A stretch of DNA of 32,000 bases, taken from positions 4,470,001 through 4,502,000 of the forward strand of contig NC_009483.1 of assembly GCF_000016745.1 (NCBI RefSeq), given 5' to 3'. This stretch comes from Geotalea uraniireducens Rf4. Its GTDB lineage: Bacteria > Desulfobacterota > Desulfuromonadia > Geobacterales > Geobacteraceae. Shown piece by piece: positions 1 to 32,000 of this stretch; position 1 is the first letter of the stretch, and each line of letters opens with the position of its first letter. The translations under genes were made by a program, and so were the position numbers. The notes under the pieces were generated by a model. That model did no database searches. It was not told the DNA's origin and saw only the letters and a program-made list of their open reading frames with translations.

Positions 1-894
1 ATGGGGAACATTGAAGGCCTCGATGGTCTTGACGACGGCGGTTTTATTGGAGGGTGAAAACACCACGGTATCGCCGACCCGCAGGACTCCGGCAGCAAGC
101 CGGCCGGCAATGATGCGGCGGGCGTCGAACTTGTAGACATCCTGCACCGGAAAGCGGAGCGGCAGGTCTTCGCCGGTCGGCAGCTTCTCAAAGAGACCGA
201 GGCTTTCCAATACCGTAGACCCCCGATACCATGGCATGGCATCACTGCGCCGCACCACGTTGTCGCCGTTCCTGGCGCTGGCTGGGATAAACTGCTGCGG
301 CGAGACGCCCACCCCCTTCAGGAATGCCCCGTACTCTTCGACGATGGCGTTAAAGACCTGCTCGTCATAGCCGACCAAGTCCATCTTGTTGACGACCACC
401 GCAATCTGCCGGATCCCCAGGAGACTGAGCATGTAGCCGTGGCGCCGCGACTGTTCGCGCACCCCTTCGGCAGCATCGATGATCAGCACCGCCGCCTCGG
501 CCCTGGCAGCGCCCGAAATCATGTTTTTCAGGAACTCCTTATGCCCCGGCGCATCTATTATTATATACTGCCGGTTTTCCCAGGAAAAAAAGGTGCGGGC
601 GGTATCGATGGTAATCCCCTGCTCCTGCTCTTCGAGAAATGCATCAAAGAGGAAGGCGTACTCAAATGCCTTTCCCTGTTGCTCGCAGATGGCGCGGACC
701 TTCTCCAGCTGCCCATCGGGAAGGGAATCGGTGTCCGCGTAGATGCGCCCGAGAAGGGTGGACTTGCCGTGGTCCACGTGACCGACTATTACTACGGTGA
801 AGGCGGTCGATGGTGGATGGTGGATGGTCGATGGTGGATGGTCGATAGTCGTTGGTGGATGGTCATTTGTTGATGGGCTCACGCTATTTTTCAT
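1..894 (-). CDS. cysN: sulfate adenylyltransferase subunit 1 (CysN-type GTPase); 3' end runs off the window
   Basis: Absent from the ORF track because it is truncated. My minus-strand translation reads [51 protein letters not shown]...[11 protein letters not shown]...VVNKMDLVG, which carries the G1/G3/G4 GTPase motifs. It lies directly downstream of cysD. ATG at 894-892, alternative GTG at 882. There is no in-frame start codon downstream of the heptamer array. Confidence 0.85.
802..864 (-). repeat. tandem heptamer array, 9 units (plus strand GGCGGTC GATGGTG GATGGTG GATGGTC ...); translated as the CysN N-terminal tail
   Basis: Period-7 repeat read directly. It is inverted relative to the array at 1287-1413. 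Three heptamers make one 7-aa repeat ([21 protein letters not shown]). Confidence 0.9.
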
Positions 895-1255
895 ATTTGA
901 CTCTCAGTGATTTTATGAGCGCATTGAGCTGCTTGCGGATGACTACGGTTTCTCCGAGTAGTGTCTCAGCTTCAACTGCATACCCCAGTTTTTGTGCAAC
1001 AATCAATTGGGTCTCAAGTTCGGCAGCAGAACCACCGGCAATGGATAAGAATCGGATAAACTCCCGATTGCCTTGCCTTCCTGCCCCTTCGGCAATGTTC
1101 GAAGCGATTGAGACCACTGACCGCTTAATCTGGTCGGCCAGACCAAAGTGCTCATCCAGAGGGAATTTTTGAAGTATTCCATAAACAGACACTGCCAGAT
1201 TGACTGAACGCTGCCAGACATCAAGTTCCTTATAGTCCCTTATTTTCTCCACCAT
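884..1255 (-). CDS. four-helix-bundle protein (23S rRNA intervening-sequence protein / Avd-like family)
   Basis: 123-aa ORF. The motif [36 protein letters not shown] is the signature I associate with the TIGR02436/PF05635 family. Its stop overlaps the cysN ATG by 11 nt. Confidence 0.85.
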
Positions 1256-1286
1256 TCACCGCCTTTACCTTTACCATACCTTTACA

Positions 1287-1413
1287 CATCATCTGTCATC
1301 CGTCATCCGCCATCCGCCATCCGCCACCGACCACCGACCACCGACCATCGACCACCGACCATCGACCGCCGTTCAGCCATCGACCGCCGTTCAGCCATCG
1401 ACCACCGACCGCC
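1287..1413 (-). repeat. tandem heptamer array, about 18 units (plus strand CATCCGC/CACCGAC/CATCGAC types, with an internal 17-nt sub-repeat x2)
   Basis: Period-7 repeat that fills the whole spacer between the cysD stop (1416-1418) and the four-helix-bundle ORF. It is complementary in type to the array at 802-864. Confidence 0.9.
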
Positions 1414-1415
1414 TC

Positions 1416-2213
1416 TCACATATACCCATCCTTCCTCAGCTTCTCCATCCCCCGGTCCGCATCCTGTGCCCTGCCGGAGCGTTCCGCAACCTTTGTGTTG
1501 CGCAGTTCCGCGATGATTTCATCCACATTCTTCGCCTTCGATTGAATGGTGCCGGTACAGGGCGCGCAACCGAGACTTCGATAGCGGGTCCCGTTCCCCT
1601 GGTCAAAATAGAGCGGGATGACCGGAATATTTTCTTTCTTGATGTATTCCCAGATATTGATCTCGGTCCAATCCAGGAGGGGATGGATCCGGACATGGGT
1701 GCCCGGCTCGAACCGGGTTTTGAACTGGTCCCACAACTCGGGTGGCTGCTCGCGGAAATCCCAGTCGTTGTTCTTGTCACGGGGAGAAAAATAACGCTCC
1801 TTTGCCCTGGTTCCTTCCTCATCGGAACGGACGCCGACAATGACCCCGTTGTACCCCTTATCGGCAAGGGTTCGGCTCAAGCCTTCGGTTTTAAGTGCGG
1901 TGCAGCACTCCATTCTACCCAGGGAAGGGTTCATGCCAGCCTCAAGGGCTTGCCGGTTCTGCCCCACCACCAGGGTCAAGCCCCATTCCTCGGCCAGCCT
2001 GTCACGGTAGGCGATCATCTCCCGGATCTTGAAGGAGGTATCGATATGCACCAAAGGTATCGGGCAATGGCCGAAAAACGCCTTCCGCACCAGCCAGAGC
2101 ATAACCGTCGAATCCTTGCCGATGGACCAGAGCATGCAAAGGTTGTCGAAATTCTTGTAAGCTTCGCGCAATATATATATGGATTTGTCTTCCAGCTCTT
2201 CGAGATGCTTCAT
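1416..2213 (-). CDS. cysD: sulfate adenylyltransferase subunit 2 (CysD, PAPS-reductase/ATP-PPase fold)
   Basis: [22 protein letters not shown]...[13 protein letters not shown] (SxGKDS PP-loop)...[12 protein letters not shown] place the start at Met31 of the track ORF (2213), because the upstream 30 codons are heptamer-array sequence. Confidence 0.9.
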
Positions 2214-2224
2214 GGGTAACCCCT

Positions 2225-2253
2225 GTCGGCGGTCGGTGGTCGGCGGTCGATAG
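2225..2253 (-). repeat. heptamer array, 4 units (plus strand GTCGGCG GTCGGTG GTCGGCG GTCGATA), immediately upstream of the cysD start
   Basis: Read directly. 2241-2253 is the perfect reverse complement of 2331-2343. Confidence 0.85.
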
Positions 2254-2319
2254 CAAAACTGCCGCACCCCATACACCACCAACCAAATATATTCAATCAC
2301 CAACCTGTTTTATACCATT

Positions 2320-2405
2320 CCGACTATCGACTATCGACCGCCGTCCGCCGTCAACCGTCCGCCGTCAACCGTCCGCCGTCAACCGTCCGCCGTCTGCCGA
2401 CCGCC
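2320..2405 (-). repeat. heptamer/14-mer array, about 12 units (plus strand CGACTAT x2, then CGTCCGC CGTCAAC x3-4), covering the cysC stop
   Basis: Read directly. The last about 13 codons of cysC ([10 protein letters not shown]) are encoded by the array. Confidence 0.9.
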
Positions 2406-2991
2406 TTTCGACAAACCTGATGATCGCAGCAACGGATTCTTCCACACCAAGGCGGCAGGTATCGATCACCAGTTCGGGGGCTTGCGGTTCTTCATACGGG
2501 CTGTCTATGCCGGTGAACTGTGGTAATTGGCCGGCCCTGGCCTTGCGGTAGAGCCCCTTTGGGTCGCGGCTCTCGCAGGTATCCAGATCGCATTTGACAT
2601 AGATCTCGATAAATTCGGCGGGCTCGAAAAGGGCCCGCACCCGATCCCTGTCTTCCTGGTATGGAGAGATGAAAGCAGCCAGGACGACGATTCCCGCATC
2701 GACGAAAAGCTTCGCCACTTCGCCGATACGCCGGATGTTCTCGCGACGGTCCGCTTCAGAGAAGCCGAGATCGCTGTTCAGGCCATGACGCATGTTATCG
2801 CCGTCGAGAATATAGGTGTAGCACCCTTTTTTGAAGAGCGCCTCTTCAGCCGCGTGGGCGAGCGTCGACTTGCCGGACCCGGAAAGGCCGGTAAACCACA
2901 CGACCAACGGTCGATGACCGTTGCGGTCGTAATAATCGGCTTTTGTGAGGGAGCGACTATGCCAGACAATATTCAAACCATTTTCAGCCAT
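2365..2991 (-). CDS. cysC: adenylylsulfate (APS) kinase
   Basis: P-loop GLSGSGKST and [18 protein letters not shown], typical of CysC. The ATG at 2991 has a GGAG 8 nt upstream and is preferred over the GTG at 3006. Confidence 0.9.
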
Positions 2992-3198
2992 AAATAATTT
3001 CTCCACTAATGACCAGTTTTTGCTCAGCCGTATTTATCATGCTTGAAATATAAATATTAAATCAACCACAAAAAAAACTCCAGCATTATGAATTTCTCAC
3101 CGATGCGCGACTACGGAATCAGGAAAAACCATTTCAGAACAGGAGCGCTGATTGGGCCGAAAAGGCTTTTAATCACCGGCCGATTATGCTATTAATTT

Positions 3199-3222
3199 TT
3201 AACAGCCTGAAAAAGCTGTTAA
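3199..3222 (+). promoter_or_regulatory. palindrome TTAACAGC-N8-GCTGTTAA, candidate enhancer-binding-protein site
   Basis: Perfect 8-bp arms, about 50 bp upstream of the candidate -24/-12 element. Confidence 0.3.
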
Positions 3223-3271
3223 CCACGATGCACAAGATGAACACCTCGAAAAGATTCAACCATCAACCCCA

Positions 3272-3289
3272 TTGGTTTCGATTTTGCAT
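3272..3289 (+). promoter_or_regulatory. candidate sigma-54 (-24/-12) promoter TGGTTTCGATTTTGCA
   Basis: GG (3274-75) and GC (3286-87) have exactly the consensus TGGCACG-N4-TTGC spacing, about 75 nt upstream of the 3362 start. Only the GG-N10-GC core and TTGC match. Confidence 0.35.
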
Positions 3290-3361
3290 AAATCAGGGAA
3301 AGAATTTTCAATTACACCATTAAATTACATAGAGACAACGTAAACGGAAGAGGAGGAAACC

Positions 3362-5185
3362 ATGTATTTCAGACTCATTACAGGCCTCATAGGTATGCTT
3401 ATGTGTGCAACTTTCGCCAATGCGGCGCCATACGCATACATCACAAACCTCAGTGATAACACCGTATCGGTGATCGATGTCGCAACGAACGGCTATATCA
3501 GTAAAATACCCTTGGGGACCGGCGTGAAGCCATACGGCGTGGCGATCAGCAGTGACGGCACACGCGTCTATATATCCAATCAGACCAGTAAAACCATTTC
3601 GGTTATTGACGCATTGACCGATCCGAGCAACCCGTCGGTCATCAATACGATCAGCCTGCCGAACACACCCAGCGGTTTAGCTGTCAACTCCGCGGGAACG
3701 CGGCTCTATGTGGCAAACTATGACGCCATGTCCGTTTCGGTAATTGACCTCACGGCTCCTACACCCAACATAATCGCATCCCCCGGCGTCGGAACGGCAC
3801 CGATCGGTGTGGCCATCAGCCCGGACGGCGCAACCGTTTACGTGACAAATTCCGGCAGCGACAACATTACTGCCGTAAAAACGTCTGACAATACCGTATT
3901 AACAACGTTTTCGGCAGGTCCGGCAGGTAACGCCCCGATGGGGATCGCCCTTGGAAAAGTAGGGACCGTAACCAAAATTTATGTCGCAAACAATACGGCC
4001 AACTCCCTTACGGTTATCAACGAGTCCACCAAGGCCATAACCAACACCGTTCCGCTTGGCACAGACTCTGCGCCTTTCGCTGTTGCAGCCAAGCCTGACG
4101 GCAGCACAGTGTACGTTACCAAATCGGGTGCGGCAACCAACGGCGGCGACAGCGTGGCCGTTATCGACACCTCTACCTTCACGGTAACAACCGCCATAAG
4201 CGTCGGAGCCATGCCGTTCGGCGTTGCCGTATCACCCGACGGCTTCCGCGTCCTGGCAGTGAATAACATGGGCAACAGCGTCTCCGTCATCAACACAAGC
4301 TCAAACGCTGTTGCAGCCACACTGGGCAATATTCCTGATACCAGCTACGCAAGCTTTTTCCAATCCCCGCAGAGTCTGGGCAACTTCATCGGCCCGCAAC
4401 TGTACGCGATCGAAGCAAGTGCAGGCGCCAACGGCACCATTACGCCGGCCGGAACCATATTGAAAGCCGATGGAACCAGCCAGACTTTCACGTTTACCCC
4501 CGCGGTCAACTACCGCATCGACAAGATAAATGTGGACGGAAGCATCGTCTCGCCAACGCCGACCGCCGGCTACACTTTCAACGCGATAACAGCAGCGCAC
4601 ATTATTACGGCGACTTTCATCAAGGATGATTATTACGTTTCCATCACCAAAACCGGCACTGCAAGCGGCACGGTTACCAGTACGGATATCCCTAGCACTA
4701 TCAACTGCGGTGCAACATGCGACGGTACGTTTAGCAACGGTACCACTGTCACTCTCACCGCCGTTCCCGATGCCGGTAAATATTTTGCCGGGTGGATCGG
4801 CGACAGCACCGCACCCGGCGTCAGCGTGTGCGACGGCGTGACGTCCACCACATGCACCTTCACCATGACCGCCTACACCCATGTAACCGCGAATTTCTCC
4901 GCTACAGAGTTATCTAACAAGGTGAAGATGATGCCACAGGGCAGCTTCTTTTCCACCCTCCAGGCCGCCTTTGACGCTGTAACACCAACCACGACCACGA
5001 TCATGACCACCATCGAGTCGTTTAGCGAAACGCTCAACCTAAACAAAGCCGGTACAACGTTTACATTGAGCGGCGGCTGGCTCGACAGAACATATACGTC
5101 ACGTGGGACGGCTCCAAGCGTGTATCAGGGATCACTGACCATTACCAACGGCACCTTGATCGCCGACAATATCGCCATCAAATAG
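3362..5185 (+). CDS. secreted YVTN-family beta-propeller repeat protein with C-terminal bacterial (InlB-B-like) repeat domains
   Basis: Strong SD (GAGGAGGA). Signal peptide ...CATFANA/AP. Repeated about 40-aa units (VYVTNSGSDNITAV, VYVANNTANSLTVI, VYVTKSG...). Later GTVTSTDIPSTINCGATCDGTFSNGTTVTLTAVPDAGKYFAGW. Confidence 0.8.
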   Translation: MYFRLITGLIGMLMCATFANAAPYAYITNLSDNTVSVIDVATNGYISKIPLGTGVKPYGVAISSDGTRVYISNQTSKTISVIDALTDPSNPSVINTISLPNTPSGLAVNSAGTRLYVANYDAMSVSVIDLTAPTPNIIASPGVGTAPIGVAISPDGATVYVTNSGSDNITAVKTSDNTVLTTFSAGPAGNAPMGIALGKVGTVTKIYVANNTANSLTVINESTKAITNTVPLGTDSAPFAVAAKPDGSTVYVTKSGAATNGGDSVAVIDTSTFTVTTAISVGAMPFGVAVSPDGFRVLAVNNMGNSVSVINTSSNAVAATLGNIPDTSYASFFQSPQSLGNFIGPQLYAIEASAGANGTITPAGTILKADGTSQTFTFTPAVNYRIDKINVDGSIVSPTPTAGYTFNAITAAHIITATFIKDDYYVSITKTGTASGTVTSTDIPSTINCGATCDGTFSNGTTVTLTAVPDAGKYFAGWIGDSTAPGVSVCDGVTSTTCTFTMTAYTHVTANFSATELSNKVKMMPQGSFFSTLQAAFDAVTPTTTTIMTTIESFSETLNLNKAGTTFTLSGGWLDRTYTSRGTAPSVYQGSLTITNGTLIADNIAIK

Positions 5186-5210
5186 CAGTCAACTTAAACA
5201 TAAACAGATA

Positions 5211-5245
5211 AAAAGGGCGGTCAATTAATGACCGCCCTTTTTTTA
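5211..5245 (+). terminator. rho-independent terminator
   Basis: GGGCGGTC-loop-GACCGCCC followed by TTTTTTT, 26 nt after the stop. Confidence 0.85.
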
Positions 5246-5481
5246 TTCAGTTTCAGCGTTGTCCGGTTTGGTTTTTGCTTACGTCCCGTAGGGACAGAAT
5301 ACTGGTAGCCGGGGAATTCATTCCCCGGTCATCCAGGCGAAATATCATCACGTCACGTACGTGACGTGGGGAAATATAGCATCTCATCCGGGGGATGAAT
5401 CCCCCGGCTACATTCGAACGCCCCTAATGGGGCTTAACAACCTTGATGCACAAACCAAACCGGACAACGCTGATTCAGTTT
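5245..5481. mobile_element. MITE-like element: 219-bp body (5254-5472) with perfect 21-bp terminal inverted repeats, flanked by a 9-bp direct repeat
   Basis: TIR CAGCGTTGTCCGGTTTGGTTT (5254-5274) is the reverse complement of 5452-5472. ATTCAGTTT occurs at 5245-5253 and 5473-5481. No ORF inside. The interior is a pseudo-palindrome of five hairpins. Confidence 0.6.
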
Positions 5482-5508
5482 ACAAATAAACTATCCCTCG
5501 CAGAAGCG

Positions 5509-5604
5509 CTCACTCCTCACTCCTCACTCCTCACTCCTCACTCCTCACTCCTCACTCCTCACTCCTCACTCCTCACTCCTCACTCCTCACTTCTCACTTC
5601 TCAC
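5509..5604 (-). repeat. tandem heptamer array, 13-14 units (plus strand CTCACTC x11, CTCACTT x2; minus strand GGAGTGA)
   Basis: Perfect period-7 run. The stop codon and last 6 codons of the glycosyltransferase at 5587..6804 lie inside it. Confidence 0.95.
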
Positions 5605-6804
5605 GGCCTTTAAAATTCCCCGGTAGATTTCCAGAAGCGTCTCTCCCCTGGCCCGCCATGAATGGTCACGCTCCGCCTTCTCACGGACTTTCCTGGCAAA
5701 CGATTCCCGGCCGGCTTTATCGGCAGCCAGCTCTTCAATCCGGGTCGCCAAATCTGCCGCATCCGCAAAGCGCGCATAGACGCCGGCATCACCTAGAATT
5801 TCCCGGTTTATCGGCGTATCGAAAACCACCGTAGGCAGAGCGCACGCCATGTAGTTGAACAGCTTGCCGTTCGCCTCTGTCAGCGATATTTTCGGTGAGA
5901 CGGCGATATCACAGGCTGACAGATATAATGGCGCCTCCGCATAGTCAATCCTGCCGGTAAAGCTGACCATTTCATCCAGACCCAATTCCCTGCATTTATG
6001 GATGTATTGATCCTCAGGGAACCCCATGATCAGAAAATGAATTTGCCCCTTTCGCTCACGCAGAAGCGCAATGGATTCCAAAAGGATGTCTATCCCCTGA
6101 TAACGGTTAAGTAGCCCGAGAAAAGCAACGATAGGCACATCCAATGGGAGTTGCAGCGCACTGCGACATTCGTTTTTTTCGTAAGGGCGAAATACCGCTG
6201 TGTCCACACCATCGATAACGGCTTTAACCTTATGGTCAGGCACCTGCCAATGGGTGACAAGGTCGTGGGCGCCGGCACTGGAACTGGTAATAATAAAATC
6301 AGCCGAATTATTTATGAAATGCTCCAGGGCCGCGAAGCACTTCGCCAAGATGGAGCCGTCATTTATAAAACCATGGTCGGTTATTTCTGCCGTCAAACTC
6401 CCCTGACAATCGAAGATCAAGGGGACGCCCAGCATTTTTTTAAGGAAATAGCCGACGAAAGCGCCTTCGTGAAGGTGCGCATGGATAATGTCCGGAGCAA
6501 ACGACCTTGCTACCTGAAGCGCTTTGAAGAACAGCAGGATGTCGAGATAAGGCTTGTGCCAGGAAGGGCCGGCGGTGAGCTTTTTGTACCAGGGAACCGT
6601 GCAAATCCGGTAGGTGGGGATGCCCGGCATGTCACGCCCCAGATGGTAGGTGACGATGCGCACGTCAACGCCCTGTGATTGCAAGGTCCGGGCTTCTTCA
6701 TAGATACGGACATGACACCCCCGGTCCGAGAAATATGGTGTAGGGGCAAGCATCAATACTTTGAGCTTGCATTCAACCAAGGTTGATCTTTTCCTTGACG
6801 ACAT
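5587..6804 (-). CDS. GT4-family glycosyltransferase
   Basis: 405-aa ORF with KVLMLAPTPYF near the N-terminus and a GT-B-type C-terminal half (...VSPKISLTEANGKLFNYMACALP...). Alternative starts are TTG 6780 (overlapping the upstream stop) and ATG 6753. Confidence 0.75.
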   Translation of the reverse strand: MSSRKRSTLVECKLKVLMLAPTPYFSDRGCHVRIYEEARTLQSQGVDVRIVTYHLGRDMPGIPTYRICTVPWYKKLTAGPSWHKPYLDILLFFKALQVARSFAPDIIHAHLHEGAFVGYFLKKMLGVPLIFDCQGSLTAEITDHGFINDGSILAKCFAALEHFINNSADFIITSSSAGAHDLVTHWQVPDHKVKAVIDGVDTAVFRPYEKNECRSALQLPLDVPIVAFLGLLNRYQGIDILLESIALLRERKGQIHFLIMGFPEDQYIHKCRELGLDEMVSFTGRIDYAEAPLYLSACDIAVSPKISLTEANGKLFNYMACALPTVVFDTPINREILGDAGVYARFADAADLATRIEELAADKAGRESFARKVREKAERDHSWRARGETLLEIYRGILKAVRSEK

Positions 6805-7717
6805 AAATCGGCTTTGACTGGGCCTCGTAATAGGTGCGGGCGTTCAGTTCGCCCAACAGGCCGAGCACGATGAACTGCACCCCCATAAAGAGAAGAAAGG
6901 CAGTCAAAATGAGAAGCGGGTTGCGATTCATGCTCATATGCTCGAACAACTTCATGTATATTGTGGCTGCTCCGCTCAGAAACCCGGCGCCCAACGTATA
7001 TATCCCCCATTTGCCAAAGAGTTGGATAGGTTTTGTCGAGTAGGTAAGAAGGAATTTTACGGTCATCAGATCAAGTATTACCCGCATAGTACGGGAAATT
7101 CCGTATTTACTCGTGCCATAGAGCCTGGGATAGTGCTTTACGGGCAGTTCTGCCACCTTTGCTCCGACCTGCGAAGCAAGGGCAGGTACAAAGCGGTGCA
7201 TTTCACCATACAGGTTTATGCCGTCCAAGACCTCCCGCCTGTATGCTTTCAGCGTGCAGCCGTAATCGTGCAGATATACGCCGGTCATCCTGGAGATGAG
7301 GTAATTGGCGATTACGGAAGGAAGCTTTCGATTGATGAAGGTGTCCTGACGGTCTTTACGCCAACCTGAAACCACGTCATACCCCTCTTCGATTTTGCTA
7401 AGAAGGCGCGGTATGTCACTTGGATCGTTTTGCAGATCGCCATCCATAGGCACTACAACCCTGCCGCAGGCTGCGTTGAACCCAGCGGCCATAGCTGCTG
7501 TCTGCCCGAAGTTACGGCGGAAACTGATTACCTTGACATGTTGGTCCCGTGACGCAATAAGTTTCAGCGCAGCCAACGAGCCATCACTGGAGCCGTCATC
7601 AACAAGAATGAGTTCGTATTCAAGACCGCTGGACTCCAAGGCTTCGCAGACTTTTTTGTAGAGCGCGGGGACATTCTCTTCTTCATTGTAAATGGGTACG
7701 ACTATACTCAAATCCAC
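6773..7717 (-). CDS. GT2 polyprenyl-phosphate glycosyltransferase (GtrB/ArnC/DPM1-like) with 2 C-terminal TM helices
   Basis: IVVPIYNEEENV...LILVDDGSSDGS...PMDGDLQNDP motifs. GTG start with AAGAGG SD. Confidence 0.8.
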   Translation of the reverse strand: MDLSIVVPIYNEEENVPALYKKVCEALESSGLEYELILVDDGSSDGSLAALKLIASRDQHVKVISFRRNFGQTAAMAAGFNAACGRVVVPMDGDLQNDPSDIPRLLSKIEEGYDVVSGWRKDRQDTFINRKLPSVIANYLISRMTGVYLHDYGCTLKAYRREVLDGINLYGEMHRFVPALASQVGAKVAELPVKHYPRLYGTSKYGISRTMRVILDLMTVKFLLTYSTKPIQLFGKWGIYTLGAGFLSGAATIYMKLFEHMSMNRNPLLILTAFLLFMGVQFIVLGLLGELNARTYYEAQSKPIYVVKEKINLG

Positions 7718-7740
7718 AATAAACCTCTTGGAAGATGATG

Positions 7741-8754
7741 TTATGTTTTTCGAGTCGATACTGCCGATCGATCAAATTGCTTGCTTAATGGTTGGCCGAA
7801 TTCTTTCACACGCATTACAGTAACGCCATCCGCTACCGGCCTGGATTTCCTGAATCGCGGTGAAATTAATCCTCTGATCATACCCGCACCATAGGCAAGG
7901 TGCAAGGCAGGAAAGACGCATAGCAATCGCGGTACAAGGTTGACCGCACCTGCGTTCAATGCCTCGAAAATTGAGCAGCAGAGTATTGTTATTGCATAGC
8001 ATAAAATGGGGATAACGTAAACAGATGTGATAAAAAGCGGTAATAAACAAAGATAAATAAGAAACAGAGACGGAATCAGGGTAATGTACTTAATTTCGCC
8101 GCTAATGTACGTCTGTTCAGCCCGTCCTCTCCCGTAGCCGAACATTTGCTTGAGGAAAGCCATAAACGTCGGTCGCTGACTCCGATGGATCGCCAAATCA
8201 GGATCATGTATAAGCAGAAGGCCTGCCTTCCTGATCCTTTCCATCAGTTCATTTTCTTCATTTGGATAGAGGCGTTCATCAAGTCCGCCGAATTCATGAA
8301 ATATATCTTTACGAAAGCTCAAGTTACATAGGATCAGCTCGTTATCGGCAGTAGCTCTTGCTTTTCCTGACTTGCGGTAGCGATTGCGCACGCCACCGCC
8401 GCCAAAAACAGATGCCAATGCCAGACCAATGGCCTTCTGCAGGGCGGCATCTTCGACGGGCGTCAAGGACGGCCCTCCGACAGCTGCAACGACTGGGTCC
8501 GCGTAATGCGGCAGGAGGCGTTTCAGGAACTGTGGAGAGACGCGGGAGTCGTCGTCGAGGAAATATAAAATATCTCCTCCTGCCTGCAAAGCGGCCTGGT
8601 TTCGCTGACAGCTCGGCTGCCTTCCATACGCGATAAGGAACTCGATCAGGTCGGATGGATAGTCAACGGCTGACAACGCCTCAAGCGCCTTCACCGGTCC
8701 GCCCGGCTTGACCGGAATTATTATGGATATTTTTCTGGCTGCCATTGGACTCAC
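7741..8754 (-). CDS. GT2-family glycosyltransferase with C-terminal membrane segments
   Basis: ISIIIPVKPGG...YFLDDDSRV, then hydrophobic helices (ITLIPSLFLIYLCLLPLFITSVYVIPILCYAITILC). Start is GTG 8754 or ATG 8745. Confidence 0.7.
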   Translation of the reverse strand: MSPMAARKISIIIPVKPGGPVKALEALSAVDYPSDLIEFLIAYGRQPSCQRNQAALQAGGDILYFLDDDSRVSPQFLKRLLPHYADPVVAAVGGPSLTPVEDAALQKAIGLALASVFGGGGVRNRYRKSGKARATADNELILCNLSFRKDIFHEFGGLDERLYPNEENELMERIRKAGLLLIHDPDLAIHRSQRPTFMAFLKQMFGYGRGRAEQTYISGEIKYITLIPSLFLIYLCLLPLFITSVYVIPILCYAITILCCSIFEALNAGAVNLVPRLLCVFPALHLAYGAGMIRGLISPRFRKSRPVADGVTVMRVKEFGQPLSKQFDRSAVSTRKT

Positions 8755-8782
8755 TGATCAACGTGCGAATCGACTGCGCAAT

Positions 8783-8808
8783 GAAAAAACCGGGCAACCC
8801 CGGTTTTC
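8783..8808 (-). terminator. hairpin plus U-run between the OMP gene and the glycosyltransferase genes (terminator or attenuator)
   Basis: Minus strand reads AAAACCGGGG-TTG-CCCGGTTTT-TTC, 33 nt after the OMP stop and only about 30 nt before the next start. Confidence 0.6.
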
Positions 8809-8840
8809 GCAACGCTTACTATTTCAAAAGCAATACGGCA

Positions 8841-11057
8841 TTAGAAGAACTTCTTCAGATTTGCCTCAAACCTCTTTTCAATCCTATTATTACCAGAGCC
8901 GCTTTGATCGCCGTAACTATAGTCTATGGTAGCTTGCATCTTCTGGAAATTAAAACCGATAGTGCCGTTATAGACCAGCTGTTCGTTATGTTGCGGCTGG
9001 TCAATGAGAGAATATCTTATCCTCGCTGCAAGATATACCCTGCTCAACGGATAGTATCTGGCGCCCAGGGTAAGACTGCGGGTCAACCTGTTATCGTTAT
9101 TACCGGCATTGAGTTTGCTATACTCCAGCGTTTCATTTAGTTCCAGTATCCTTCGCGCGATGCCCGATACCTGATAGAAATAGTAATTGGCATTTTGCTT
9201 TAACTCCGCGCTGTTTGTTTTGACACCTGCAAAGTCACTAGAATGGCGAAAGTTGTAGCGAATCAATGCATCCATGTAACGGTTTGGGGTATAGGTTGCA
9301 CTACCATCTATACTGAATTGCGAACTATTGGTGCTTTCGGTGTCTGTCGTTGTGTAGTTCGCATTCAATCTGACCATTAAAGACTTAAGTTGATAATCCA
9401 GGTTGGTCCCGTATTTGTTGGAAAAAATGCTTTCCCTGTTTTCCGCAACAATGGCTTCATTCTCATATATGAGGCCGAAACGCAACCTCGCTACAGGTTC
9501 CCAATCCGCTCTGGCTGTCGTCAAATAACGGCTGTAACTGTTTGACGGCAGCTGAATATTCCCCAATGTCGTAATGCCGCTGTTCCCACCGGAAACTGAT
9601 GGAGCAACAAAGTTCGTTCCAGTGCCGGTGGCAATCGTAACAGCTTCAATAAGTTCGGCCCTGAATGCGCTGATTGGCGTATAAACCATTCTGGCAGAAA
9701 TATCATGGTTCAAAGAGGAATCTGAAGATGCATTATCAGAGGTGACCGATCGGACCTTGTAACTGGCAAAAAGACCCAATTGGGAGGAAAATCTCCGGGT
9801 GCTTGCGGTTTCGATTGATCCTTGAATCGACAGGTTATTGTCGGAACCGTTTTTATAATTATCAATCAGGAATTCCTGGGAAAGGGTAAAAGGGGCGCGC
9901 TTGAATGTATTGACACGCAGAGAAGCCAGGGTTTCCATATTGTCCAGATTTGAACCCGATTGCGCATACTTAACCTGCTGATTACTGAATCTGGCGCGCC
10001 AATCGGTTTCCGTGCCCCATACGCCGCTTATGTATAAAGGCAACCTGGTGTCGTACCTGAGACCGTTATTATCGATGATACGACTGAAGGTATTGAAGGT
10101 CCTTGCCTCCCATTTACTCCTTGATGCAATACCGAAAAGGTTCACATCGTAACTTTCTGTACTGTTGCTGCTGTCGGTACGTTTGGTATACGAACCATCA
10201 GCCGAAATCTGTATCCAGTTGGAAAAATGCACCCATTTTCTTTGCATGGACTGATCCACGGTTCCTATAAGAAACTGGTATTCATCAAAGTCTTGCTCTT
10301 TATTGATATAGTCTTTGTAGCGTGTAGACCTGAACTGCACCCAGTTGTCCTTCTTGTTCAAGCTGGCAATCGCCAGCTTTTTCAGTCGATTATTTACTGG
10401 GGTGATGCTTTTGAGGTCACGGTTGATCTCGTCGCTGTAATCCAACACGATCATCGGTAAACTATTAAAAACAGAGTTGTAGCGGTTGTTCATGGAGTTT
10501 TTCACGCCAAACTCCATGGTTGCACCGCTTCTTATGCGGGTACCGTCGATAATGGCGGTGTCCAGACCTGGATTAATCATCGCAACATCCGACGAAATCA
10601 AAGTCGTGCTATTAATAATGGATGAGTCTCTGAGGAAAACAGAGCGAGTCATGTCGCCGCTGAAGAGCTTCAAGCGAAACGGAAGTTCCTGCGGATCGAT
10701 GACTAACAAGCCATTATAGAGAATGTGTCCGGCTGTACTATTAAAGCTATCCTCTTCGCCCGGAGTTTTTATTTTGCCGTTCAGGGCAGACCATTCATAT
10801 CCCAACGAAAGCTTGTAGCCGCCGAGGCGCCCTTTGGCGAAGCGGTCGCTGATGTCATAGCGGAGAGAATATCGTTGCCTGAAGCTCGATCCATCGAGTT
10901 GCTTGACGCCGTTGTCTTCCCGGTCATAACTTACGTAGCCCAATTCCGCCTCACCGCTCAGGCCGGCAAGGGCCGCAGACGGCGAAACAGAAAACAAGGC
11001 CGCAAGAAAGAGCGCGATGCAAGCTATTATCTCTATATTCGGGCACTTTGTCGGCAT
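8841..11057 (-). CDS. large outer-membrane beta-barrel protein (738 aa), family not recognised
   Basis: Signal peptide ...SPSAALA/GL. Alternating aromatic/polar strand-like pattern throughout, with many Y/N/S/T/R residues. C-terminal ...ANLKKFF with a terminal Phe, typical of OMPs. Confidence 0.65.
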   Translation of the reverse strand: MPTKCPNIEIIACIALFLAALFSVSPSAALAGLSGEAELGYVSYDREDNGVKQLDGSSFRQRYSLRYDISDRFAKGRLGGYKLSLGYEWSALNGKIKTPGEEDSFNSTAGHILYNGLLVIDPQELPFRLKLFSGDMTRSVFLRDSSIINSTTLISSDVAMINPGLDTAIIDGTRIRSGATMEFGVKNSMNNRYNSVFNSLPMIVLDYSDEINRDLKSITPVNNRLKKLAIASLNKKDNWVQFRSTRYKDYINKEQDFDEYQFLIGTVDQSMQRKWVHFSNWIQISADGSYTKRTDSSNSTESYDVNLFGIASRSKWEARTFNTFSRIIDNNGLRYDTRLPLYISGVWGTETDWRARFSNQQVKYAQSGSNLDNMETLASLRVNTFKRAPFTLSQEFLIDNYKNGSDNNLSIQGSIETASTRRFSSQLGLFASYKVRSVTSDNASSDSSLNHDISARMVYTPISAFRAELIEAVTIATGTGTNFVAPSVSGGNSGITTLGNIQLPSNSYSRYLTTARADWEPVARLRFGLIYENEAIVAENRESIFSNKYGTNLDYQLKSLMVRLNANYTTTDTESTNSSQFSIDGSATYTPNRYMDALIRYNFRHSSDFAGVKTNSAELKQNANYYFYQVSGIARRILELNETLEYSKLNAGNNDNRLTRSLTLGARYYPLSRVYLAARIRYSLIDQPQHNEQLVYNGTIGFNFQKMQATIDYSYGDQSGSGNNRIEKRFEANLKKFF

Positions 11058-11321
11058 GGCACTCTTTGTTTTTTCCTCGGAGGATTATTCCACCCTAATT
11101 ATCAACAACACGGGGTCTCTAGAGTAGTATATTCTGCAAGTATCGTACCCTTTTGTACAATATTTTGACACGCCTTAATTGCATAACTGCGCGTTTTTTC
11201 ACAAGATTTATATTGCAGCCGACTAATCTTCGACAACCGGTCGTTTGCCAGCCGAATAGCTTAAAATTACCTGCCAAATAGCGCGCAACGATAGAACCTA
11301 TAAAAAGCATTTTAGCTACGA

Positions 11322-11443
11322 TTTTCACGAATTCACACGAATATACAAGCTCTCGCGATGCAGAAGGCACTCACCAGATCGGTGACTACTCAAGGCTTTA
11401 CAAGGGGTTAAAACATTCGTGTTTATTCGTGTCATTCGTGGCT
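11322..11443. promoter_or_regulatory. cluster of five ATTCGTG/CACGAAT heptads in inverted arrangement (2 + 3)
   Basis: CACGAATtcaCACGAAT (11326-11342), then about 70 nt, then ATTCGTGtttATTCGTGtcATTCGTG (11414-11440). The spacer contains the hairpin TCACC-n5-GGTGA. It lies in the 590-nt non-coding region upstream of the OMP gene. Confidence 0.4.
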
Positions 11444-11599
11444 AACTGCCGTTTTTGAACTGAACGGTCTACATCAGAAATGAAGACGACAGTCGCCCTG
11501 CAAAGCGTTTACCCTATCACATCAGAACCGTTATTTCAACATGAGAAGTTTGCAATGAATATACTGCGGACAAGTGGTAGACAAGAAAGGGTGATGGAC

Positions 11600-11630
11600 A
11601 AGAAAAGGGGATGGAAAACTCCATCCCCTT
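11600..11630 (-). terminator. rho-independent terminator of the tetrahaem cytochrome gene
   Basis: Minus strand reads GGGGATGG-agtttt-CCATCCCC-TTTTCTT, about 20 nt after the stop. Confidence 0.85.
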
Positions 11631-11651
11631 TCAACACAGCAGAACAATCGA

Positions 11652-12365
11652 TTACTTAATGTGGCATTTGAGGCAAAGACCACTGCCTGCAAGCGACCCT
11701 CTCAGGAAAGGTGCGATGGCGTTGTCATGCACGTTGTGGCAGGAGCTGCACTCCATGATGCCGTTCTGGAACGGCAGACCGGTGGCGGCAGTCGTATCTG
11801 CCAAGCTGCCGGGTCTTGCATTATTAACGGTTACCACAGCCTTGGCATAATCAATGTTGACCGGGTGGTCGTTGGTCAGGTCGGTTCCCAGATTTGCCGC
11901 ACCGGTAATTACAACACCAACACCAGCACTTTGCACGTTTGATTGAGCAGCACTTAAACCATACGGCTGATTGTTGAGGGTGGCGCCGCCCATGGTGGTT
12001 GCACCGTCATGGCAGGTCATGCAGAGGAGCGACGTGCTCTTCGTGCTGAACTGGCCCTTAACGGAGCCCTGGAACCAGCCATCCGCAACACTGCCTTCCA
12101 TCATGATACCTGATGTATAGGTGGCAAATGCAGTGTCAGCCGTTGCTCCCTTTCTGTTCCACAGTGCCTTGGTCTTGGCAGAGTTGTGCGGGGTGTGACA
12201 GTAAACGCAGACCTGTGTCGCACCGGAGTTTCCGGCGGAGTACCCGCCCGCTACGCCGTTTCCAAAGGACAGGTCATGCTTTGTGCCGACGATGCTGGCA
12301 GCGAAGGCGCTGCCTGCCATGACGACTGCTGATACCGCTACCAGAGTTGCTAATAACTTTTTCAT
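11652..12365 (-). CDS. omcE: secreted tetrahaem c-type cytochrome, OmcE-like
   Basis: Start moved to MKKLLATLVAVSAVVMAGSAFA (AGGAGGAG SD). Four CXXCH motifs (CVYCH, CMTCH, CSSCH, CLKCH). The KHDLS...CVYCHTPHNS motif is typical of Geobacter outer-surface cytochromes. Size and position downstream of ppcA-resB-ccsA-2 cytochromes-NHL match my recollection of the G. sulfurreducens GSU0612-GSU0618 (ppcA...omcE) locus. The symbol is tentative. Confidence 0.6.
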   Translation of the reverse strand: MKKLLATLVAVSAVVMAGSAFAASIVGTKHDLSFGNGVAGGYSAGNSGATQVCVYCHTPHNSAKTKALWNRKGATADTAFATYTSGIMMEGSVADGWFQGSVKGQFSTKSTSLLCMTCHDGATTMGGATLNNQPYGLSAAQSNVQSAGVGVVITGAANLGTDLTNDHPVNIDYAKAVVTVNNARPGSLADTTAATGLPFQNGIMECSSCHNVHDNAIAPFLRGSLAGSGLCLKCHIK

Positions 12366-12451
12366 CTCTTTACTCCTCCTCTTTCTTGGTTGTTTGTGCT
12401 GCAAGGATTGTTTCCCCAGACACAATTAGTAATCGTATTGAACATTACACT

Positions 12452-12467
12452 AGCAATTCCCGTGCCA
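12452..12467 (-). promoter_or_regulatory. sigma-54 promoter TGGCACGGGAATTGCT
   Basis: Minus strand matches the consensus TGGCACG-N4-TTGCW at every conserved position. It lies 87-102 nt upstream of the ATG at 12365. Confidence 0.7.
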
Positions 12468-12589
12468 CAATCCTTACGCACGTTAACCAACCAATTTCAT
12501 TACAGTATTGTTTATTTACGCTACATACCAACCGGTCATTTCGCCAGCCCACCGATTAACGCAGGCTAATTGACAGTCATTTCACGGCG

Positions 12590-13672
12590 CTATTCCTTCG
12601 ATGCTGCACCCGTCTCAACGGGGTGATTTTTGAGGTAACGCTCATCCATGTACTGAAACATCTGGAAGCGGTAATTCATCTGGTCGACCACGTAGATGGT
12701 GTTGTTCTTGTCGATGAATATCCCCATGGGAAGGAGGAAGCCGCCGGGGGCAATTTTCTGCTCAGAGGTAAACGCTCCACCCACCGTCAGGAGATACTCC
12801 CCCTTGGGAGAAAAGATCGAGAAGGTGTTCCCCTTGCCGTCAACCGCGTAGATATGGTCCTCCGTATCGCGGGCAATACCCTTTATCATCTGGAATTCAC
12901 CGGGATTGTCGCCGCGCGTGCCGAACTTGCGGATGAACTTCCCTGTCGGGTCAAAGAGCTGGACGCGCGTATTAAGAGAATCCGCCACAACAATGGTGCC
13001 GTCCTTCAGGATCGTGGCCCAGGCGGGGACGTTGAACTCCCCTTCCTCCCCTCCACGCTTGCCGAAGGAAAAGAGCTGTTTGCCGGCAAGGTCGATGACC
13101 TCGATTTTATGTCCCTGGGAATCACAGACGATTATCCTTTTCCGCTCCTTGTCGATGGCAATGCCGATCGGCCGCGTGACAAATGCGGCCAGATCGATGT
13201 TGCCCACGGGCTTTTCATCCTTGTTGAAGATAAAGATCTTTTTGGCGTCTGCATCCGCAACATAGATATTGCCGGCCACGTCAATGTCGATCCCCATCGG
13301 CTCCTGAAAAAGCTGCTCCAGATTCTTGCCGAATATATGCACCTTGTTGTTTTTCAGGTCATAGACGACTATTGCATGATTCAACGGGTCACAGACGTAG
13401 ACCAGCCCTTCTCCATCGGCGGCAATACCGCTGGGGCGGTTGAAGGCGATCGGGTCGTCCTTGCCGAAAACGCCTTCGAAAAAGAGCTGCGATCCCGTCT
13501 TCGGCAGGTCGTGCTGGCTGCGATAGGCGCCCAGCCACTCGATTTTCGGGTCATCCGGCAGCGGCGGCCAGTAGAATCTGTGTTTCATCGGGGGAGTGCC
13601 GGCGCATCCCGCCAATAATCCAACCATGATGAGCATCGCGACAATCTTTGTACGCCAACAGAATTCTTTCAT
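12590..13672 (-). CDS. NHL-repeat beta-propeller lipoprotein
   Basis: Lipobox LLAGC. About six repeats of the NHL type (GEFNVPAWATILKDGTIVVADSLNTRVQLFD, GEFQMIKGIARDTEDHIYAVDGKGNTFSIF ...). Confidence 0.8.
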   Translation of the reverse strand: MKEFCWRTKIVAMLIMVGLLAGCAGTPPMKHRFYWPPLPDDPKIEWLGAYRSQHDLPKTGSQLFFEGVFGKDDPIAFNRPSGIAADGEGLVYVCDPLNHAIVVYDLKNNKVHIFGKNLEQLFQEPMGIDIDVAGNIYVADADAKKIFIFNKDEKPVGNIDLAAFVTRPIGIAIDKERKRIIVCDSQGHKIEVIDLAGKQLFSFGKRGGEEGEFNVPAWATILKDGTIVVADSLNTRVQLFDPTGKFIRKFGTRGDNPGEFQMIKGIARDTEDHIYAVDGKGNTFSIFSPKGEYLLTVGGAFTSEQKIAPGGFLLPMGIFIDKNNTIYVVDQMNYRFQMFQYMDERYLKNHPVETGAASKE

Positions 13673-13744
13673 AATTTCTCCTTTTTTACAGCATCAGTTA
13701 GATAATTGCACTGACATCAAAAGCTGTGAAAACTATCTTTTTTG

Positions 13745-13855
13745 CACCCTCCCCCAGCCCCTCCCATCGAAGGGAGGGGAGCTTTTATTCCCTCTCCCTT
13801 GGCGGACCCAAATTGCGGGCCTAAAGGAGAGGGCCAGGGAGAGGAGGGAATGTGT
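13745..13855. repeat. GC-rich nested hairpin element (CCCCTCCC-atcgaa-GGGAGGGG; ATTCCCTCTCCC...GGGAGAGGAGGGAAT)
   Basis: Inverted repeats read directly in the 225-nt spacer between the 8-haem cytochrome gene and the NHL gene. REP-like appearance. Confidence 0.5.
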
Positions 13856-13897
13856 CGGCCTTTTTATTTTCTGAAGAAGAGTAAGTGACGACCAACT

Positions 13898-14890
13898 TTA
13901 TTTATTATGACACATCTGGCAAAGCTGCATCCTGTCTTCGAGATTGTTCTGGAAAAAGTACCGCACATCGCCGCCGTGGGGGTTATGGCAAGATACGCAG
14001 GAAAGCTCCCGGCCGGAACCCGGCCTGGATGGATCCGGTTTGTCCTTGAGCGGATGTCCGGTGCCGTTGGAAGTCCGCACCACATGCGTGTCGACGGCGA
14101 TCGACTCATGGCAGGAAAGGCAGAGCGCATTGATCGGCTGGTGCAGTTGGGCCGGATAATTGCTGCTATGTGCATCGTGGCAGATTTCACACATGCCGGC
14201 TTCAACCGGGCCGTGCAGATACTTGCGCTTCTTGAATTCAGCCGCCTTGTCGGCATGGCAATCGTTGCACAACGCCGCGTCGCGCCGGGGAAGCGCATAT
14301 TTCGGTTTCCCCTGGAGACTGTGACAATAGGCGCAGGAGAAGGTGCCTACCGGTCCATGGACATAATTCAGGTTCGCAATCTTCTTGTGACAAGTATAAC
14401 AGGGGTTTTTCTGGTCGACACTGCCGTCGAGCTGGGCAGTCGTAGGGGTCATGTTATGGCAGGCACTGCAAAGCTTCTCGATTTCAGGAACATGAACCAC
14501 ATTGGGGCGGTATTCGGCAGGAACTGCGGCCGGGTCTCCCTTGAGATTGTAATAAATGTCGGTCGTCGCCGTCTCGATTTTTTTCTCGCCGCTGTAGCCT
14601 TCAACAACAATGTCGTTCTTTCCGGGATCCCAGACCGGCTGCAGAATGAGAAAATCCTGAAAAGCCTTCCTGTATTCCGGCGAGCTTATCAGCATGAGTT
14701 CGCTGGCCAGACCGTTGACGGTTATCCTGACTCCGGTGATTTCAGGGTTGTTCAATTTGAAAATAAGGTAGTCGGTACGTTTGACCCAACTCTTCTGCGC
14801 CGGATAAAGGAAGGTAATCGCCGCTTCGGCGGCAAAGGCCGTCAGGGCCACACTCAACGCTGCGATTGTTGCAAGACTCTTCCAGAACAT
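13898..14890 (-). CDS. octahaem c-type cytochrome (c7/c3-like repeats) with an N-terminal non-haem beta-rich domain
   Basis: Start at MFWKSLATIAALSVALTAFA (AGAGGAG SD). Eight CXXCH motifs. Recurrent HGPV..G.C..CH motif of c7-type domains. Confidence 0.85.
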   Translation of the reverse strand: MFWKSLATIAALSVALTAFAAEAAITFLYPAQKSWVKRTDYLIFKLNNPEITGVRITVNGLASELMLISSPEYRKAFQDFLILQPVWDPGKNDIVVEGYSGEKKIETATTDIYYNLKGDPAAVPAEYRPNVVHVPEIEKLCSACHNMTPTTAQLDGSVDQKNPCYTCHKKIANLNYVHGPVGTFSCAYCHSLQGKPKYALPRRDAALCNDCHADKAAEFKKRKYLHGPVEAGMCEICHDAHSSNYPAQLHQPINALCLSCHESIAVDTHVVRTSNGTGHPLKDKPDPSRPGSGRELSCVSCHNPHGGDVRYFFQNNLEDRMQLCQMCHNK

Positions 14891-14974
14891 AGTAACTCCT
14901 CTTGACGGCAACGAATGGGTGACCAACCGTGGACGGGTCACAGCCCGACGTTGAATAAACCCCGCTTGCTTCTA

Positions 14975-15970
14975 TTAGTCGCCGTATCCGGACCTGTTGT
15001 ATGTCCGGGGTTTATGGCAACCGACTATACATGTCCCGCCGGTTGAGGTTTTTTCGTAATTTATGGGTATTTCCCACCTGCCGAAGCCGGGTATTCTACC
15101 TTTGATGAGCTTTGCCTGGCTGGCAGCATGGGGATCGTGGCAGGTTTTGCACGAACGGCCCTTGCCGGACATGTTGACGTGAAGATAGTGCAGATTCCGA
15201 TCGCCATCACGGAAATTGGTAATGGTATCTGTCCGCCGGTCTGCGGCAAGTTCCCGGTTATGACAATTAAAACATAAGGAAAAATTATCGGCGTTGTAAG
15301 ACATGTAAAAGAATTCGGGGAAGTTGTTGCGCAACAGTTTACGATATTTTGAACCATGGGGCGCATGGCAAGCAACGCAGTCACCTTTTGCAACCGGCGC
15401 ATGAACCGATTTTCCCGACATCCCGGTACGATCATGACAGCTGAAACATAGGGCAGCGCCGCCTATTTTCAATAACATGCGGTTGTCGGACTGATGTGGA
15501 TCGTGACAAACAAGACAATTGCCGGCTACGACCGGCCCGTGACCGAACGTATGCCTGAACTTATCTTCGTGGCACGTAAGACAAAGGGCCGCGCCCCTGC
15601 CTTTCAGCAGCTTTGCGTCAGCAGATGCATGGGGACTGTGGCAGGCGATACAGTCTCCCGAAGCAACGGGGGCATGAACATGTTTTTTACCGGCCAATGA
15701 TTCGTGACACATGTAGCAGAGCTTTGACCCGACCTCGACAAGGGCGACAGAACCCTTTTCATCCGGATGCTGTCCACCCTTGAGAGGCTGGTGGCAGGAG
15801 ACGCACTCGCCGGCGCCGAATGGGGAATGAACGAATTGTTCTTTGCCGATGTCATTGTGACATGCCAGGCAGTTAAGAGTTTCTGCCCTGACGAAATCGG
15901 GACAAGTAAAGGATAAAGAAATGGTTGCAACAAGGGCAGCCGGGAGCAGAAACCTAAAGCTTACACACAT
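14975..15970 (-). CDS. undecahaem c-type cytochrome (10 CXXCH + 1 CX3CH)
   Basis: Signal peptide. CLACH, CVSCH, CYMCH, CIACH, CLTCH, CLVCH, CFSCH, CVACH, CFNCH, CKTCH, plus the C-terminal CIVGCH. Confidence 0.85.
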   Translation of the reverse strand: MCVSFRFLLPAALVATISLSFTCPDFVRAETLNCLACHNDIGKEQFVHSPFGAGECVSCHQPLKGGQHPDEKGSVALVEVGSKLCYMCHESLAGKKHVHAPVASGDCIACHSPHASADAKLLKGRGAALCLTCHEDKFRHTFGHGPVVAGNCLVCHDPHQSDNRMLLKIGGAALCFSCHDRTGMSGKSVHAPVAKGDCVACHAPHGSKYRKLLRNNFPEFFYMSYNADNFSLCFNCHNRELAADRRTDTITNFRDGDRNLHYLHVNMSGKGRSCKTCHDPHAASQAKLIKGRIPGFGRWEIPINYEKTSTGGTCIVGCHKPRTYNRSGYGD

Positions 15971-16067
15971 AGACCGATTCCATCGCCATTATTTAATGAA
16001 TGGATAAAAGATTGACCGGACTGTTCCCGTTGCGACCGTACAGAAAACCTTTCATTATCCACCGTGA

Positions 16068-16916
16068 TTACTTGCCGTAACTGTGCAGTCCCGACAAGAA
16101 GAGATTAACACCAAGGTAGCAGAATATGGTGGCAGCAAAGCCGACCACGGAAAGAATGGCCGCCCTTCTTCCGACCCAGCCCCTGGTGATGCGGGCATGA
16201 AGGAATGCAGCATAGACGAACCAGACGATCAACGACCAGGTTTCTTTCGGGTCCCAACTCCAATAGGTCCCCCAGGCATAATTGGCCCATGCGGCGCCGG
16301 TAACTATGCCGAGGGTCAAAAGCGGAAAGCCGATCATGATCGCTTTATAGTTGAGATCATCCAATACCTTGACGGAAGGGAACATGGAAATAATCCCGCC
16401 GGCCGGCGAGCCGGCGGAGGAATCTTCCTGCCTTTCCCGTATCAGATACATGATGGAAAGGCCACAGGCAACGGCAAAGGCCGCATAGCCGAGGAAGCAG
16501 GTTATCACGTGATATAACAACCAGTTACTCTGCAAAGCCGGAACCAACGGCTCTATGCCGCTATCGAGGCCGAGCTGCGCCCATGCCATCCCCAACAGGG
16601 CAAAAGGGACGACAAAGAAACCGACGGCACGGTATTTATACTTGAAGTCGAGAAGGAGAAAAATAAGAATAATGGTCCAGGAGAAAAAGACCACCGACTC
16701 GAAGAGGTTGGAGAGCGGCGCATGGCCACGTCCCAGGTCGTAAGACTCTTTCCAACGCAACGCGATGGCGGTAGTCTGGACCACAAACCCGAAAATTGCC
16801 GCAAGCGTGCCGGCAAAACCGACGGTCTTGTTCTTGCTGGCAAGGTAGGCCAGGAATATCACCGTTGAAGCCATGTATGAAATTGTCGTGACGTTAAACA
16901 GCATGGAACTGGACAT
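16068..16916 (-). CDS. ccsA: cytochrome c biogenesis System II protein CcsA/ResC
   Basis: Polytopic membrane protein with the WWD motif WGTYWSWDPKETW and conserved His residues. Confidence 0.9.
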   Translation of the reverse strand: MSSSMLFNVTTISYMASTVIFLAYLASKNKTVGFAGTLAAIFGFVVQTTAIALRWKESYDLGRGHAPLSNLFESVVFFSWTIILIFLLLDFKYKYRAVGFFVVPFALLGMAWAQLGLDSGIEPLVPALQSNWLLYHVITCFLGYAAFAVACGLSIMYLIRERQEDSSAGSPAGGIISMFPSVKVLDDLNYKAIMIGFPLLTLGIVTGAAWANYAWGTYWSWDPKETWSLIVWFVYAAFLHARITRGWVGRRAAILSVVGFAATIFCYLGVNLFLSGLHSYGK

Positions 16917-16988
16917 CGTTCTTTCCTCCGCAGTTATTGCAATTGGGGGTTTTTAAAGTTCTGTGGCCGGTCAAAATATCGATAGATA

Positions 16989-18350
16989 TCACTGCTTGCC
17001 AAGTTTTTCAGTAAGTTCGTCAAAGGCAAGTTCGAAACCTGCAGGATTCTTGCTGGCGGTGCCGCCAATTGTAACGCGTCCATTCGCAACCCGCAACCAA
17101 ACGCGTTTATGAGACATGAAAAATGCCATGCAGATGCCGACCACCATTAATGCGCAGCCGAGCCAGACCACCCATACCCCCGGGTCCTTAGCGACCTGGA
17201 GACCGGTAAAGAACTTCTCGTCCTTACCGTCAAAGGTGAAGATGAGATCGCTGCCGCGTTTTTCATCGAAATCACGGCAATTGGAGTTAAGCAGTACTAT
17301 TGCGTATTGCTTTTCGCCGTTTGGCCGGGTAATTTCCAGTTTTGCCCCTGGCCCCGGACAGCCGGGAAAGTCATTACCGACCTCCGGCGCCACACCGATG
17401 ATCTGCAGGAAGCTTCCGTCCGGCAGGGATACCCGTTCATCCTGGTGGGCGACTACCGGCACAGCCTGGCCGCCGTTTCTGTTTCTCACGGAGAAATGGT
17501 AAACGGCGTCACCTGCAGCACCGTACGAGGACTGGTAAAAGGTGATCCCCTTGTACGTCAGCGGATCATTGACGATGACCTTGACATTTTCGTAGCCGGG
17601 AACCGGCTTGCCATCCTGCAAGACGGTCAGGATGCTCTTGAACTCCTTGGGCGCGCCGGTGTCGTAAAATGCAACGGCAAACTTCTCGCACTTCACGGCA
17701 AAACCGAGATCTATGCTCTTGCCGGAGCGGCTCTCAACCGTATTTACGCTGGTCCCCTCAGCAATATTCACGTAGGCCTTATAGCCAAAAAACGAACCGA
17801 TGAGAGCGCCAATAAAGATGATAATGATACTCAGATGTACAACATATACCCCCAGACGGCAATAGGGGTTTTTCTGGGCAAAAAGGTGGTACTCGCCGTT
17901 CACCTCGGTAATCACCGGTTCGGCAAACTCACCCTTAAGAAACGCCGCCATTTTATCCTTGAGTGCCGCGGCCCCACCCGAAATCTTGAATTCACGGGTC
18001 AGTGACAGGGACCTTTCAAAACCTTCATCCATGATCAGGGTCGGCTCGGAGATTATCTTCCAGACCCGCGGCAGCCTCTTGATCGAACAAGCCACCAGGT
18101 TTACCGTCAACAGATAGAGAAGAAGGATAAACCACCAGGAATGGTACATATCGAAAAAGCCGAGCTTGTCGTACATTTGCAGCTTTACGGTGCTTATGCT
18201 CTGGATGTACTCTTGCGGAACCGGCGCCTGGGGGATGACGGTACCGATTATCGACGTCAAGGCAAGTCCGATGAGGAGGGCGATGGAAAGTTTAAGAGAG
18301 CAGAAAAAATCCCACAGCATTTGTGCAAATCCGCGTTTGTTTGTAGTCAA
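16989..18350 (-). CDS. resB: cytochrome c biogenesis System II protein ResB/CcsB
   Basis: 453 aa. N-terminal TM helices (FFCSLKLSIALLIGLALTSIIGTVIPQ), a large periplasmic domain and a C-terminal TM helix. TTG start with AGGAGA SD. Adjacent to ccsA. Confidence 0.85.
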   Translation of the reverse strand: MTTNKRGFAQMLWDFFCSLKLSIALLIGLALTSIIGTVIPQAPVPQEYIQSISTVKLQMYDKLGFFDMYHSWWFILLLYLLTVNLVACSIKRLPRVWKIISEPTLIMDEGFERSLSLTREFKISGGAAALKDKMAAFLKGEFAEPVITEVNGEYHLFAQKNPYCRLGVYVVHLSIIIIFIGALIGSFFGYKAYVNIAEGTSVNTVESRSGKSIDLGFAVKCEKFAVAFYDTGAPKEFKSILTVLQDGKPVPGYENVKVIVNDPLTYKGITFYQSSYGAAGDAVYHFSVRNRNGGQAVPVVAHQDERVSLPDGSFLQIIGVAPEVGNDFPGCPGPGAKLEITRPNGEKQYAIVLLNSNCRDFDEKRGSDLIFTFDGKDEKFFTGLQVAKDPGVWVVWLGCALMVVGICMAFFMSHKRVWLRVANGRVTIGGTASKNPAGFELAFDELTEKLGKQ

Positions 18351-18408
18351 GGCTGTCTCCTGAATGAAAGGTTTGACATAAGGAATGAAAATTCATTATC
18401 GACTGGGC

Positions 18409-18437
18409 AGTATAAACCAAATTATAAACAGCGGCAA
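18409..18437 (-). promoter_or_regulatory. candidate sigma-70 promoter TTGCCG-N17-TATACT for resB-ccsA-cytochromes
   Basis: Hexamers and spacing read on the minus strand. It lies between the ppcA terminator and the resB start. Confidence 0.3.
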
Positions 18438-18465
18438 AATAAAATTTATTAATTTGAAATCGGAT

Positions 18466-18502
18466 CAAGAAAAAGGGATAACAAGAAACCTGTTACCCCT
18501 TT
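18466..18502 (-). terminator. rho-independent terminator after ppcA
   Basis: Minus strand reads AGGGGTAACA-ggtttct-TGTTATCCCT-TTTTCTT, about 30 nt after the stop. Confidence 0.8.
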
Positions 18503-18532
18503 TTCAGTCCGAATGCGATGCTTCATCAGCAA

Positions 18533-18805
18533 TTACTTCTTGTGGCACTCTCCGCACTTGGTCGGGCCGGCCTTTTTCGTTTCGTGGCAGCCTTTGCAGA
18601 GCTTGTGAGCCGCATCCTTGCCGAAGCCTTCAATCTTGCCGGGAGCTTTCTCGTGACAGGCTTTGCAGTCCTTGAGAGCTTCCTGGTGCTTCTTGTGGTT
18701 GAAAGTTACGTTACCGTTCTTTGCAGGCAGGGTAATGGTATCAGCCGCCATGGCAGCTACTGCACAGGAAAGTGTCAATGCAACCGCAACAATAATCTTT
18801 TTCAT
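18533..18805 (-). CDS. ppcA: periplasmic triheme cytochrome c7 (PpcA family)
   Basis: 90 aa. Signal peptide, then ADTITLPAKNGNVTFNHKKHQEALKDCKACHEKAPGKIEGFGKDAAHKLCKGCHETKKAGPTKCGECHKK, near-collinear with G. sulfurreducens PpcA as I remember it. Three CXXCH motifs. Strong SD GAAGGAGG. Confidence 0.9.
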   Translation of the reverse strand: MKKIIVAVALTLSCAVAAMAADTITLPAKNGNVTFNHKKHQEALKDCKACHEKAPGKIEGFGKDAAHKLCKGCHETKKAGPTKCGECHKK

Positions 18806-18844
18806 CAGACGTCACCTCCTTCACATTAAATTAAAATCGTCGAA

Positions 18845-18873
18845 AAAGTAATACAGGGTTATTTCTTTGTCAA
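18845..18873 (-). promoter_or_regulatory. candidate sigma-70 promoter TTGACA-N17-TACTTT for ppcA
   Basis: Perfect -35 hexamer, 17-nt spacer and a moderate -10 hexamer, about 40 nt upstream of the start. Confidence 0.4.
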
Positions 18874-18932
18874 GCAAAATCATTCATTAAAACAACGCCA
18901 AAAGACCATTATTACCGGCCAAGACAAACGAG

Positions 18933-19439
18933 TCAGCAGGCATTGCCGGCGTTCAATTGTTTATCCTTCTCGTCGACTTCCTGCGCCATCTGTGCGCGGT
19001 ATGACTTGAGCTTTGCCGCCAGACTGACGTCAGCAAGGGCCAGGATCTGCACCGCAAGAATAGCCGCGTTCTTGGCGCCTGCCCTGCCGATCGCCATAGT
19101 TGCCACCGGAATACCGCCGGGCATCTGTACCGTGGAATAAAGGGCATCAACGCCGTTTAGAGCGCCGCCGCCGATCGGCACGCCGATAACCGGCAAAGTC
19201 GTTTCGGCAGCTACAACCCCGGCCAGATGGGCCGCCATTCCGGCCCCGGCGATAACGACCTTTACGCCGCGATCTTCAGCTTCCGAAGCAAGCAAGCCAG
19301 TCCGGCGAGGTGAGCGGTGCGCAGAAGAAATGCGCATCTCAAAGGGGACGTCGAATTCCGTGAGGACCTTTGCCGCCTCTCCCATTACCGGGAGATCAGA
19401 GTCGCTGCCCATGACAATCAATACCTGTGGTGGGTTCAT
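18933..19439 (-). CDS. purE: N5-carboxyaminoimidazole ribonucleotide mutase
   Basis: VLIVMGSDSDLPVM...SAHRSP...IAGAGMAAHLAGVVAA...PVIGVP, the classic PurE motifs. Confidence 0.92.
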   Translation of the reverse strand: MNPPQVLIVMGSDSDLPVMGEAAKVLTEFDVPFEMRISSAHRSPRRTGLLASEAEDRGVKVVIAGAGMAAHLAGVVAAETTLPVIGVPIGGGALNGVDALYSTVQMPGGIPVATMAIGRAGAKNAAILAVQILALADVSLAAKLKSYRAQMAQEVDEKDKQLNAGNAC

Positions 19440-19494
19440 CTACTTTTCTTCCTCCGTTGAAGTCGTATCCGGGCAAACAATGTCAGAGATTGTC

Positions 19495-20766
19495 TTACCT
19501 GGCCAGGGCCTTCTTTCCAATGTCCTTCCGATAATGCGCCCCCCGCCACGAGATGAGAGAAACCCCCTGATATGCCCGGTCTATGGCCTCTTTCACGGTC
19601 GGGCCCAAAGCCGTGACACCCAGCACCCGGCCGCCATTGGTGACGAATTTGTCTTTATCGAGAGCCGTGCCGGCATGGAACACAAACAGATCCTGAATTT
19701 TTGCCGCATCGTCCAAGCCATGAATCTCATCACCCCTGGGATAATCCCCCGGATAACCCTCAGCTGCCATAACCACGCAGACCGCCGCTTTATCATGCCA
19801 CTCGATTTGCACCCTGCTGATATCTTTTTCGGCAACAGCCAACAAGATGGGGACAATATCGGATTTCATCCTCATCAGCAGAGGCTGACACTCCGGATCG
19901 CCGAAGCGGGCATTGAATTCGAGGGTCTTGACACTTTCGCCGTCGATCATCAGCCCGGCATAGAGCACACCCCGGTAAGGACGCCCTTCCGCCGCCATGC
20001 CGTCGACTGTACGGCGCATAACCTCCTGCATGGCCTTTTCATGGATGGCCGGGGTTACGACCGGGGCAGGTGAATACGCCCCCATCCCCCCCGTATTCGG
20101 TCCGGTATCACCATCATAAACAGCCTTGTGATCCTGGGCGCTGGCAAGGGGTATAATGTTTTTCCCATCGGTAAAGGCAAGAAACGAGGCCTCCTCCCCT
20201 TTGAGGAATTCCTCGATGACAACCCGGGAGCCGGCTGCACCGAATGAGTTGCCTGAAAGCATGTCGGTCACCGCTGCCACCGCCTCGTCTCGCGTCTGGG
20301 CGATGATGACCCCTTTCCCGGCCGCCAGACCATCCGCCTTGATGACGATCGGCACCCCTGTCCTGTCGATAAAGGCTATCGCCGGTTCGACCTCGGTAAA
20401 GACCTCATAGGCAGCAGTCGGCACGTTATATTTTCTCATCAGGTCCTTGGAAAACGCCTTGCTCGCCTCGATGATCGCGGCATTTTTTTGCGCTCCGAAT
20501 ACTTTAAGACCGTATTCTTCAAAAAGATCGACGATCCCCAGAGAAAGCGGCAATTCCGGTCCCACCACGGTGAGCGCTATATCCTCTTTTTTGGCAAAGG
20601 AGAGGAGCCCGGAGAGATCATCAACCTTGATGTCGACATTCTCCGCAATCGTGCCGATACCGGGATTTCCCGGTGCACAGTAAACCTTTTCCACAAGCGG
20701 AGATTGCGCTATCTTCCAGACGAGGGCATGCTCACGCCCGCCGCTGCCGATTACAAGAACTTTCAT
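19495..20766 (-). CDS. purD: phosphoribosylamine-glycine ligase
   Basis: MKVLVIGSGGREHALVWK...VIKADGLAAGKGV...GPNTGGMGAYSP... Confidence 0.95.
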   Translation of the reverse strand: MKVLVIGSGGREHALVWKIAQSPLVEKVYCAPGNPGIGTIAENVDIKVDDLSGLLSFAKKEDIALTVVGPELPLSLGIVDLFEEYGLKVFGAQKNAAIIEASKAFSKDLMRKYNVPTAAYEVFTEVEPAIAFIDRTGVPIVIKADGLAAGKGVIIAQTRDEAVAAVTDMLSGNSFGAAGSRVVIEEFLKGEEASFLAFTDGKNIIPLASAQDHKAVYDGDTGPNTGGMGAYSPAPVVTPAIHEKAMQEVMRRTVDGMAAEGRPYRGVLYAGLMIDGESVKTLEFNARFGDPECQPLLMRMKSDIVPILLAVAEKDISRVQIEWHDKAAVCVVMAAEGYPGDYPRGDEIHGLDDAAKIQDLFVFHAGTALDKDKFVTNGGRVLGVTALGPTVKEAIDRAYQGVSLISWRGAHYRKDIGKKALAR

Positions 20767-20844
20767 ATATCAGAACTCCCGGACTTTTGGATTCGTGAAA
20801 AACAGCGCAGCATATTAACACCACTTTTTCGATAAGGGCAAGAG

Positions 20845-20860
20845 CAAAGAGATCTCTTTG
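20845..20860. promoter_or_regulatory. perfect 16-bp palindrome CAAAGAGATCTCTTTG upstream of purD
   Basis: Read directly, 79-94 nt upstream of the purD ATG. Candidate operator. Confidence 0.25.
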
Positions 20861-21072
20861 TGTTAGCTAAACGATTTTACGCCCCATTCACCATGTCTGT
20901 GTTTTTCTTTGAGGGACACATTATCGCGAACAGAAAGGTAGATTAAACCTAGTAAGGTCTTGAAAGAAGTCGTATCAAGCCGCTTGTCGTTGAAAGAAGC
21001 AGAGGGCTTTGGGCGCAGAACATCTGTCAATACCCTCGCCAACAAACTCAAGGACAGCGTTTTCGGCGCACA

Positions 21073-21112
21073 TAACACAAAACCCCTGGTGTTACCCAGG
21101 GCGTTTTGTGTT
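21073..21112 (-). terminator. long hairpin/terminator after the CARDB-repeat gene
   Basis: Minus strand reads ACACAAAACGCCCTGG-gtaaca-CCAGGGGTTTTGTGT, 11 nt after the stop, with a U-rich 3' arm. Confidence 0.65.
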
Positions 21113-21122
21113 GGTAAGGTGC

Positions 21123-23984
21123 TTACATTATTACAGGATTGCCAGCAAGGGAGTTGTTAGTCTCATCGGACTCGGGGACTTGATTGGTGTAGTCCGCATA
21201 GGCGCCGATGTAATAGTTTCCGGGCGGTAGATTTGGCGGGACCGAGCGGGTTCCGGTAAGAACGACTTCACTGTTGCCAGGAATATTGGCCCAATTTGCG
21301 TCGATAAGATAATCACTGGTAGTTATGGCAGCGTCAGAGGAGATATAGATGGCGGTTGGAAAAGCGTAATTTCCGGCCACACCGTTACCGACATTTTTAA
21401 CAGTCACTGAATAGGTTACTTTGCCGTTCGCCACGGTGCCAGACACGGCGGTTACAATGAGGTCATTGTTGATATATGGCTGGTTGCCAGCAAGGGAGTT
21501 GTTAGTCTCATCGGACTCGGGGACTTGATTGGTGTAGTCCGCATAGGCGCCGATGTAATAGTTTCCGGGCGGTAGATTTGGCGGGACCGAGCGGGTTCCG
21601 GTAAGAACGACTTCACTGTTGCCAGGAATATTGGTCCAATTTGCGTCGATAAGATAATCACTGGTAGTTATGGCAGCGTCAGAGGAGATATAGATGGCGG
21701 TAGGAAAAGCGTAATTTCCGGCCACACCGTTACCGACATTTTTAACAGTCACTGAATAGGTTACTTTGCCGTTCGCCACGGTGCCAGACACGGCGGTTAC
21801 AATGAGGTCGTTGTTGATATATGGCTGGTTGCCAGCAAGGGAGTTGTTAGTCTCATCGGACTCGGGGACTTGATTGGTGTAGTCTGCATAGGCGCCGATG
21901 TAGTAGTTTCCTGGCGGTAGATTTGGCGGGACCGAGCGGGTTCCGGTAAGAATGACTTCGCTGTTGCCAGGAATATGGGCATAATTTGCGTCGATAAGAT
22001 AATCACTGGTAGTTATGGCAGCGTCAGAGGAGATATAGATGGCGGTAGGAAAAGCGTAATTTCCGGCCACACCGTTACCGACATTTTTAACAGTCACTGA
22101 ATAGGTTACTTTGCCGTTCGCCACGGTGCCAGACACGGCGGTTACAATGAGGTCGTTGTTGATATATGGCTGGTTGCCAGCAAGGGAGTTGTTAGTCTCA
22201 TCAAACTCTGGGACTTGATTGGTGTAGTCTGCATAGGCGCCGATGTAGTAGTTTCCTGGCGGTAGATTTGGCGGGACCGAGCGGGTTCCGGTAAGAATGA
22301 CTTCGCTGTTGCCAGGAATATGGGCATAATTTGCGTCGATAAGATAATCACTGGTAGTTATGGCAGCGTCAGAGGAGATATAGATGGCGGTAGGGAAAGC
22401 GTAATTTCCGGCAGCATTTATGCCTCGATTTTGTATCGTTACAGAATACGTCAGCTTCCCGCCGCTGACAGTACCTGAAACATTCTTCACCACCAAGTCG
22501 GGCTGTACGGAGGAGATTGTTATATTATTCCCCAGTTTGGTATTATTAGTTTCATCCCCTTCTACAACAAGATTTGTGTAATCAGCAATAGCCTTCAAAT
22601 AGTAATCGCCAGTCTTGCAAGCCGTTGGAATAATTACTGTGATGCTGCCGGTATCAGGTGTCTTCGGAGCAAGAGATGTGACGGTTCTTTCACCCAAATA
22701 GCAGCTCGTCCCTTTCAAATCGTCGAGATAAATCCCAATTTTGAAAGCAGTGGCTGAGTCAGTCCCTTTGTTGAATGCAGTGGTGGATATTGTAACAGAA
22801 TTACCGATCACCCCCGTTGCAGGACCGCTGACATCGGTGATTTCCAGATCAGTATACGATTCGTAAGCCAGGGTTACGGCATGGAGTACCGGAGTTGTCA
22901 TGTCGCTTGATGAAAGCTTTAATCGCAGTTCCGCAACATGAGCGTACTGGATATTCAAATCAATGCTCGTGGTTTTGGTTTGGATGCCGTTGACCACGGG
23001 TCCGTCGACCGTAGTTGCACCGGAGGTTGTGAGGTCGTACCATGTGTCGGCGCTGCCATCGGGTCCCAGGTACTGGGCACTTTCAAGGGAGGTCAAGTCT
23101 TGAGCGGTTCTGACCTGAAACTGGATTTTCTGACCAGTTGTAAGCTCGTCGTAGTTCCAGGAAAGATGCGCCTTGTCGAAAGGGGCGACCCCGGTGACCC
23201 GGAGCCCACTGAGCATGCTCACCACCGGCTCGATCTCCAGTGATTTCTCAACCTGGTTCGACGCCCCGTCAATGACCGACACGACATTGTTGAATTTGTT
23301 GGTCAGGTAGACCTTGTTGGTGGCCAAGTTATAGGATGCGGTGTAAGGGCCAGCAATCACCTGCACCGTTGCAATGACGGTATCACTGATCCCGTCGAGA
23401 ACGGAAACCGTCTGGTCGGTCATGTTGGCGATGTAGACCTTGTTGTTGGTCGGGTTGTAAAGAGCAGCATTGGCGCCATTGCCAACGGTCACGGTTGCAA
23501 TTACCGTATCAGTGACACAGTCGATGACCGACACCTTGTTGTCGTTGTAGTATCCCACATAGAGCTTGTTATTTACTGAATTGTAAACAGCTCCCGAAGG
23601 TTGCGCCGGTAATGGTATCGAAGGAAGCAACTCTTTCGTCGTTGCGTTAATGACGGCGACGGAGTTCCTTTCCGCCCCAATGGTATAGACTTTGTTGTTC
23701 GAAGTGTTATTGATGATCGTCGCAGTGCTCAACAAATCCTTCGGAATGCCGATTTTCACATCACCAGAAACTGTTGTGGTGTCAATGTTTACGCGCGTTG
23801 TAGGAGTGTTTGTCGTAGAAGCATTGTTTTCAAAATCTGGTTGAGTTGTCCATGTTACTGATGACATTGCTGCACACGCCGGTTGCGCAATACTGCCGGC
23901 TGCTACCGTTAGGCTGACAATTAGCAGGATAATTGTCAGTAGCTGTAACGGTAATTTTTTTAAATTTCCCCAATGATAACCCAT
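21123..23984 (-). CDS. secreted surface protein: YVTN beta-propeller + unknown beta-rich domain + five CARDB-like domains
   Basis: Start placed at MGYHWGNLKKLPLQLLTIILLIVSL... (AAGGAGGG SD; the track ORF starts 90 nt upstream). Signal peptide ...AQPACA. YVTN-type repeats (KVYIANMTDQTVSVLD etc.). C-terminal domains show the CARDB pattern DL.V..VSG...G....V.V.N.G......YIS.D...........G.YY..A.AD....V.E.DETNN. Confidence 0.8.
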   Translation of the reverse strand: MGYHWGNLKKLPLQLLTIILLIVSLTVAAGSIAQPACAAMSSVTWTTQPDFENNASTTNTPTTRVNIDTTTVSGDVKIGIPKDLLSTATIINNTSNNKVYTIGAERNSVAVINATTKELLPSIPLPAQPSGAVYNSVNNKLYVGYYNDNKVSVIDCVTDTVIATVTVGNGANAALYNPTNNKVYIANMTDQTVSVLDGISDTVIATVQVIAGPYTASYNLATNKVYLTNKFNNVVSVIDGASNQVEKSLEIEPVVSMLSGLRVTGVAPFDKAHLSWNYDELTTGQKIQFQVRTAQDLTSLESAQYLGPDGSADTWYDLTTSGATTVDGPVVNGIQTKTTSIDLNIQYAHVAELRLKLSSSDMTTPVLHAVTLAYESYTDLEITDVSGPATGVIGNSVTISTTAFNKGTDSATAFKIGIYLDDLKGTSCYLGERTVTSLAPKTPDTGSITVIIPTACKTGDYYLKAIADYTNLVVEGDETNNTKLGNNITISSVQPDLVVKNVSGTVSGGKLTYSVTIQNRGINAAGNYAFPTAIYISSDAAITTSDYLIDANYAHIPGNSEVILTGTRSVPPNLPPGNYYIGAYADYTNQVPEFDETNNSLAGNQPYINNDLIVTAVSGTVANGKVTYSVTVKNVGNGVAGNYAFPTAIYISSDAAITTSDYLIDANYAHIPGNSEVILTGTRSVPPNLPPGNYYIGAYADYTNQVPESDETNNSLAGNQPYINNDLIVTAVSGTVANGKVTYSVTVKNVGNGVAGNYAFPTAIYISSDAAITTSDYLIDANWTNIPGNSEVVLTGTRSVPPNLPPGNYYIGAYADYTNQVPESDETNNSLAGNQPYINNDLIVTAVSGTVANGKVTYSVTVKNVGNGVAGNYAFPTAIYISSDAAITTSDYLIDANWANIPGNSEVVLTGTRSVPPNLPPGNYYIGAYADYTNQVPESDETNNSLAGNPVIM
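21139..22518 (-). repeat. four tandem 345-bp (115-codon) repeats, nearly identical
   Basis: The same string TTGCCAGCAAGGGAGTTGTT recurs at 21139, 21484, 21829 and 22174, exactly 345 nt apart. Copies 1/2 and copies 3/4 form two sub-pairs that differ by only a handful of substitutions (WANIPG/WTNIPG versus YAHIPG). The 5'-most part of copy 4 diverges. Confidence 0.95.
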
Positions 23985-24073
23985 TTCAATAAACCCTCCT
24001 TTTTTGATTTGGACGCCGAGTATATCGGAATTATGGCGGCCGCTCTTTATTAGCGAGGGTTTATAACACACCA

Positions 24074-24101
24074 CATATTATTATGTACACATAATAATAT
24101 G
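24074..24101. promoter_or_regulatory. 28-bp AT-rich perfect palindrome CATATTATTATGT-AC-ACATAATAATATG
   Basis: Read directly, 90-117 nt upstream of the start of the CARDB-repeat gene. Candidate operator overlapping the promoter. Confidence 0.35.
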
Positions 24102-24137
24102 CACCTTAATATGATTTAAATTCACCTTCTCACACCG

Positions 24138-24177
24138 AATCACAAAAAAGCCTGCAAAAGCAGGCTTTTTTGTGATT
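24138..24177. terminator. bidirectional rho-independent terminator (serves purH)
   Basis: AATCACAAAAAAGCCTGC-aaa-GCAGGCTTTTTTGTGATT, with A/T runs on both sides. Confidence 0.85.
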
Positions 24178-24326
24178 CAAGGAACAAAAATAGATTACCG
24201 AGATATATTTCTACCAACTTCACGGGAGTTCAGGATGAATGGGTAACAAATACCCCGCGCCCTTCCAACGTCAGAAACACCAAATGATGAAGGTGCAGGC
24301 TGAATCCTGCTTTCTCCGCTCGTTTA

Positions 24327-25892
24327 TCAATGCCTGAAATGCCTCATGGAAGTAAACACCATCGCCATGCCGTGTTCATCGGCTGCTGCGATCACTTCCT
24401 CGTCGCGCATGCTCCCACCCGGCTGGATGACGGCGGTGATGCCAACCGCAGCTGCATTATCCAACCCGTCGCGGAACGGGAAGAAGGCGTCGGAAGCCAT
24501 CACCGAACCGGCTACAGGAAGGCCGGCATGTTCCGCCTTGATGGCCGCAATGCGGGCCGAGTTGACCCGGCTCATCTGCCCCGCGCCGACGCCGATGGTC
24601 ATGCCGTCCTTGCCGTAGACAATGGCGTTGGATTTGACGAACTTGGCTACCCGCCAGGTGAAAAGAAGGTCGATCATCTCCTTTTCCGTCGGAGCCCGCT
24701 TGGTCACGACCTTCAGCTCCCCGTGGAGGGCGAGATCCGTATACTGGACCAGGAGACCTCCGTTGACACGCTTGAAATCCAGTCGCGGCATCGGTTCCTT
24801 CTGCCACGTGCCGCACTCCAGAAGACGCACGTTCTTCTTGGCAGCAACCACCTCGCTCGCCTTTGCGGAAACCTTGGGGGCGATGATAACCTCAACGAAC
24901 TGCCGCTCGACAATGGCTTTGGCCGTCGCCTCGTCCAGTTCGCCGTTGAAGGCAATGATTCCGCCGAAAGCGGACTCGGGATCGGTCTTGTAGGCACGAT
25001 CGTAGGCGTCCAGAAGCGTATCGCCGATCGCGACCCCGCATGGGTTTGCATGCTTGACGATGACGCAGCCCGGCCCTTCAGCGAACTGTTTCACGCACTC
25101 CAGGGCGGCATCGGTGTCGCCGATGTTGTTGTAGGAAAGCTCTTTCCCCTGGAGCTGCCGTGCAGTAGCGACCGACGCCTCCTTGACGTCCCGCTCCACA
25201 TAGAAAGCTGCCGACTGGTGGGGATTCTCGCCGTAACGCATCCCCTGGGCCTTTTTGAACTGGAGAGTCAGGGTGTCGGGGTATGCGGCAACCCCTTCGC
25301 CGGTCCGGGCTCCCAACCAGTTGGAGATCGCACCGTCATAGGCTGCGGTGTGCTGGTAGACCTTTACCGCCAGGCGGAAGTTGGTCTCCTTCGACACGCC
25401 GCCTCCCGCAGCCTTCATTTCATCCAGCACCAGCCGATAGTCGTTGTGATCGACGACAACAGTCACATCTGCGTTGTTCTTGGCTGCCGAACGGAGCATG
25501 GTCGGACCGCCGATATCGATGTTCTCGATGGCGTCCTCAAGCGTGCAGTCCGGCTTGGCAACGGTCGCCTCGAAGGGGTAAAGGTTGACGACCACCATGT
25601 CGATCGGCTCGATGCCGTGCGCCTTCATGGTTGCCACGTGTTCAGGATTCCCCCGCATGCCGAGGAGGCCGCCGTGAACCTTTGGATGGAGGGTCTTGAC
25701 GCGTCCGTCTAGCATTTCCGGAAAACCGGTAAACTCCGAAACGTCCTTGACCTTTAGACCCGCCTCCCGCAGCAGCTTGGCAGTACCGCCGGTAGAGAGA
25801 ATTTCAACGCCATAGCCGGCCAGTTCCCTGGAGAACTCGACGATGCCGGTCTTGTCAGATACGCTGATCAGCGCACGGGTAATCTTTGCCAT
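24327..25892 (-). CDS. purH: bifunctional AICAR transformylase / IMP cyclohydrolase
   Basis: [20 protein letters not shown]...LSTGGTAK...[10 protein letters not shown]..., full-length 521 aa. Confidence 0.95.
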
Positions 25893-26032
25893 GTTTTTGC
25901 TCCTTTAAACCTGTAAATTTATCAAGAACGGTCGGATAAAAGCCGCCGTTCCTGCAGCACTTTCCGTATCGAGGGCTGTTTTAATCTTGAATTTCGGAAT
26001 TTTTCCTGTGCTTCTGACGCAGAAGAAAACGA

Positions 26033-27316
26033 CTATGCACCGTTTTGCAACTTTGGGAAATTCATGTGCTCGAGAAAGTGTTTCTCGAAGGCAGGTGTGC
26101 CTGACAGGGGGATAACCTTGATTGACTCGGCAAGCCTGTCCAGAGCAGCAAAGTCGTCGCCTGCGCAGATCGCCTTTTCCACGCCGCGCAAAGCCCCCTC
26201 ATGGACAAACCCGGCATTTTTTACCATGTTTTCACTGAAAATTCCAACGTTTTTTAGATGTTCAGGAGAGAGTATCGCGCCGAAAGAACCGGTCAGTACG
26301 ACTTCCTGAATTGAGTCGCCCGATATGCCGGCGCGCTGGAGCAGGACTTCCATCCCGGCCCTGATCGCCCCCTTTGCCAGTTGCACCTGGCGGATATCGC
26401 CCTGGCTTAGATAGATGGTGCGCCTCGCGTCGCGGTAAAACACAAAGCCGGTTTCCCCGTCCACGTTCCGGACATGATTGGCCAGGTTGGAGGGAATTTC
26501 ATCTGCTTCGAGCAGCCTGCCGCTCTGATCGAGTATTCCCGCTTCAAGCAGTCCGGCCACGGCGGCGATGACCCCTGAACCGCAGATTCCGGTCGGCGCT
26601 TCATTGCCGATGGTGGCAATCCCGACCTTATCGCCGGCAAAGCTTACTCCGCTTATTGCCCCCGGCAGAGCAGCCATGCCGCACGCCAGGTTCCCCCCCT
26701 CGAAGGCTGGACCGGCGGCGGCGGAAGTTGCATAAATTTTTCCTCCGGCCACAAGGGCAAGCTCGCCATTTGTGCCGAGATCCAGATAAAGACGTGCTGC
26801 GTGCTGCGTGCTGTGTGCTGCGCAAACGCCTTCGCCGTAGAGAAAGGCCACCAGGTCGCCGCCGACGAATCCGCCCGGCAGGGGGAAAATATATGCATCC
26901 AGATCCAGGCCCCAGCCGAGGGAGGCGGTAGTCATGGTTTTGCCGGCAGAAAAAAGTGGGCGGTAGGGGGGGAAGGCAAGGGATTTCACGGAAAGCCCCA
27001 GGAGCAGGTGTTCTATGGCCGGATTCCCGGCAATCCCTATGCAACGCAAATCGCGGCGGGCTGCGCCGCAGTCGTCGAGGAGTTTTACGGTCAAGCGTTC
27101 CAGCTCGGCATTGATGAGCTTGCTCATCCTGAAGAGGTTATCAGCGGAGCTTACCGCCGCGGCAAGGCGCGACACCACATCCGCGCCGAATTCCCGCTGC
27201 GGATTGAGGCTGCCAGTCATCGCCAATCGCTCACCGCTTTCGCAGTCCAGAAGCGATGCGGCAATGGTCGTGGTGCCCACATCAATGGCGACTGCGACAG
27301 GCTTAGACAATTTCAA
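26033..27316 (-). CDS. ASKHA-fold ATPase, DUF4445 / RACo C-terminal-domain-like, lacking a ferredoxin domain
   Basis: [19 protein letters not shown] and GICGSG motifs, as in the ATPase part of corrinoid reductive activators. No Cys-cluster N-domain. I prefer the TTG at 27316 (GGGAG 7 nt upstream, 14-nt overlap with the selD end) over the track start at 27388. Confidence 0.6.
26794..26821 (-). repeat. four tandem heptamers (plus strand GTGCTGC GTGCTGC GTGCTGT GTGCTGC) inside the coding sequence
   Basis: Read directly. They encode [11 protein letters not shown] immediately before the LDLGTNGE motif. Confidence 0.85.
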
Positions 27317-28343
27317 GTGCAGACTCCCGGCGTGGCAGCACCTCGCCGACAGAGACGGCAAAACAGCCGATCTCGGCCGCTCGGGCAAGGAACAGTTCGG
27401 CAGATGTCGGAGCGAGTGATATCAACAGGCCTCCGGAGGTCTGGGGATCGAACAGCGGCAAGAGGGCATCGGCAGGAATGCTGCCGCAATTTAAAAATCG
27501 TGAATAGTGATCGCGATTGCGGTAGCAACCAGCGGGAACCAACCCGTCCCTGATCAGTTCATCAACACCGGCCATGAGCGGAACCTTGGCAGGATCGAGG
27601 CGGATCGTCACTCCCGCCCCCACGGCCATCTCGCAGGCATGACCGATAAGGCCGAAACCGGTCACGTCGGTGGCTGCGCTTGCCCCGCATTCCAGCATCA
27701 GCTCTGCGGCAATACTGTTCAACATCGTCATCCACCCTATCGCTGCGTCCGCTACGCCGGCGGACACCATGTCAGCCTTGATCGCCGTGGAAACAATGCC
27801 GGTGCCGAGCGGTTTGGTAAGGAGCAGCCGGTCACCGGCACGGGCGGTGGAGTTTCTGACGATTTGTTCGGGATCTATGAGCCCGGTGACAGCCAGTCCG
27901 TACTTCAGCTCTGCGTCTTCCACCGTATGTCCGCCGACCAGGCAGGCGCCCGCCTCACTGATGGCGGCCTGGCCGCCGGCAAGAATCCGGGAGAGGACCT
28001 CGCCGGGAAGGTCGCAGGCCGGGAAAAACACCAGGTTCATTGCGGTCACCGGTTTCCCCCCCATGGCATAGATATCGGATATGGCATTGGCCGCAGCGAT
28101 ACGACCGAACGTGAAGGGATCGTCCACGAGGGGGGTGATGATATCGGTCGTCTCCACCAGGGCGAGCCTCTCCCCTATCCGGTAGACACCGGCGTCGTCG
28201 GCTGTATCGGCCCCCACGAGGAGGTCCGGATCATCCGCCTGCACAAGGCCGCTCAAAGCTTTTTCAAGGCCCGCCGGGCCCAGCTTTGCCGCTCAACCGG
28301 CGGCTTTCACCATTGCGGTCAGTTTGATCTTCTTATTGGTCAT
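27303..28343 (-). CDS. selD: selenide, water dikinase (selenophosphate synthetase) with in-frame UGA = selenocysteine at codon 17
   Basis: The track ORF starts at 28256. Reading upstream in the same frame gives [35 protein letters not shown]..., where TGA (28295-28293) occupies the catalytic Cys/Sec position of SelD (G-[CU]-x-x-K). The downstream sequence has typical PurM-like SelD domains. Confidence 0.8.
28254..28288 (-). promoter_or_regulatory. candidate bacterial SECIS hairpin
   Basis: It starts 7 nt 3' of the UGA. Outer stem CAAAGCU/AGCUUUG (perfect 7 bp), inner stem GGCCC-GGC-GGGCC. Confidence 0.55.
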
Positions 28344-28350
28344 TTTCCCC

Positions 28351-28399
28351 CACTCACTACTCACTACTCACTACTCACTACTCACTACTCACTACTCAC
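28351..28399 (-). repeat. tandem heptamer array, 7 units (plus strand CACTCAC then TACTCAC x6; minus strand GTGAGTA)
   Basis: It fills the alr-selD spacer. The alr stop TGA (28398-28396) is part of the first unit on the minus strand, and the array ends 7 nt before the selD ATG. Confidence 0.95.
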
Positions 28400-29550
28400 G
28401 GAATATACACTCTCGGCACCCGTTTGCTGATGCCGCAGAATATCTCGTAGGCAATGGTACCGGACCATGCGGCCAGCTCTTCGGCATGGATGCAGTTGCC
28501 TTGATTGTCGCAGCCAAGGAGCGTCACCTCATCGCCGACAGCAACACCGGCGATATCGGTCACGTCAAGCATGATCCAGTCCATGCAGACCGTCCCGGCC
28601 ACCCGCGCCCGCTGCCCGCGAACCAACGCCTCCCCCTTGTTGGTAAGGGCACGGCAGTAGCCGTCGGCGTATCCTACCGGGACGCTCGCAACGAGGGTTT
28701 TCTTTCCCGCCACATAACGCCTGGCATAGCTGATGCTGGTGCCGGGCTCCACCCACTTGAGCATCGCCACCCGGCTCTTCAGCCGCATTACCGGCTTCAC
28801 ATCGATTTTCCCCTGAAAATCGGCGGAGGGAAGCGCGCCGTAGAGGACGATGCCGGGCCGGGCCAGATTGCAGAAAGGAAAATCCCTGCTGAAGGCAGCG
28901 GCGCTGTTGGCGATATGAACGAAGGTGGGGGAAAACCCCTGGCGAGTGCCCTCCTGCAAAACCGCGGCAAAGATTTCGGTCTGGCGGGCGGTGTAACCGC
29001 TCCCTTCGTCGTCCAGTTCGTCGGCCGAGGCGAAGTGGGAGAAGATACCTTCCAATTCAAGGTTTTTCAACTTTTTCAGCTCCCGGAAGAATGCGGGGGC
29101 CTCCTCGTAACGTATCCCCAAGCGCCCCATGCCTGTATCGACCTTGAGATGGATTTTTGCCTTGCGATACAGCTTTCGGGCAACGTCATCGAGCACCCGC
29201 GCCTGATCCAGGCTGAAGACCGCCGTGGAGATGTTGAAGCCGACGCACTTCTTCTCCTGTCCCGGATATATACCGCCGAGAAGTAGGATCGGCCTGTCGA
29301 TGCCGCTCTTCCTGAGCTGAATCCCCTCCGCAAGAAAGGCGACGCCAAAGGCCGTCACGCCGAGCGCCTCCAGTTCACGGGAGATATCCATAAAACCGTG
29401 GCCGTAGGCATCGGCCTTGACCACCGCCAGCAGTCCGCTGCCGGCGGGCACCGCTTTTTTTACCTGGTAATAGTTGTGCCGCAGGGCGGCAAGGTCGATT
29501 TCCGCAATGGTCGGGCGACTATCCAGGTTCAACACATTTAAACGCTCCAT
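28396..29550 (-). CDS. alr: alanine racemase
   Basis: [15 protein letters not shown]...[11 protein letters not shown] (PLP-lysine motif)...VPVGYADGY... The ATG at 29550 is preferred to the GTG at 29583. Confidence 0.9.
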
Positions 29551-29674
29551 ATCTACTCTCGACACCCGCTGTTCACCTCTCACCGTTTATCTACCACTTC
29601 TCTCATAAGCTGTAAAGGCAAAATCCCGAAAATACATTGACTTATCGGGAATTTTACTTTAGCCTAAGGCAAAA

Positions 29675-29768
29675 TTGCCAGCTAGGGGAGTTCGCAAGAA
29701 CTGAGATGGGCCTTGCCCAAACCCTTTGAACCTGATCCGGTTGATCCCGGCGTAGGAAAGCGGCCAGA
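29675..29768 (+). promoter_or_regulatory. TPP (THI-box) riboswitch
   Basis: CTAGGGGAG...CTGAGA...ACCCTTTGAACCTGATCCGGTTGATCCCGGCGTAGGAAAG matches the conserved TPP aptamer core. Confidence 0.9.
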
Positions 29769-29788
29769 GTGAGACTCTTTATTCCTGG

Positions 29789-29818
29789 AAAGCCGCGACC
29801 ATTAGTCGCGGCTTTTTG
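29789..29818 (+). terminator. intrinsic terminator (riboswitch expression platform)
   Basis: AAAGCCGCGAC-catta-GTCGCGGCTTTTT, directly after the aptamer. Confidence 0.8.
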
Positions 29819-29856
29819 CGATTTTACACCCTCTTACAGTGCTTCCCCCATAGGTT

Positions 29857-31356
29857 TTGCCCATGGAACACAAAAAAGATTTTCTCCGCCTCGTGGTAGA
29901 CCGGGAAACGACCGATTCCCCGATTAAAGGGGTTTATCTCATTACCGACCATGCCGACCACCTGACAGAAAGGGTACGGGGCGCCCTCTCCGGCGGCGTA
30001 ACCGTCCTCCAGTACCGCAACAAGATGGGCGATGCCGAGGACAAATTCACCGTGGGCATGGAGTTGAAAACCATTTGCGCCGAAGCGGGGATCACTTTCA
30101 TCGTCAACGACGATCTGGAATTAGCCAGAGAACTCGACGCGGACGGCCTCCACCTGGGGCAGGAAGACGGCGATCCGATTGGAGCCCGCAAACTGCTCGG
30201 ACCGCGGAAAATCATCGGCGTCTCCACCCACAACCTGGAGGAAGCGCTGCGGGCGGAAGCCGCCGGAGCCGACTACATCGGCTTTGGCGCCATGTACCCC
30301 ACCGGGAGCAAGGATATCGAGCATCTCCCCGGACCCGACATGCTTGTCGAGGTCAAGGCGAAGGTCAAGATCCCCGTGGTGGCCATCGGCGGCATCAACC
30401 GGGACAACGGGGCACGGGTAATCGACAACGGCGCAGACGCCGTTGCGGTCATCTCCGGCATACTCGGTAGCAGAGAGCCGGGGCTGGCGGCGGCCGAACT
30501 GTCGCTTCTCTTCAACCGCAAGGGGGCCTTTCCGCGCGGCAATGTCTTGACCATCGCCGGCAGCGACTCCGGCGGCGGGGCCGGCATCCAGGCCGACCTC
30601 AAGACCGTAACCCTGCTCGGCTCTTACGGCGCCTCGGTAATCACCGCACTCACCGCCCAGAACACCCGCGGGGTGAGCGCCATTCACGGCGTGCCTCCCG
30701 AGTTTGTCGCAGAGCAGCTCGATGCGGTACTTTCCGACATCAGGATCGACGTGGTCAAGACCGGTATGCTCTTTTCCGCGGAAATAATCAGCGTCATTGC
30801 CGACAAGCTGGGCGAATACAACAGGAAAATAGTGGTCATCGATCCGGTAATGCTGGCCAAGGGGGGAGCGGAGCTCATTGACCATGAGGCCCTGGCCATA
30901 TTCAAAAAGCGGCTTATGGCCGCGGCCTATCTCCTCACTCCGAACATCCCGGAGGCGGAAAAGCTGACCGGCATCGCTATCAGCAATGAAGATGGGATGG
31001 AGCAGGCAGCCCGCGCCATCTGCAGTATGGGGGCAAGAAATGTACTGATAAAAGGGGGGCACCTCCCCGAAGGGATTGCCGTGGACATCCTCTATGACGG
31101 CAGCGCTTTCACCCGCTTCCCCGTGCCGCGCATCCTCACCAAGAACACCCACGGCACCGGCTGCACCCTGGCTTCAGCCATCGCCGCGTTCCTCGCCCAA
31201 GGGGAACCGCTGCCGGTTGCAATCGCCAAAGCCAAGGAATTCATCACCACCGCCATAAAACTCGCCCAACCGCTGGGCAAGGGACATGGCCCGGTGAACC
31301 ATTACAGAGCAGCATGCGAACTTCGGGACTTGGGACCTGGGACCAGGGATCGGTAA
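29857..31356 (+). CDS. thiE/thiD: bifunctional thiamine-phosphate synthase (ThiE, N-terminal) / hydroxymethylpyrimidine-phosphate kinase (ThiD, C-terminal)
   Basis: N-terminal half: VYLITD...LQYRNK...VSTHN...GAMYPT...AIGGI. C-terminal half: VLTIAGSDSGGGAGIQADLKT...GTGCTLASAIAA. Start is TTG 29857 or ATG 29863. Confidence 0.88.
   Translation: MPMEHKKDFLRLVVDRETTDSPIKGVYLITDHADHLTERVRGALSGGVTVLQYRNKMGDAEDKFTVGMELKTICAEAGITFIVNDDLELARELDADGLHLGQEDGDPIGARKLLGPRKIIGVSTHNLEEALRAEAAGADYIGFGAMYPTGSKDIEHLPGPDMLVEVKAKVKIPVVAIGGINRDNGARVIDNGADAVAVISGILGSREPGLAAAELSLLFNRKGAFPRGNVLTIAGSDSGGGAGIQADLKTVTLLGSYGASVITALTAQNTRGVSAIHGVPPEFVAEQLDAVLSDIRIDVVKTGMLFSAEIISVIADKLGEYNRKIVVIDPVMLAKGGAELIDHEALAIFKKRLMAAAYLLTPNIPEAEKLTGIAISNEDGMEQAARAICSMGARNVLIKGGHLPEGIAVDILYDGSAFTRFPVPRILTKNTHGTGCTLASAIAAFLAQGEPLPVAIAKAKEFITTAIKLAQPLGKGHGPVNHYRAACELRDLGPGTRDR
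31324..31351 (+). repeat. four tandem heptamers (CGGGACT TGGGACC TGGGACC AGGGATC) at the 3' end of thiE/thiD
   Basis: Read directly. They encode the C-terminal tail RDLGPGTRDR, just before the stop. Confidence 0.8.
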
Positions 31357-31461
31357 CTTCAGAGATGCGGAATCAGGCCCTCCTTGGACCTTAAGGAACC
31401 GGACCTGGAAGAGCCCTTCCGGATCCCGGCTCTCGTCTCTCTTCAATAAAAGGAGCAGTAG

Positions 31462-32000
31462 ATGACAAAGACTCAACTTGACTACGCCCGCCAGGGCACG
31501 ATCACCAAAGAAATGAAGGAAGCAGCCCTCGCCGAAGGGGTAAGCCCGGAGTTCATCCGCGACGGACTGGTTGCCGGCAACATCATCATCTGCCATAACA
31601 TCAAGCACGCAGGCGGTCGACCGCTGGCGGTAGGCCGCGGACTGCGCACCAAGGTCAACGCCAACATCGGCACCTCGGCCGACGACCTGGACATAGCCAA
31701 GGAGCTGGAAAAGGCCCGCGTAGCGGTAAAACACGGCGCAGACGCCATCATGGACCTCTCCACCGGCGGACCGGTTGATGAGATCCGCCGCGCCATCATT
31801 GCCGAAACCAGTGCCTGCATCGGCAGCGTACCCCTCTATCAGGCGGCCCTCGATGCGGTACGGACAAAGAAGAAGGCGATCGTCGACATGACCGTGGACG
31901 ACATTTTCGCCGGGATAATCAAGCATGCCGAAGACGGAGTGGATTTCATCACCGTCCACTGCGGCGTGACCTGCGCAACGGTGGAGCGGATGAAAAACGA
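31462..32000 (+). CDS. thiC: phosphomethylpyrimidine synthase (ThiC), 5' part; continues beyond the window
   Basis: My translation reads MTKTQLDYARQGTITKEMKEAALAEGVSPEFIRDGLVAGNIIICHN...TKVNANIGTS...DAIMDLSTGG...VPLYQA...VDFITVHCGV. AAAGGAG SD. Confidence 0.9.
   Translation, partial: MTKTQLDYARQGTITKEMKEAALAEGVSPEFIRDGLVAGNIIICHNIKHAGGRPLAVGRGLRTKVNANIGTSADDLDIAKELEKARVAVKHGADAIMDLSTGGPVDEIRRAIIAETSACIGSVPLYQAALDAVRTKKKAIVDMTVDDIFAGIIKHAEDGVDFITVHCGVTCATVERMKN

Follow-up and report, generated by a model that had tools for sequence, protein, structure and literature searches.

A four-helix-bundle gene between inverted heptamer arrays at the cysD-cysN junction of Geotalea uraniireducens, probably one copy of a widespread insertion module

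The gene that separates cysD from cysN in Geotalea uraniireducens Rf4 is, on balance, probably one copy of a widespread and seemingly undescribed insertion module, in which a gene for a four-helix-bundle (4HB) protein lies between inverted arrays of short repeats. In the form that we propose, the repeats would usually be 7 nt long, with a G/T-rich arm 5' of the gene and its A/C-rich complement 3' of it. We analysed this locus in a window of 32,000 nt, the whole stretch of DNA under study, whose positions we use throughout, and compared it with orthologous junctions in relatives and with homologous loci from metagenomes. A full-text search, conducted mostly outside subscription journals, found no paper linking the PF05635/TIGR02436 family to heptamer arrays.

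Along the minus strand, the strand of all the genes and arms described for this locus, cysC and cysD are followed by a G/T-rich heptamer array, the 123-aa 4HB gene and cysN; an earlier sequence-only reading had described this junction from the cysD stop onwards, and its features are present at the coordinates it gave. cysC (3006..2365) encodes APS kinase, and cysD (2213..1416; PF01507 1.5e-41; NCBIfam CysD 2.5e-111; PAPS_reduct/CysD) encodes the small subunit of sulfate adenylyltransferase. Beginning 2 nt beyond the cysD TGA (1418..1416), the proximal (5') arm (1413..1287, from TRF) forms an untranslated spacer between cysD and the 4HB gene and is built of GGTCGGT, GGTCGAT and GGCGGAT heptamers with 2.7 copies of an 18-mer. 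An inner spacer (1286..1256) follows, with the putative SD-like sequence GGCGGTGA immediately 5' of the 4HB ATG. The 4HB gene itself (1255..884; PF05635 1.1e-34; TIGR02436 6.9e-36) ends in a TAG (886..884) that shares ATGAAAAATAG (894..884) with the cysN ATG (894..892), a stop/start overlap that the earlier reading had also recognized. The distal (3') arm (864..802), delimited by TRF, translation and pairing, consists of the complementary A/C-rich heptamers CCATCCA and CCATCGA and lies within cysN, the gene for the large subunit (5' part, 894..1; GTP_EFTU 1.4e-44; NCBIfam CysN), which continues past the window edge and whose P-loop, GHVDHGKS, is encoded from 783. A scan of 1-3400 predicted no sigma-70 promoter or intrinsic terminator between cysD and cysN, and an Rfam search at E <= 1 over 1-6000 returned no match in the cassette and no rRNA or other Rfam family. 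The neighbouring genes are cysC, cysD and cysN, a beta-propeller protein, glycosyltransferases and cytochromes; the cassette is flanked by cysD and cysN rather than placed at helix 9, 25 or 45 of a 23S rRNA, and tblastn found no further 4HB copy within the window.

The 4HB protein is a clear member of its family, scoring 119.2 bits against PF05635 (cut-off 33.8) and 122.8 bits against TIGR02436 (cut-off 24), and database records annotate such proteins as 'four helix bundle protein' or 'S23 ribosomal protein'. Its AF2 model (pLDDT 93.9) has four helices and the fold of BT_0352 and XCC0516, with Foldseek TM scores of 0.89-0.93 against 2GSC and 0.75-0.84 against 2RLD, and phmmer matches the sequence to 2GSC (XCC0516) at E 2.5e-22. 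As a monomer it also resembles bAvd (Foldseek probability 1.0, TM 0.66-0.83, E about 0.07-0.2), with a sequence identity of 11-15% to bAvd versus ~40% to the stand-alone XCC0516; many 4HB homologues match the bAvd family PF22296 as well. The published family motif, GxxRxxxSxxxNxxE (PMC3936711), is represented by R45, S49, N53 and E56, with Q42 at the position of its leading G, and a 36-sequence alignment shows no variation at R45, N53 and E56 and at least 90% conservation at S49. With a dN/dS of 0.13 between L081 and L086, the 4HB gene is under purifying selection and is a real protein.

Orthologous cysD-cysN junctions, whose comparison the earlier reading had proposed, include both empty and occupied sites. 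The junction is empty in the sister Geobacteraceae L003-L008, where cysD and cysN are coupled by the overlap ATGTGATG, and occupied in the window, L001, L002, L081-83, L086-89 and L176; on the cysD tree, occupied L176 adjoins empty L004. The cassette is found at cysD-cysN in at least six lineages, and the 4HB gene is not a recent arrival there. Where two occupied sites are closely related, they differ as a block. Between the window and the near-identical strain L081, the flanks are about 99% identical, cysC, cysD and cysN being 98-100% identical per 60 nt, with cysD at 99.6% amino acid identity and a dS of 0.072, and across a divergence island (785..1345) identity per 60 nt falls from 97-100% to about 30-65%. 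The two 4HB proteins are 65.5% identical, with a saturated pS of 0.80, and the arrays cannot be aligned. On the left, the island breaks off within the first array units, and on the right at the P-loop codons. Cassette relationships are incongruent with those of the flanking genes: the L081 4HB shares 87% identity with its L086 counterpart, and the window 4HB comes closest to that of L002 (75%). The window and L081 alleles were each found on three independent assemblies. Empty sister junctions, wholesale block differences and bracketed homologues in many phyla support the proposal, made in the earlier reading, of a self-contained insertable unit, so that the gene appears to be an insertable cassette rather than an ordinary operon gene.

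How such blocks move can be narrowed from the sequences themselves. Comparison of empty with occupied junctions reveals no evident target-site duplication at the ends of the module, and no recombinase, transposase or reverse transcriptase (RT) is encoded in or beside the module among the window ORFs tested and the called genes of L081-L089. We considered recent transposition and rejected it: identical 4HB proteins always occur in one immediate gene context (13 and 9 contigs), which gives no sign of recent transposition and points to movement on an evolutionary time scale only. Replacement would most likely proceed by homologous recombination, with the repeats and the conserved flanks supplying the homology. 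Ordinary homologous recombination of a divergent allele, in which the arrays are nothing special, could also produce the block replacement. L002 retains the gene with a long proximal array and only a vestigial distal arm, and L016 has a solo array without the gene; the arms are thus not strictly required in pairs.

Insertion at this junction has consequences for cysN. The distal array makes up cysN codons 11-31, up to the first conserved residue of CysN (F), and the only in-frame ATG, GTG or TTG before the P-loop (GGT at 783) lies upstream of the array, which bears out the earlier claim that the cysN N-terminus is array-encoded. Seven sequence variants from five lineages have CysN N-terminal extensions of 21-94 codons, each in frame with a sole start codon upstream of the array, and contigs with identical 4HB proteins differ in array length by multiples of 39 nt. 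Because the start is kept in frame through arrays of very different length, the transcript must stay at least partly intact and be translated through the distal arm. The 4HB/cysN stop/start overlap is kept in the five lineages checked, which suggests that the two genes are translationally coupled. In L180, MurG has a repeat-encoded N-terminus arranged as in CysN. Gene callers stretch ORFs through the arrays, giving a 4HB of 158 aa in L081 and cysN products of 615 to 672 aa.

Within the proximal array, TRF resolves period-7 repeats at 1289-1326 and 1324-1371 and the 18-mer, in 2.7 copies, at 1359-1407; the array proposed in the sequence-only reading is there, but its count of about 18 heptamers gives way to ~12 clean heptamers and a super-repeat of 18 nt. 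The distal array (805-864) has 8.6 copies of a period-7 unit or, alternatively, 2.9 copies of a 21-nt unit at 92%. By hand check, the outer ends (1413-1395 against 820-802) form the 17 Watson-Crick pairs, one G-U pair and one mismatch, a C-C, that had been claimed for these 19 nt. The proximal outer end AGGCGGTSG is kept in every occupied lineage, and the inverted outer termini AGGCGGTSG and CGACCGCC are conserved across occupied lineages. A second inverted array pair, without cargo and not noticed in the earlier reading, lies in the cysC-cysD spacer (2405..2225), with a G arm (2405..2321) that starts with AGGCGGTCGG and encodes the last 11 cysC codons, a loop of ~70 nt and a C arm (2249..2225). 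It folds with an MFE of -82.1 (z -2.4), is kept in L081, L086 and L176 with variable arrays, and is hypervariable between the window and L081. We rejected the idea that its loop holds a 4HB remnant, as local alignments were no better than shuffles. Solo heptamer arrays at 5509-5604 and 28352-28399 show that, within the window, heptamer arrays are not exclusive to the cassette.

Folding, proposed in the earlier reading as a check on its long stem, predicts that stem: RNAfold of 780-1420 on the minus strand gives an MFE of -252.1 kcal/mol (z = -6.09; 0 of 20 dinucleotide shuffles as good); the arms share 65 pairs in the MFE structure, and the partition function gives an expected number of 63. 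A long stem is likewise predicted in 5 of 6 other folded loci, with 63-109 inter-arm pairs across the set. One explanation for these stems, the mechanism put forward in the earlier reading, is processing of the kind known from rRNA intervening sequences (IVSs), in which RNase III would cut the arm-arm stem, free a 4HB stem-loop and split the cysD and cysN messages. The same family occurs in rRNA IVSs whose stem is cut by RNase III (PMC4990558), the polarity of the arms is tied to the 4HB gene, and neither the G/T-rich nor the A/C-rich arm is able to self-fold, which favours long-range pairing. Elsewhere the arms mostly lie wholly between genes, and at such loci excision would spare both neighbouring cistrons; by a rough method, the array precedes the downstream ORF in 32 of 45 loci and overlaps it in 13, the latter an overestimate because A/C-rich arrays lack stops and the count uses whichever start comes first in an open frame. 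Against such processing, inter-arm transition mismatches lack a G-U bias in the sense RNA (75 versus 108), a wobble test that gives no support for a selected sense-RNA helix, and the L002 gene is still there with its distal arm nearly gone. Cutting the stem at the present locus would also cost cysN its only start codon, which is kept in frame in all lineages; the position of this start inside the loop argues against complete excision, and we consider IVS-type processing unlikely.

The insertion module that we favour instead is not confined to sulfate assimilation genes. A metagenome scan with the 4HB profile yielded 65 loci with full flanks, which form 58 clusters after de-duplication; the sampled homologues, 43-61% identical to the Geotalea 4HB, are a part of the whole family. 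The earlier reading had asked whether other family members also have arrays beside them, and inverted short-period arrays do bracket homologues inside operons in many phyla. Short-period arrays lie on at least one side in 53 of the 58 non-redundant homologues, and where both sides carry them (n = 33), 32 share a period and 20 have complementary units. Across the 65 loci, the duplex energy of upstream and downstream flanks has a median of -66 versus -47 for mismatched pairs (p = 5e-14), and 24 loci share inverted 6-mers above the 99th percentile of same-locus controls, compared with 9 for direct 6-mers. The upstream flank is tandemly periodic at 33/65 loci and the downstream flank at 37/65, versus 2.9% of control windows; upstream GC skew is positive at 55/65 loci, and at 56/65 the downstream skew is negative. 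These architecture statistics persist after de-duplication to 58 clusters.

Could the association be a coincidence, with the 4HB an ordinary accessory operon gene and the arrays lineage-typical slippage repeats in unconstrained spacers? Heptanucleotide repeats are known from Geobacter DNA, both between and within genes (PMC2700814), the window also holds solo arrays and a cargo-less pair, and array copy number changes quickly. Yet slippage does not predict that unit consensuses should be complementary within one mismatch (20/34 loci versus a 10% null; 3/34 in direct orientation), that both arms should have equal periods (34/35 loci; 21 +/- 2 expected) or that polarity should be fixed relative to the gene (55/65). 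The arrangement moreover recurs in phyla of very different GC content, and stringent arrays are ~16x denser within 250 nt of a 4HB gene than on the remainder of those contigs. Coincidence is strongly disfavoured by these comparisons, and we regard it as very unlikely.

The genomic settings of the homologues bear on orientation. Both neighbours are co-directional with the 4HB gene in 33/42 loci, and intra-operonic examples include nrdB-4HB-nrdA, gmd-4HB-epimerase, NUDIX-4HB-epimerase, ftsW-4HB-murG and cas6-4HB-cas4. Plasmids of Nostoc, Calothrix and Pseudanabaena show the array-4HB-array arrangement, with plasmid matches coming mostly from Nostoc and Calothrix, and 50,697 phage records held no 4HB match. 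The flanking inverted repeats of 60-130 bp might make the segment invertible, such that RecA-type inversion at the arrays flips the 4HB gene and the cysN start and yields phase-variable expression. As this predicts, cyanobacterial plasmid cassettes (Nostoc pNe_5, Calothrix) lie antisense to the host operon with arm polarity still tracking the 4HB gene. However, every cysD-cysN occupant on all contigs is in sense orientation, and inversion here would abolish cysN translation; we judge an invertible segment to be highly improbable.

Array class (unit sequence and a period of 7, 8 or 9) goes with 4HB protein clade, which raises the possibility that the arrays are cis-sites bound, as RNA or DNA, by an Avd-like pentamer of the cassette's own 4HB protein, the two co-evolving. 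Binding of this kind may serve autoregulation or protection, or the making, maintaining or copying of arrays with a host polymerase or RT. A GTGA core occurs in 36/95 array units versus 2.7 expected, and 4HB contigs, even in regions >250 nt from the gene, carry ~45x more arrays than 879 kb of 4HB-free loci. The fold matches that of Avd, an RNA- and RT-binding pentamer of the diversity-generating retroelement (DGR) ribonucleoprotein (PMC10053308), and the Nostoc and Calothrix plasmid matches and Xanthomonas XCC0516 overlap with heptamer-rich taxa (PMC4692102). Set against this, co-inheritance in host lineages of similar GC explains the co-variation of clade and array equally well, the overlap in taxa is confounded by phylogeny, the GTGA core is missing from the Geotalea arrays, and the nearby genes tested include no RT. 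Cis-site binding is therefore a doubtful reading, in our estimate. As a separate observation, GGTGAT and ATCACC units could mimic SD and anti-SD sequences; such units are not universal among the arrays. We also rejected G-quadruplex formation as the general property of the arrays: the Geotalea arms have GG tracts only, and many arrays, among them those of GGTTAAAA, TAGTACT and TTTTGGT, have no G runs at all.

For the insertion module, we envision the following course of events. In the ancestor of the Geotalea-like lineage, the module would have entered a coupled cysD-cysN junction with the ancestral ATGTGATG overlap, after which the array-gene-array block has behaved as one unit in gain, loss and replacement, with breakpoints in the arrays or in adjacent conserved codons, and the arrays themselves expand and contract fast. 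The module would be carried on the cysCDN transcript, with no internal promoter or terminator predicted, and 4HB translation probably starts from the array-derived SD-like sequence. Expression of cysN would be rescued by its overlap with the 4HB stop, with ribosomes reading through the distal arm and turning it into an N-terminal extension of CysN that varies and is probably disordered. The arms could pair into a long imperfect stem that folds the insert out as a hairpin domain; this stem may be a by-product of the inverted ends, or it may be used for insulation, RNase III trimming or protein binding.

The very large PF05635/TIGR02436 family has no known function, and its presence in rRNA IVSs, cas operons and polysaccharide loci has been noted but left unexplained. 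If the family and the heptanucleotide arrays belong together in one cassette, that would provide a context both for the 4HB family and for the old puzzle of heptanucleotide arrays, account for 4HB genes between subunit genes of conserved operons, open a route to variable, repeat-encoded protein termini (CysN here, MurG in L180) and link rRNA IVSs mechanistically to stand-alone Avd-like proteins and to DGRs. A broader proposal, which we offer tentatively as possible but short of probable, is that 4HB genes with inverted 7-9 nt arrays constitute a distinct, phylum-spanning and block-exchanged element of operons and rRNA genes, whose Avd-like protein is the missing trans partner that binds the heptanucleotide arrays of cyanobacteria, Xanthomonas, Geobacter and other taxa and governs their spread or processing with host polymerase, RT or RNase III. 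On the practical side, the arrays break metagenome assemblies and mislead gene callers into over-long ORFs.

Several known systems resemble the module in part. In Coxiella burnetii, the terminal inverted repeats of the IVS form a 28-bp stem that is cut by RNase III (PMC4990558); Leptospira 23S IVSs carry an S23p/PF05635 ORF (Ralph & McClelland 1993, as cited in PMC4990558), as do CPR rRNA insertions (PMC11270868). Like these IVSs, the cassette has a gene of the same protein family between complementary ends that are predicted to pair as a long stem, it lies within an essential unit that is transcribed, and it is sporadic, with empty and occupied sites and signs of horizontal exchange. Unlike them, it has a biosynthetic mRNA as its host transcript, hypervariable tandem heptamer arrays in place of a single 28-bp inverted repeat, and a distal arm that encodes the N-terminus of the following gene's protein; excision here would harm cysN.

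Heptanucleotide repeats form a second point of comparison, described as tandem arrays in Calothrix and as GGGNATC in Xanthomonas and Nostoc, all three among the heptamer-rich taxa (PMC4692102), as TAACTGA in Beggiatoaceae (PMC4679880) and as GGGACCG-type elements in Geobacter metallireducens (PMC2700814). Searched by term, PMC4679880 and PMC4692102 yield no four-helix, 23S or S23 entries, and the retrieved passages of PMC2700814 are silent on such a protein. The cassette shares with these simple sequence repeat (SSR) arrays a tandem period of 7, a location between genes or at gene ends and a copy number that varies between close relatives, and the arrays of the literature at times form convergent inverted pairs too; it differs in that its arrays are complementary pairs of fixed polarity around a 4HB gene.

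Avd (bAvd, PDB 4DWL; DGR ribonucleoprotein, 8UB7) is a homologous four-helix bundle that forms a pentamer. Unlike DGR Avd, the cassette has no RT and no template or variable repeat nearby among the window ORFs tested and the called genes of L081-L089.

REP/BIME elements, MITEs and integron cassettes are hairpin-forming elements lodged between operon genes. The arms of the present module are 7-mer arrays, unlike the single palindrome or attC of REP/BIME or integron cassettes, and, unlike REP, MITE or integron elements, it was seen with no RAYT, transposase, integrase, target duplication or identical copies elsewhere. Like a MITE and its IS, however, a cargo-less version (cysC-cysD) lies beside a cargo-bearing one, and the module is exchangeable.

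Along the window's minus strand, a gene for a four-helix-bundle (4HB) protein lies between cysD and cysN, flanked by inverted heptamer arrays, an order proposed from the sequence alone and recovered by Pfam, NCBIfam and TRF. Pfam and NCBIfam both identify cysC (3006..2365, APS kinase), cysD (2213..1416), cysN (ATG at 894..892, continuing past the window end) and the 123-aa ORF (1255..884, PF05635/TIGR02436), whose product is a genuine family member with the XCC0516 fold and whose coding sequence shows purifying selection (dN/dS 0.13). The G/T-rich proximal arm (1413..1287) starts 2 nt past the cysD stop and combines period-7 arrays with an 18-mer repeated 2.7 times, and the distal arm (864..802) comprises 8.6 copies of a complementary heptamer, alternatively read as a 21-nt unit (both by TRF). 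The 19-nt pairing that the sequence-only reading claimed for the outer ends is correct when checked by hand (17 Watson–Crick pairs, one G-U and one mismatch), and its long imperfect stem is predicted on folding: the 641-nt RNA of the unit reaches -252.1 kcal/mol (z = -6.1), with 65 inter-arm pairs in its MFE structure and an ensemble expectation of 63. As that reading also had it, 4HB stop and cysN ATG overlap (ATGAAAAATAG), and because in-frame start codons before the P-loop occur only upstream of the distal array, the CysN N-terminus begins ahead of the array and is array-encoded. No Rfam family (searched over 1-6000), sigma-70 promoter or intrinsic terminator (scanned over 1-3400) was found inside the unit.

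Orthologous cysD-cysN junctions, gathered by a CysD scan with one genome per species, are either occupied or empty. The closest relatives, an uncultured MAG (L001, 95%) and Geotalea sp. SG265 (L002, 93%), carry the 4HB gene, as do others; in L003-L008, comprising other Geobacteraceae MAGs and two Geomonas species, cysD and cysN join directly through a ATGTGATG overlap, with no arrays at the junction. In a 5.8-billion-protein collection, the nearest homologues of the window protein (99, 75, 68, 66, 63 and 61% identity) all lie between cysD and cysN. Across five lineages examined in detail, the proximal arm opens with AGGCGGTSG directly after the cysD stop (AGGCAGTGG in L002), the 4HB stop and cysN start overlap, and the cysN frame is uninterrupted between that start and the P-loop; the C-rich arm reaches the first conserved CysN residue in four, only a vestige persisting in L002. 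L176, another occupied locus, has the same arms, its contig stopping within the distal array. The array-encoded CysN extension spans 21 to 94 codons across lineages, and where contigs encode an identical 4HB protein, their array lengths are offset by multiples of 39 nt, preserving the cysN frame. A cysD neighbor-joining tree (single gene, no support values) pairs occupied L176 with empty L004. Taken together, these junctions indicate that the unit was inserted where cysD and cysN had once been directly coupled. The arrays also affect annotation and assembly: cysN is called at 615-672 aa among loci with arrays, and several metagenome contigs begin (L084/L085, position 1) or end (L175/L176) inside an array.

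Comparison with a near-identical strain, L081, provides the central evidence that the unit is replaced as a whole. Window and L081 share 98.1% amino acid identity in cysC, 99.6% in cysD (dS 0.072) and 99.2% in the cysN core, but their 4HB proteins share only 65.5%, with synonymous sites saturated (pS 0.80), and their arrays are not alignable. In 60-nt sliding comparisons, identity drops from 97-100% between approximately 1345 and 785, with breakpoints past the first shared array units on the left and at the P-loop codons on the right, and drops likewise in the array-filled cysC-cysD spacer. The L081 4HB shares 87% identity with its L086 counterpart, although L086 cysD is only 95% identical, and the window 4HB is nearest to the L002 protein, so the cassette phylogeny is at odds with the flanks. 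Each allele occurs on three independent assemblies. By these comparisons, the array-4HB-array block has evidently been replaced as one unit. In L081, the upstream array leaves the 4HB reading frame open, and the ORF (4001-4477) is consequently called at 158 aa.

The arrangement extends well beyond cysD-cysN. Individual look-ups placed distant homologues (54-60% identity) between co-directional operon genes with inverted short tandem arrays, of locus-specific unit sequence, on the flanks: nrdB-4HB-nrdA, gmd-4HB-epimerase, NUDIX-4HB-epimerase and downstream of a 767-aa gene. A 36-sequence profile retrieved 80 metagenome loci, 65 with 150-nt flanks on both sides. Median flank-flank duplex energy was -66 kcal/mol versus -47 for mismatched pairs (p = 5e-14), and inverted 6-mer sharing exceeded the 99th percentile of same-locus windows at 24/65 loci (9/65 in direct orientation). 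Tandem periodicity marked 33/65 upstream and 37/65 downstream flanks (2.9% of control windows), most commonly with period 7, then 8 and 9. Both arms had equal periods at 34 of 35 loci (expected 21 +/- 2), with units complementary within one mismatch at 20/34 (null 10%; direct orientation 3/34); GC skew was positive upstream at 55/65 and negative downstream at 56/65. These results were robust to clustering at 80% identity, which left 58 proteins, 53 of them flanked by an array on one or both sides, and 33 of 42 loci had co-directional neighbors on both sides. Per 10 kb, stringent arrays number 7.7 up to 250 nt from a 4HB gene, 0.49 elsewhere on the same contigs and 0.011 in 879 kb of 4HB-free cysD-centered loci. 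The association is thus beyond chance, and a coincidence of 4HB gene and arrays is improbable.

At one ftsW-4HB-murG locus (L180), found on at least 10 contigs, inverted ACTTGAG- and GTCTCAT-type arrays (2425-2470 and 2836-2870) form the last ftsW and first murG codons (MSHVSHISS...), which repeats the cysN situation. Pseudanabaena galeata has the order cas6, arrays, 4HB, arrays, cas4. In Nostoc edaphicum pNe_5, where 4HB lies antisense to the operon, the order is nrdB, GGGAGTA x8, 4HB, TCCCTAC x5 and nrdA, and Calothrix PCC 7716 has a comparable antisense arrangement; arm polarity is tied to the 4HB gene whichever way it faces, and inversion of the segment is the explanation to which we give the least credence. 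Array class also tracks 4HB clade; recognition of the arrays by the protein is a further, rather unlikely, account. There is a substantial chance that the unit exemplifies an element class that is distinct and general, and the self-contained insertable cassette first suggested is supported by junctions, block replacement and generality, in broader form than proposed.

Arrays also occur without a 4HB gene. The cysC-cysD spacer holds an inverted array pair of the same family but without cargo (2225-2405, minus strand), whose G arm begins AGGCGGTCGG and provides the last 11 cysC codons, with a loop of approximately 70 nt before the C arm; it is hypervariable between window and L081, and L081, L086 and L176 all retain the pair, its arrays varying among them. 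Two solo GTGA-type minus-strand arrays, with no complementary partner nearby, are GAGTGAG x13.7 (5509-5604), overlapping a GT4 glycosyltransferase ORF (5587..6804) at its 3' end, and AGTGAGT x6.9 (28352-28399), between two minus-strand ORFs. In a Nitrospinia MAG (L016), from an unrelated phylum, AAGTGAC/AAGTAAC x6 (6802-6848) directly follows the cysD stop at a cysD-cysN junction with no 4HB gene or complementary arm, and could be a cassette remnant or precursor. Elsewhere, the window contains two Acido-Lenti-1 RNA (RF01687)-like motifs just below the gathering score of 37 (5282-5328, minus, 32.8 bits; 5388-5434, plus, 36.3 bits) in a convergent intergenic region between beta-propeller and glycosyltransferase genes; a multihaem c-type cytochrome cluster (Paired_CXXCH, MtrC/MtrF-like domains) with an NHL-repeat protein (11652-15970), in keeping with the window's derivation from Geobacteraceae; and a 345-nt tandem repeat (21139-22412; 3.7 copies, 98% identity) inside a minus-strand 983-aa ORF (21123..24074).

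Insertion, block replacement, generality, arm polarity, clade-tracking arrays and the cargo-less pair favor a DNA-level cassette. Three observations speak against an actively transposing element: the cassette encodes no recombinase, no target duplication is evident at its boundaries, and identical 4HB proteins always occupy the same gene context. Processing of the stem by RNase III, as in rRNA intervening sequences (IVSs), would accord with the predicted inter-arm stems and with G/T-rich and A/C-rich arms unable to self-fold, which favors long-range pairing. However, transition mismatches show no G-U bias (75 vs 108) and most of the distal arm is gone from L002, both against fine selection on a sense-strand helix, and the cysN start, kept in frame in all lineages, lies inside the loop, so that cleavage of the stem would decapitate cysN. 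The mechanism is therefore problematic at cysD-cysN, and we consider it unlikely. Some of the rival explanations overlap. Evidence at the DNA, RNA and translation levels leads us to lean, with moderate confidence, toward a block-exchangeable cassette that would ride passively on the operon transcript, with translational coupling rescuing the downstream gene and the stem being a by-product of inverted ends or an accessory feature.

Among known systems, the 4HB protein is structurally related to Avd, the accessory protein of diversity-generating retroelements (PMC10053308); the unit itself is not such a retroelement, no RT domain having turned up among the tested ORFs or the genes called at related loci. 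The window arrays fit descriptions of bacterial heptanucleotide repeats in the portions consulted of three reports (PMC2700814, PMC4692102, PMC4679880), where no four-helix-bundle, 23S or S23 protein is mentioned with them; GGGACCT x3.6 (31325-31349) is of the type of the four-copy GGGACCG elements described there for Geobacter metallireducens (PMC2700814). 23S_rRNA_IVP genes have been noted, without explanation, inside cas operons (PMC3936711), and a full-text literature search of incomplete coverage found no description of the 4HB-heptamer array association. The unit resembles rRNA IVSs in architecture and sporadic distribution (PMC4990558) but lies outside 23S rRNA, the location that defines them. 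What is new here is an IVS-like element in mRNAs, with heptamer arrays as its arms.

Follow-up and report, generated by a model that had tools for sequence, protein, structure and literature searches.

Heptanucleotide arrays in the window

The window, the whole 32,000-nt stretch of Geotalea uraniireducens Rf4 DNA analyzed here, encodes cysN, cysD, cysC, a GT4 gene, a RACo-like (DUF4445-type) protein, alr, selD, and thiE/thiD, all named correctly in an earlier reading by a model given the sequence alone. Among them lie eight tandem arrays with a period of seven nucleotides. Tandem Repeats Finder (TRF) recovered all eight in the 32-kb window, within a few bases of where the sequence-only reading had placed them. 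That reading did not include the PF05635 (IVP) gene that lies on the minus strand, flanked by cysD and cysN. The features are as follows.

805-864, minus strand: C/A-rich arm of the IVP module (TRF; sense units ATCCACC/ATCGACC, 21-nt super-period), within the 5' coding end of cysN
884-1255, minus strand: IVP gene, PF05635/TIGR02436, 123 aa (Pfam E=1.1e-34; TIGR02436 E=6.9e-36)
1289-1413, minus strand: G-rich arm of the IVP module (TRF; sense units GGTCGGT/GGTCGAT/GGCGGAT plus an 18-nt sub-repeat)
2225-2253, minus strand: C-rich arm of a gene-less pair (TRF), ending 11 nt upstream of the cysD ATG (2211-2213)
2254-2320, minus strand: 67-nt spacer of the gene-less pair (from the sequence), in the place held by the IVP gene in the other module
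2321-2405, minus strand: G-rich arm of the gene-less pair (TRF; sense units GGCGGAC/GGTTGAC, 14-nt super-period)
5509-5604, minus strand: solo (GGAGTGA)x13.7 (TRF score 178), with a stop in every frame and the GT4 stop codon (5587-5589) inside
26793-26822, minus strand: in-frame array, sense CAGCACG x4.3 (TRF), a 10-residue insert in a surface loop of the RACo-like protein
28352-28399, minus strand: solo (GTGAGTA)x6.9 (TRF, 100% matches) in the alr-selD spacer
31325-31349, plus strand: (GGGACCN)x4 element (TRF) encoding the last ThiE/ThiD residues; stop codon 31354-31356

Period 7 accounts for 11 of the 22 TRF rows in the window. At a TRF score of at least 40, the window holds seven period-7 arrays (0.22/kb) and a control of 1.32 Mb, made up of IVP-free loci from other taxa, holds four (0.003/kb), a difference of about 72-fold. 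At a score of at least 50 the counts are six and one. Only period 7 was enriched; periods 5, 6, and 8-11 showed no excess, with one array in the window at a score of at least 40. Dinucleotide-preserving shuffles of the window (n=100) gave a mean of 0.6 arrays and a maximum of three at the lowest threshold.

Seven of the eight arrays had been said to touch a start or stop codon. The same number span a gene terminus or lie within 12 nt of one, against 0.93 expected, and 20,000 random placements put at most five arrays at gene termini; intergenic sequence makes up only 12% of the window. Density and placement are therefore not random, as had been argued. That the arrays sit precisely on start and stop codons is for the most part explained by two things: genes that once overlapped are now separated by very short spacers taken up by arrays, and stop-rich units terminate whichever frame enters them. 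The stop in all three frames ascribed to units containing TGA/TAG is present in GGAGTGA and GTGAGTA but not in GGTCGAT-type units.

The arrays had also been called a family. We find at least four unit families among the eight, and these behave differently. The four arrays built of GGTSGRY units form two inverted pairs, 805-864/1289-1413 and 2225-2253/2321-2405, each a pair of reverse complements that the earlier reading did not describe. Only these four of the eight are members of inverted pairs.

An IVP gene between complementary arrays at the cysD/cysN junction

Two nucleotides separate the cysD stop codon (1416-1418) from the G-rich arm, and the IVP stop codon in the window lies 10 nt ahead of the cysN start, a GTG at 871-873. 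From this GTG the frame runs on through the C/A-rich arm, which encodes about 20 Pro/Thr/His-rich residues of CysN. The window cysN has no other in-frame start ahead of the P-loop, and CysN profile matches start at residue 25-28. Of the arm at 805-864, 61 nt are complementary to 1310-1370 (80%). The predicted RNA fold of the module is one long terminal stem with the arms paired end to end (MFE -252 versus -204 kcal/mol, z = -6.9).

The predicted IVP product is a four-helix-bundle protein, S23p and Avd-like, that matches PDB 2GSC (XCC0516; five chains in the entry) with E=2.5e-22. The polar motifs SNIAEG and E..TQ are strongly conserved in the family; searches of the product found no recognisable catalytic domain and no match to defence-system models. 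The ORF is intact in the window and in two related genomes, L002 and L003. Among these three, dN is only 0.18-0.29 while synonymous sites are saturated at that divergence (cysD dS is about 1.7-2.0 where estimable), so the IVP gene is, by these rates, under purifying selection and functional.

The order cysD stop, G-rich array, IVP, C-rich array, cysN is shared by the window, L002, L003, and a close relative, L162. In all four the stop codon of IVP overlaps the cysN start or lies next to it, and the N-terminal extension of CysN continues in frame through the array; cysN translation is predicted to be tightly coupled to IVP. Geomonas and four further relatives have neither array nor IVP at these junctions, where cysC/cysD and cysD/cysN each overlap by 4 nt. 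From this comparison the IVP gene is a lineage-specific insertion placed exactly at the former cysD/cysN overlap. Between the window and L162 identity is 96-98% in the flanks but about 55-75% in the IVP cassette, whose arrays differ; an independent assembly, L163, is arranged as L162. By the same comparison the cassette is turned over fast between strains. The array unit family is nevertheless kept at orthologous sites despite saturated synonymous divergence, and the module has stayed at one junction through speciation and is therefore not highly mobile.

Gene-less, solo, and in-frame arrays

At cysC/cysD, the arms of the second pair (2214-2253 and 2331-2370) are 73% complementary over 40 nt, with a predicted fold of z = -2.5. 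This gene-less module and its spacer are also found in L162. The cysC stop codon (2365-2367; ORF 2365-3006) falls within array 2321-2405, which supplies the C-terminal ~13 residues of CysC, a protein of 213 residues whose APS-kinase domain extends to residue 182. The low-complexity tails attributed to several enzymes are thus borne out: CysN gains its N-terminus through an array, and the C-termini of CysC, GT4, and ThiDE end inside arrays.

Comparison of copy number among strains, as proposed earlier, revealed differences. The array at the GT4 stop has 13.7 copies in the window and 6.9 in L162 and is absent from L002 and L003; its GGAGTGA unit recurs in L003, at a site that is not orthologous, and forms IVP arms in L124. 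The first GTGAGTA unit of array 28352-28399 contains the alr stop codon (28396-28398), and the array ends 8 nt ahead of the selD ATG (28341-28343). This array has 6.9 copies in the window, 2.9 in L167 (alr 99% identical), and 7.6 copies of variant units in L168; G. daltonii (L169) has none. The RACo-like insert lies just ahead of the DxGTNGE motif in a variable loop four residues longer than that of PDB 4C1N. It is present in L167 and L168 at constant length and absent in G. daltonii. The (GGGACCN)4 element has exactly four units in the window, L167, and L168, and is likewise absent in G. daltonii. Every array tested is missing from G. daltonii or Geomonas.

Such variation could mean that the arrays are contingency (phase-variation) switches, in which gain or loss of 7 nt alters frame or spacing and switches the neighbouring gene on or off. 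Seven is not divisible by three, one array lies within the cysN 5' coding region, copy number varies by strain, and phase variation by heptameric SSRs is known in Haemophilus. We consider this highly improbable, since the genes affected are housekeeping enzymes. CysN stays in frame in four of four genomes, with a 21-nt super-period and only frame-preserving states seen; the alr-selD difference falls in non-coding spacer sequence and leaves the RBS as it is; and the RACo and thiDE arrays are constant in length. Nothing suggests that the frame shifts pointed out earlier are used as a switch.

Four GGG tracts separated by 4-nt loops give the thiDE element a G-quadruplex-type motif. Its fixed four units in three genomes, the 49 four-unit elements of G. 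metallireducens, and the in vitro formation of G-quadruplexes by related repeats (Rehm et al., PMC4692102) would fit a role of the arrays as G-quadruplexes or another non-B structure, a role already suggested for GGGNATC repeats. [quoted passage not shown]

IVP genes and complementary heptamer arrays in other bacteria

We examined a metagenomic sample, the best 80 of about 600 matches to the peptide pattern S[IV][PA]SNIAEG. The 80 loci represent 79 independent clusters with a GC content of 0.30-0.70. A period-7 array lies within 100 nt of the IVP gene in 52 of 71 eligible loci; the other 19 have no array at the TRF threshold. Array density is 4.2/kb near the IVP gene and 0.27/kb far off, about 16-fold denser beside IVP than 500 nt away on the same contigs, and the loci gave 200 TRF rows at period 7 versus 22 at period 6. 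Arms from one and the same locus are complementary in 33 of 65 cases, versus 2 of 325 for arms paired across loci (p = 1e-23), and the G-rich arm comes first by 21:1. IVP paralogues within one locus each have a separate arm pair. Orphan arrays carry the unit of the local IVP arms (at most one mismatch) in 34% versus 4% (p = 2e-11).

The layout recurs in named genomes. Xanthomonas campestris has accB, a GGGAATC array, IVP, a CCCATTC array, and accC; Nostoc edaphicum has nrdB, (AGTAGGG)7.9, IVP, (TCCCTAC)4.9, and nrdA; and in Anabaena sp. 90 IVP and its arrays follow cas6, with the second array inside cas4. Calothrix also has it, as does a Bacteroidota-like contig between nrdB and nrdA. In all, it was found in at least four bacterial phyla. 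Judged from these loci, a G/T-rich array, an IVP ORF, and a complementary C/A-rich array are the normal context of the IVP family across phyla. Heptamer repeats are already known and the 23S rRNA intervening sequence (IVS) of Coxiella is a published single case; we found no published description of a family-wide link between heptamers and IVP. The layout ties the old puzzle of heptamer repeats to the PF05635 (IVP/S23p, Avd-like) protein family.

Among arm mismatches G:U is not favoured over A:C (65 versus 96), and duplex energies of sense and antisense arms do not differ; therefore nothing shows selection on the sense RNA rather than the DNA. Stop-codon content is 74% for upstream arrays and 53% for downstream ones. 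The difference is modest, so stop content does not explain the handedness.

The arrays could instead be ordinary slippage microsatellites of a period that some property of the replicative polymerase favours, surviving where harmless and sharing permissive spacers with IVP only secondarily. Copy number is polymorphic in near-identical strains, many arrays lack a neighbouring IVP gene, arrays occupy permissive places (a loop, protein tails), and both heptamer over-representation and the idea of polymerase slippage are found in the literature (Mrazek 2007). We nevertheless hold this to be rather unlikely given the ~16-fold local density, the locus-specific complementarity, and the 21:1 handedness. 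Period 7 is moreover unremarkable in the 1.32 Mb of IVP-free loci, and unit families persist at orthologous sites despite synonymous saturation. Slippage accounts for changes in length, not for the origin, the pairing, or the enclosed gene.

Alternatively, the arrays may be binding sites of a repeat-recognising protein, most plausibly a pentameric IVP that autoregulates through its flanking arrays and acts post-transcriptionally on other genes with same-unit arrays at the RBS or stop. The units shared by orphan arrays and local arms, the unit pair of each paralogue, the conserved SNIAEG and E..TQ motifs, and the position of arrays next to RBS, start, and stop sites are all consistent with such binding. 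IVP relatives include a toroidal homopentamer, Avd-family members are RT-accessory proteins in DGRs, and a repeat-binding regulator has been proposed for TAACTGA repeats. The idea is unlikely all the same: at least four unit families in 32 kb would require several cognate proteins, the array-bearing genes (cys, alr/selD, thi, GT4) share no function, and binding does not require complementary inverted arms. Shared units are equally expected from common descent of the arrays.

A proposed cassette origin for the arrays

With moderate confidence we favour, as the best explanation, that the arrays bound IVS-like cassettes, and derivatives of these, as terminal repeats. Heptanucleotide SSRs would have entered the G. 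uraniireducens lineage recently and settled where extra DNA is tolerated, in spacers between co-transcribed genes, at protein termini, and in a surface loop, with slippage then changing their length. As terminal repeats of a selfish cassette, the arms would pair in the transcript into a long stem, looping the cassette out, and the stem may be an RNase III substrate, as in the 23S rRNA IVS. Of the roles listed earlier for the arrays, RNA processing fits the inverted pairs best, by analogy with the RNase III cut in the experimentally studied Coxiella IVS and given the predicted stem (z = -6.9). Repeated arms would offer register-tolerant pairing and homology for cassette exchange, and by replacing the start of a downstream essential gene the cassette would become hard to lose. 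Position on start and stop codons would follow from insertion at gene junctions, with G/T-rich units having stops in every frame and C/A-rich units being open. Gene-less inverted pairs and solo arrays may be derivatives, or seeds, of the same process, the link for solo arrays being their shared unit types.

Comparison with known repeat and cassette systems

Heptameric SSRs at ORF ends have been published for Xanthomonas, Nostoc, Beggiatoaceae, and G. metallireducens. Like the window arrays, they have period 7, are mostly intergenic and no more than a few tens of bases from ORF ends, with occasional intragenic copies, show a lineage-specific excess and frequent inverted pairs, and vary in length and sequence at conserved sites between relatives. 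STRRs are the heptameric repeats of Calothrix/Nostoc, and the (GGGGACT)10.7 carried by L162 is presumably of the STRR1 unit. The others are the GGGNATC repeats of Xanthomonas/Nostoc, with 70-75 inverted pairs in Xanthomonas (Rehm 2015, PMC4692102), the TAACTGA repeats of Beggiatoaceae/Cyanobacteria/Bacteroidetes, for which the regulator was proposed (MacGregor 2015, PMC4679880), and the 49 elements of four tandem GGGACCG in G. metallireducens (Aklujkar 2009, PMC2700814), a type matched by window array 31325-31349. These systems have one dominant unit, whereas G. uraniireducens has several unit families. The published studies tied the repeats to no gene, yet a PF05635 gene lies between complementary arrays here and, on re-examination, in Xanthomonas, Nostoc, and Anabaena.

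In outline the IVP system resembles REP/REPIN-RAYT systems and MITEs: inverted copies of a short repeat lie on both sides of a single gene, the repeat also recurs in intergenic regions close to gene ends, and its sequence is genome-specific. Gene-less inverted pairs outnumber gene-bearing ones, perhaps as MITEs do IS elements. However, REP units are palindromic rather than tandem heptamer arrays, and IVP is a 120-aa four-helix bundle that lacks the features of HUH/Y1 or DDE transposases. IVP cassettes showed no target-site duplications, and the evidence there is of replacement at a fixed site only and not of transposition. Avd, the accessory variability determinant of DGRs, is homologous to IVP in fold and family (PF05635/PF22296, pentameric four-helix bundles). 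The window ORFs scanned hold no reverse transcriptase domain, and no template/variable repeat pair was seen in the window. Unlike Avd, IVP genes stand alone in housekeeping operons between heptamer arrays.

The IVS of 23S rRNA in Leptospira and Coxiella, regarded as selfish and horizontally acquired, shares several features with the IVP module. Both have an ORF of the same family (S23p is PF05635) between complementary stem-forming termini, the stem being predicted here, with tandem heptamers directly upstream and a place inside a highly expressed essential transcription unit. The Coxiella IVS has two or three tandem GACAGAT units ahead of the S23p ATG, their number varying by strain, and its 5' RNase III cut is at the first heptamer (Warrier 2016, PMC4990558); the IVS termini form a stem. 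The host site of the IVS is rRNA helix 45, while that of the IVP module is an mRNA operon junction (cysD/cysN, accB/accC, nrdB/nrdA, cas6/cas4). The IVS has a 28-bp unique stem where IVP modules have long heptamer arrays of 30-290 nt, whose downstream arm, unlike that of the IVS, can be translated within the next gene. The ORF is decaying in the Coxiella IVS but is under purifying selection in the IVP module described here.

Results

Heptamer arrays of the window lie at gene ends

The eight period-7 arrays listed in the sequence-only reading were all recovered by TRF at the positions given there, and each was read directly in the sequence. At a TRF score of at least 40, seven period-7 arrays are found in the window versus four in control loci of other taxa totalling 1.32 Mb, a difference of about 72-fold. 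Periods 5, 6 and 8-11 show no excess, with one array in the window at the same score. Dinucleotide shuffles of the window yield 0.6 arrays at the lowest TRF threshold. Seven of the eight arrays span a gene terminus or lie no more than 12 nt from one, against 0.93 expected (maximum of 5 in 20,000 permutations, P < 5e-5). Within the 32-kb window, the claims that period 7 exceeds other periods and that the arrays are enriched at CDS ends therefore both stand. The earlier description was largely right, with the repeat class itself already known. Like STRR-like heptameric SSRs, the window arrays combine a head-to-tail 7-nt excess, siting at ORF ends, and lineage-limited variable sites. One array-rich locus is present among the 78 control loci, a Candidatus Muiribacterium halophilum contig (L078) with 11 period-7 arrays in 13.6 kb and no IVP gene within that stretch.

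Genes and RNA elements of the window (Pfam/NCBIfam unless noted)
<1-873, minus strand: cysN
884-1255, minus strand: PF05635 four-helix-bundle gene (IVP)
1416-2213, minus strand: cysD
2365-3006, minus strand: cysC
3362-5185, plus strand: beta-propeller protein
5587-6804, minus strand: GT4, then glycosyltransferases, multihaem cytochromes, ccsA/resB and pur genes
26033-27388, minus strand: RACo-like protein
27303-28343, minus strand: selD, TGA in frame
28396-29583, minus strand: alr
29674-29775: TPP riboswitch (Rfam)
29857-31356, plus strand: thiE/D
31462 onward: thiC

The alanine racemase encoded in the window shares 100% identity with that of Geotalea uraniireducens Rf4, and cysD groups the window with Geobacteraceae. 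Rfam and tRNA scans of the window returned the TPP riboswitch alone, with no rRNA and nothing at the arrays. The in-frame TGA of selD is codon 17 (28293-28295, minus strand; context ...KAAG-TGA-AAKLG) and is consistent with a predicted selenocysteine-containing selenophosphate synthetase; a mechanical ORF list therefore ends the gene early, at 28256. A gene for a 983-aa CARDB-domain protein (21123-24074, minus strand) carries an internal 345-nt unit repeated 3.7 times with 98% identity at 21139-22412.

The arrays fall into four classes

Period-7 arrays by class
805-864 with 1289-1413: class a, GGTSGRY-type units, inverted pair, 61 nt at 80% complementarity
2225-2253 with 2321-2405: class a, GGTSGRY-type units, inverted pair, 40 nt at 73% complementarity
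5509-5604: class b, solo, GGAGTGA, at the GT4 stop, 13.7 versus 6.9 copies between near-identical strains
28352-28399: class b, solo, GTGAGTA, at alr-selD, 6.9 versus 2.9 copies with nearly identical flanks
31325-31349: class c, (GGGACCN)4, four units fixed in three genomes (the window and the relatives L167, at ~2717-2739, and L168)
26793-26822: class d, in-frame insertion in a surface loop of the RACo-like protein

The solo arrays of class b begin on or just ahead of a stop codon and present a stop in every frame. The class c array resembles the 49 elements of four GGGACCG units in G. metallireducens (Aklujkar 2009, PMC2700814). Its four GGG tracts with 4-nt loops make a canonical G-quadruplex motif, and it is the only window array with at least four runs of at least three Gs separated by short loops. 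The proposal that the arrays are G-quadruplex elements fits this array only, as GGG runs are absent from the other seven when read in sequence.

The GT4 array adjoins a 221-bp insert (5253-5473) with perfect 21-nt terminal inverted repeats, AACCAAACCGGACAACGCTGA, and several short GC hairpins inside; a bidirectional terminator (~5200-5236) follows it. Only ~72 nt occupy this site in a MAG (L002) and in Geotalea sp. SG265 (L003). The Chunjie MITE of G. uraniireducens Rf4 is reportedly 178-235 bp long with a 21-bp TIR, a description that the insert matches in size and repeat length. We searched for an IVP remnant beside the GT4 array and found the extra DNA to be this MITE with 21-nt terminal repeats instead.

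An IVP gene enclosed by complementary arrays separates cysD from cysN

The architecture at cysD|cysN, in mRNA sense, is the cysD stop, 2 nt, ~125 nt of G-rich heptamers, an RBS, and the IVP ORF of 123 aa. The cysN gene opens at a GTG ten bases past the IVP stop, and its frame continues across 60 nt of C/A-rich heptamers, complementary to the G-rich ones, before it reaches the conserved G-domain. CysN profile matches begin at residue 25-28, and the window offers no alternative in-frame cysN start between the array and the P-loop. The same order is found in L002, L003 and a very close relative (L162), where the IVP stop overlaps or abuts the cysN start, and in none of the four genomes does the array break the CysN frame. 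When the module is folded as RNA, its two arrays pair into one terminal stem that extends between the cysD stop and the 5' end of cysN (MFE -252 versus -204 kcal/mol for shuffled sequence, z -6.9); the fold of the gene-less pair, inverted arms without IVP, is less distinctive (z -2.5). Other periodicities lie inside and beside the G-rich arm (1262-1285, 1359-1407): an 18-nt unit, CCATCGACCGCCGTTCAG, repeated 2.7 times (96% matches), and a CCTTTA-type repeat of 6 nt that immediately precedes the IVP start.

The window, L002 and L003 all have an intact IVP gene. Its dN of 0.18-0.29, at a distance where synonymous sites are saturated (cysD dS ~1.7-2.0 where estimable), shows purifying selection. 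The unit family of the arrays is kept across the same three genomes over this synonymous-saturated distance. The gene matches PF05635/TIGR02436 only, with no match to an HUH (RAYT) or other transposase. PADLOC defence-system models gave no match, and no IVP homologue was found in a phage collection.

The arrays are recent insertions, and some vary between strains

Comparison with relatives shows the window arrays to be recent and lineage-specific insertions. Neither an array nor an extra gene is present at cysC/cysD or cysD/cysN in Geomonas and four other Geobacteraceae/delta-proteobacterial genomes, where each gene pair overlaps by four bases; both junctions are split by inserted DNA in the window, L002, L003, and L162 with its independent assembly L163. 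Arrays at alr-selD, in the RACo loop and at thiDE occur in two relatives (alr identity 99% and 90%). They are absent from G. daltonii (alr 84%), where the spacer or tail at these places is unrelated. Arrays are therefore present in the G. uraniireducens clade and missing from G. daltonii and Geomonas; they are found again with IVP in Xanthomonas, Nostoc, Anabaena and Calothrix.

Array copy number differs between strains, as the sequence-only reading had proposed to check, both at the GT4 stop and at alr-selD (6.9/2.9/7.6 copies across strains). Such polymorphism might suggest that the arrays are a pure by-product of slippage, or that they are phase-variation elements. In the between-strain data, the polymorphism seen is non-coding. 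A Logan contig (SRR29904084_2482421, L001) matches the window at 100% identity and breaks off within a heptamer array at each end, which makes it uninformative on copy number. Short-read assemblies are thus fragmented by the arrays, and such data underestimate how abundant the arrays are.

The whole cassette, meaning the IVP gene with its two arms, also turns over. Between the window and L162 the flanking genes are 96-98% identical and the IVP cassettes ~55-75% identical, with different units. The downstream arm is ~60 nt in the window versus ~290 nt in L162, and the upstream arms share only the first ~50 nt. L163 has the L162 arrangement. Either the cassette was replaced or its divergence was greatly accelerated; the change is not clock-like. 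A second IVP in L162 separates the gene for the permease from that for the ATPase of an ABC-2 transporter. From cysN to this transporter (L162 12491-17800) are small toxin-antitoxin-type genes (DUF2281, PIN, HigB/HTH) that L003 lacks at the matching location. Their borders carry long heptamer arrays, including (GGGGACT)10.7, (AGAAGTG)18.7 and (ACCGCCG)11.7, so arrays border cassettes besides IVP.

Heptamer arrays accompany IVP genes across the family

We aligned IVP homologues and took 80 metagenomic loci, the best 80 of about 600 matches (79 independent clusters, median pairwise identity 48%, GC 0.30-0.70). Period 7 accounts for 200 TRF rows in these loci versus 22 for period 6. Among the 71 eligible loci of these best 80, IVP has a period-7 array no further than 100 nt away in 52, and on both sides in 26. 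Array density in the same set is 4.2/kb beside IVP versus 0.27/kb at distances over 500 nt. G makes up 36% and C 9% of the upstream arrays, against 8% and 35% of the downstream ones. The flanks show mutual complementarity in 33 of 65 loci versus 2 of 325 cross-locus pairs (p = 1e-23). The G-rich arm comes first in 21 of 22 strictly inverted pairs enclosing IVP, a handedness independent of gene orientation because an inverted module reads alike on both strands. Elsewhere in a locus, 34% of arrays match the local IVP arm unit within one mismatch versus 4% (p = 2e-11), and where one locus has two IVP paralogues, each has its own unit pair. A few loci have 8-nt units instead (L097 967-1418 and L144 2845-3775, for example), so the period is not strictly fixed in the family. 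That the arrays are binding sites for IVP or another protein is a rival reading of this association.

Named genomes have the same design. In Xanthomonas campestris, the homologue of XCC0516 sits between accB and accC, with a GGGAATC array upstream, the one reported by Rehm et al. (PMC4692102), and CCCATTC units downstream that run into the accC ATG. XCC0516 has been crystallised (PDB 2GSC) and is a homopentamer according to the literature. A Nostoc edaphicum plasmid (L171) encodes (AGTAGGG)7.9, IVP and (TCCCTAC)4.9 between nrdB and nrdA, and a Bacteroidota-like contig (L164) also has IVP between these genes. Anabaena sp. 90 has ~270 nt of GGTGACA/GGGAACA units ahead of IVP, between cas6 and cas4, and (CTGTCAC)4.3 inside the cas4 5' end. 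The Calothrix arms are TTAGCTG and AGCTAAA. These sites place the cassette typically between two subunit genes of one essential enzyme. The junction of nrdB and nrdA, the small and large ribonucleotide reductase genes, holds IVP on the operon strand in L164 (8986-12850) and on the opposite strand in L171 (343-3354); it is either a recurrent target or a coincidence. IVP is antisense to the host operon in Nostoc and Calothrix. Neighbours are co-oriented with IVP in a ratio of 43/23 upstream and 45/11 downstream, not clearly beyond ordinary gene-strand persistence.

Discussion

Heptameric repeats have been known since 1990 and are over-represented in many bacterial genomes. PF05635 (S23p, '23S rRNA IVS protein', stand-alone Avd homologues) comprises thousands of proteins, for which two crystal structures exist and, to our knowledge, no function has been assigned. 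Its members are regarded as Avd-like, and some 23S rRNA intervening sequences (IVSs) have such a gene as their ORF. The new part of this work is the family-wide association of heptamer arrays with Avd-like genes. Repeats that lacked an explanation and a protein family that lacked characterisation become one testable system, in which PF05635 gains a defined cis element and the repeats a candidate agent. The association also offers an explanation for the siting of cassettes inside rRNA and between genes that encode subunits of essential enzymes. In practice, the arrays break short-read assemblies (L001 has one at each end), lengthen or truncate annotated ORFs of housekeeping genes, and are hypervariable markers between strains.

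These comparisons show how the arrays were inserted and arranged, their complementarity and handedness, selection on IVP, the coupling of cysN to IVP, array polymorphism and the turnover of cassettes. We propose that an IVS-like selfish cassette has the arrays as its terminal repeats. Pairing of the arms would loop the cassette out of the host transcript and create an RNase III substrate, by analogy with Coxiella. Repeated arms could permit register-tolerant pairing and recombinational exchange, and a cassette may be hard to lose once the start of the downstream gene has been taken over. Gene-less pairs and solo arrays would be products of this process as well; for the solo arrays, unit type is the only tie to cassettes. 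Comparison of G:U with A:C mismatches, and of sense with antisense duplex energies, gave no support for pairing under selection specifically as sense RNA, so an RNA-level role is suggested by the Coxiella precedent only. A stop-rich upstream arm and an open downstream arm were considered as the cause of handedness and rejected as too weak (74% versus 53%). An ORF-based test of G-rich arrays after stops and C-rich arrays before starts was noisy (53 versus 31; 32 versus 22) and was not used. We note only that a telomere-healing-like origin, with 3' break ends extended by G/T-rich repeats, would account for the handedness.

A wider proposal, which we offer tentatively and think rather doubtful, is that the heptamer excess of certain bacteria (STRR in cyanobacteria, GGGAATC in Xanthomonas, the Bacteroidota/Geobacteraceae arrays) is made and kept by unrecognised selfish cassettes. 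Their sole gene would encode the PF05635 pentameric Avd-like four-helix bundle, with complementary heptamer arrays as ends. The protein might bind or anneal repeat RNA/DNA, one unit per subunit, driving insertion or exchange at operon junctions and in rRNA and leaving gene-less pairs and solo arrays.

Comparison with known systems

In Xanthomonas and Nostoc, heptameric SSRs lie near ORF ends, form inverted pairs, and have conserved sites with variable lengths (Rehm 2015, PMC4692102). TAACTGA repeats adjoin start codons in Beggiatoaceae, Cyanobacteria and Bacteroidetes (MacGregor 2015, PMC4679880). These two studies and that of G. metallireducens (PMC2700814) were independent, ended without a mechanism, and do not mention an associated gene. 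A full-text literature search found no paper generalising the link between heptamer arrays and PF05635.

The module differs from a diversity-generating retroelement, which has a reverse transcriptase (RT) and a template/variable repeat beside Avd, in that no RT domain is present among the window ORFs scanned and the neighbours of IVP are cysD and cysN. In a phase-variable contingency locus, unit number would toggle reading frame or promoter spacing between on and off states within a population; in the genomes compared here, the CysN frame is kept in 4/4. Its likeness to REPIN-RAYT/MITE systems is in architecture only, a short repeat scattered between genes with inverted copies flanking a gene, but the enclosed gene is PF05635/TIGR02436 and not an HUH or other transposase. 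Similar to ORF-bearing IVSs of the S23p type, the window module encodes a PF05635/S23p protein and, as across the family, has ends whose complementarity would allow a long stem around the ORF. Those IVSs reside in 23S rRNA helix 45 or 25, whereas the window module lies between cysD and cysN with no rRNA in the window by Rfam. In the Coxiella IVS, two to three tandem GACAGAT units of strain-variable number precede the S23p start, the 5' cut of RNase III falls at the first of these units, and the two termini pair as a stem (Warrier 2016, PMC4990558). The Coxiella IVS shows the module's design within rRNA, as described for a single species.

Follow-up and report, generated by a model that had tools for sequence, protein, structure and literature searches.

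Comparison of genes and gene order showed that a 32,000-nucleotide stretch of the Geotalea uraniireducens Rf4 genome (NC_009483.1:4470001-4502000; referred to here as the window) carries the orthologue of the omcE nanowire locus of Geobacter sulfurreducens. Comparison among related loci also showed a co-inherited core of four genes, encoding an octahaem cytochrome, an NHL lipoprotein, OmcE and a large outer-membrane beta-barrel. This core is flanked by purD-purE-ppcA-resB-ccsB together with an 11-haem cytochrome gene, and by glycosylation genes. At stake is the way in which cytochrome nanowires get across the outer membrane, assemble and connect to the periplasm. Natural presence/absence variants narrow the candidate machinery to the four core genes, a short and testable set; the haem lyase and PpcA are no longer candidates, nor, probably, is the 11-haem cytochrome. 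The omcE cluster and the idea of porin-type assembly are already described, so the locus raises no new idea in itself.

All genes discussed here lie on the minus strand. In the direction of transcription they are a ppcA-like cytochrome c7 gene (18533–18805; 90 residues, three CXXCH motifs), resB (16989–18350), ccsB (16068–16916), the gene for the 331-residue 11-haem cytochrome (14975–15970), the octahaem cytochrome gene (13898–14893), the NHL lipoprotein gene (12590–13672) and omcE (11652–12365). An earlier note on this DNA had listed these seven genes, with an order like that from ppcA to omcE in G. sulfurreducens (GSU0612-0618), and both the genes and the order were found as described. The region that it delimited, 11652–18805, does hold all seven but overlooks the gene for a 738-residue barrel protein at 8841–11057, and should reach to 8841. 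After the barrel gene come two GT2 glycosyltransferase genes (7741–8754 and 6773–7717) and a GT4 gene (5587–6804), assigned by Pfam.

The four core genes were found together in the window and in loci L081, L084, L086, L087, L001, L002, L004, L005, L046 and L056. In L082, L083 and L085 the octahaem, NHL, omcE and barrel genes are all missing, and ppcA-resB-ccsB, the 11-haem gene and the glycosyltransferase genes are kept; the 11-haem gene there abuts the first GT2 gene, and resB/ccsB still lie beside purE-ppcA. L088 has the four core genes and lacks the 11-haem cytochrome. Judged by this distribution, the 11-haem cytochrome is a neighbour outside the co-inherited core. Linkage of the NHL and octahaem genes to omcE was thus conserved, as had been supposed, but that of the 11-haem gene was not strict.

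The omcE product is a precursor of 237 residues with a Sec signal peptide and four haem motifs (CVYCH, CMTCH, CSSCH and CLKCH); its sequence is 100% identical to that of an annotated G. uraniireducens protein. It matched PDB 7tfs_A with E=3e-42 over residues 11–237 and PDB 9yuq with E=2e-24, and pairwise comparison with G. sulfurreducens OmcE gave 44% identity along the whole protein (E=3e-54). These matches bear out the claim that the tetrahaem protein is OmcE-like. In an alignment of 21 homologues the haem motifs were invariant, as were all eight cysteines and eight histidines. The precursor contains exactly eight histidines, namely the four of the CXXCH motifs and H30, H60, H167 and H213. 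The latter four are putative distal ligands, and the eight would fit four bis-His haems; all eight are kept with respect to G. sulfurreducens OmcE. A preprint gives the same rule of haem-ligand conservation for OmcE (bioRxiv 10.1101/2025.10.22.684050). The NHL gene lies directly upstream of omcE and the barrel gene directly downstream, in agreement with the genomic context by which that 2025 preprint recognizes OmcE. An AlphaFold2 (AF2) model of OmcE calculated without haems had a pLDDT of 39.

A sigma-54-type −24/−12 element, TGGCACGGGAATTGCT (12452–12467, minus strand), lies 87 nt upstream of the omcE start codon. It agrees exactly with the consensus used (TGGCAC-N5-TTGCW, with GG-N10-GC), and no other site in the window does so without a mismatch. 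Each of the 11 other Desulfuromonadales loci tested has such a motif, with at most two mismatches, upstream of omcE (12/12 with the window included), against a background rate of 0.07 per 600 nt. Directly past the omcE stop codon is an intrinsic terminator (11597–11631, minus strand) with a 12-bp stem, in which 11604–11615 pairs with 11620–11631, followed by UUUUCUU; the hairpin has a folding energy of −21.3 kcal/mol and a z-score of −3.5. A GC-rich hairpin with a U-tract follows omcE in 8/8 orthologous loci, or 9/9 including the window. The promoter and terminator that the earlier note had ascribed to omcE are therefore both present and conserved. No gene for an enhancer-binding protein is encoded within the window. 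A weaker motif, GGGTACGATACTTGCA (11135–11150, minus strand; two mismatches), sits 78 nt ahead of the start of the barrel gene, and may tentatively be taken as a sigma-54 element of that gene; L004, L005 and L084 have comparable motifs before their barrel genes, and the other loci lack them. It appears that omcE would be transcribed alone, between an RpoN-dependent promoter and a terminator of its own, and therefore that the major subunit could be made in large excess over its machinery. The conserved promoter and terminator provide a handle on the control of OmcE subunit supply.

The NHL protein scored 81 bits against PF01436 (cut-off 20), corresponding to a six-bladed beta-propeller, and matched NHL domains in the PDB at about E=1e-48. 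Its lipobox reads LLAG-C, with alanine at +2, and it is 47% identical to its G. sulfurreducens counterpart. In 67 of 80 loci, drawn from many phyla, an NHL gene lies on the same strand as an OmcE-like gene and within 400 bp of it, so that the claimed NHL–OmcE linkage extends far outside this genome. L004, L056 and L087 have two NHL genes each; the window cluster has one.

The barrel protein has a signal peptide and a C-terminal ...KKFF with a terminal Phe. It had no match in Pfam, even at E<=1, or in NCBIfam, and its profile had no sequence match in the PDB. Its AF2 model was all-beta (mean pLDDT 86.6, pTM 0.63), and about 34 strand elements were counted from the DSSP string of that model. With Foldseek the best match was MtrB (6r2q_B, E=3e-10, TM 0.26-0.29), followed by SlpA, LptD and the FimD/PapC ushers; TM-scores against known barrels were low throughout (0.26-0.44). 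Assignment to the MtrB/PioB type fails, there being no family match and about 34 strands against 26. Modelling thus predicts with confidence that 8841–11057 encodes an outer-membrane barrel of about 34 strands. Its family comprised just 241 representatives in an HMM search. In all the loci examined that carry it, the barrel gene adjoins omcE, and it tracks omcE and not the glycosyltransferases. Between the window and G. sulfurreducens the barrels are 39% identical, and the omcE–barrel spacer in the window (594 nt) is the longer. It may be noted that OmcE-like clusters of other phyla contain uncharacterised proteins of about 600–700 residues ending in R-x-F; compared with the barrel family by hhalign, these gave weak and partial matches (79–96% probability over 80–100 residues).

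Both large cytochromes had been described as poly-c7-like, which the profile comparisons contradict: these periplasmic proteins resemble MtrA/DmsE instead, the 11-haem cytochrome matching MtrA (PDB 6r2q_A) with E=1e-13 and the haem part of the octahaem cytochrome matching it with E=5e-7. Neither reached the cut-off of the MtrA/DmsE family TIGR03508 (101.5 and 67.2 bits, respectively, against 192.2). The 11-haem cytochrome has ten CXXCH motifs and one CIVGCH, and since the CxVGCH motif is kept in orthologues, a count of 11 haems is reasonable. For the octahaem cytochrome, with eight CXXCH motifs, the open reading frame extends to 14941; the ATG at 14893 is the probable start and yields 331 residues, as in the orthologues. 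Its first ~130 residues form a non-haem domain that had no match in Pfam or the PDB.

On balance, the evidence slightly favours an account in which the barrel is the export and anchoring platform, the NHL protein an assembly or docking factor and the octahaem cytochrome the charging component. OmcE would be exported by Sec and its four haems attached by the general ResB/CcsB System II machinery. It would then reach the barrel, acting as a porin- or usher-like platform for export through and anchoring in the outer membrane, and polymerise there, a spare histidine of one subunit ligating a haem of the next. The NHL lipoprotein would work in assembly or docking at the inner face of the outer membrane. 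The octahaem cytochrome, in the role of MtrA or OmaB, would take electrons from the PpcA pool to the filament base, moving them up to the barrel or through it. The barrel is the likeliest export and anchoring component for OmcE. A porin-like pathway for OmcS is attributed to Shen et al. 2025, as cited in the preprint (10.1101/2025.10.22.684050). Some evidence runs against this account. A gsu0616::kan strain of G. sulfurreducens, in which OmcS was present, is disrupted in the octahaem orthologue, possibly with a polar effect on GSU0617; its reduction of Fe(III) and U(VI) was slightly accelerated rather than slowed (PMC1829397). The low TM-scores of the barrel, its weak relation to the barrel-like families of other phyla and the lack of an enhancer-binding protein gene in the window likewise count against the account, as does the reported link of OmcS and OmcZ export to PilA-N/PilA-C.

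The barrel and the octahaem cytochrome, perhaps with the NHL protein, could instead form only a conduit of the Mtr/Pcc type that passes electrons over the outer membrane to OmcE, OmcE being secreted and polymerised by a different route, for example the PilA-N/PilA-C pseudopilus or a system like type II secretion. An octahaem cytochrome paired with a porin recalls OmaB-OmbB, MtrB is the barrel's closest fold match, and both large cytochromes match MtrA. Export of OmcS and OmcZ has also been linked to the PilA-N/PilA-C machinery, which may serve OmcE too. However, some 34 predicted strands, against 26 in MtrB, are beyond what is needed to sheathe one cytochrome, and in the loci examined the barrel family was seen next to omcE genes only. 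The authors of the preprint argue, moreover, that a filament mounted on a porin suits many filaments per cell (bioRxiv 10.1101/2025.10.22.684050). We therefore regard a conduit alone as unlikely. It shares the charging step with the favoured account.

The earlier note had proposed that the whole run from ppcA to omcE is a single unit for maturation and charging, equipped with a private haem lyase (ResB/CcsA). The genes are indeed contiguous, share a strand and keep their order in several Geobacteraceae, and a genome paper of 2009 raised the possibility that the four ResB/ResC pairs each act on cytochromes encoded nearby (PMC2700814). ResB (PF05140, E=1e-110) and CcsB (TIGR03144, 310 bits, cut-off 188) both carry the family domains of System II cytochrome c biogenesis, and the c7 cytochrome is PpcA-like by the equivalog model NF043011 (150 bits, cut-off 120). 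Against the proposal, the ppcA-resB-ccsB genes and the 11-haem gene persist in the three genomes that lack the four-gene core, two loci with the module (L084 and L087) lack ppcA, and an omcE homologue is reportedly missing from Citrifermentans (formerly Geobacter) bemidjiensis (PMC2996986). ResB is 65–70% identical across genera, far above OmcE and the barrel at about 40%. GSU0613-0614 (resB/ccsB) were reported essential in G. sulfurreducens by Tn-seq (bioRxiv 10.1101/2022.08.12.503762), unlike omcE, the mutants of which are viable. Since it is kept in genomes without the four-gene module and is reported to be essential, the haem lyase does not belong to OmcE alone; and the seven genes are not one functional unit, resB/ccsB being kept where the module is absent, and ppcA and the 11-haem gene being retained or lost independently of it. 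The comparative data largely refute the seven-gene model, which we now consider very improbable. The resB and ccsB genes are housekeeping backbone genes, and PpcA is a backbone neighbour and probably a general periplasmic electron donor.

Large barrels can export polysaccharides, and GT2-GT2-GT4 directly follows the barrel gene, with flippase, epimerase and methyltransferase genes added in relatives; that the barrel, and perhaps the NHL protein, belongs to this downstream glycan or exopolysaccharide cluster as its export porin, and lies beside omcE by descent only, nevertheless deserves hardly any weight, since L082, L083 and L085 lost the barrel along with omcE while keeping the glycosyltransferase block, the barrel gene follows omcE in L084 and L087 without the same glycosyltransferase genes directly after it, and the NHL–OmcE pairing occurs in phyla without the GT2-GT2-GT4 block.

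The favoured account, with the barrel as platform, may be carried further, tentatively and into rather doubtful ground. The barrel and the NHL protein could represent a new class of platform, a 'cytochrome usher', through which folded, haem-loaded OmcE is threaded and at which it is polymerised, with the octahaem cytochrome in or under the barrel; diverged trios of propeller, cytochrome and barrel would then exist in more than ten phyla. If this were true, export, anchoring and electrical charging would be combined in one machine.

The closest known system is the G. sulfurreducens locus, which has the same arrangement of purH-purD-purE-ppcA-resB-ccsB, 11-haem and 8-haem cytochromes, NHL protein, omcE, barrel (GSU0619, annotated as hypothetical), GT2, GT2 and GT4. 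It differs by an extra TPR gene between its two GT2 genes, and the window differs by a gene for a CARDB protein between purH and purD. Window OmcE has a loop insertion of about ten residues and a shorter C-terminal loop region. The filament structure of G. sulfurreducens OmcE is available (PDB 7TFS).

The preprint describes a conserved omcE cluster across Desulfuromonadia and OmcE bundles of D. soudanensis (PDB 9yuq), and favours a porin model (bioRxiv 10.1101/2025.10.22.684050). Its cluster, like that of the window, consists of a purHDE-resB-ccsB backbone with inserted multihaem cytochromes, propeller lipoprotein(s), OmcE and a large beta-barrel. The window also fits its 'freshwater' pattern, in which glycosylation genes come after the cluster. 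In contrast, every minimal cluster of the preprint has two propeller lipoproteins and two cytochromes, and the cluster of the window has a single NHL gene. The present comparison further suggests that the 11-haem and glycosyltransferase genes are not strictly tied to OmcE, the latter because they persist in genomes without omcE.

In Desulfovibrio ferrophilus, NHL propeller genes adjoin and are co-expressed with genes for extracellular multihaem cytochromes, and were proposed to stabilise an outer-membrane cytochrome complex (PMC5815863). That system differs in its cytochromes, no OmcE-type filament has been shown for it, and the barrel family of the window is absent as far as known. MtrCAB (6R2Q) and OmaB-OmbB-OmcB resemble the window in that genes for a multihaem cytochrome of the periplasm, a large outer-membrane barrel and a cytochrome outside the cell occur together. 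With MtrCAB there is no shared sequence-family membership, and about 34 strands are predicted for the barrel here, against 26. Relative to both systems, the extracellular partner here would be a polymerising tetrahaem subunit that is not a lipoprotein, and an NHL lipoprotein is added.

A further comparison can be made with chaperone-usher pili. FimD/PapC ushers are among the fold matches of the barrel, but the likeness appears to be functional only: no usher plug, N- or C-terminal usher domain or Ig-fold chaperone was detected for the window system, and the subunits of those pili join by donor-strand exchange, unlike haem-loaded OmcE cytochromes, which join by His-haem ligation. In both systems a filament of many identical subunits would be put together at a dedicated outer-membrane barrel and stay mounted on it, and the major subunit would be expressed apart from its machinery.

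ORF and domain scans identified these minus-strand genes, in this order: purD (19495-20766), purE (18933-19439), a PpcA-type trihaem c7 cytochrome (18533-18805; NF043011 score above the cut-off), ResB (16989-18350), CcsB (16068-16916), a 331-aa, 11-haem cytochrome (14975-15970; 10 CXXCH and one CxVGCH, the latter retained in orthologues), an octahaem cytochrome (13898-14941, start probably at 14893), an NHL beta-propeller carrying a lipobox (12590-13672), the tetrahaem OmcE homologue (11652-12365), and a 738-aa protein (8841-11057). The seven-gene layout from ppcA to omcE described in the earlier note was correct, and its proposed match to the G. sulfurreducens locus was confirmed, the gene order there being exactly the same. 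The last gene of the series, directly downstream of omcE, had been overlooked; its product is a predicted outer-membrane protein, referred to simply as the barrel.

The tetrahaem protein has 100% identity to an annotated Geotalea (formerly Geobacter) uraniireducens protein. It matched the OmcE filament subunit 7TFS over its full length (E=3e-42) and the D. soudanensis bundle subunit 9yuq (E=2e-24), and was 44% identical to G. sulfurreducens OmcE. When 21 homologues from several phyla were aligned, eight Cys and eight His residues were invariant, and these eight are the only histidines of the protein. The same rule of Cys/His conservation is given in a 2025 preprint (bioRxiv 10.1101/2025.10.22.684050). 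An AF2 model built without haem from the 21 homologues had a pLDDT of 39; a low value is to be expected when the cofactors that fill such a protein are left out. The sequence evidence for membership of the OmcE family, with its haem ligands retained, is strong.

The only exact sigma-54 consensus in the window lies 87 nt ahead of the omcE start codon. At each of the 11 other Desulfuromonadales loci tested, the 600 nt preceding omcE contained one copy of the motif with up to two mismatches, against a background of 0.07 per 600 nt. A strong hairpin with a U-tract directly follows the omcE stop codon. The terminator scan overlooked it, as some bases of the U-tract are paired within the stem, but folding and an inverted-repeat search revealed it; a hairpin with a U-tract was present 3' of omcE at 8/8 orthologous loci. 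Since promoter motif and hairpin are conserved across loci, the proposal that omcE would form its own transcription unit is well supported by comparison. No activator gene for the sigma-54 promoter was found in the window. A weak sigma-54-like motif (11135-11150, minus strand) is seen in front of the barrel gene, and 160-300 nt upstream of it lies an imperfect inverted repeat of 31 nt (11312-11445, minus strand; 81% complementary, arms 72 nt apart), a layout that resembles an activator-binding site. A search with Rfam gave no riboswitch near the cluster, the sole match being an unrelated TPP element (29674-29775, plus strand; 74.8 bits, cut-off 54.3) just upstream of a fused thiamine-phosphate synthase/phosphomethylpyrimidine kinase gene (29857-31356).

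The extent of the unit was defined from ResB-centred and barrel-centred gene contexts. Geomonas nitrogeniifigens, Geoanaerobacter pelophilus and Geomesophilobacter sediminis carry purH-purD-purE-ppcA-resB-ccsB, one cytochrome, and then GT2-GT2-GT4-MarR; the octahaem cytochrome, NHL, omcE and barrel genes are all absent at this site. The sole cytochrome there is the 11-haem orthologue (320-337 bits, 10 CXXCH and one CxVGCH), and the gene at 7741-8754 is orthologous to the first GT2. At two related loci (L084 and L087) ppcA is missing where the module is present, and another locus, L088, has octahaem, NHL, omcE and barrel genes and lacks the 11-haem cytochrome. None of the contexts examined held just some of these four genes. 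By this natural presence and absence, therefore, omcE is co-inherited with the barrel, the octahaem cytochrome and one or two NHL copies as one unit, to which haem lyase, PpcA and 11-haem cytochrome do not belong. A relative, Citrifermentans (formerly Geobacter) bemidjiensis, reportedly lacks an omcE homologue (PMC2996986).

The ResB/CcsB pair had been taken as dedicated to OmcE, an idea with a precedent for a ResB/ResC pair in the 2009 G. metallireducens genome paper (PMC2700814). This could not be upheld. The pair is retained where the module is missing, and ResB is more conserved across genera (65-70% identity) than OmcE and the barrel (~40%). Its G. sulfurreducens orthologues, GSU0613-0614, are described as essential by Tn-seq (bioRxiv 10.1101/2022.08.12.503762), whereas omcE is dispensable in that organism, which has three further ResB/ResC pairs. 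The genes are general System II machinery, which would serve OmcE maturation without being reserved for it.

Over its N-terminal ~130 residues (14447-14893, minus strand) the octahaem cytochrome has no haem motif, and this domain matched no Pfam family and no PDB sequence; orthologue lengths of ~330 aa suggest that it is conserved. At L088, a plus-strand ORF with 8 CXXCH (4447-5571) is the orthologue of this cytochrome. The 349-aa minus-strand gene recorded there, with no Pfam match, overlaps this ORF and was rejected as a miscall; the record appears mis-annotated at this position.

The barrel protein has a signal peptide and ends in KKFF, and its sequence had no match in Pfam, NCBIfam or PDB. 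An AF2 model from 33 homologues was confident and all-beta, with ~34 predicted strand elements (mean pLDDT 86.6, pTM 0.63). When the model was submitted to Foldseek, MtrB of the Mtr complex ranked top (E=3e-10), followed by the 30-strand SlpA, which had the best TM-score (0.44); further down came LptD, FimD/PapC ushers and TonB-dependent transporters. In PDB entry 6r2q, the molecule name of chain A is given as 'Cystathionine beta-synthase'; the chain is MtrA, as judged from the entry title and a 333-aa multihaem match, and filtering by name would miss it. The barrel family is small and compact: a word-index search gave 63 clusters, and an HMM search gave 241 representatives among 1.84 billion proteins, nearly always 700-790 aa long. 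Every member that could be placed adjoins omcE. The omcE-barrel spacer is unusually long (594 nt), and no remnant of a second NHL gene was found in it.

Linkage of NHL to omcE extends well outside this genome. A scan of species-representative genomes gave at least 590 OmcE-like genes, and at 67 of the best 80 loci such a gene had an NHL homologue no more than 400 bp away on its own strand. Among the phyla are Acidobacteriota, Nitrospirota, Calditrichota, Bacteroidota, Planctomycetota, Verrucomicrobiota, Gemmatimonadota and Pseudomonadota. An uncharacterised protein of 600-700 aa ending in R-x-F is likewise encoded in many of the clusters. Thirty such proteins form one family, with weak and partial profile similarity to the barrel family of the window. 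Iterative HMM searches with the barrel against the ORFs of the 80 loci gave relatives solely in Desulfuromonadales, and profile-profile comparison with barrel-like families of other phyla gave modest, partial matches; homology across phyla is not claimed. A module recurs outside Desulfuromonadales (among L008-L080, e.g., L015, L047, L058, L072), in Bacteroidota, Calditrichota, Planctomycetota, Verrucomicrobiota and Gammaproteobacteria. It consists of a 4-haem OmcE-like protein, NHL, a 5-haem cytochrome, a ~660-aa barrel-like R-x-F protein, a second NHL, and a ~560-aa protein with 11 haems and an OmcE-like N-terminus.

Other genes of the window were also noted. A 983-aa protein with five CARDB repeats (21123-24074, minus strand) separates purH from purD; related loci (L081-L087) have no gene here or carry other inserts (TPR and GT2 in L084), and the inserts of L086 (STT3/AglB oligosaccharyltransferase) and L087 (GT2) are shifted by one gene, to the interval from purD to purE. 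A YVTN/YncE-type beta-propeller of 607 aa that includes an InlB B-repeat domain (3362-5185, plus strand) has homologues beside omcE clusters at L001, L046, L088 (39% identity) and L089 (34%), and may be the 'second propeller' of the preprint. An APS kinase and a CysD-like protein with a PAPS_reduct domain (1416-3006, minus strand) adjoin the glycosyltransferase block, and the equivalent region of L089 has a sulfotransferase, a hint that the glycan may be sulfated. The glycosylation region has, at its far end, a 123-aa member of the '23S rRNA intervening sequence protein' family (884-1255, minus strand; PF05635, E=1e-34).

The gene identities, the four-gene unit and the separate transcription signals of omcE are shown by these data; beyond them we infer a mechanism that we hold to be slightly more likely than not. 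OmcE would be exported by Sec, receive its haems from the general ResB/CcsB machinery, and be delivered to the barrel, acting as export and anchoring platform, where it would polymerise through inter-subunit His-haem ligation. The NHL lipoprotein would serve as a docking or assembly factor, and the octahaem cytochrome, like MtrA or OmaB, would be the wire that connects the PpcA pool with the base of the filament. Against this, the gsu0616::kan strain, disrupted in the octahaem counterpart, showed mildly increased metal reduction (PMC1829397), and pilus-linked export is reported for other nanowire cytochromes. The main rival, in which the complex is purely a porin-cytochrome conduit and OmcE leaves the cell by a different route, appears rather improbable to us.

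NHL proteins beside outer-membrane cytochromes were noted earlier in Desulfovibrio ferrophilus (PMC5815863) and in Geoalkalibacter too. The preprint (bioRxiv 10.1101/2025.10.22.684050) already describes a purHDE-resB-ccsB backbone with an inserted OmcE cluster of multihaem cytochromes, propeller lipoprotein(s), a large barrel and OmcE, trailed by glycosylation genes, and argues for porin-type mounting; the finding is therefore known in kind. To this are added a core of four genes delimited by natural deletions, from which haem lyase, PpcA and 11-haem cytochrome are excluded, a model-based estimate of the size and fold of the barrel, and the conserved promoter and terminator signals that flank omcE.
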